Assembly: GCF_030435755.1 (NCBI RefSeq)
Contig: NC_080843.1
Location: 68,798,485-68,862,484, forward strand
Length of the DNA stretch: 64,000 bases
Reading direction: 5' to 3'
Source of the DNA: Ochotona princeps
Taxonomy: Eukaryota
Notes under the pieces: model-generated
The model's input: only the letters and a program-made list of their open reading frames with translations
The model's database searches: none
Told to the model about the DNA's origin: nothing
Position numbers and translations under genes: made by a program
Shown: piece after piece, positions 1 to 64,000 of the stretch
How positions within the stretch are numbered: the stretch's first letter is position 1
Layout: the number at the start of each line of letters is the position of its first letter

Positions 1-107
1 GTCCCACCTGTGGGCTGAAGAAGGCTCACAGAATCATTTGATCTGGCTCTGCCAAATCAACCACAGATGGGACTTGATGCGAAATAAATCTAGAGCAAGT
101 GAACTCT

Positions 108-458
108 TGTTTGGTTTTTTTTTTTTTCTCAGAGGTTTATTTGAAAATCAGTTATAGAGTTAGAGAGAGAGATAGATAGATAGACAGACAGATAGACAGA
201 TAGATAGATAAGAATCTTTTGTCCGCTGTTTCACTCCCCAGGGCTGGGCAAGGCTGAACGAGGAGCCAGGAGTTTCATCTAGGTCTCTCACGTGGGTGCA
301 GGGGCCTGAACACTCAGGCCATCTCCTGCTGCTTTCCCAGGGACATTAATAGAGAGTTGGATAGGAAGTGGAGCAGCCAGGATACAAACTGGTGCCCATA
401 TGGGATGCTGGTATCAGAAGTGGTAGCTTTGCCTTCTGTGTTACAGCTCTGGCCCCAA
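108..458 (-). mobile_element. SINE (rabbit C-repeat, tRNA-derived)
   Basis: Reverse-complement C-repeat body (…ctggtgcccatatgggatgctgg…) with a poly-T at 111-128. Confidence 0.8.
160..212. repeat. (GA)n-(GATA/GACA)n compound microsatellite inside a SINE tail
   Basis: agagagagagatagatagatagacagacagatagacagatagatagataag. Confidence 0.9.
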
Positions 459-1552
459 ATCAGTGAATTGCTAAGTTGATACTATCGTATGGTTCACAAA
501 CGATGTTGTGAATTTCCAAATGGCCCCTGGCAGAAAAAAGATTGCCAGCCCTGCAGCCCATGAATCCTGGGTAGAGAGCTCAGCCGCCAGCGCACAGTAG
601 TGCATCAGTTTCGAGCTTTGGGAGTGCGAGCTGCAGCTGCTGCCACTTTCTGGTGTCCAAGACAGCACTGAACTGCAAAGAACTAGCTAGTAAAAAGGTC
701 TCAATGTTACATTCCAGGCATGGTTTCGACTGGTCAAACTCTCATGAGGTTGACAAATCCTAAGCGTTGGCATTCTAAGTAGAGATTGGGGAGGTGAGGC
801 AGGGGGCCCAGATGCTCTTTGCCAGGCCAGGTCCACTGGGACAAGAGATGGAAGGTGGAGCTCTCCCGGATGCCTTTTCTTTGACAAAACCCCTGAAGGA
901 CACCTGTGCTTGACCTGGATTTACTGAACTGTCCCATGACAAATCGGGACTCAGTCTAGGTCAACGCTTCATCCTGTTCTGCAGGTGACTGGCCCATGTC
1001 CAGTCAGCACGCCTGCCTCTGCATGCTGAGCTCTCAGAACCTGAGCTCAAGTCGGCCTCATCCCCTAGGTCTATCCTACTGTGTGACTGAGCACTGACCA
1101 TGCCGGGAGTTACAGAGAAGGATAATGAAAGCATTTTCATCAGAAACTAACACACTGTGAAGACAACCCGACACCTTCACGCTCTTCTGTGAGATAACAC
1201 CATTGTATAAGTCAGCTAAAACGATGACTTCACCCCGAGAAGGGTCAACTTGAGTGAGCCAGGCATAGACAACCCTTGGTGGTCACTGCGTGGCCTTCCT
1301 CGTTTCAGGGCTACAAATGTCACCCTTCCAGTTGCTCAGAACAAGACCCCGGAGCCATTCCTGACTGCAGCTGCTCTCTCAGGCTCTGTTCCTATCCTCA
1401 AGCTTCCCGGGGTCACCTGTAGCCCTTCCCTCATCCTGCATCCCACTGTGCAGGTGTCGGGCCGATCACCATCAGCCCTCACTCAAACCCCTTGGTAGTC
1501 CCTATGCTGCAATATGGCTCCAGATGTTCCCTGCCTCCTTGTTTTTCACAAA

Positions 1553-1873
1553 AGATTTATTTATTTGTTTGAAAGTTAGAGTTACAGAGAGAAGGAAAAG
1601 ATAGAAAAAAGAGACTCTTCCATCCACTGGTTCTCCGCAAGTGGTTGCAATGGCTGGAGCTGGACTGATCCAGGCTGAAGCCAGGAGCTTTTCCCATGTC
1701 TCCCAAATGGGTGCAGAGGCCCAGGCACTTGGGACATACTGTGCCATCTTCCCAAAGTATTTCCAGGGAGCTCAATCGGAAATGGAGCAGATGGTCTCAA
1801 ATCAGCACCAGAAGGGAGGCTGGCACTGCAGCTGACGGCTTCACCATCTACATCACAGTGCTGGGCCCCAAAC
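1553..1873 (-). mobile_element. SINE (C-repeat)
   Basis: aaagatttatttatttg…ttccatccactggttctc…gggtgcagaggcccagg…gctgggcccc. Confidence 0.8.
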
Positions 1874-2853
1874 GTCCCCTTCGGATCAAGGCTTCTTCTA
1901 GGGTTGTGGCCTGTCAAGCTCCTGCCCAGAAACTCTGCTGTTTAAACAAGTTGTTCCTCTCCTACCCAGGCGTGACCCATCTCGCTTTGCCGCTCCAGCA
2001 GGAACAGCTACGTGTTCGGGACTGTGGAGGATGTAAGCTGACCCCTTGCTTCAGTTTGCATCTGTCTGAAGGGTCACCCAGCCAGAACTGCCAGAGATTA
2101 CCAAGGACACTGCCTGCCAGGCCCCACCCCCTTCACTCCTTTACAGGTGCTGCTCCCTACGGGCTTCCATCAACACATTCCCAAGAATCTTTTCCAGGAA
2201 ACGTGACCTAAGATGTCTCCTAACTACTTCTCTTCTGACTGTTCTCAACAGGACAGTCAGAGGGATCCCCTGAAAAGTCAGGAATGGCTCCAGAGCCCCA
2301 ACACCTCCCAGAGGCCTCCACTCAGAGTCAGGCAGCAAGTCTCACATCCTAACGTCGGCCTGCCCCTTACCTCTTCGACCCATTTCCTCTTTGTTTGGCT
2401 CCCGCCACTGCCCTGCCAGAGTGGCCTTCGTGATGCCAGCTGACCGCTCTGGGGCTTTGCCCATGCCACTCCCTCTGTCTGAATGAGTGTCCACTGGATA
2501 GCCACACAGTTTAGTTCCCCACTCCTCCAGGTCTGCACTCAGAGGCTACCTTCTTCGTGAGGCCTTCCTTGGCCGTCCAAACCCTTCCCTTCCTGATTTT
2601 CTTTTTGACTTTGTAACCCGATAGACACTCGGCTCATTTGTCATGTCTGTCTCCTGTTCCCCTATACAAGCTATGCTCAAGAGGTCAGCTTTTGTGTTGT
2701 TCATAAAACAGTCCCTCCTGTGTACCGCCCAGTGAATCACAGTTGATTAAATGGATTTTAGAAATGCATACGGTTTAACTCCTGGAATTGCAATTGGATT
2801 CTTATGATTTATACCTATTCAGTTTAAACATCAAAAGACCACAAAAGGCTTAC

Positions 2854-2978
2854 CTGGGCTACAAAGTCTATTATTCTCCCCTTGACATGAACATTCTCAA
2901 GGGGAATCAAATTCCCAGAGATGTCCTGAAGCCCAGCTTGGGTACTGCTGGAGGCTTTGGCGTCTGGCAACTGGTAAT
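2854..2978 (-). CDS. PARP4: PARP4 exon: (D)YQLPDAKASSSTQAGLQDISGNLIPLENVHVKGRIIDFVAQ
   Basis: Acceptor tttccaacctgcag|ATT. Donor CCCAG|GTAAGC. Matches human YQLPDAKTSSSTKAGLQDASGNLVPLEDVHIKGRIIDTVAQ. The next (VIT-domain) exon was not found in 1-2853. Confidence 0.8.
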
Positions 2979-3087
2979 CTGCAGGTTGGAAACATTAGTG
3001 TTAGCTTGCATTTTTACTGTAGCTTGTTCATTTATTTAGTTATTTTCATTCTATTTGCAAGACAAAGAGACAGACAAGAATCTTCCA

Positions 3088-3421
3088 GGCCCAGCACAAT
3101 AGCATAGCCCTTAAAGTCCTCGCCTTGAATGCACCAGGATCTCATATGGGTGCGAGAGTTCTAATCCTGACAGCCCCACCTCCCATCCAGCTCCCTCTTG
3201 TGACCTGGGAAAGCAGTGGAGGATGGCCCAAAGCTTTGGGACCCTGCACCCGCGCGGGAGACCAGGAAGAAGTTCCTGTCTCCTGGCTTCGGATTGGCTC
3301 AGCTCTAGCCGTTGCGGCCACTTGGGGAGTGAACCATTGGACGGAAGATCTTCCTCTCTGTCTCTCCTCTTTTCTGTATATCTGCCTATCCAATAAAAAT
3401 AAATAAATCTTTAAAAAAAAA
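3088..3421 (+). mobile_element. SINE (C-repeat), full length with an A-tail
   Basis: …cttaaagtcctcgccttgaatgcaccaggatctcatatgggtgcgag…aataaataaatctttaaaaaaaaaa. Confidence 0.9.
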
Positions 3422-3439
3422 ACCCAGAAACAGAATCTC

Positions 3440-3680
3440 CATTCTACTTGCTCATTCCCCAAATGGCTGCAATGGCTGATTCTGGGTCAGGTGGGATCCA
3501 GGAGCCAGAAGAACTCAGTGGGTACCAGAAACCTGCTTACTTGAGCTATTGCCATTGCTTTCCTGGGTCTGCATTAACTGGAGGCTGAAGCAGAGCTGGG
3601 TACTGAACCCAAGCACTCTGATACAGATGCAGGTGTCCCCAACGGCATCTTAACTGCTAGGCCAAATGCCAGCCCCCTCA
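3440..3680 (-). mobile_element. SINE (C-repeat), partial
   Basis: …ttccccaaatggctgcaatggctg…catcttaactgctaggccaaatgccagccccc. Confidence 0.75.
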
Positions 3681-4493
3681 CTACACAAAACATAAATCCT
3701 CGCCTGCGGGAAGCAAAGCTCAGAAAGTTTCTGTGACTTGTTCATGGTGGCACCAAGTGGTAGGGTATATCTGCAAGCCTCAACTTCTTGGTTCTAAAGC
3801 TGTGTCTGCTGTCTGTTCTGTCTTCCCTGCTTGGTTTGGATGTGATTTGATTGTGTTCCCCCGAAGGTCAAGTGTGGGAGCTTGTTTGCTGGTGTGCTGA
3901 TGCTGGGAGGTCATGCAGGCTGTTAAGGTGGTACCTGGTGAGTGATCTCTGGGGCACTGCCCTTGGAAAGCACCAAGGAGGCCCTTGTGGCAGTCCTGTG
4001 CTCACGCCAGAGCAGAGTGTTAAAGGAGTGAACCCAGCCCTGACTCACTTTGACTTCCTGTTTTGAGGTGTGGTCTCTTGCTCAAGCTTCTACCATGAAG
4101 CTCTTAGCCTATCAACAAGAAAAAACAATGTAGCTACCCAAATTTCAGGCTCTACATCTGTGAGTCAGATAAGCTTCCTTTTTTTATAAAGTTAGCCTAC
4201 CTCAGGAATTTCATTATAGTAACCAAAAGTGGCCTAATGTACACCCTCCTATTATACTTTTTGCACTTGGACAGCTTACAGTGGCTCCATTGGCTTTAAG
4301 ATTGACTGTCTCTGAGAACAAGTTCAACTTAAGTGAGCTAACAAAGTAACAAGGAATTTTAAGATCACTTAACCTTTCTCACATTCTGGCTGTCCCATGT
4401 CCAAAACTAAAAATAAAATGAAATATTCGTGTATGAGGTCATATATTTTCTTGAAAAATTGTTTCATGAAAAAATGTAGCAGAACTGTCTTAC

Positions 4494-4653
4494 CTTCAAT
4501 TTTTGAGCTGTCTGAGAACACAGGAGGTCTGTATTGCTCTAGTTCAATATTGTTAGGAGGCCTAAAGCTCTTTATTTGATCCTCAGGCAGGCAAAATTTA
4601 ATAATATATTTCATTTTAACCTGATTAGTTTTATATACCACAAATTCGTCATC
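4494..4653 (-). CDS. PARP4: PARP4 exon: DDEFVVYKTNQVKMKYIIKFCLPEDQIKSFRPPNNIELEQYRPPVFSDSSKIE(D)
   Basis: ORF 4369..4641(-). Acceptor tcctgctag|GAT. Donor TTGAAG|GTAAGA. Matches human DDEFVVYKTNQVKMKYIIKFSMPGDQIKDFHPSDHTELEEYRPEFSNFSKVED. Confidence 0.85.
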
Positions 4654-4864
4654 CTAGCAGGAAGAGAAAGTAAGAGTTAAAGATTACAATCACAACCCTT
4701 CGTCAGCAGATGTTCTCAAAAGAGCAGGAGGTCAAGTTTGCTAATTCAGATGACACACATACAATTAATTACATAAATGTAATTATACTGAATATAACAG
4801 GAGCAAAACCTGATGCTGTTCTTTGGGCATTTGGGACTTTATCTGTTGCTTCATATAAAAATAC

Positions 4865-5048
4865 CTCGAAATCTGTGTTGAGCGAGGCTGTTCGTGCTAC
4901 TCCGTGCACACTGTGGTAGCCTTCTGGGGCTTCGGTTAAAGAGAAGTCCTTCTGGTTAAATTCTATACACTCTCCGAGGGCCACGTCACAAACAAGCAGG
5001 AACCTGGTACCCTCGGTCTCACCTGGATGTGCGTATTTAATAGTTGCA
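4865..5048 (-). CDS. PARP4: PARP4 exon: (S)ATIKYAHPGETEGTRFLLVCDVALGECIEFNQKDFSLTEAPEGYHSVHGVARTASLNTDFE
   Basis: ORF 4769..5074(-). Acceptor cacgtgcag|TGC. Donor TTCGAG|GTATTT. Matches human TSIKYSHPGETDGTRLLLICDVALGKCMDLHEKDFSLTEAPPGYDSVHGVSQTASVTTDFE. Confidence 0.85.
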
Positions 5049-5187
5049 CTGCACGTGGAAGGAAATAAGCACATATTTCAACTTACAGCTACAGGTAAGT
5101 AGCATTTTATCACAGATTGATCACCCTTTTCTTGAAGCCCCAAATCTGAAGTGTTATGAAGTCCAAAACAGATTAAGCACTGCGTGG

Positions 5188-5580
5188 CACCAAGATAGAA
5201 CATGGTACCCAGGCCTCCTGTGATGGGTCACAGTTACAACACAGGTGCAGGGGTCATTGTTGCAACACAGTGGGTTAAGTTTCTAGCTGCGATGCCAGCA
5301 TTCCGTGTCAGTGCTAGTTGGAGATCTGGCAGCTCTACTATGATCCAGCTCCCTGCTAATGTGCTTGGGAAATCTTGGAAGAAGGGAAATTTCTCGGACA
5401 CCTGCCTCCACGTGGGAGATTGTGGTGAAGCTCCTGGTTTTGGCCTGAGCCCACCTGGGCCTTTCCTGCCATTTGGAGAGTTGGCCAGCAGATGGAAGAT
5501 CTCACTTCCTCTCTTTGTCCATAACTCTGAGTTTCAAATCAGTAAGATAAACTTTTAAAAACAAACACAAAACAAAAAAA
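5188..5580 (+). mobile_element. SINE (C-repeat, diverged)
   Basis: …cagctccctgctaatgtgcttgggaaatcttggaagaaggg…ggaagatctcacttcctctctttgtcc… A-rich tail. Confidence 0.75.
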
Positions 5581-6002
5581 GCCACAGGTGTGCTAATCAT
5601 TGTATACAATGACCTATAGGCTGTGTGCATAAGGTGTAGATGAAGCATAAAACATTTTGTGTTTAGGTTTTGGTCTAATCCCCAAGATATCCCATTGCAT
5701 ATATGTCAATATTTCAAAAATTGTGAAAACTTAAAAATTAAAACACTTCTGGCCCCATGAATTTAGGGTTGTATTACTGAAAAATAACCTTCCCAGATAC
5801 CTTCCCAGAAAGTTATCCCAAAGTTCATGGTTATTGAGATAGTTGGAAAGATTCAGCTTTGAACTTTATTCTGAGCTTGTTTACTTTAAAGTTCAGATAG
5901 TAAACATATATATGGTCCTTGGTTGTGTCAGGCTGTGTTCAAAACACTTGTTCTCAGAGAAACAACTATAGTGTTCCTGCCAATTCTGTTTAGATTTCTG
6001 GG

Positions 6003-6215
6003 TTTTTTTTTTCAAGATTCATTTTTATTTTTTTGAAAGGCAGACTTACAAAGAGGGATAGAGGGGTTGAGTTTTCATCTGCTGGAACATTCTCCAGAGG
6101 CATTCGTGGCCAGGGCTGTGCCAGAGCCCAGGCTCTCAAAGACCCTGGCTGCAGAGACTGAGCCCACCCCAGTCCTGGGTGAGCTGCATAACCTGGGGCA
6201 AGGCTCTCTGAGTTC
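6003..6215 (-). mobile_element. SINE fragment (C-repeat-like 3' half)
   Basis: tttgaaaggcagacttacaaagagggatagaggggttgagttttcatctgctgg…. Confidence 0.5.
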
Positions 6216-6478
6216 CCACCGGTAATAGAGCAAAGTTAGGGTTTTCCTTAAGCATTATTGTAGAGAACTTCAGACAAAACTCACATGAAAGCTCTTAGGA
6301 GCATGCATCACTAACAGGACTTCAAATGTAATTTCCCTTAACATTTAAGACACTGGGAAAACTGGCGGCGTTTAGTGGTTTGTTGCTTGGATGAGAAACT
6401 CCCTCATTGGGAAAAGACAGGCAAGAAGAGCAAGTCGCAGCATCGGTTCCTCGGGGACGAAGGAAGGAGCCGACTCAC

Positions 6479-6574
6479 CTGAGCGAATCACTGAAGTATA
6501 TTCCACTTCCAAGATTCCCAATGTCCGTTCTGTGCACACCACGATCTTCAACCACTTTGGGTAAAAGCAAACCC
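6479..6574 (-). CDS. PARP4: PARP4 exon: (R)GLLLPKVVEDRGVHRTDIGNLGSGIYFSDSL(S)
   Basis: Acceptor ctttctag|GGG. Donor CTCAG|GTGAGT. Matches human GLLLPKVVEDRGVQRTDVGNLGSGIYFSDSLS. Confidence 0.8.
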
Positions 6575-6689
6575 CTAGAAAGAAAAGGGTATTACAATGC
6601 CTGAGCAGAAAAAGACGGGGTGGTGGGGGGGAACCTCTTACTACAGCCTTGTAATACTAGAAACAGTTGCTATTTAAAAACCAATTCAG

Positions 6690-6835
6690 GGCCCGGAGTG
6701 ATGGCGTAGTGGTTAAAGTCCTTTCCTTGCACGCGTCCGGACCCCATATGGGTGCCAGTTCTAATCCCAGTGGCTCTGCTTCTCATCTTTTGAGTCCATC
6801 AACAGCATTTTTTGTTTGCTTGTTCTTTTTTGAAA
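6690..6835 (+). mobile_element. SINE (C-repeat) 5' portion
   Basis: ggcccggagtgatggcgtagtggttaaagtcctttccttgcacgcgtccggaccccatatgggtgccagttctaatcccag. Confidence 0.75.
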
Positions 6836-7075
6836 GTTTATTTATTTGAAAGACAGAGTGACACAGAGAGAGGTAGACAGAGATCTTTCATCTGCTGATT
6901 CGCTCCTCAGACGCCTCCAGGGGCCAGGCTGGGCTGAGCTGAAGCCAGCTCCTCCATGGGGAGTAGGAATGCAGGTGCTAGAACCGTCATCCGCTGCCTC
7001 CATCAGCAGGCAGCTGGCTAGCTGGGCTCAAACACGCACCCCGGTACGGGTTTAAGCATCTTACTTGAGTGACAG
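6836..7075 (-). mobile_element. SINE fragment (C-repeat-like)
   Basis: tttatttgaaagacagagtgacacagagagaggtagacagagatctttcatctgctgattcgctcc…. Confidence 0.55.
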
Positions 7076-7112
7076 CAGTTTAAGTTTTTTTCCAGGTGGA
7101 TCTTGTATGTTT

Positions 7113-7432
7113 TTTCATTTTATTTTACTGAAAGTCAGATATACAGAGAGGAGGAGAGACAGAGAGGAAGATCTTCCATCCGATGATTCACTCCCCAAGC
7201 GACCGCAATGGCTGGTGCCGAGCTGATCTGAAGCCAGGAGCCAGGAACTTCTTCCGGTTCTCCCATGCAGGTGCAGGGTCCCAAGGCTTTGGGCCGTCCT
7301 TGACTGCTTTCCCAGGCCATAAGCAGGGAGCTGGATGGGAAGTGGGGCTGCCGGGATTAGAACCAGTGCCCGTATGGGATCCCAAGGCTTTCAAGGTGAG
7401 GACTTTAACCACTAGACCACCACGCCGGGCCT
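7113..7432 (-). mobile_element. SINE (C-repeat), full length
   Basis: …cagatatacagagaggaggagagacagagaggaagatcttccatccgatgattcactccccaag…accacgccgggcc. Confidence 0.9.
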
Positions 7433-7856
7433 GTATGTTTCTTTTAAAGTACTTACAGGATCAAATTTAATCTTATTCCCTCCTTCACTCATAAGCTTAG
7501 TTTTAGCATTATGTTAAGTCAACAGAAAACTAGAGTTATGTTTTGATTTGGAAACTCACATATAGGTACTCTAATTTCTAGAACTATCTCTTTCAATACT
7601 GGACTGTTCTCAGATTAGTTACACATGAAGAGCCTTGCAATATACAATCACTTGTCGTCATATGATACAGTCTTCCAGGGGTAATTCATACCCAGACAAC
7701 ACAACTTTGAAAAGCAACAAGTACATAATTTAAAGGACATATTTATTGATGAGGTGTTTAATTTTCTCTAGAGGTCGGCTGGCTGAGAAGACCCATTCCA
7801 TATAGAAAAACTAGGGAAAACAGTGAAATGTTTCACCCCCAGGAGGCTGCTCGTAC

Positions 7857-7994
7857 CGGGACAGGATTCCTATGAGGTTGCAGACAGGAGATCCGTGTAA
7901 CAGGAGCCTCACGTTGCCCAGTTGGCTTAGAAATTCTGTGGTTTCATTCACTCTGCCGACTCGAAACATCTGCAAGATGTTCACACGATGTTTA
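7857..7994 (-). CDS. PARP4: PARP4 exon: (G)KHRVNILQMFRVGRVNETTEFLSQLGNVRLLLHGSPVCNLIGILS(R)
   Basis: Acceptor ttcttacag|TAA. Donor CCCG|GTACGA. Matches human SKSPVDVLQIFRVGRVNETTEFLSKLGNVRPLLHGSPVQNIVGILCR. Phase 2→2. Confidence 0.8.
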
Positions 7995-8149
7995 CTGTAA
8001 GAAGCAGAAGGAAAACCTTGAGATTACATATTTAGAAGCAAGACACACACAAAATCATGATTATCAAGATAAATGCCTGCTGTCAGAAAACTGAACTTAC
8101 AACATAGCCTGGAAAGGGTTTCCTATTGAAAACATTGCATGTGTTGATT

Positions 8150-8410
8150 TGAGGGACAGAAGGAGAGAACTCCCAAACACTGGTCCAGGCCCTAAATGCC
8201 CGGATGCTCGAGGATGGACTACAACCAGGAACCAGGAACTCCATCTGGGTCTCTCCATGGGTTGGCAAGAACCCAGACACTTGGTTCATCTTCTCTCCCC
8301 TGGGCTACACACTATGGAGAATCTGGAATCAGGCGCCGGAGCTGGAAGGAACCCCAGGTACCCCAGTGTGGGAAGCAGGCATCCAGGCATCTTAACTGCT
8401 AGGCCAAATG
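8150..8410 (-). mobile_element. SINE (C-repeat), partial
   Basis: …catcttaactgctaggccaaatgtctg at the end. The body is diverged. Confidence 0.65.
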
Positions 8411-8607
8411 TCTGTTTTGAAAAACACCAACTTACTGAGCCTTACAGGAAAAGAAAACACTTAAATTAAGTACAACATTTTATATATTAATCCCAAATCT
8501 TATCAAATACATAACATACAGTGTTACAGTTCCACTCACATATAAGAATGAAGTGGGGGAGTCCTTGTTTTGGCAGCATATATACTTAAAAAAAAGAAAA
8601 ACACCCA

Positions 8608-9000
8608 AATGGGAGACTGGCATTGTGGCACGGTTGGCGAAGCTGTGCCACTTGCAATGCAGGCATCCCATGAAGTGCCCGTTTGTGTCCTGTCTGCTTG
8701 CACTTCAGATCCATCTCCCTGACAAAGGTGTGGGAAAAGCAGTAGAAGATGCGAAGACAGCACAGTGCTTGGGCCTGGATGAAGCCCTGGCTCTGCCTTC
8801 AGCCCCACCCAGTCCTGTGGCCACCTGGGGAGCAGACCAGAAAGATCTGGCTCTTTCCCCCTCCCTCCAACTCCATCCCTCCTTCTCTCTGTCTCTCAGC
8901 TCTGGTCCTTGCAGTCACCTGGGGTGTGAACCAGCGGATGGAACATCTTTCCTGATAAATCTGCCTGGCTGATAAAAATAAACCAATCTTTAAAAAAAAA
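8608..9000 (+). mobile_element. SINE (C-repeat, diverged) with an A-tail, ending 36 bp from a PARP4 exon
   Basis: gggagactggcattgtggcacggttggcgaagctgtgccac…ataaaaataaaccaatctttaaaaaaaaa. Confidence 0.75.
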
Positions 9001-9035
9001 TAAAGAAGGTTCTGAGACGTTTCCTTTTGGCTTAC

Positions 9036-9196
9036 CCGTGATTGTTCTTTAGTATCTCCTTTTTAACGCTAAGAAACTCTTCAGTATGCTGTTCAACGTG
9101 CTCAATTTTGCACCTCAAAGCTCGGTATTTGGCAAGAGATGGTGGGTCGGGTTTGGAAAAATTAGTTTCACAGACATTAACCATGTCTCTTATTAG
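9036..9196 (-). CDS. PARP4: PARP4 exon: LIRDMVNVCETNFSKPDPPSLAKYRALRCKIEHVEQHTEEFLSVKKEILKNNH(G)
   Basis: ORF 9032..9232(-). Acceptor ccacccacag|CTA. Donor CACGG|GTAAGC. Matches human LIRDMVNVCETNLSKPNPPSLAKYRALRCKIEHVEQNTEEFLRVRKEVLQNHH. Confidence 0.85.
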
Positions 9197-9467
9197 CTGT
9201 GGGTGGAAATGGTACAGAGACATCAGACTCAATACATACCAAAAGATTAATATTTATATTCCATTGATATTTTCTCAAAAAGAATGGGAAAGTCATTTTT
9301 TCCCCAAAGCTTTACATCAGTATTTGCTGTTTGTAGTGTATTAAAAGTTAACAAAGTTCGCTATCTGATTGCACAGTGTACAATGCTAATAATATAAACA
9401 CGAACATAACATATTATTGTTAACAAGATATAGGTACATTATTCATTTTAGTTTTTTTTTAAAAAGA

Positions 9468-9607
9468 TTTATTTTATTTTTATTACAAAGTCAGATATAC
9501 TGAGAGGAGGAGAGATAGAGAGGAAGTGGAGCTGCCAGGATTAGAACCAGCGGCCATATGGGATCAAGGCGAGGACCTTAGCCACCAGGCCACACCGCCG
9601 AGCCCTC
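9468..9607 (-). mobile_element. SINE (C-repeat) with an internal deletion
   Basis: aaaagatttattttatttttattacaaagtcagatatactgagaggagg…gccaccaggccacaccgccgagccc. Confidence 0.75.
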
Positions 9608-9624
9608 ATTTTAGTTTTAAATGT

Positions 9625-9760
9625 TTGAAAGGCAGAGTGATAGAGAAGGAGAGATAGGGAAATGTCCTCCACCTGCTGCTTCAGTTGCTCGGGCCGGGCA
9701 GAAGCTGGGAAAACCATCGGGGTTCCTGTAGGCCACGATATTAGTCACCACGGCATCTAT
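9625..9760 (-). mobile_element. SINE fragment
   Basis: tttgaaaggcagagtgatagagaaggagagatagggaaatgtcctccacctgctgcttc. Confidence 0.5.
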
Positions 9761-11077
9761 TTGTCCTCACCACAACACCAGAGTAGCTTATTATCCTCAT
9801 TGTTCAAAAAACAGTCAAAAAGTCCATGGAAAATACACTGAAGGGGAAACTATTCACAGATTTCAGAAACCATTTTGTACCAAAATAAAATTTACCTTTT
9901 AAATCCATTTTCCGCTTTTCGAAGAACTATCATACAGAGAAGTGAGAATTTGAGAATTGAAATCAGTTCTTTCAGATCCGACTGTGAGGAGGGACAGTGA
10001 ATAAGTGGGATTCAGGATTAGCAGACTACTGGTCTATTTCAGCTTATTGGAAAAAGTGCTGTGTTGTGCACTCCGGGTGTGCGGGCCTGAGCCACACAGC
10101 CAACCACACACATGATGGGGAGCTATGAGACCCCAACAGGACATGAGACCTCCCTGTGGTCCAGAGGCTGTGGTTACAGTGACGTCACAGGACGAGGTGT
10201 TGGAGATGCTGGTGTAAACACGCCTTCAGCACCGCCAGCACACGTCACGTCAGCAGCACACCACACTGGATGATGATCGTAAGTGCCTGTTACTGGCTTA
10301 TTTATTTATTATACCATATTTTTGTTATTATGTTGGAGTGTACTCCTGCAAGCTCAGGTGTCCTGTGAACGTCTGCCCGTTGTGCCAGCAGGACCTCATC
10401 CATCTTGTGTTAACCGTGTGTCCTGAGGGACTGACCTATGTCACCTAGGGCTGTGCAAGCATGCGAACAAGAATACAGGCTAACACCTCGAACCTGGAAA
10501 TCCTAACTCTAAAGTGGACCGAAGCACTGACATTCCCTACCTGGTCTCATATGATGATTCCCACTCAAGAAGCAGGTACATAACAATAAAGAAAAAAAGA
10601 AGTGGAAAGAGAAAAAAAAAGAACCAACAAAAGGAAAAAAAAAAAAAAAACCAAAGAAATAAATTATCTTCTGGCTATGCACATAAGTTTTATAGGAAAC
10701 AAATGAATTTTCTGTCTTTACTTGGATCCAATTCTCATATCTCACTACATTTATGCAAATACAAGTATGCATTTACATATATGCAAACCCTGAAAAAAAT
10801 CTGAAATGTAAATATACATCTGGTTCTAAGCATTATAGATAAGGGATTCTCAACCTGTACATATTTATATAATTATTTGCAAAAATAAACTCTGCAAAGG
10901 CAACCAAAAAAAGCTCAATAACAAAATGGTTACGTGTTATGGAAAGGAGAATGGTTGCAGGGGACAGAGTGGATTAGAGATTTCTCTGAGCATATCTTTT
11001 TTAACATCATTTTGACTTCTGAATCATATAGATATTTTAATCTATTCAAAATACAATTTCAAACTAAAAGTGCTTGG

Positions 11078-11388
11078 AAGGGTTGGCATTGTAGTGCGGC
11101 AGGTTAGATGTAATGCCGATACCCTATAATAAGCGTGCCAGTTTTGATCCTGGCTTCTTGTTAATGTGCCTCGGAAAGCAATTAAGGATGGCCCAGGGGC
11201 TTGGGTCCTTGCCACCCATGTGGCGATCAGGATGGAGATACAGGCTTCTCATTTCAGCCTGGCCCAGTTTGGCTGTTATAGCCATTTGGGGATCAGTGGA
11301 TCTATCTTTTTCCATCTTTATCTCTGTGTGTCACCCTGCTTTTCGAATAAGTAAATAGATATTTAAAAAAAAAAAAAAGTAATCTGGG
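11078..11388 (+). mobile_element. SINE (C-repeat, diverged) with an A-tail
   Basis: gggttggcattgtagtgcggcaggttagatg…ccatttggggatcagtggatc…aaaaaaaaaaaaaa. Confidence 0.75.
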
Positions 11389-11595
11389 AGACCAGCACCA
11401 TGGTGTAGTAGGCTAATCTTCTATCTGCAGTGCTGGCAAACCACATGGGTGCTGGTTCAAATCTCAGTGGCTCCACTTCCAATCCAGCTCAGCTACAGCT
11501 ATTGTGGCCATTTGGGGAGTAAAGTAGCAGGTGGAAGATCTGTTTCTCCTTCTCTCCTTAACTCAACCCTTCAAATAACAAAATAAAAAGTACGT
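11389..11595 (+). mobile_element. SINE (C-repeat), partial, directly abutting the previous element
   Basis: gggagaccagcaccatggtgtagtaggctaatc…ggccatttggggagtaaagtagcaggtggaagatctg. Confidence 0.7.
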
Positions 11596-48075: not shown

Positions 48076-48261
48076 GCTGTTCCCATGGGTGTTACCATGA
48101 TCTTTGTTTTGCTAAATTCAGAGGTCTGTTCTCAGTTCTCATCCTTCAGCATTCAACAGTGGCTCCTTCTTCCTCAAACACCCTCTTGTCTCCAAGGCAT
48201 ATGCTCAGTGCCTTAGTGGTGACATCTGGTGGCAAGGCTTTTTGTTGTCGTTGTTGTTGAT

Positions 48262-49333
48262 AATCTTTACATAGTTGATTAGGGTGCAAAGGGTCAAGGG
48301 CTAGAGGAAAGTGGGTAAGACCATTGTTATCACATTCTTTTTTTTTTTTCCCTTTTTGTATCCTGCGGAGAGATAAGGGGAAAAAGCCACACCCAGCCTC
48401 CCAACCATCCCAGGGTCCCCCTCCGAGGGTCCTGCTCAAGTTCAACACTTCTGAATTGCTGCCCATCTCACCAGTCTAAGCATGATGCAATCTCTCCAGA
48501 ATTCCCTGGCTGACATAGTCCATCTTAGAGTCTCCGTTGCCCAGATTTTCACTGCCAACCCTTGGCTGGGATAGTTGATCCATTTATTCTGTCTTCCAGC
48601 CTCTGTTCTGGTACCAGGTGTCCTTTGCAGGTTCTAATATACCATCATACCCTCCATGTACAATTGGCTATGCTGTCCACTGTTTCATTTAAACCACTGA
48701 AGAAGCCCAGCTCTGGACACAAGCATTCCACAATCAGGCCATGGACCCTGCAATTTTCTGCATGGTTTAAAGTTCTGAGTCCACTGGTTCAATTGGGGGA
48801 TCCCCAAAGAAACCTCAATGAGGCGATCCCAGACCTGATTCTTGTGTGTGTTTACCAGTACAGGGACTGGCACAACGTGTTGCCCCGATCAGCTTACATG
48901 CACACTGGTGATTACAGTTGCTGGGTCAGTTCATCTCCATCCCTATCCTCTATGCAAACTAACAGTGTTGCAGCCCAGCCCAGCCCAGCCCAGCCCAGCC
49001 CAGTTCTACCCACCACACACTCGGCCACATAAACCAGTGGGAGCTGTAGCCTAGTCAGAGTGACCCGCAATAACCCCCACCAGGCACACCCCTGCCCTGG
49101 TTCCTATGCTTGCCAACATGTACCGCAGACTGGTCCAGTCTGAGCTATATCCCATCCAGCTCTCATACATGTGAATAGACCTTGAAACCTAGTTTAACCC
49201 AACTAGCCCCAATATCCAGCCCCACTATTCAGCCACTATACCTGCTGGCAGGTGCCACTCTGTCTAGCCCCGTCTGCCCTAGCCCTGGTTCTTGTGCTCA
49301 CCAGTCGGAGTGGCAACCTGAGAGGGAGGTGCC
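48262..49333 (+). repeat. Same unclassified repeat family, copy 4. The 3' end abuts the P2RX5 retrocopy. It contains a (CAGCC)6 run at 48971-49003.
   Basis: tacatagttgattagggtgcaaagggtcaagg… through …ggagtggcaacctgagagggaggtgcc is colinear with 29545-30720 and 39272-40390. Confidence 0.75.
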
Positions 49334-49379
49334 AGTGGCGAGGCTTTTAAAAAATGAATGGAGTTGGGAGCCGTGGCTC

Positions 49380-50350
49380 CCGGTTCCCCTAGGGAGGGCA
49401 GGCGGGCCGCGACTCCCCGTGCCGCACATTAGGGCCCCGGTACGCAGGCCTGGCTGGGGCGGCTCCATGGACTGCAGGGCGCTCTGCCTGTCCCTCCTGG
49501 ACTACAAAACCGAGAAGTACGTGGTGGCCAAGAACAGGAAGGTGGGCTTGCTGTACAGGCTGCTGCAGCTCTGCGTCCTGCTGTACTTGCTCATATGGGT
49601 GTTCCTGGTCAAGAAGGGCTACCAGGATTGGACACCTTGCTGCAGACTGCTGTGGTCACCAAAGTCAAGGGCGTGGTCTACACCAATACCTCGGAGCTCG
49701 GGGTGCGGCTCTGGGATGCCACGGACTATGTCATACCGCCCCAGGGAGAAAATGTCTTCTTCATCATCACCAACCTGATTGTGACCCCCCACCAGCGGCA
49801 GGGCACCTGTGCTGAGGAGTGAAGACTGGCCGCTGCCTGCGAGCAGGGAATTCAACCCAGGGCACCTGTGAGATCTTCACCTGGTGTCCAGTGGAGACCA
49901 AGTCCGTGCCCAGGAAGCCACTGCTGGGGGATGCTGAAGACTTCACTGTTTATATAAAGAACTTCACCCGCTTCCCCAGATTCAACTTCTCCAAGACGAG
50001 CGTGGACACGGACAAGGCGCTGCTGAAATCCTGTCACTTTGGCCCCAACAACCTCTAGTGCCCCATCTTCCATGTGTGCTCTGTGCCCCGCTGGGCGGGG
50101 AGCACCTGTGAGGACATAGCCCTGGAGGGCGGTGTGATCAGCATTCACATTGATTGGAACCATGCTCTGAATGCAACCCTCACTACTCTTTCAGCCGTCT
50201 GGACCACAGCTTTACAAAGTCCATATCCTCAGGGTACAACTTCAGGTTGTAAACTGGGAAGGGGAAGCTCTGCCCCACAGTGGCCTCAGCGACCCAGCTC
50301 CCTGCCTGCTGGACAGCTTTAACCTAAGTGCTAATGAGGTCAAGGATCAA
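49380..50350 (+). pseudogene. P2RX5: P2RX5 (P2X purinoceptor 5) processed pseudogene. Intronless, with a frameshift near 49606. An exon-3-sized block of ~26 codons is missing at 49809/49822. A further block is missing near 50250. The 3' end is decayed.
   Basis: ORF 49182..49778 ([34 protein letters not shown]…[11 protein letters not shown]), ORF 49595..49822 ([63 protein letters not shown]) and ORF 49819..50058 (KTGRCL…GTCEIFTWCP…CHFGP) match human P2X5 in order with no introns. It lies in CENPJ intron 1. Confidence 0.8.
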
Positions 50351-52094
50351 GGTGGTACTCACTCAACAAGTGGGACCAGTTGATGGAGGGGCGACAAGAC
50401 TGTTCTGGGGGCCCTCTGCTTTTTCCAGCTCAGTGGGAAAGAGGAGCTTCCAGGATTCCCTGCACAGAGCGTCATGCTCCGGCTCGGCCTGCCCACCTTG
50501 GGTCTTCCTGACGACCGAGAAATGCCTTTGGGCGCACTGTGGCCGGTGGGAGACTACACTGGGTGCGGTCACTGTGACATCACAGGGCCCCACAGGACGG
50601 ACTGGCCCCTGCTGCTCCCTGCCCCACCCAACTCCTCCTTTCTCATTGGGATCGTGGCCTTCAAAGACAAGGGGGCACCCAGCATTCCTGCACCATCTCA
50701 CGGGAATGGTGTCTCCATGTGTCTGGGAAAGGAGTCCGTTCCGTTCCAAACCACACCCTTCCCCTTGTGGAAACTGCTCCAGGGGACGTCACCTTACCTC
50801 TCTGCCTGCCTGCCCTGAAGCCAGTGCAGCCCTCACAGGGGGGAAGATGGCTAACTCCTTCTGGGACCTGCCCAACACGGACTGTCTTTGCTACTTAAGA
50901 GGAACGTCTTATTGTCTGAGGATTAAGACTTTATAATCACCTGAGATTGTTAATGTCCCTCTTATCACTGTTATCGTTACTGCCCATAAATAATGAGGAT
51001 CTAGTCCTCACTGTACCTTCGTTAGGGCTTTGGGACACAGGCTGACATTTATTCCTGTGCGAAGATGCTGGACACTCCTTTTCATCACCCTAAAGCCACA
51101 CTGATACCTCTGTTATGTTCATTAAGCTCATGTGGGTGAAGGTTCAACATCTTCTTCTTCCTCTTCTCCCATGGTGAACTGTACTCAAGGGAGTGCGTCA
51201 TGGAACTGTAACAGAAATTAATATGTTCATAGGTGCAAATAAAAATAAGTCCTCTTGCATGCACCACAAGAATGGACTCACAACAAAATGACTGACAATC
51301 TCCTACACTGTTGGGAGACACCCCAGTGGCAGCAGGATGGGCTTGTGCTAATTCACAAAAGACACCCATTGTAAGCCTGGAGGGGAGGGAGGGAGACCCC
51401 AGTGCCAGCTAACCTTCATCAAAAAATAGAAAAACTAAAGATGTTCCTCTTAAAAAAAAATGAATGAATGAATGAATTTTTTTGATCTGCTGATTCATTC
51501 CCCAAATGACTGTAGCAGCCAGGATGGGCCCAGACTGAAGCCAGGAGCCTGGAGCTCCATTGGGATCTGCTGGTTGAGTAGCAGGGGACCAAGTACTGGA
51601 GTCTTTCTTTGTTTCTGTCGCAGGTGCATTAGCAGGGAGCTGGATCGGAAGTGGAGCATCACCTTGAGCCAGCAGTCATAGGATGCAGCCCACAGGCACA
51701 TGGCTGTAAATGTTGCTCCTGTGCTAGGGATGCCCGGATTGATGCTCTGCAGCTTTGATGTCTTCTGTGGATTCTATTCTGCTGCAGCCATTAAAATACC
51801 TGTGCTCGGGTGTGCAATAAGTATCTTAAATTGCCTGCAATTAAACTCTTGTGAAAACATTAAGGAAATATTTCAGACAGAGCTATGGAGAGATTGGAGC
51901 TGAGATGGAGTGAGCATGAGTGCTACCATAGGCTGGTGCTTTGCACATGTCTATTGGCTAGGGTCTACCTTGATTCATGTTTCCCACGTAGGTGGTGAGA
52001 AGACAGTTACTGGGGTCGCCCCTGCTGCCTCCTGGGAGTGTGCAGTGGGAAGCTGGGGCAGGAAATCCAGCCCAGACGCTGTGTGTGAGTACTG

Positions 52095-52445
52095 GGTGTC
52101 TTTTTTTTTTTTTTTTTTTAAAGATTTTTTTCATTATTATTGGAAAGCCAGATATACAGAGAGGAGGAGAGACAGAGAGGAAGATCTTCCATCCGATATT
52201 TCACTCCCCAAGTGAGCTGCAACGGGCCGGTGCGCGCCAATCCGATGCCGGGAACCAGGAACCTCTACCCGGTCTCCCACGCGGGTGCAGGGTCCCAAAG
52301 CTTTGGGTCATCCTCGACTGCTTTCCCAGGCCACAAGCAGGGAGCTGGATGGGAAGTGGAGCTGCGGGGATTAGAACCGGCGCTCATATGGGATCCCGGT
52401 GCGTTTAAGGTGAGGACTTTAGCCGCTAGGCCACGCCGCCGGGCC
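52095..52445 (-). mobile_element. SINE (C-repeat), near-consensus
   Basis: Poly-T at 52095-52117 …ggaaagccagatatacagagaggaggagagacagagaggaagatcttccatccgatatttcactccccaag…gccacgccgccgggccc. Confidence 0.95.
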
Positions 52446-53374
52446 CAAGTACTGGGTGTCTTCACCAGCAGGCACCTGCCTGCCCTCCTGAATTCATCTT
52501 GGTGTGTGTTATTGTCCCGCACCTGTTTCCCCCTCAGTCTTCCTCATGTCAGTAAATGACAGTTCTGTTTTTCCAGTGGGTCAGCAGGGAAATGTTGGAG
52601 AATGAAGTGTGGGAGGTGAGAGAGGAGGGACATTTGGTGTTACAGGCTGATCATAAGAGATTCAAAATTGCTTTTAGGAACAGCGTGGAAGAATACCATA
52701 TCAGAACCGTACACTATCACAGAAATAATTGGATGTTGGAGTTTTTATACTCTAAGAGTATTAAGAGCGGGGGACTTCTGTGGTTTCTGGTGTAGGATTA
52801 CTTACCTGGATTAATTCTGCAGAAGTCTAGGTAGGGAGTCGTCGTGACGCTGGGTCCCAGAGGACCGTGGCACTGATGGGATTCTCCTGCAGGTGAGCTG
52901 GTCCTGCTCCGCCCTTGGGAGCTGCAGAGCCCAGGCCGTCTCCTGCAGCCAGCCTTTAGTGTCACGGGCAAGGACTTCTGTCCACCTGGTCTTGCTTGCA
53001 GCCCTCCTCCCTGACGCTGCTGTTGTCCCCCGAGCGCTAGTTACTGTTCTACGTACTGTATCATTTTTGTGTTTTCCCCATTGCTAGATTTTAGCGCCTA
53101 TAACAATATCTGGCACGGAGTAAGAACCCCACCGATGGTTGTTGAGTAATATCTGACGTGGTACAGGGAGGCGCTTATCTTCCCCTGACGTCTGACTGAA
53201 GAGCACTCACTCCTCTTGATGGAGTTCCTCGGAAGATTTTGAAGTCTGAGAACCCAGACACAGTAGCTGTCCTGTGGCAGGAGCCGGTGTAATTTTATTG
53301 TTGAGTGTTGAATGAACACTGAACACAGACAGCTTCTTACAGTGCTATATTTAGTTTTCAAGCCAATCTTTTTT

Positions 53375-53710
53375 TTTTTTTTTTAAGATTTATTTATTTT
53401 TATTACAAAGTCAGATATAGAGAGAGGAGGAGAGACAGAGAGGAAGAACTTCCGTCCGATGATTCACTCCCCAAGTGAGCCGCAATGGCTGGTGCTGTGT
53501 CGATCCGAAGCCGGGAACCTGGAACTTCTTCCAGGTCTCCCACGCGGGTGCAGGGTCCCAAGGCATTGGGCCGTCCTCGACTGCTTTCCCAGGCCACAAG
53601 CAGGGAGCTGGATGGGAAGTGGAGCTGCCGGGATTGGAACCAGTGTCCATATGGGATCCCGGGGCGTTCAAGGCAAGGACTTTAGCCGCTAGGACACGCC
53701 GCTGGGCCTG
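53375..53710 (-). mobile_element. SINE (C-repeat), near-consensus
   Basis: ttttttttttttttttaagatttatttatttttattacaaagtcagatatagagagaggaggag…ctaggacacgccgctgggcc. Confidence 0.95.
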
Positions 53711-53984
53711 TGATTTATTTTTTCAGTTGATTTTGGAAAATGTTCCCACTCTCAGCCAAGTGTGAGTCCGGGCAGTGGTGGACATGCAGGTATCTTCAGG
53801 ACGCTCCGTGGCTCGGTAGAATATGAGCTTGAGAGCAGGATACCCCGTGTCAGTCAGGGAAGGGCTGCAATAGTGATGCCAAAGCCCTCTGGCAATATAG
53901 ATGAGTCTGTCTGATGATGAGGAGTTAGGAGAAAAATGGGGCGTGAAGGAACAGGAAACACTGCTACAGAAAGCTAGGGGAGAG

Positions 53985-54300
53985 GGCCTGGCGCGATAAC
54001 CTAGCGGCTAAAGTCCTTGCCTTCAACACACCCGGATCCCATATGAACACTGATTCATATCCCGGTGGCCCTGCTTCCCATCCAGCTCCCTGCTCGTGGC
54101 CTGGGAAAGCAGTGGAGGACGGCCCAGAACCTTGGGACCCTGCACCTGCCTGGGAGACCCAGAAGAAGCTTGTGGCTCCTGGCTTTGGATCGACTCAGTT
54201 CCAGTTGTTATGGCCGCTTGGGGAGTGAATCATCGGACGAAAGATCTGTCCGTCCTTCTCTCTGTAAATCTGCCTTTCCAATAAAAAAAGATCTTTAGAA
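53985..54300 (+). mobile_element. SINE (C-repeat)
   Basis: gggcctggcgcgataacctagcggctaaagtccttgccttcaacacacccggatcccatatgaacactg…. Confidence 0.9.
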
Positions 54301-54379
54301 AGAAAGCCTAATTAAAAAAATTAGGGAGAAAGTGAGTACTTTCAGTGGCTTTTTTTTTTGATAGTGGCTTTTTTAAGAA

Positions 54380-54640
54380 AAATGTTTATTCATTTCAATA
54401 GCAAAGAGATCTTCTGTGCACTGGTTTACTCCCCCAAATCCTTGCAGCAGCCCGGGCTAAGCCAGGGGAAGCCATGTGACTCTTCCACTTGGATAGCGGG
54501 GCCCCAAGCACTCTTCAGGCGCATCATCCTGGACTGGAAGCAGATCAGCCGGTACTCAAGCTGGTACTCCGACGTGGGAAGCTGGACTTGCATGTGGGGC
54601 TCATCGTGCTGTGACTCGTGGCCAGTGGTGGCTTTTTGAA
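54380..54640 (-). mobile_element. SINE fragment (diverged)
   Basis: …agcaaagagatcttctgtgcactggtttactcccccaaatccttgcagcagcccggg…. Confidence 0.45.
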
Positions 54641-54764
54641 AATTCAGCAACTTTTAAGGTGTTTTAGGTCAACTGATTTAGCACTTGCATAATATCATTA
54701 TACAGTTGGATGATTAGGTGTGGAGGAATTAAACATTTTTGAAGGAGGAATTTTTTTTCTTTTT

Positions 54765-55105
54765 CAAGATTTATTCTCTTTTTGAAAAAGATTTATTTTT
54801 ATTGGAAAGTCAGATATTCAGAGAGGAGGAGAGACAGAGGAAAATCTTCTCTCCGATGATTCACCCTCAAATTGGCCGCAACAGCTGGTGCTGCGCCAAT
54901 CCGAAGCCAGGACTCAGGAGCCTCTTCCAGGTCTCCCACGCGGGTGCAGGGTCCCAAGACTTTGGGCCGTCCTCAACTGTTTTCCCAGGCCACAAGCAGG
55001 GAGCTGGATGGGGAGTGGGGCCTCCAGGATTAGAATCAGGGTCCATATGGGATCCCGGTGTGCTTGCAAGGTGAGGACTTCAGCCGCTAGGCTACCGCGC
55101 CAGGC
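54765..55105 (-). mobile_element. SINE (C-repeat), ending ~260 bp upstream of the CENPJ ATG exon
   Basis: …ggaaagtcagatattcagagaggaggagagacagaggaaaatcttctctccgatgattcaccc…cagccgctaggctaccgcgccaggccc. Confidence 0.9.
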
Positions 55106-55365
55106 CCATAGAAGGAATTTAAAATTTTTGATCTGCTGTCTTTGGACATCTTGAACGTCAAAATAAACCCTTAATGCTTAGTGCTTGGTTGATTTGCTGA
55201 TTCAAGGCTTTTCTATATGAAATACTGATGAAATTTTCACACGAGATTGAAGTTTGTGTTAGTTTTGGGTAGAATATGTAGTAGTTGTAACAGTTTTTGT
55301 GTCTGTCTTTGTTTCTAGGTGTTGGAAATCGACCTCTCTAGCTTTTACATTATTTATTGTAATAG

Positions 55366-55821
55366 CATCACCGCACTGAAATGTTCCTGACACCGGCCTC
55401 CGAGTTAAGCAGTGGGCAGAACTTCCTAAGCCAGTGGATGACCAATCCTTCCCGGGCTGGGGTCATATTAAACCGTGGCTTTCCTGTGTTGGAAGCTGAT
55501 GAAGAGAAGCGAACAAGTGAAGACATCTGTGCCAGTTTTCCTGTTAAAGCCACGCGACTCTCAGACAGCTTCAGCTTTGTCGGCGAAGGAGAGCCCCTTT
55601 ACGGAGAGCAGCAGCTGGACTCGAGCGGCACTCGCAGACCGCAGGCAGACACGCCCGAAGCCCGCACCGTCTTCCCCTCAATCAAGAAGGGACCGCAAGG
55701 GGTGGTTTGTCAGGATGTCTGCAGATCCCAGGAGGATGGCAAAAGTGACTTTATTTCAGCCCTTGGGAGTGAATTCAGAGAAGTGGCTTATAAAGACCCA
55801 CTTTTGAAAAAGCTGGAACAG
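55366..55821 (+). CDS. CENPJ: CENPJ ATG exon (ATG at 55381): [44 protein letters not shown]…[12 protein letters not shown]
   Basis: ORF 55381..55830. The N-terminus matches my recollection of human CENPJ/CPAP ([45 protein letters not shown]…). Acceptor ttattgtaatag|C. Donor GAACAG|GTGCAG, ending in phase 0. Confidence 0.75.
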
Positions 55822-56330
55822 GTGCAGTAGAACCTGGCTTTGTGTGGATTTGTGTCACTGGGGGTTTCCGTTTGAGGCGGAGATCATCTCTGCAACCTCT
55901 TGGTGGTCTTTCCGGTTTACTCTGCAGTTCTCCAAGTACTAGTCTTTGCCTTTGATCTAACGTGAAGCATTAAAATGTGTTTCATGTGTGAGAGAGGCAT
56001 GCATCCTAAACTGAAAATGAATTCATGGCTTTAAGTTGCTACCTCATTTGGGAAGAACTAAAGAGTCAATTGATCAGTTATTAAAGAAAAAGTGATGATA
56101 CCTTGATACCTGTTGTATTTGAGGAATCAAAAGATTCAAATGGCTTTGAACGTATTTTTTAGTTGGTACTGATTTCTGGGATAAGCAAGTGGGATTTTTA
56201 GAGTCCTGAAGACAGATTTAGTTCCTGAAGGATTGGTTTCTGGATCTCTGTAACGGGGAGGCTGTGTGTGGGCTGGGGGTCTGTGAGGTGACGCATGGCT
56301 GGTGTAACAAGTTAATTGTGTGCTGAGCAG

Positions 56331-56454
56331 CTCAAGGAGGTGCAGCAGAAGAAGCAGGAGCAGCTGAAGAAGCAGCAGCTGGAGCAGCTGCAGCGACTGG
56401 TGGAGGAGCAGGAGAAGCTGCTCAGCATGGTGCCGGGGCCCCGCACGCTGCCTG
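56331..56454 (+). CDS. CENPJ: CENPJ exon: [41 protein letters not shown](A)
   Basis: Acceptor tgctgagcag|CTC. Donor CCTG|GTACGT. Matches human [42 protein letters not shown]. The frame continues from the previous exon. Confidence 0.75.
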
Positions 56455-57904
56455 GTACGTGTCCACACACAGCCTTCCGCAGCACCCCGAGACGCAGTGG
56501 CAGGTGCTTCTGGTCTTTTATTGCTTCACACGTTGTTTCTACCATTCCTCCAACCTTTAGGGAGCGGGCAGGTATGCAGCAAGGGGCTAGGGACTCAGTC
56601 TGAGCCTCCTGTGTGTGACAGGGAGCCAGCTGCTCGGCTCATCACCTGCTGTCTCGCGGGATGCGCATTCGCAGGAAGCTGGAATTGGAAGCAGAACTGG
56701 GACATAACCTGGGCTGTTTCCAAGTGGGTTGGAGGCATCGCTGAGCTGCATCTTAACGGCTCTGCTAAAGGCCTGTCCCAACGCTGCTTTTTTTTAACAG
56801 ACACAGCTCACTGGCTCAAGAAAGTACCTATTCTGTCCAGAGCGTGCACTTGGCATTGAGAACACAGCAGAGACATGACACCAGTCAATACATGTGCACA
56901 GTGTGGCTGGATGGGAGCCAGAGGGGAGCAGTGAAGAGAAACTGAAGGAAGGGAGGTTTTAGCAAACTTGGATGCTTTGAGAATACAGGGCAGATGGTGA
57001 ATATATGCTTAGAGAATATAGAGAATGTGTGAATCTGAAAATCCAGAATGAAATGCTCCAAACATTTGACACAAAGATGCTGAAAGAGAAGTTTGCTGTT
57101 TTGCTTTTGCAACGTTTTTTATAAAGGTAATTTTGACCTGGTAGGTGCCCGGAAAAGGTCATTGAGACCTCCATAGGTTTGTAGAATGACCTTTGAGCAC
57201 AGCTGCTTTCGGACATTTTTTTTTTTGCCAAAGACCTCTTCAAGCTGAAGCGAGATGTATGTTTTCCACCTATTTGTGTTTTAAAATTTTATTTGTTTAA
57301 AAGGGATGGACAGATACAGGGGTGCGAAGAAGCCAGCAGTTGAGTGTGGGTCTTGAGCCATTATCTTCTGCCTTCCATGTGGGGGCGTTAGCGGGAGGGT
57401 GGGGTGATGAGTGGGGCGGGACTCCAGCCCTGGACGCCGGCATCCTGAGCACTGGCTTCATCCCCTATTGAGGATGTTTAAATGGGGCTGCGTGCTTGCT
57501 GCTGTTGTGCAGGGAAGGTTATGGCTGACACTCAGAATGGCCCTAGCTCATCTTCTACTTTTGTTTGTGTGCCAGAGATTAGGTGTCTAGTGCTGGGGAC
57601 AGTGGCAGTTTTGACAGTACTTCCCAATATGTCTTCACATCCAGATTTAGTGATTTCTGGAGAGAGAGGGGGCTGGCAACTGGGTTTCAGTGGCTGCCAC
57701 AGCAGGCGGGGTGGCTAGCGTGCCATCTTTCTGTTAAGGAGTTTAGAAACATCGAACAGGGGACCTCTGTTGGGTTCTTTCTAAAGCAGAGACATAGGAA
57801 ACAAATCAGACGAAAAAACAAAACAAACAAAAAAACCCGGGATGTTTAGAGGCCAGAGCAAGTCACCTGCGGTGCGATGTGAGAACTAGATTTTAAGAGC
57901 GGTT

Positions 57905-58058
57905 GGGGGCTTGGCAGTGTGGCCTAGTGGCTAAGGTCCTTGCCTTGATCCCATATGGCCGCTGGTTCTAATCCTGGCAGCTCCACTTCCTCTCTGTCTC
58001 TCCTCCGCTCAGTATATCTGACTTTGTAATAAAAATAAAATAAATCTTAAAAAAAAAG
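57905..58058 (+). mobile_element. SINE (C-repeat) with a large internal deletion
   Basis: gggggcttggcagtgtggcctagtggctaaggtccttgccttgatcccatatggccgctggttctaatcctggcagctccacttcc|tctctgtctctcctccgctcagtatatctgactttgtaataaaaataaaataaatcttaaaaaaaaa. Confidence 0.85.
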
Positions 58059-58409
58059 AGCGGTTGGAAGGGGAGTGTACTTTTCCAGGCACATGCTATT
58101 GAGATAACTGTGCCTGGTGCCACGTGGAGGGCTGTAGGTTGCCAGCTGCTGTGAAGCCTGCTGTGGCAGCTGCAGCTCTGTCCTCCACGTTCTGGTTGCG
58201 TGGGAAGTATCCTGTAAGTGTGCTCTCACTTGAAATTATGTGAAGTTCACCATGGAACCTGAAAATTTCATGATTTGGTGAAGCCTCTTTTCCTACTATG
58301 AAAAATATACTTGGAGAAGTCTGTGCAGGGTGGGAGTGGGCATGGGGGTGGAATGCTAGGCAGATGTTGTAGTAAAATGTTAACTTTTTTGGTGTTCTTT
58401 AATTGTAAG

Positions 58410-58691
58410 CTTTACTGCCTGATGAGCAGAACCAGAAGTGCGGTTCGCCAGGACATCCAGTGGCCAGAGAGAAGACCGTGCCCTTTTTACCATCTTACCT
58501 CTTCTCGAACCAAGCCCAGGACAACGCTCACGCTTGCAGCATTTTACCTGATGACCACATCAGCTCGTGTACCCAGCAGGATGCCTCCGCCTCCCGAAGC
58601 GCTTCTCCGGGTTGGTTCTATGAGGCGCAGGGTCCAGACGCGCTCGTGAAAAGCGACGCAGGGGAGGAAGGGCAGAACCGTGCGGCAGGTG
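58410..58691 (+). CDS. CENPJ: CENPJ exon: (A)LLPDEQNQKCGSPGHPVAREKTVPFLPSYLFSNQAQDNAHACSILPDDHISSCTQQDASASRSASPGWFYEAQGPDALVKSDAGEEGQNRAAG(G)
   Basis: This is the only acceptor (ctttaattgtaag|CT) that restores phase 1→ORF after the in-frame stop at 58406. Donor GTG|GTGAGT. It resembles human LSLLPDDQSQKHRSPG…, a weaker recollection. The donor could instead be 3 bp upstream (CAG|GTGGTG) without changing the phase. Confidence 0.55.
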
Positions 58692-59149
58692 GTGAGTCCC
58701 GGTGCTGAACTCACAGGGTTACCAGGTGGCCTCAGATAGGAGAAGCCCTTTGTGACATTTTTCCCCCATCTTGTAATCGTGATATGTCACGTGCCTCATC
58801 GCTGCTGAGTTGGAATTGAGTTCAAAGCTATGCTAGGATTTGTCTTGCTAGAAACACCGTGGGCTCAGGCGCCTTGGGATGCCCGTATCTCATACCGGGT
58901 TGCCAGTTTGCTTGCTGGCTGCTCTGTCTGCAGTACGGCTTCCTGCTAAAGCACCCGTGATGGCACGTCTTCTGTGCTGGACACTACAAAGCTCTTCCTC
59001 GCTCCTGGCTTCCCGCTGGCCCAGTCCAACCCTGGGTATTAAAACGCTGAGCAGTGAACTTGCAGATTAAAGATCTCTGTTTCTGTTTTCTTCTTCCCTT
59101 TCTCTGTCACTACCTTTCAAATAAATAGATAACATTTCTCTTTTTAAGG

Positions 59150-59325
59150 GAAGCAGTAGTCTACACGTGCCCCTCCTGGCACCACGTGGGAGACCCGGAA
59201 GAAGCCCTGCTCCGGCCGTTGTGGCCATGTGGAGAGTGAACCAGCAAGCTGCAAAGCTCTCCCTCCGTCCTCTCCTTCTCTCTCTAAACCTACCTTCCAA
59301 ATAAAATAAATACATCTTAAAAAAA
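59150..59325 (+). mobile_element. SINE fragment (C-repeat 3' half)
   Basis: …cacgtgggagacccggaagaagccctgctccggccgttgtggccatgtggagagtgaaccagcaag…aaataaaataaatacatcttaaaaaaa. Confidence 0.7.
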
Positions 59326-59617
59326 TGAAACCCCATATAAGCCAAAAAAACCCCAAAAAGACTCTTTAAAACTTTCTTACTCTAGAAAAGCCTTTACTTT
59401 TCTCCCCCATGGCGTTATCTTTTGAAGAATATCAAGTGTCTTTATTGAGTTTTATGGTTTTTATGTATTAAAGAAATGCTTTAGCATTCTAAAATTGTTG
59501 GCATACATGATTATTAATTACATTTATAGTTGTAGCTTAGTAAGTTGTGAAGTTCCTATGCTTCAAGCCTTTCATCTGCCTTTGTTGGACTGCGTTGTTT
59601 CTTAATTTGTATCTTAG

Positions 59618-59717
59618 GAGAAGGTGTTTTATCAATGACGGAACAGATTCTGGGACAGAGTGACATGACTTTTAAGAAAATCGATGATTCCTCCGAAGTC
59701 TTGAATATCGAAGAAAG
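59618..59717 (+). CDS. CENPJ: CENPJ exon: (G)EGVLSMTEQILGQSDMTFKKIDDSSEVLNIEE(R)
   Basis: Acceptor tgtatcttag|GAG. Donor GAAAG|GTATAAGT. Open in the required phase (1→2). No protein-level confirmation from memory. Confidence 0.5.
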
Positions 59718-60462
59718 GTATAAGTGTTGAAAGGAGTAAGAGACGGAACAATTCAATGTCATGGTTCATGTTGTTATTGAGCTCTTTGGAAGAGTTATAC
59801 TCTTGTTTCCAATTGAAGTGCTTTTGAGTGTAGGTTGAAGATAACCCTGTCACATGTGGTAACAGGAGGAGGTTGGGAGGTACTAGTTAAAGAAGCTTTG
59901 GCATTGTTCTGGAGGAACTGAGCCAAGGTTTTTGCACTTCACAGACAGCTGGGTAAGTGTGACCTCTCAAGTAGCAAACTTCTGTTTAATGGGGTCTCAC
60001 ATGTGGTGTCTCTTACAGATTATAATTGTACAATCAAAGAGCTGAAAATGGTGAAGGGGATTTTATCTTTTAGATAGATTATTATATATTTGAAATATTT
60101 TCATGTATATTACGGTATGGGCAAAATGACTTGCGGCTCTGTTTACATGAATGATCTTTCTTACTTTGAAAGAGACCGAATCAATGGGCTGTTTTTGAAA
60201 GAAGTTTTAAAGTTATACGGTGAATGTGTTACTTCAGAAGTGAATCTGTAGTCCCTGGATGGAATCCACACGGGCCCAGTCATGTACAGAAGGTTGAATA
60301 CCTTTGTGTTTGTTAGGGGTGGTGGTGATTATTGCTTTTATTGGATTCTCAAAGGGGGGGGATCTTCAACTTCTATCGTTGTTGAAGTTGTGTCATCAGG
60401 CGTGTTAACTAAAATAGTCACAGACTGGGGTGTGTGTGCTAAATAACTTTGTTTTTGACTAG

Positions 60463-60565
60463 GCCTATTAAAGCTGTTCTAAGCGAAAGGAAACAGACAT
60501 TTGAAGACTACGTGGAAGAACAAATTCGGCTAGAAGAGCAAGAACGGGAGCAGAAGCAGATGAGG
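60463..60565 (+). CDS. CENPJ: CENPJ exon: (R)[34 protein letters not shown]
   Basis: Acceptor gtttttgactag|GCC. It must end in phase 0 to join the large exon, which implies a non-consensus donor AGG|GTTAGC. A coiled-coil-like composition. Confidence 0.5.
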
Positions 60566-60695
60566 GTTAGCAACCGTACCATTTCGAATAAATTATTCTG
60601 AGACTTTAGAGATTTGTTTATGGTTTGCTGTAAAAATGGCTTGGAGAGGACTTGCCTATACTACAATTATTTCATTGATTGTCCTTTTCTTTTAG

Positions 60696-62349
60696 GAAGC
60701 GGAAGGACCAGGGCTAATCAAAGCAAAGCCCAAACAACCATTCTTAAAACGAGGAGAAGGTCTAGCTAGATTTTCTAATGCTAAATCTAAGGTTCAGAGA
60801 GGGAAAGAAAGCAGACCAGTGTCTGGCCAGAGCGCTGCGGAAGACCAGCCCGTGTTTCAAATGGAGAGACCGCAGTTCCAGCGGAAAACCGCTGTTAGGA
60901 ATAAAGACCTGGGTGCCGAGAGCCCTGCTGTCAAAAGGCTCAGTAAAGTTCGAAGCAGGAGTGCGGCTGTCACACTCAGTCAGAAGCTACACGTGCCCAA
61001 GAGTAATAATAGAAAAAGTCTCTCTCCGTCGGGATTGAAAATACAGGCAGGGAAGAAATGGGACGGGCAGCCGAGAGACCACAGCAGATTGGACAGAAAG
61101 GTGGAGCTGCCTAACAGCAAGGAAGATGTACGTGAGTGTGCAGACCCTGCGGATCCTGGCTGCAGAGTGCGGGCTAAGGCACCAGGACAAGACAGACGGC
61201 CCCTCTCACCAGGGCAGCTCGCCTCTGCGGCTGCCAGAGCACCCATGAGCGAGACTGTGAAAGCGTTGGAATCTTCTCTGGACGTTTCTCTTCAGAAGAA
61301 AATGGAGACTTGGGAACGAGAGAAGGAAAAGGAAAATTTGGAACTAGATGAGTTTTTGTTTCTGGAGCAAGCTGCTGACGAAATATCATTTTCTAGTAAT
61401 TCCTCATTCGTGCTGAAGATCTTAGCAAGGGATCAACAGGCGTGCCAAGGTCACCGGCTGTCTTCCACTCCCATGAAGGCTGTGCAGCCAGAGAGGGCAC
61501 ATCCACGGGGCGCTGATGGTCAGGGTGACCACAGGGAGGGTCCCAGCCATGCTGCCCGTGAAACCAGAAGTGAGTGTGACGTGGCACCCCACCCCCGGGG
61601 CCCAGCGTCCGCACCTGAGGGCCCGAGGGAATGGTCGTGTAACATCCGGAGGAAAGCTTGCCAGAAAAACGACTTGAGCAGTTCTGAAAACCGAGCCCCA
61701 TGGGAAGCAAGCGATGAGGTCGATGTCACCGACAGTGATGATGGCGCGGACTCCGAGGAGCAGCTTGATGTGACCGTGAGACCGTTGCCTGAGGAGGCGG
61801 GCAGGAGTTTGAGCAGCATGGAGGAGAGCCCACAAGTCTGCGATGGCATGGGGCCTTCCAAGGACGCTCAGACTCAACAGGAGAAGAGAGATGTGGAACT
61901 GGATTTGTCTGCTAAAGATTGTAGCACTGATGGCTGCATCATGGCAGAGAGCATGAGAAACCTGGGCTCTGAGACTTCCCGAAGACCCTCATCTCCAAAT
62001 ATGAGTACAATTGACTTTGATGATGAAAGAACCTGGACTGACCTCGAAGAGAATTTGTGTCAACACGACGCTGTTCTTGAGGATGAAGCTGTTTATGGGA
62101 CCCCCCAGAAACACTCCCTGAATAGAAGTGATGTGTTTGTCCTGGACAAAACATTAAAAAGAAAGGTAGCACCGGTCAAGAGGGGAGAAGACTCGAGCAA
62201 GGCAGGCAGGAGCCGAAGCCCTCCTCCTGCGTCGGAGCTCATGATGAAATTCTTCCCGTCTTTGAAGCCAAGACCAAGACCAAGACCAAAAGCAGATTCG
62301 CCTTTGGACAATGGACCCAAGTTAAACACGAGTCCAGACCAGCTACCTG
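60696..62349 (+). CDS. CENPJ: CENPJ giant internal exon (1654 nt): [32 protein letters not shown]…[29 protein letters not shown](G)
   Basis: ORF 60819..62366 extends upstream in frame to acceptor ttttcttttag|GAA at 60696. Donor CTG|GTGAGT at 62349/62350. Disordered, S/P/E-rich composition. Its size and position are consistent with the large exon 7 of CENPJ. Confidence 0.7.
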
Positions 62350-64000
62350 GTGAGTCAGCATTATAAACTACACATTGGAGTGTTAAAAAAGTCTACCTTT
62401 GTTTTATCACCGTGCTCTTAAGGTGGTTAAAATCCTGTCAGTGTTGCTCAGCGAATGGAGTTAATGATTGATTTGTAGGACCTTGATTTGTTTCGTTGGT
62501 CTAAAGCATGTAAGAGTCACTAGTATGAGGTTCAGCTGCATCATGCCTTCAGGTTCTTCAGGCTTGTGCTTTAGCCTTCCCGAGACTTGAAACTAGTTTA
62601 TGATCAAATGAAATAATATTTAAGTTGCTTTCACAGCAAGGGAGGACCCACATAATGGTGTGTATTCCCGAAGGTGAGTCTTTTAGCGACTGTTAAGACA
62701 TTGATCTTCGTGCACTTGTTACATGAGCTTGTGAGATGAGCCCCTGATGGTTTAGAGCAGCAGTCCAGTGGTCCCTGGGTCTGTGGGAGGTGTGGTTTGG
62801 AGCTCCACCTGCACAAATGGAATCTTGGAGAATGCCAGACCCCTTCTGTTGACTGTGTGTTTCTGGGCTATGTGCCTTTCTCTTAGAGGACTCTTGTCAT
62901 GGCTTCTCTTCGGCATATCCGAATTGCTGTAGCGCTCGTCCTGCACTTTGGGGGTCATTCTTAAGTAGCATGGGTGTCACTTGAACACAAATAGTGCAGA
63001 ACTGTGGCGTCTGATCTGGTAACTGAGATGAGTACTAAGTGACCTGATGGTGTCACTTAGCGTATGGAATGATAATGTCCTGGGTGGGACAGCGAGATTT
63101 CATCATTCTACCCAGAGTGCTGTGCGAGTTGACATTTGTGAATGATTTTGGGAATTGTCCACATAATGTTTTCAGATTCTGGTTGACTGGGCAGTAGAAA
63201 CCATGGAACGTGAAACCTTTGAGAGCAGCAGGGACTGCCGGAAAGTGTCCATCCCTTCCTGGACCTGGTCCTGGCTCCCTTTCCTGGCAGTACCACACAC
63301 TCTCAGGATCCGTGCTGGAGGTGGTTGTCACGCTCAGGCACCTCCTCCTCTGGATTCAGTGACTGTTGGACCCAATTGCTGTGGCGGAGTTCTCAAACTT
63401 ATCTCGAAACGCCTCCTGTTGCATCCTAACCTCATAGCTTGAGTACTGGACGGAGCATGGATGGAAGTTGTGGTGTCAGGAATTTAAAATACTGTTCTGC
63501 TTTTAAAGGAATACTTTTGTGGAAAGCTTGGAAGTTGAGATAAAAAGGGAATAGAAACAAACGTGTAAGAACTTTCAAACTGCTGTGTTGTTTTGGGATG
63601 GTCCCTTCCAGCGATTTAACTTTCCTAACAGAGTCATATCCTTTTAGCCTTGTGATACGGATCAGGTTTGTTTTCCCCAAAGGTACAGTTAATAAAAGCC
63701 CTTTTTCAATTGATGGCAGTAAGCTTGACTGTTTTGTTTCTTTTTCTTTAAAAAAATAGTACATATACTTAAGGATCTTCGTTTACATTTCTTTGATTAA
63801 CAGTGGAAGGTAACTGTTGATTTGAATATCAAATTATCTACTCAGATCTCTTTGTGGATTAGTTATTCATGCTCTTAAGCTATTTACTGCTATTTTAAAC
63901 ATTGATTTCAGTGATTTCTTTGCATACGTAGTGGTTTAATTTGTTTTGGTGTATGCAGTGTTGAGTCTTCAATTCTTTTGCGACAGCGTGATTGATTGTT

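Follow-up and report, generated by a model that had tools for sequence, protein, structure and literature searches.

Head-to-head gene arrangements of two kinds provide the closest comparisons for the locus described here. The first is the classical bidirectional-promoter pair, in which two divergent genes with CpG-island promoters start within ~1 kb of each other, usually from one CpG island, and remain paired over long evolution. The second is the neighbourhood of Cenpj and Parp4 in non-primate mammals. PARP4 is the vault-associated ADP-ribosyltransferase (vault poly/mono-ADP-ribosyltransferase 4), and CENPJ, or CPAP, is a centriole assembly protein. The two genes lie next to each other in divergent orientation with no gene between them, an arrangement presumably also present on mouse chromosome 14. 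RNF17 and CENPJ are arranged tail-to-tail in camel and goat, where MPHOSPH8 is found downstream of PARP4; goat chromosome 12 carries the order ATP12A, RNF17, CENPJ, PARP4, MPHOSPH8 (PMC11874128). The human arrangement at 13q12.12 is different. In hg38, PARP4 is on the minus strand at 24.47 Mb and RNF17 on the plus strand at 24.81 Mb (PMC10551147, main text and supplementary table). Two published breakpoints lie ~340 kb apart in human (PMC10551147), and ATP12A and PARP4 fall within one 0.5-Mb interval of hg18 (PMC2966422). Furthermore, human PARP4 forms an inverted pair with PARP4P, an inverted partial copy at chr13:19.39 Mb (PMC12632684).

The window, a stretch of 64,000 nucleotides from Ochotona princeps, holds the 5' parts of both genes, which are well known, ordinary and annotated in public assemblies. 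It shows the same two genes, divergent and without a gene between them, as in other non-primate mammals. In all likelihood, the window is a correctly assembled lagomorph stretch in which PARP4 on the minus strand and CENPJ on the plus strand stand head-to-head with separate promoters, in an old amniote adjacency that a later inversion disrupted in human. The arrangement is already known, and its description is ordinary comparative mapping of annotated genes. Its features are collected in Table 1.

Table 1. Features of the PARP4-CENPJ window (positions within the 64,000 nucleotides)
Feature	Positions	Strand	Remarks
PARP4 exons 2-15	2854..29057	(-)	14 coding exons, ATG 29056-29054, residues 1-639
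PARP4 coding exons 1-7 of 14	29056-28925, 26917-26716, 24241-24175, 23476-23401, 22286-22173, 17863-17714, 16761-16624	(-)	exon mapping
PARP4 coding exons 8-14 of 14	13552-13379, 9196-9036, 7994-7857, 6574-6479, 5048-4865, 4653-4494, 2978-2854	(-)	
67-nt PARP4 exon (EVKTDDLSLDDVMSQEDLVEPTE)	24175..24241	(-)	aligns to lemur PARP4 residues 112-134
CpG island, PARP4 5' end	33301..35000		GC 0.61, CpG observed/expected 0.73-0.85
Conserved collinear blocks near PARP4 exon 1	34760-34560, 34150-34004, 33374-33198		
Putative PARP4 non-coding exon 1 and core promoter	34581..34780	(-)	donor CAG/GTGCGT after base 34581
Intergenic DNA	34801..44269		SINEs, ~300-bp repeat, short conserved non-coding blocks
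C-repeat SINEs	35969-38892		five copies (self-BLAST)
~300-bp repeat	39905-40204		intergenic (self-BLAST)
CpG island, CENPJ 5' end	44001..44900		GC 0.61, CpG observed/expected 0.94
Putative CENPJ promoter core and non-coding exon 1	44270..44598	(+)	squirrel conservation; two ACTACA boxes
CENPJ exons 2-7	55319..62349	(+)	six coding exons, ATG 55381, residues 1-903
CENPJ coding exons	55381-55821 (exon itself from 55319), 56331-56460, 58410-58691, 59618-59717, 60463-60565, 60696-62349	(+)	the last is the large exon 7

Coding exons and gene identity

All 14 PARP4 coding exons are bounded by AG acceptors and GT donors; together they form a 639-aa frame without a stop codon. The encoded part comprises a BRCT domain (residues 4-81, Pfam BRCT, 47.9 bits), a WGR-like/regulatory region, the PARP catalytic domain (residues 389-565, Pfam PARP, 133.4 bits) and a linker towards VIT. 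The VIT, vWA and C-terminal MVP-interaction domains are encoded past residue 639, outside the window, and no exon past exon 15 was found in positions 1-2853. Within the coding part, the 67-nt exon is required because it keeps the frame between the exon ending at 26716 and that starting at 23476; a GC donor at 26694 for exon 3 was rejected in favour of the GT donor at 26716 combined with this short exon. A PDB search with the 639-aa product finds full-length PARP4 (11jf_P) over residues 1-638 at 1112 bits (E=0), the PARP4 chain 8sx1_A at 593 bits, which makes it closer than any other PARP, and PARP4 BRCT chains such as 9dev_A over residues 1-98 at 171 bits. Chains of PARPs other than PARP4 reach 89 bits at best (PARP1 or PARP2). 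Named database matches are all PARP4 or PARP4-like, bar a few generically labelled entries, and lemur PARP4 is 77% identical at a query coverage of 100%.

The six CENPJ coding exons are likewise in order and spliceable, with a 903-aa frame free of stops. Residues 314-380 constitute the Pfam domain Tubulin-bind_CPAP, the PN2-3 tubulin-binding region (76.5 bits), and in the PDB the product matches no chains but those of CENPJ (5itz_D at 160 bits). Exon 7 matches database relatives at E=4e-161, and the named ones are all CENPJ. The C-terminal TCP10/G-box domain is encoded by exons past 62349, outside the window, and was found at the orthologous loci of camel and emu. The exon structure of both genes is presumably alike in human, whose PARP4 and CENPJ proteins we take to align exon by exon.

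These results bear out the first-pass annotation, which had placed the 5' parts of PARP4 and CENPJ head-to-head between 2854 and 62349. Both identities hold, with matches well beyond chance, and the two end positions are the exact last bases of the outermost exons.

Partial PARP4 copies are known in apes: the bonobo 'PARP4-like' gene is missing the exons that encode residues 1-134 and 199-396 and adjoins a CCDC144C-like gene, and human carries the inverted PARP4/PARP4P pair (PMC12632684). Such copies lend some support to the idea that the two genes were brought together by misassembly, or that one of them is a duplicate or pseudogene copy like primate PARP4P. Both explanations are at odds with the state of the coding exons, all of which (14/14 for PARP4 and 6/6 for CENPJ) are ordered, spliceable and free of stops. 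They are also at odds with the collinearity of the PARP4 ATG exon, the CENPJ CpG island and CENPJ exons 2-3 with an independent squirrel assembly, and with the same order in camel and two birds. Either explanation is extremely unlikely, and both genes are probably functional, expressed and single-copy.

First exons and promoters

In the preferred reading, each gene would have its own CpG-island promoter and its own non-coding first exon. At PARP4, a donor consisting of TCTGGCAG followed by GTGCGT is invariant, together with its flanks, in the window, squirrel and titi, and non-coding exon 1 most likely ends there. At CENPJ, the putative promoter core is 77% identical over 223 bp to squirrel DNA at the collinear position, and candidate donors of exon 1 lie after 44485 (GTAAGT) and after 44598 (CAG/GTAAGG). 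A blastn comparison of the CENPJ CpG island with camel DNA gave no match. The transcription starts, exon 1 limits and promoter activities considered here are predictions from CpG content and conservation.

With PARP4 exon 1 ending at the conserved donor (34581), the first exons would lie ~9.7 kb apart. This revises the earlier placement of PARP4 exon 1 at ~33.5 kb and of the first exons at ~11 kb from each other, as the donor is ~1 kb further out. With promoters separated by this distance, PARP4 and CENPJ would be divergent neighbours that do not share a bidirectional promoter. They resemble the classical pairs in their divergence, their CpG islands and the long conservation of their pairing, but the starts of classical pairs are <1 kb apart, whereas here separate islands stand ~9.7 kb apart.

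Could one CpG island nevertheless act as a true bidirectional promoter for both genes, with starts <1 kb apart? Birds and mammals alike retain the divergent arrangement, the ATG exons of emu are only ~5 kb apart, and the squirrel ab initio PARP4 model begins within the CENPJ CpG island, all of which would agree with a shared promoter. The squirrel model, however, is clearly faulty, as it leaves out the true ATG exon but takes in unrelated exons. The window contains two distinct islands (33.3-35.0 kb and 44.0-44.9 kb), with the conserved PARP4 donor far from the conserved CENPJ promoter core, and human cells tolerate the separation of the two genes. A shared promoter is therefore very unlikely.

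DNA between the genes

The PARP4-CENPJ interval carries no protein-coding gene. A Pfam scan of the 82 ORFs of >=45 aa between the genes found no family, and ORFs from 29.1-55.4 kb gave no translated match in the intergenic DNA of camel, titi or emu. Over the whole window, Rfam returned no family at gathering score and ARAGORN no tRNA. The first-pass annotation had described SINE- and repeat-rich DNA alone between the genes; the lack of coding signal agrees with this description, but the interval also contains short non-coding stretches that are conserved in squirrel or camel. The SINE consensus, built from 22 copies, shares 85% identity with what we take to be the rabbit C-repeat.

Gene order in other species

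The squirrel Sciurus carolinensis has the same divergent adjacency, with the CENPJ ATG exon on the minus strand (L007, 5390 to 4941) and the PARP4 ATG exon at 33986 on the plus strand. Collinearity with squirrel spans the entire 28.8-56.5 kb interval. In Camelus ferus (scaffold KB016566.1), the order is an MPHOSPH8-like gene (-), PARP4 (-), CENPJ (+) and a Tudor gene (-). The sequences of emu and grebe each show CENPJ and PARP4 head-to-head with no called gene between them. Only the spacing distinguishes the window from camel and the birds: ATG-to-ATG distances are 26.3 kb in the window, 28.6 kb in squirrel, 17.3 kb in camel, 7.3 kb in grebe and 5.2 kb in emu. Lagomorph SINEs and other lineage-specific DNA account for most of the extra spacing in the window.

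The divergent adjacency thus extends over amniotes, in four species by sequence and in goat by published order. Outside this group, the gene upstream of PARP4 in a killifish belongs to the UPF0220 family and is not CENPJ, and a frog PARP4-like gene nested in a larger PARP4 model has no CENPJ within 16 kb upstream. Human is the only primate placed for gene order. The PARP4 locus of the titi monkey stops 2.3 kb upstream of exon 1 and does not extend to the neighbour, and the bonobo 'PARP4-like' gene was rejected as gene-order evidence, being a partial paralogue in duplicated DNA.

These comparisons support the view, proposed in the first-pass annotation, that the head-to-head adjacency of CENPJ and PARP4 is an old amniote synteny block ancestral to the human order. 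In other placental mammals the ancestral block would be represented by ATP12A-RNF17-CENPJ><PARP4-MPHOSPH8; in birds, by CENPJ><PARP4. The opposite polarity, in which the human order is ancestral and the adjacency was derived in Glires and other lineages, finds its sole support in the lack of the adjacency in killifish. It would have to account for the same order and orientation in Glires (the window and squirrel), in Laurasiatheria (camel and goat) and in two distant birds. A single change on the human lineage is a much more parsimonious explanation than repeated independent origin, which makes the opposite polarity vanishingly improbable.

The human order

Under the favoured polarity, the RNF17-containing block would later have been inverted relative to PARP4 on the human lineage, parting CENPJ from PARP4. 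In camel, one strand carries both PARP4 and the RNF17-like Tudor gene, which flank CENPJ, whereas PARP4 and RNF17 are on opposite strands in hg38; the RNF17 block is therefore inverted in human. The earlier proposal of an inversion thus stands for RNF17. Its CENPJ and ATP12A part corresponds to what we assume of human 13q12.12, namely that ATP12A, RNF17 and CENPJ follow PARP4 and that CENPJ is not its neighbour. Since Glires and Laurasiatheria keep the old order, parsimony would put the inversion on the human lineage after the Glires split; we infer both its date and its mechanism. A literature search on a PARP4-CENPJ or RNF17-CENPJ inversion at 13q12.12 found nothing relevant.

A single inversion would leave part of the human order unexplained. 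PARP4 and MPHOSPH8 are adjacent in camel and goat, but human PARP4 presumably does not have MPHOSPH8 as a neighbour, so that at least one further rearrangement would be needed. One tentative solution, to which we give somewhat less than an even chance, is that two inversions, both linked to segmental duplications, turned the amniote order into that of human 13q12. The first would be a ~0.4-Mb flip of ATP12A-RNF17-CENPJ and the second a ~5-Mb flip between PARP4 and PARP4P at chr13:19.39 Mb. The larger flip would explain how human PARP4 lost its MPHOSPH8 neighbour, given the site that we assume for human MPHOSPH8. If this solution is true, PARP4P marks the old site of PARP4, and a head-to-head pairing of >300 million years is dispensable for regulating either gene. 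With one inversion or two, the pair illustrates an adjacency that is long conserved, yet breakable without obvious harm.

Any synteny browser shows how the human gene order differs from that of other mammals, and the importance of this difference is small. In practical terms, the comparison yields a sound assembly of the window and exact exon coordinates. The arrangement can also serve as an outgroup state when the 13q12 inversions of the primate lineage are dated.

Structure and identity of the two genes

Human PARP4 and CENPJ sequences served only to guide exon finding, and all junctions were then refined on the window sequence. The limits proposed in the first-pass annotation, 2854 and 62349, proved to fall precisely on the outer boundaries of the terminal exons. 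The PARP4 product in the window is an open frame of 639 aa with AG/GT at every junction, and the CENPJ product is 903 aa with zero stops.

Both gene identities hold. In the PDB, the 639-aa product aligns with full-length PARP4 (11jf_P, residues 1-638) at 1112 bits and also with chains of PARP4 catalytic and BRCT fragments; the top PARP1/PARP2 chains reach only ~89 bits. Pfam finds BRCT and PARP catalytic domains, and in a large protein collection all specifically named matches are PARP4 or PARP4-like, the best being lemur PARP4 (77% identity at 100% query coverage). The plus-strand product contains the CPAP tubulin-binding domain, its PDB matches are all CENPJ chains, and its large exon matches proteins named CENPJ (top E=4e-161).

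Features of the window
Feature	Position	Strand	Remarks
PARP4 coding exons	29056-2854	-	14 exons; ATG at 29056
PARP4 67-nt exon	24241-24175	-	Found by separate search; frame does not close without it
CENPJ coding exons	55319-62349	+	Six exons; exon 2 acceptor 55318/55319; ATG 55381
CpG island, PARP4 side	33301-35000		
CpG island, CENPJ side	44001-44900		
Candidate CENPJ exon 1 donors	after 44485; after 44598	+	
ACTACA boxes	44341-44348; 44398-44409	opposite orientations	AACTACAA (on reverse strand); ACTACAATTCCC; CENPJ promoter core
Short conserved non-coding blocks	42135-42291; 42458-42559; 38952-39063; 43580-43628		Collinear with squirrel or camel
Three-copy ~300 bp repeat	15393-15690; 39905-40204; 48757-49142		Distinct from the SINE
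P2X receptor copy	49461-50246	+	CENPJ intron 1; intronless; about residues 2-296
RPS25-like ORF	12313-12783	+	PARP4 intron

Probable separate promoters and the DNA between them

Squirrel and titi monkey DNA share three conserved, collinear blocks with the window on the PARP4 side. The first contains the junction TCTGGCAG/GTGCGTGGG, which is invariant across the window, squirrel and titi monkey and reads as a splice donor. Base 34581 is taken to end a non-coding PARP4 exon 1, which would splice to an acceptor at 29057, one base ahead of the ATG. The stretch 44277-44494 on the CENPJ side shows 77% identity with the collinear squirrel sequence. The two ACTACA boxes of the promoter core, ~50 bp apart, are both kept in squirrel; they are putative ZNF143-type motifs, a kind characteristic of CpG-island promoters bound by ZNF143.

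PARP4 exon 1 had been placed at 33.5 kb and the first exons ~11 kb apart. The conserved donor puts the exon end about 1 kb further out, so that the first exons are about 9.7 kb apart; all other coordinates of the divergent PARP4(-)/CENPJ(+) pair were exact. With first exons this far apart in separate CpG islands, the two genes read as a divergent pair and not as one with a shared bidirectional promoter.

The DNA between the genes had been described as only SINE- and repeat-rich. It does hold five SINE copies and one other repeat, but also a few short conserved non-coding blocks, which may be regulatory elements of PARP4 or CENPJ. Neither the 82 intergenic ORFs of at least 45 aa nor the long GC-rich ORFs within the CpG islands contained a Pfam family. 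ORFs in the 29.1-55.4 kb interval gave no translated matches to corresponding camel, titi or emu DNA, and Rfam and ARAGORN gave no matches.

Conservation of the gene order

Window exon translations were mapped onto orthologous loci in annotated assemblies. The ATG-to-ATG distance is 26.3 kb in the window and 28.6 kb in grey squirrel, where CENPJ exons 2 and 3 lie upstream of PARP4 on the opposite strand and the order PARP4 ATG exon, CENPJ island, CENPJ exon 3 is collinear with the window. In wild Bactrian camel (17.3 kb), rising scaffold coordinates give a chromo and ankyrin gene (MPHOSPH8-like, -), PARP4(-), CENPJ(+) and a Tudor gene (RNF17-like, -). Emu (about 5.2 kb) and grebe (about 7.3 kb) also carry the divergent pair. 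The goat order agrees: ATP12A, RNF17, CENPJ, PARP4, MPHOSPH8, PSPC1 and so on, a list that is positional because intervals starting progressively further along lose ATP12A, then RNF17 (PMC11874128). In a killifish, CENPJ was not found upstream of PARP4, where a UPF0220-family gene lies instead; the view that the arrangement is ancestral is therefore upheld for amniotes only. PARP4/CENPJ is an ordinary annotated gene pair in a conserved synteny block.

The GenBank squirrel PARP4 protein has a spurious first coding exon in the CENPJ CpG island (squirrel contig 10001-10492), takes in unrelated exons and misses the genuine ATG exon, an annotation error of that record. Three squirrel PARP4 exons (residues 449-597) are present in two sets that score identically and lie 13.1 kb from each other (59169-62093 and 72318-75242), reflecting either a recent tandem duplication or a scaffold assembly duplication. 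The camel model downstream of PARP4 (40578-46830) fuses the PARP4 C-terminal MVP-interaction domain to MPHOSPH8-like chromo and ankyrin domains, so this annotation both splits PARP4 and joins it wrongly.

Origin of the human order

The human order had been attributed to an inversion of an ATP12A-RNF17-CENPJ block. A case report places hg38 breakpoints inside PARP4 (chr13:24,468,640) and RNF17 (chr13:24,812,394), with native orientations PARP4 (-) and RNF17 (+) in its supplementary table (PMC10551147). The camel locus has PARP4 and the RNF17-like gene on one strand and CENPJ in the middle; relative to PARP4, human RNF17 is therefore inverted, as proposed. We take human CENPJ to sit on the minus strand, distal to RNF17, and ATP12A to lie between PARP4 and RNF17, positions consistent with a conserved tail-to-tail RNF17/CENPJ pair. 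They also agree with the presence of ATP12A and PARP4 in one 0.5-Mb hg18 interval (PMC2966422). The old order is kept in both Glires and Laurasiatheria, so the change most parsimoniously occurred on the lineage to human once this had separated from Glires. The earlier interpretation of the pair and its history is supported. The human difference is readable from public genome browsers, and no paper on a PARP4/CENPJ inversion was found in the literature searched.

PARP4 adjoins MPHOSPH8 in camel and goat but presumably not in human, making a second rearrangement likely on the way to the human order, beyond the RNF17 inversion. Human PARP4 and PARP4P form an inverted pair 5 Mb apart, with PARP4P at chr13:19.39 Mb (PMC12632684). 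In bonobo, a plus-strand 'PARP4-like' gene (CM054474.2:18.98-19.05 Mb) stands beside a CCDC144C-like gene; it lacks exons for residues 1-134 and 199-396 and is probably the counterpart of human PARP4P. Given the inverted pair and this partial plus-strand copy, an inversion between the PARP4 and PARP4P copies is a reasonable lead for the second rearrangement.

Repeats and retro-copies

The composition of the window is mammalian. About 22 copies (≥200 bp) of a ~330-bp SINE occur in both orientations (e.g. 3112-3422, 28162-28503, 52102-52447), showing 72-92% identity to a full copy at 52102-52447. Their consensus is 85% identical to what we take to be the rabbit C-repeat, which fits a lagomorph source. 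The 40-42 kb region has a strong C-over-G skew (-0.22).

Frameshifts, one in-frame stop and an internal deletion disrupt the P2X copy; its 3' third is absent and no poly(A) was seen. Its repaired translation scores 293 bits against Pfam P2X_receptor and is presumably closest to P2RX5. It is a processed pseudogene. The RPS25-like ORF (Pfam Ribosomal_S25, 52.7 bits) is a ribosomal-protein retro-pseudogene, and the (AAAG)x38 tract directly after it (12815-12965) probably represents a degenerate poly(A) tail.

Follow-up and report, generated by a model that had tools for sequence, protein, structure and literature searches.

Background

Retrocopies made by the LINE-1 machinery carry a set of hallmarks (PMC5470649) that are also found at the locus described here: the introns have been lost precisely, the 5' end falls in the region of parental transcription start, the position is unlinked to the parent gene, a target-site duplication is present at a TTTT|AA-type site, a possible poly(A) remnant is present, and the reading frame has decayed neutrally through frameshifts and stops. 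From other LINE-1 processed pseudogenes there is no difference in kind; the peculiarities of this copy are that its template was apparently an unproductive isoform and that its poly(A) is almost gone. In our literature search no described processed pseudogene of P2RX5 was found.

The parent gene is known for frequent exon skipping, which affects exons 3 and 10 in human and exons 3, 2/3, 2/3/4, and 6 in rat, the human P2X5A and P2X5B forms being without exon 10 and/or exon 3 (PMC10247652, bioRxiv 10.1101/2025.01.10.632374). The retrocopy shares with these isoforms the gene and the tendency to drop small ectodomain exons, and its putative template, like human P2X5 without exon 10, had lost the second transmembrane segment. 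It differs in that exon 4 alone is missing, with a shift of the frame, whereas the loss of exon 3 or exon 10, which measure 72 and 66 nt, leaves the frame intact; a skip of exon 4 only is not among the P2RX5 variants in PMC10247652 and bioRxiv 10.1101/2025.01.10.632374. The evidence is also of another sort, since the known isoforms are transcripts while the retrocopy is a genomic fossil.

A read-through locus, P2RX5-TAX1BP3, has also been named in human, and 29 papers mention it; there, as presumed for the template of the retrocopy, transcription passes the 3' end of P2RX5 into the EMC6/TAX1BP3 region. In contrast, the retrocopy yielded no TAX1BP3 sequence, and its end corresponds to approximately position 26571 of the rabbit P2RX5 locus (L002), upstream of EMC6. 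The human read-through transcript is a candidate for nonsense-mediated decay (NMD).

Identity and Exon Content of the Retrocopy

In the window, by which we mean the whole 64-kb stretch of DNA that was analysed, positions 49361-51454 of the plus strand are best read as a LINE-1-mediated processed pseudogene of P2RX5 that was copied from an aberrant transcript and then decayed neutrally, a reading to which we assign a probability of roughly 0.85. The element is 2.09 kb long and without introns. Its stitched translation matches Pfam family PF00864 (P2X_receptor) with E=1.3e-86, the proteins that match it best are the P2X purinoceptor 5 sequences of Lepus europaeus and Oryctolagus cuniculus, and BLASTN against the P2RX5 loci of hare (L001) and rabbit (L002) gave seven collinear blocks of 74-91% identity, which adjoin in the window and are 0.2-5 kb apart in the parent gene. 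The hare exon borders were solved from protein P0001 and the retrocopy was then compared by spliced alignment; relative to the hare and rabbit loci it comprises the 5'UTR and exons 1, 2, 3, 5, 6, 7, and 8, as follows.

49361-49466, plus strand: P2RX5 5'UTR, 106 nt, aligned with the part of L001 and L002 that precedes the ATG
49467-49594, plus strand: coding part of exon 1, ATG at 49467-49469, from spliced alignment to the hare exons
49595-49744, plus strand: exon 2, 90.7% identity to hare, with a 1-nt deletion at 49628|49629 that causes a frameshift
49745-49816, plus strand: exon 3, 72 nt, ending in TGTGCTGAG, 90.3% identity, gap-free
49817-49913, plus strand: exon 5, joined directly to exon 3
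49914-49994, plus strand: exon 6, 90.1% identity, gap-free
49995-50127, plus strand: exon 7, 133 nt, with 6 nt fewer than its hare and rabbit counterparts (difference near 50005), with a TAC>TAG stop at 50056-50058
50128-50245, plus strand: exon 8, from which 16 nt are deleted at 50164|50165, ending exactly at the exon 8 donor (…AACTTCAG)

The six junctions (E1|E2, E2|E3, E3|E5, E5|E6, E6|E7, and E7|E8) coincide with hare exon borders. The initial annotation had described an intronless P2X5 copy in sense orientation to CENPJ, and this description is upheld, six introns having been removed exactly and the copy lying on the plus strand. The frameshift that it placed around 49606 in the 5' part does exist, but its position is that of the 1-nt deletion at 49628|49629. 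The second exon-sized gap that it suspected near 50250 turned out to be something else: at 50245|50246 all of exons 9-13, including the second transmembrane segment, are gone from the retrocopy, and about 1.2 kb of downstream-derived sequence stands in their place. In total the frame is broken at 49628|49629, by TGA at 49820-49822, by TAG at 50056-50058, and at 50164|50165.

Exon 4 Skipping and the Tail beyond Exon 8

The join of exon 3 to exon 5 is exact (TGTGCTGAG|GAGTGAAGAC at 49816|49817), and comparison of the junction TGTGCTGAG|GAGTGAAG gave zero offset on both sides. What is missing between them is precisely exon 4, which measures 76 nt in hare, rabbit, and Dipodomys; the earlier proposal that one small exon had been lost from a skipping isoform is thus supported to the base at both borders. 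Neither had the missing block been present and overlooked by eye, as the exon 4 sequence is absent from the whole 64-kb window. With 76 nt left out, the reading frame is displaced by the skip itself and runs into a stop: the exon 3-5 join reads GAG TGA, with TGA at 49820-49822, two codons past the junction, from which it follows that the source mRNA was already unproductive. The template would have started at the normal P2RX5 promoter, about 106 nt upstream of the ATG, and would have been polyadenylated, with exons 1-3 and 5-8 correctly spliced, the 76-nt exon 4 skipped, and a premature TGA as the result.

In the retrocopy, exon 8 is followed by approximately 1.2 kb of sequence, collinear with what lies 0.55-3.5 kb past the P2RX5 stop codon. 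The tail consists of the following parts.

50246-50391, plus strand: tail block A, whose homologue lies about 0.55 kb past the P2RX5 stop codon
50392-50462, plus strand: stretch that holds the A/B junction, aligning weakly to either parent segment, so that the junction is not placeable
50463-50894, plus strand: tail block B, from the P2RX5-EMC6 intergenic region (hare 24676-25097, rabbit 25988-26449)
50895-51312, plus strand: unmatched block of about 0.4-0.45 kb, without counterpart in the hare and rabbit parent loci
51313-51451, plus strand: 3' terminal block, collinear with rabbit 26398-26571 and hare 25090-25238 in pairwise alignments

Block A matches hare L001 22303-22414 and rabbit L002 22905-23014 (nhmmer E=4e-6 to 5e-5, and also by BLASTN and pairwise alignments), block B reaches nhmmer E=1.2e-23 in hare and 1.5e-22 in rabbit, and the 3' terminal block scores z=8.1 against shuffles in the hare comparison. 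Block A, block B, and the 3' end follow the order and orientation of the downstream sequence in both hare and rabbit, and on the strength of these alignments the three parts are shown to be of parental P2RX5-downstream origin. The 50895-51312 block gave no match to L001 or L002 by BLASTN, nhmmer, or shuffle-calibrated local alignment.

Several candidate origins of the tail were tried and rejected. Retention of intron 8 does not apply, as intron 8 of hare and rabbit does not match the tail. An origin of the 3' part in TAX1BP3/EMC6 is not borne out either, 50895-51312 having no matches anywhere in L001 or L002. Later SINE insertions do not account for the 2.3-kb parental gap between A and B, only about 0.55 kb of it being SINE-like.

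The joining of exon 8 to P2RX5-downstream sequence points to a read-through, aberrantly spliced transcript. The tail was probably produced by read-through transcription and its junction with exon 8 was probably made by splicing and not by later deletion: the exon 8 donor would have been joined past exon 9 to sequence downstream of the last coding exon, and the template would have carried about 1.2 kb of the P2RX5-EMC6 intergenic region up to a weak poly(A) site, which makes it a presumptive read-through, unproductively spliced isoform without the second transmembrane segment. It is improbable, in our judgement, that the retrocopy records a recurrent, perhaps still expressed lagomorph isoform that joins exon 8 to exons of the P2RX5-EMC6 intergenic region, and/or supplies CENPJ with cryptic splice or poly(A) sites. 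An isoform of this kind would resemble the human P2RX5-TAX1BP3 read-through.

The gaps and the tail might instead go back to a normal full-length P2RX5 mRNA, from which exon 4 and exons 9-13 were deleted only later, in the pseudogene. Genuine post-insertion indels of 1, 6, and 16 nt are indeed present, the A|B junction is without clear splice signals (no convincing GT-AG pair was found there), and neither extant parent shows an acceptor that could have served the exon 8-to-tail junction: at the site where the tail starts (CCTCTCTCTCGG|GTAAGA) both species have CGG in place of CAG after a polypyrimidine tract, which makes this acceptor a putative one. However, the exon 4 gap begins and ends exactly on exon borders and the second gap likewise begins exactly on one, which makes random deletions very unlikely. 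Moreover, sequence 0.55-3.5 kb past the stop codon would be expected in a normal mRNA only with a very long 3'UTR, and even a long 3'UTR would need about 1.6 kb of non-repeat sequence between A and B to have been deleted too. We consider an origin by later deletion quite improbable and prefer a template that was already without these exons.

Position Relative to CENPJ, Decay, and Function

The retrocopy lies in sense orientation to CENPJ, 3.85 kb upstream of the CENPJ exon that carries the ATG. This exon was identified by tblastn with a human CENPJ sequence, by CENPJ matches in the protein database, and by reading of the sequence. The relevant features of the surroundings are given below.

44000-44800, plus strand: CpG island, with ACTACAATTCCC at 44398-44409 and a donor-like CAG|GTAAGG at 44598|44599
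48272-49333, plus strand: repeat-family copy 4, about 1 kb, old, ending 15 nt before the 5' target-site duplication
55319-55806, plus strand: CENPJ ATG-containing exon, with a strong acceptor tttgtttctag| ending at 55318 and the ATG at 55381

The CpG island at 44.0-44.8 kb is the only one within 20 kb upstream of the CENPJ ATG exon and likely represents the CENPJ promoter with a non-coding exon 1; a location of the retrocopy in CENPJ intron 1 is accordingly plausible, as far as can be judged from the letters themselves. The repeat family has other copies at 15393-16291 (minus strand), 29560-30736 (plus strand), and 39593-40204 (plus strand), which are 66-71% identical by self-BLAST, and no coding content was evident in it.

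Substitutions were polarised with Dipodomys as outgroup. Those on the retrocopy lineage number 17, 17, and 24 at codon positions 1, 2, and 3, an even spread that is the pattern expected of neutral decay, with no deficit from purifying selection at positions 1 and 2. There was no excess of states common to the retrocopy and either parent (15 rabbit-only versus 7 hare-only differences), and the stem-to-tip ratio at third positions and the retrocopy branch each give the insertion an age of about three times that of the rabbit-hare divergence. By this comparison of substitutions the insertion is shown to be older than the rabbit-hare split, and if that split is taken to have occurred about 12 million years (My) ago, the retrocopy would be approximately 30-40 million years old. 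The source transcript would have been present in the germline of an early leporid ancestor, and the copy would have been dead on arrival, its later neutral decay adding the 1-nt deletion, the 16-nt deletion, and the TAG stop.

The retrocopy is an ordinary processed pseudogene without function of its own. A functional role, either as a retrogene for a truncated P2X5-like peptide or as an exonised segment or poly(A) site in CENPJ transcripts, is very unlikely. Its sense orientation, its probable place inside an expressed gene's intron, a stretch of about 54 codons that can still be read from an ATG, and an AATAAA at 51240-51245 would suit such a role; against it stand the breaks in the frame, which are due to the 1-nt deletion, the skipping of exon 4 with the resulting TGA, the TAG stop, and the 16-nt deletion, as well as the lineage substitutions cited above, the lack of any domain in a Pfam scan of the tail and CpG-island open reading frames (ORFs), and the lack of any family in an Rfam scan of 47.0-53.5 kb.

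Boundaries and Insertion Site

The element is delimited by a short direct duplication and by what may be the last remains of a poly(A) tail.

49349-49360, plus strand: 5' target-site duplication AAAAAATGAATG, preceded by TTTT (LINE-1-type site TTTT|AAAAAA)
51452-51454, plus strand: possible residual poly(A) of three A's before the A6 of the target-site duplication, read from the sequence
51455-51466, plus strand: 3' target-site duplication AAAAAATGAATG, an exact copy of the 5' one

The consensus of the LINE-1 endonuclease is TTTT|AA on the primed strand, and the 5' flank reads …GGCTTTT|AAAAAATGAATG. Homology with the rabbit parent starts at the first base past the 5' duplication, 106 nt upstream of the ATG, and the copy carries no parental promoter. 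No canonical AATAAA occurs within 30 nt of the retrocopy end, where the variant hexamers AATAGA (51425-51430) and ACTAAA (51434-51439) are found 12-27 nt upstream; this, like the reduction of the poly(A) tail to three extra A's, weighs against the reading as a retrocopy. The LINE-1 endonuclease would have nicked TTTT|AAAAAA, probably in CENPJ intron 1, and reverse transcription of the transcript in place would have left the 12-nt target-site duplication; the empty site before insertion is predicted to read GGCTTTTAAAAAATGAATGAATGAATG.

These boundaries change the earlier picture of the element. By self-BLAST, 49333 is indeed the last position that resembles the upstream repeat family, as had been reported, but the P2RX5 copy does not begin at 49334 where the repeat ends: 15 unassigned bases separate the repeat end from the duplication at 49349, and P2RX5 sequence starts only at 49361, 27 nt after the repeat. 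Likewise the end given as 50420 cut off half of the element, whose true end is 51454. The suggestion to look downstream for a poly-A tail or target-site duplication led to the AAAAAATGAATG duplication at 51455-51466 and to three extra A's, and the view that a source mRNA served as template agrees with both the exact intron loss and the 12-nt duplication.

It may be argued that only 49361-50245 is the P2RX5 retrocopy, that the 1.2-kb tail is unrelated DNA of the host or of another insertion, and that the 12-nt repeat is coincidental, given that about 0.45 kb of the tail is without parental match and the poly(A) remnant is minimal. This is highly implausible: three separate blocks are collinear with the P2RX5-downstream region of both hare and rabbit, nhmmer E values reaching as low as 1e-23, the exact 12-mer occurs in the 64-kb window at the two ends only, against 0.03 copies expected by chance, and neither an A-rich tract nor a repeat of the 5' flank follows 50245.

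The true P2RX5 loci of hare and rabbit have 13 coding exons with introns over about 12 kb and are flanked by an integrin-like gene and by EMC6/TAX1BP3. That the present locus is the true P2RX5 gene or a segmental, DNA-level duplicate of it, as sequence similarity alone might suggest, is next to impossible, as all introns are missing here, the neighbour is CENPJ instead of EMC6/TAX1BP3, and the intron-bearing genes do adjoin EMC6/TAX1BP3.

For annotation, 49349-51466 should be masked as a P2RX5 processed pseudogene, and neither a P2X gene nor CENPJ exons should be predicted there. The value of the processed pseudogene beyond annotation is small and lies in its being a probable fossil of an exon-4-skipped, read-through P2RX5 transcript in the early leporid germline. 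It could also act as a presence/absence marker in lagomorph phylogeny.

Identity of the Copy and Its Parent Gene

The P2X5-like sequence upstream of the CENPJ ATG exon is real and well beyond chance. In a three-frame translation of 48.8–51.4 kb the peptide is readable from ATG 49467 to …SSGYNFR at 50245 across three frame changes; stitched together, its 260 residues match Pfam PF00864 (P2X_receptor) with E = 1.3e-86, and the best protein-database matches come from Lepus europaeus (P0001) and Oryctolagus cuniculus, in both cases P2X purinoceptor 5. It is not the true P2RX5 locus, as intron-containing genes exist elsewhere in hare (locus L001) and rabbit (locus L002), flanked by an integrin-like gene and EMC6/TAX1BP3. 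The hare gene, solved from the protein, has 13 coding exons (128/151/72/76/97/81/139/134/94/66/83/165/70 nt), every border being GT-AG. A short 13th coding exon closes the gene models of hare (L001 21693-21762), rabbit (L002), and Dipodomys (L003 19423-19491), 1-2 kb downstream of exon 12.

Seven collinear blocks emerged when the window was compared with both leporid loci by BLASTN; they are contiguous in the window and 0.2-5 kb introns apart in the gene. Aligned base by base with the spliced hare exons, the copy has all its junctions exactly at exon borders (5'UTR from alignment to the parent).

49361-49466, + strand: 5'UTR
49467-49594, + strand: exon 1, coding part
49595-49744, + strand: exon 2
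49745-49816, + strand: exon 3
49817-49913, + strand: exon 5
49914-49994, + strand: exon 6
49995-50127, + strand: exon 7
50128-50245, + strand: exon 8

Exon 4 is gone to the base, the exon 3/exon 5 join being TGTGCTGAG/GAGTGAAGAC. Since this exon is 76 nt long (in hare, rabbit, and the rodent Dipodomys alike), its skipping shifts the frame, and GAG TGA follows directly past the junction. Exon 4 and exons 9-13 are absent from the rest of the 64-kb window, so the missing block was not simply overlooked by eye. P2RX5 is a gene with known exon skipping: human transcripts can lack exon 3 or 10, and in rat several combinations are skipped (PMC10247652; bioRxiv 10.1101/2025.01.10.632374).

Ends of the Element and Insertion Site

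Direct-repeat search revealed AAAAAATGAATG at 49349-49360 and 51455-51466, its just two copies in the window versus 0.03 expected by chance. TTTT stands directly before the 5' copy, giving a site TTTT/AAAAAA of the LINE-1 endonuclease type, and three extra A's stand before the 3' copy. Rabbit 5'UTR homology begins at 49361, the base right after the 5' target-site duplication. The duplications together with the homology start define the inserted unit as 49361-51454 (2.09 kb), about twice as long as in the initial annotation, which ended it at 50420. The upstream repeat similarity does end at 49333, as annotated; the copy, said to begin exactly there, starts later, with 15 bases and the target-site duplication between.

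Two microsatellites, (CAGCC)6.6 at 48971-49003 and (GA)29 at 47390-47447, lie close upstream of the insertion site. Downstream, a truncated fragment (51481-51660) of the same SINE family as 52103-52447 starts 15 nt past the 3' duplication, with a (TGAA)n/T-rich stretch between.

The 3' Half of the Copy

The tail after exon 8 (50246-51454) matches neither exon 9 nor intron 8. The earlier account of this half has to be corrected: three stretches match the region downstream of P2RX5.

50246-50391: hare L001 22303-22414, rabbit L002 22905-23014; about 0.55 kb past the stop codon
50463-50894: hare L001 24676-25097, rabbit L002 25988-26449; P2RX5-EMC6 intergenic region
51313-51451: hare L001 25090-25238, rabbit L002 26398-26571; P2RX5-EMC6 intergenic region, further downstream

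With nhmmer the first block gave E-values of 4e-6 to 5e-5 and the second one of about 1e-23; the final ~140 nt also match the parent loci, while 50895-51312 (~0.45 kb) had no counterpart in the hare or rabbit loci. The three blocks keep the parental order and orientation, which points to one primary transcript reading through the normal 3' end; the human P2RX5-TAX1BP3 locus is a recognised read-through past that end. The first block follows exactly on the exon 8 donor, an argument for splicing, with a putative acceptor: where the tail begins, the parental sequence of both living species has a polypyrimidine tract followed by CGG/GTAAGA. Between the first two blocks the parental gap is 2.3 kb, of which just ~0.55 kb is SINE, and their junction has no exactly assignable position. 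The hexamers AATAGA and ACTAAA, reportedly recognised variant poly(A) signals, are found 12-27 nt before the end of the copy.

Classification, Decay, and Age

With introns absent at exact exon borders and a target-site duplication flanking the unit, the annotated P2RX5 retrocopy stands: the copy is a real feature and a further case of a well-known kind, the processed pseudogene. Its anatomy is ordinary among the LINE-1-made members of this class, whose hallmarks are listed in PMC5470649; the sole slightly unusual point is that, in contrast to an ordinary processed pseudogene, its template was an unproductive isoform, and thus the copy was dead on arrival. The literature search found no description of a P2RX5 processed pseudogene.

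Alignment to the parent exons indicated three lesions.

49628/49629, + strand: 1-nt deletion
50056-50058, + strand: TAC>TAG stop
50164/50165, + strand: 16-nt deletion

Exon 7 differs from hare and rabbit (139 nt) by 6 nt in length; because it is 133 nt in Dipodomys, as in the retrocopy, the 6 nt may have been inserted in the leporid parent and not deleted from the copy.

Over 778 aligned coding sites the retrocopy alone differs at 94, rabbit alone at 15, and hare alone at 7, which makes the copy an outgroup to both parents and therefore older than the rabbit-hare split. Retrocopy-lineage substitutions polarised with Dipodomys number 17/17/24 at codon positions 1/2/3, an even spread as expected without selection. 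The parental stem accounts for 14 third-position changes, compared with about 7 on each lineage after rabbit and hare diverged. By both measures, with small counts, the insertion would be roughly 3 times as old as the rabbit-hare divergence, or about 35 My with that split placed at ~12 My.

CENPJ Context

The exons downstream of the copy, on its strand, were located by tblastn with a human CENPJ sequence as query, and database matches confirmed them as CENPJ.

55381-55806, + strand: CENPJ coding exon
58409-58750, + strand: CENPJ coding exon
59617-59718, + strand: CENPJ coding exon
60699-62360, + strand: CENPJ coding exon

A strong acceptor, at 55318, precedes the ATG exon. The sole CpG island within 20 kb upstream (44.0-44.8 kb) carries a promoter-like ACTACAATTCCC motif at 44398-44409 and donor-like CAG/GTAAGG at 44598/44599; a motif resembling it, but oppositely oriented (GGAGTTGTAGTTTGCG), lies near 44340. 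From these motifs, 44300-44620 within the island looks like a promoter, possibly bidirectional, with a non-coding first exon of CENPJ. The donor-like site and the ATG-exon acceptor suggest that the copy is likely located in CENPJ intron 1.

Other Repeats and Islands

A second CpG island at 33300-35000 (GC reaching 0.70 and CpG observed/expected reaching 0.96) contains two long ORFs on the + strand, 219 and 207 aa in length, both lacking a Pfam match. A ~1-kb repeat family has copies at 15393-16291, 29560-30736, 39593-40204, and 48272-49333 (66-71% identity), and an inverted duplication of 1.5 kb, 14865-16347 / 39247-40734, is 93.6% identical; the duplication is much younger than the family inside it, for which no coding content was seen. 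A full-length, lagomorph C-repeat-like SINE of ~345 nt in minus orientation occupies 52103-52447 (within 52088-52462), with a poly-T head at 52101-52120 and a perfect 15-nt target-site duplication, AGTACTGGGTGTCTT, on both sides; its family has at least 15 copies across the window, 78-92% identical.
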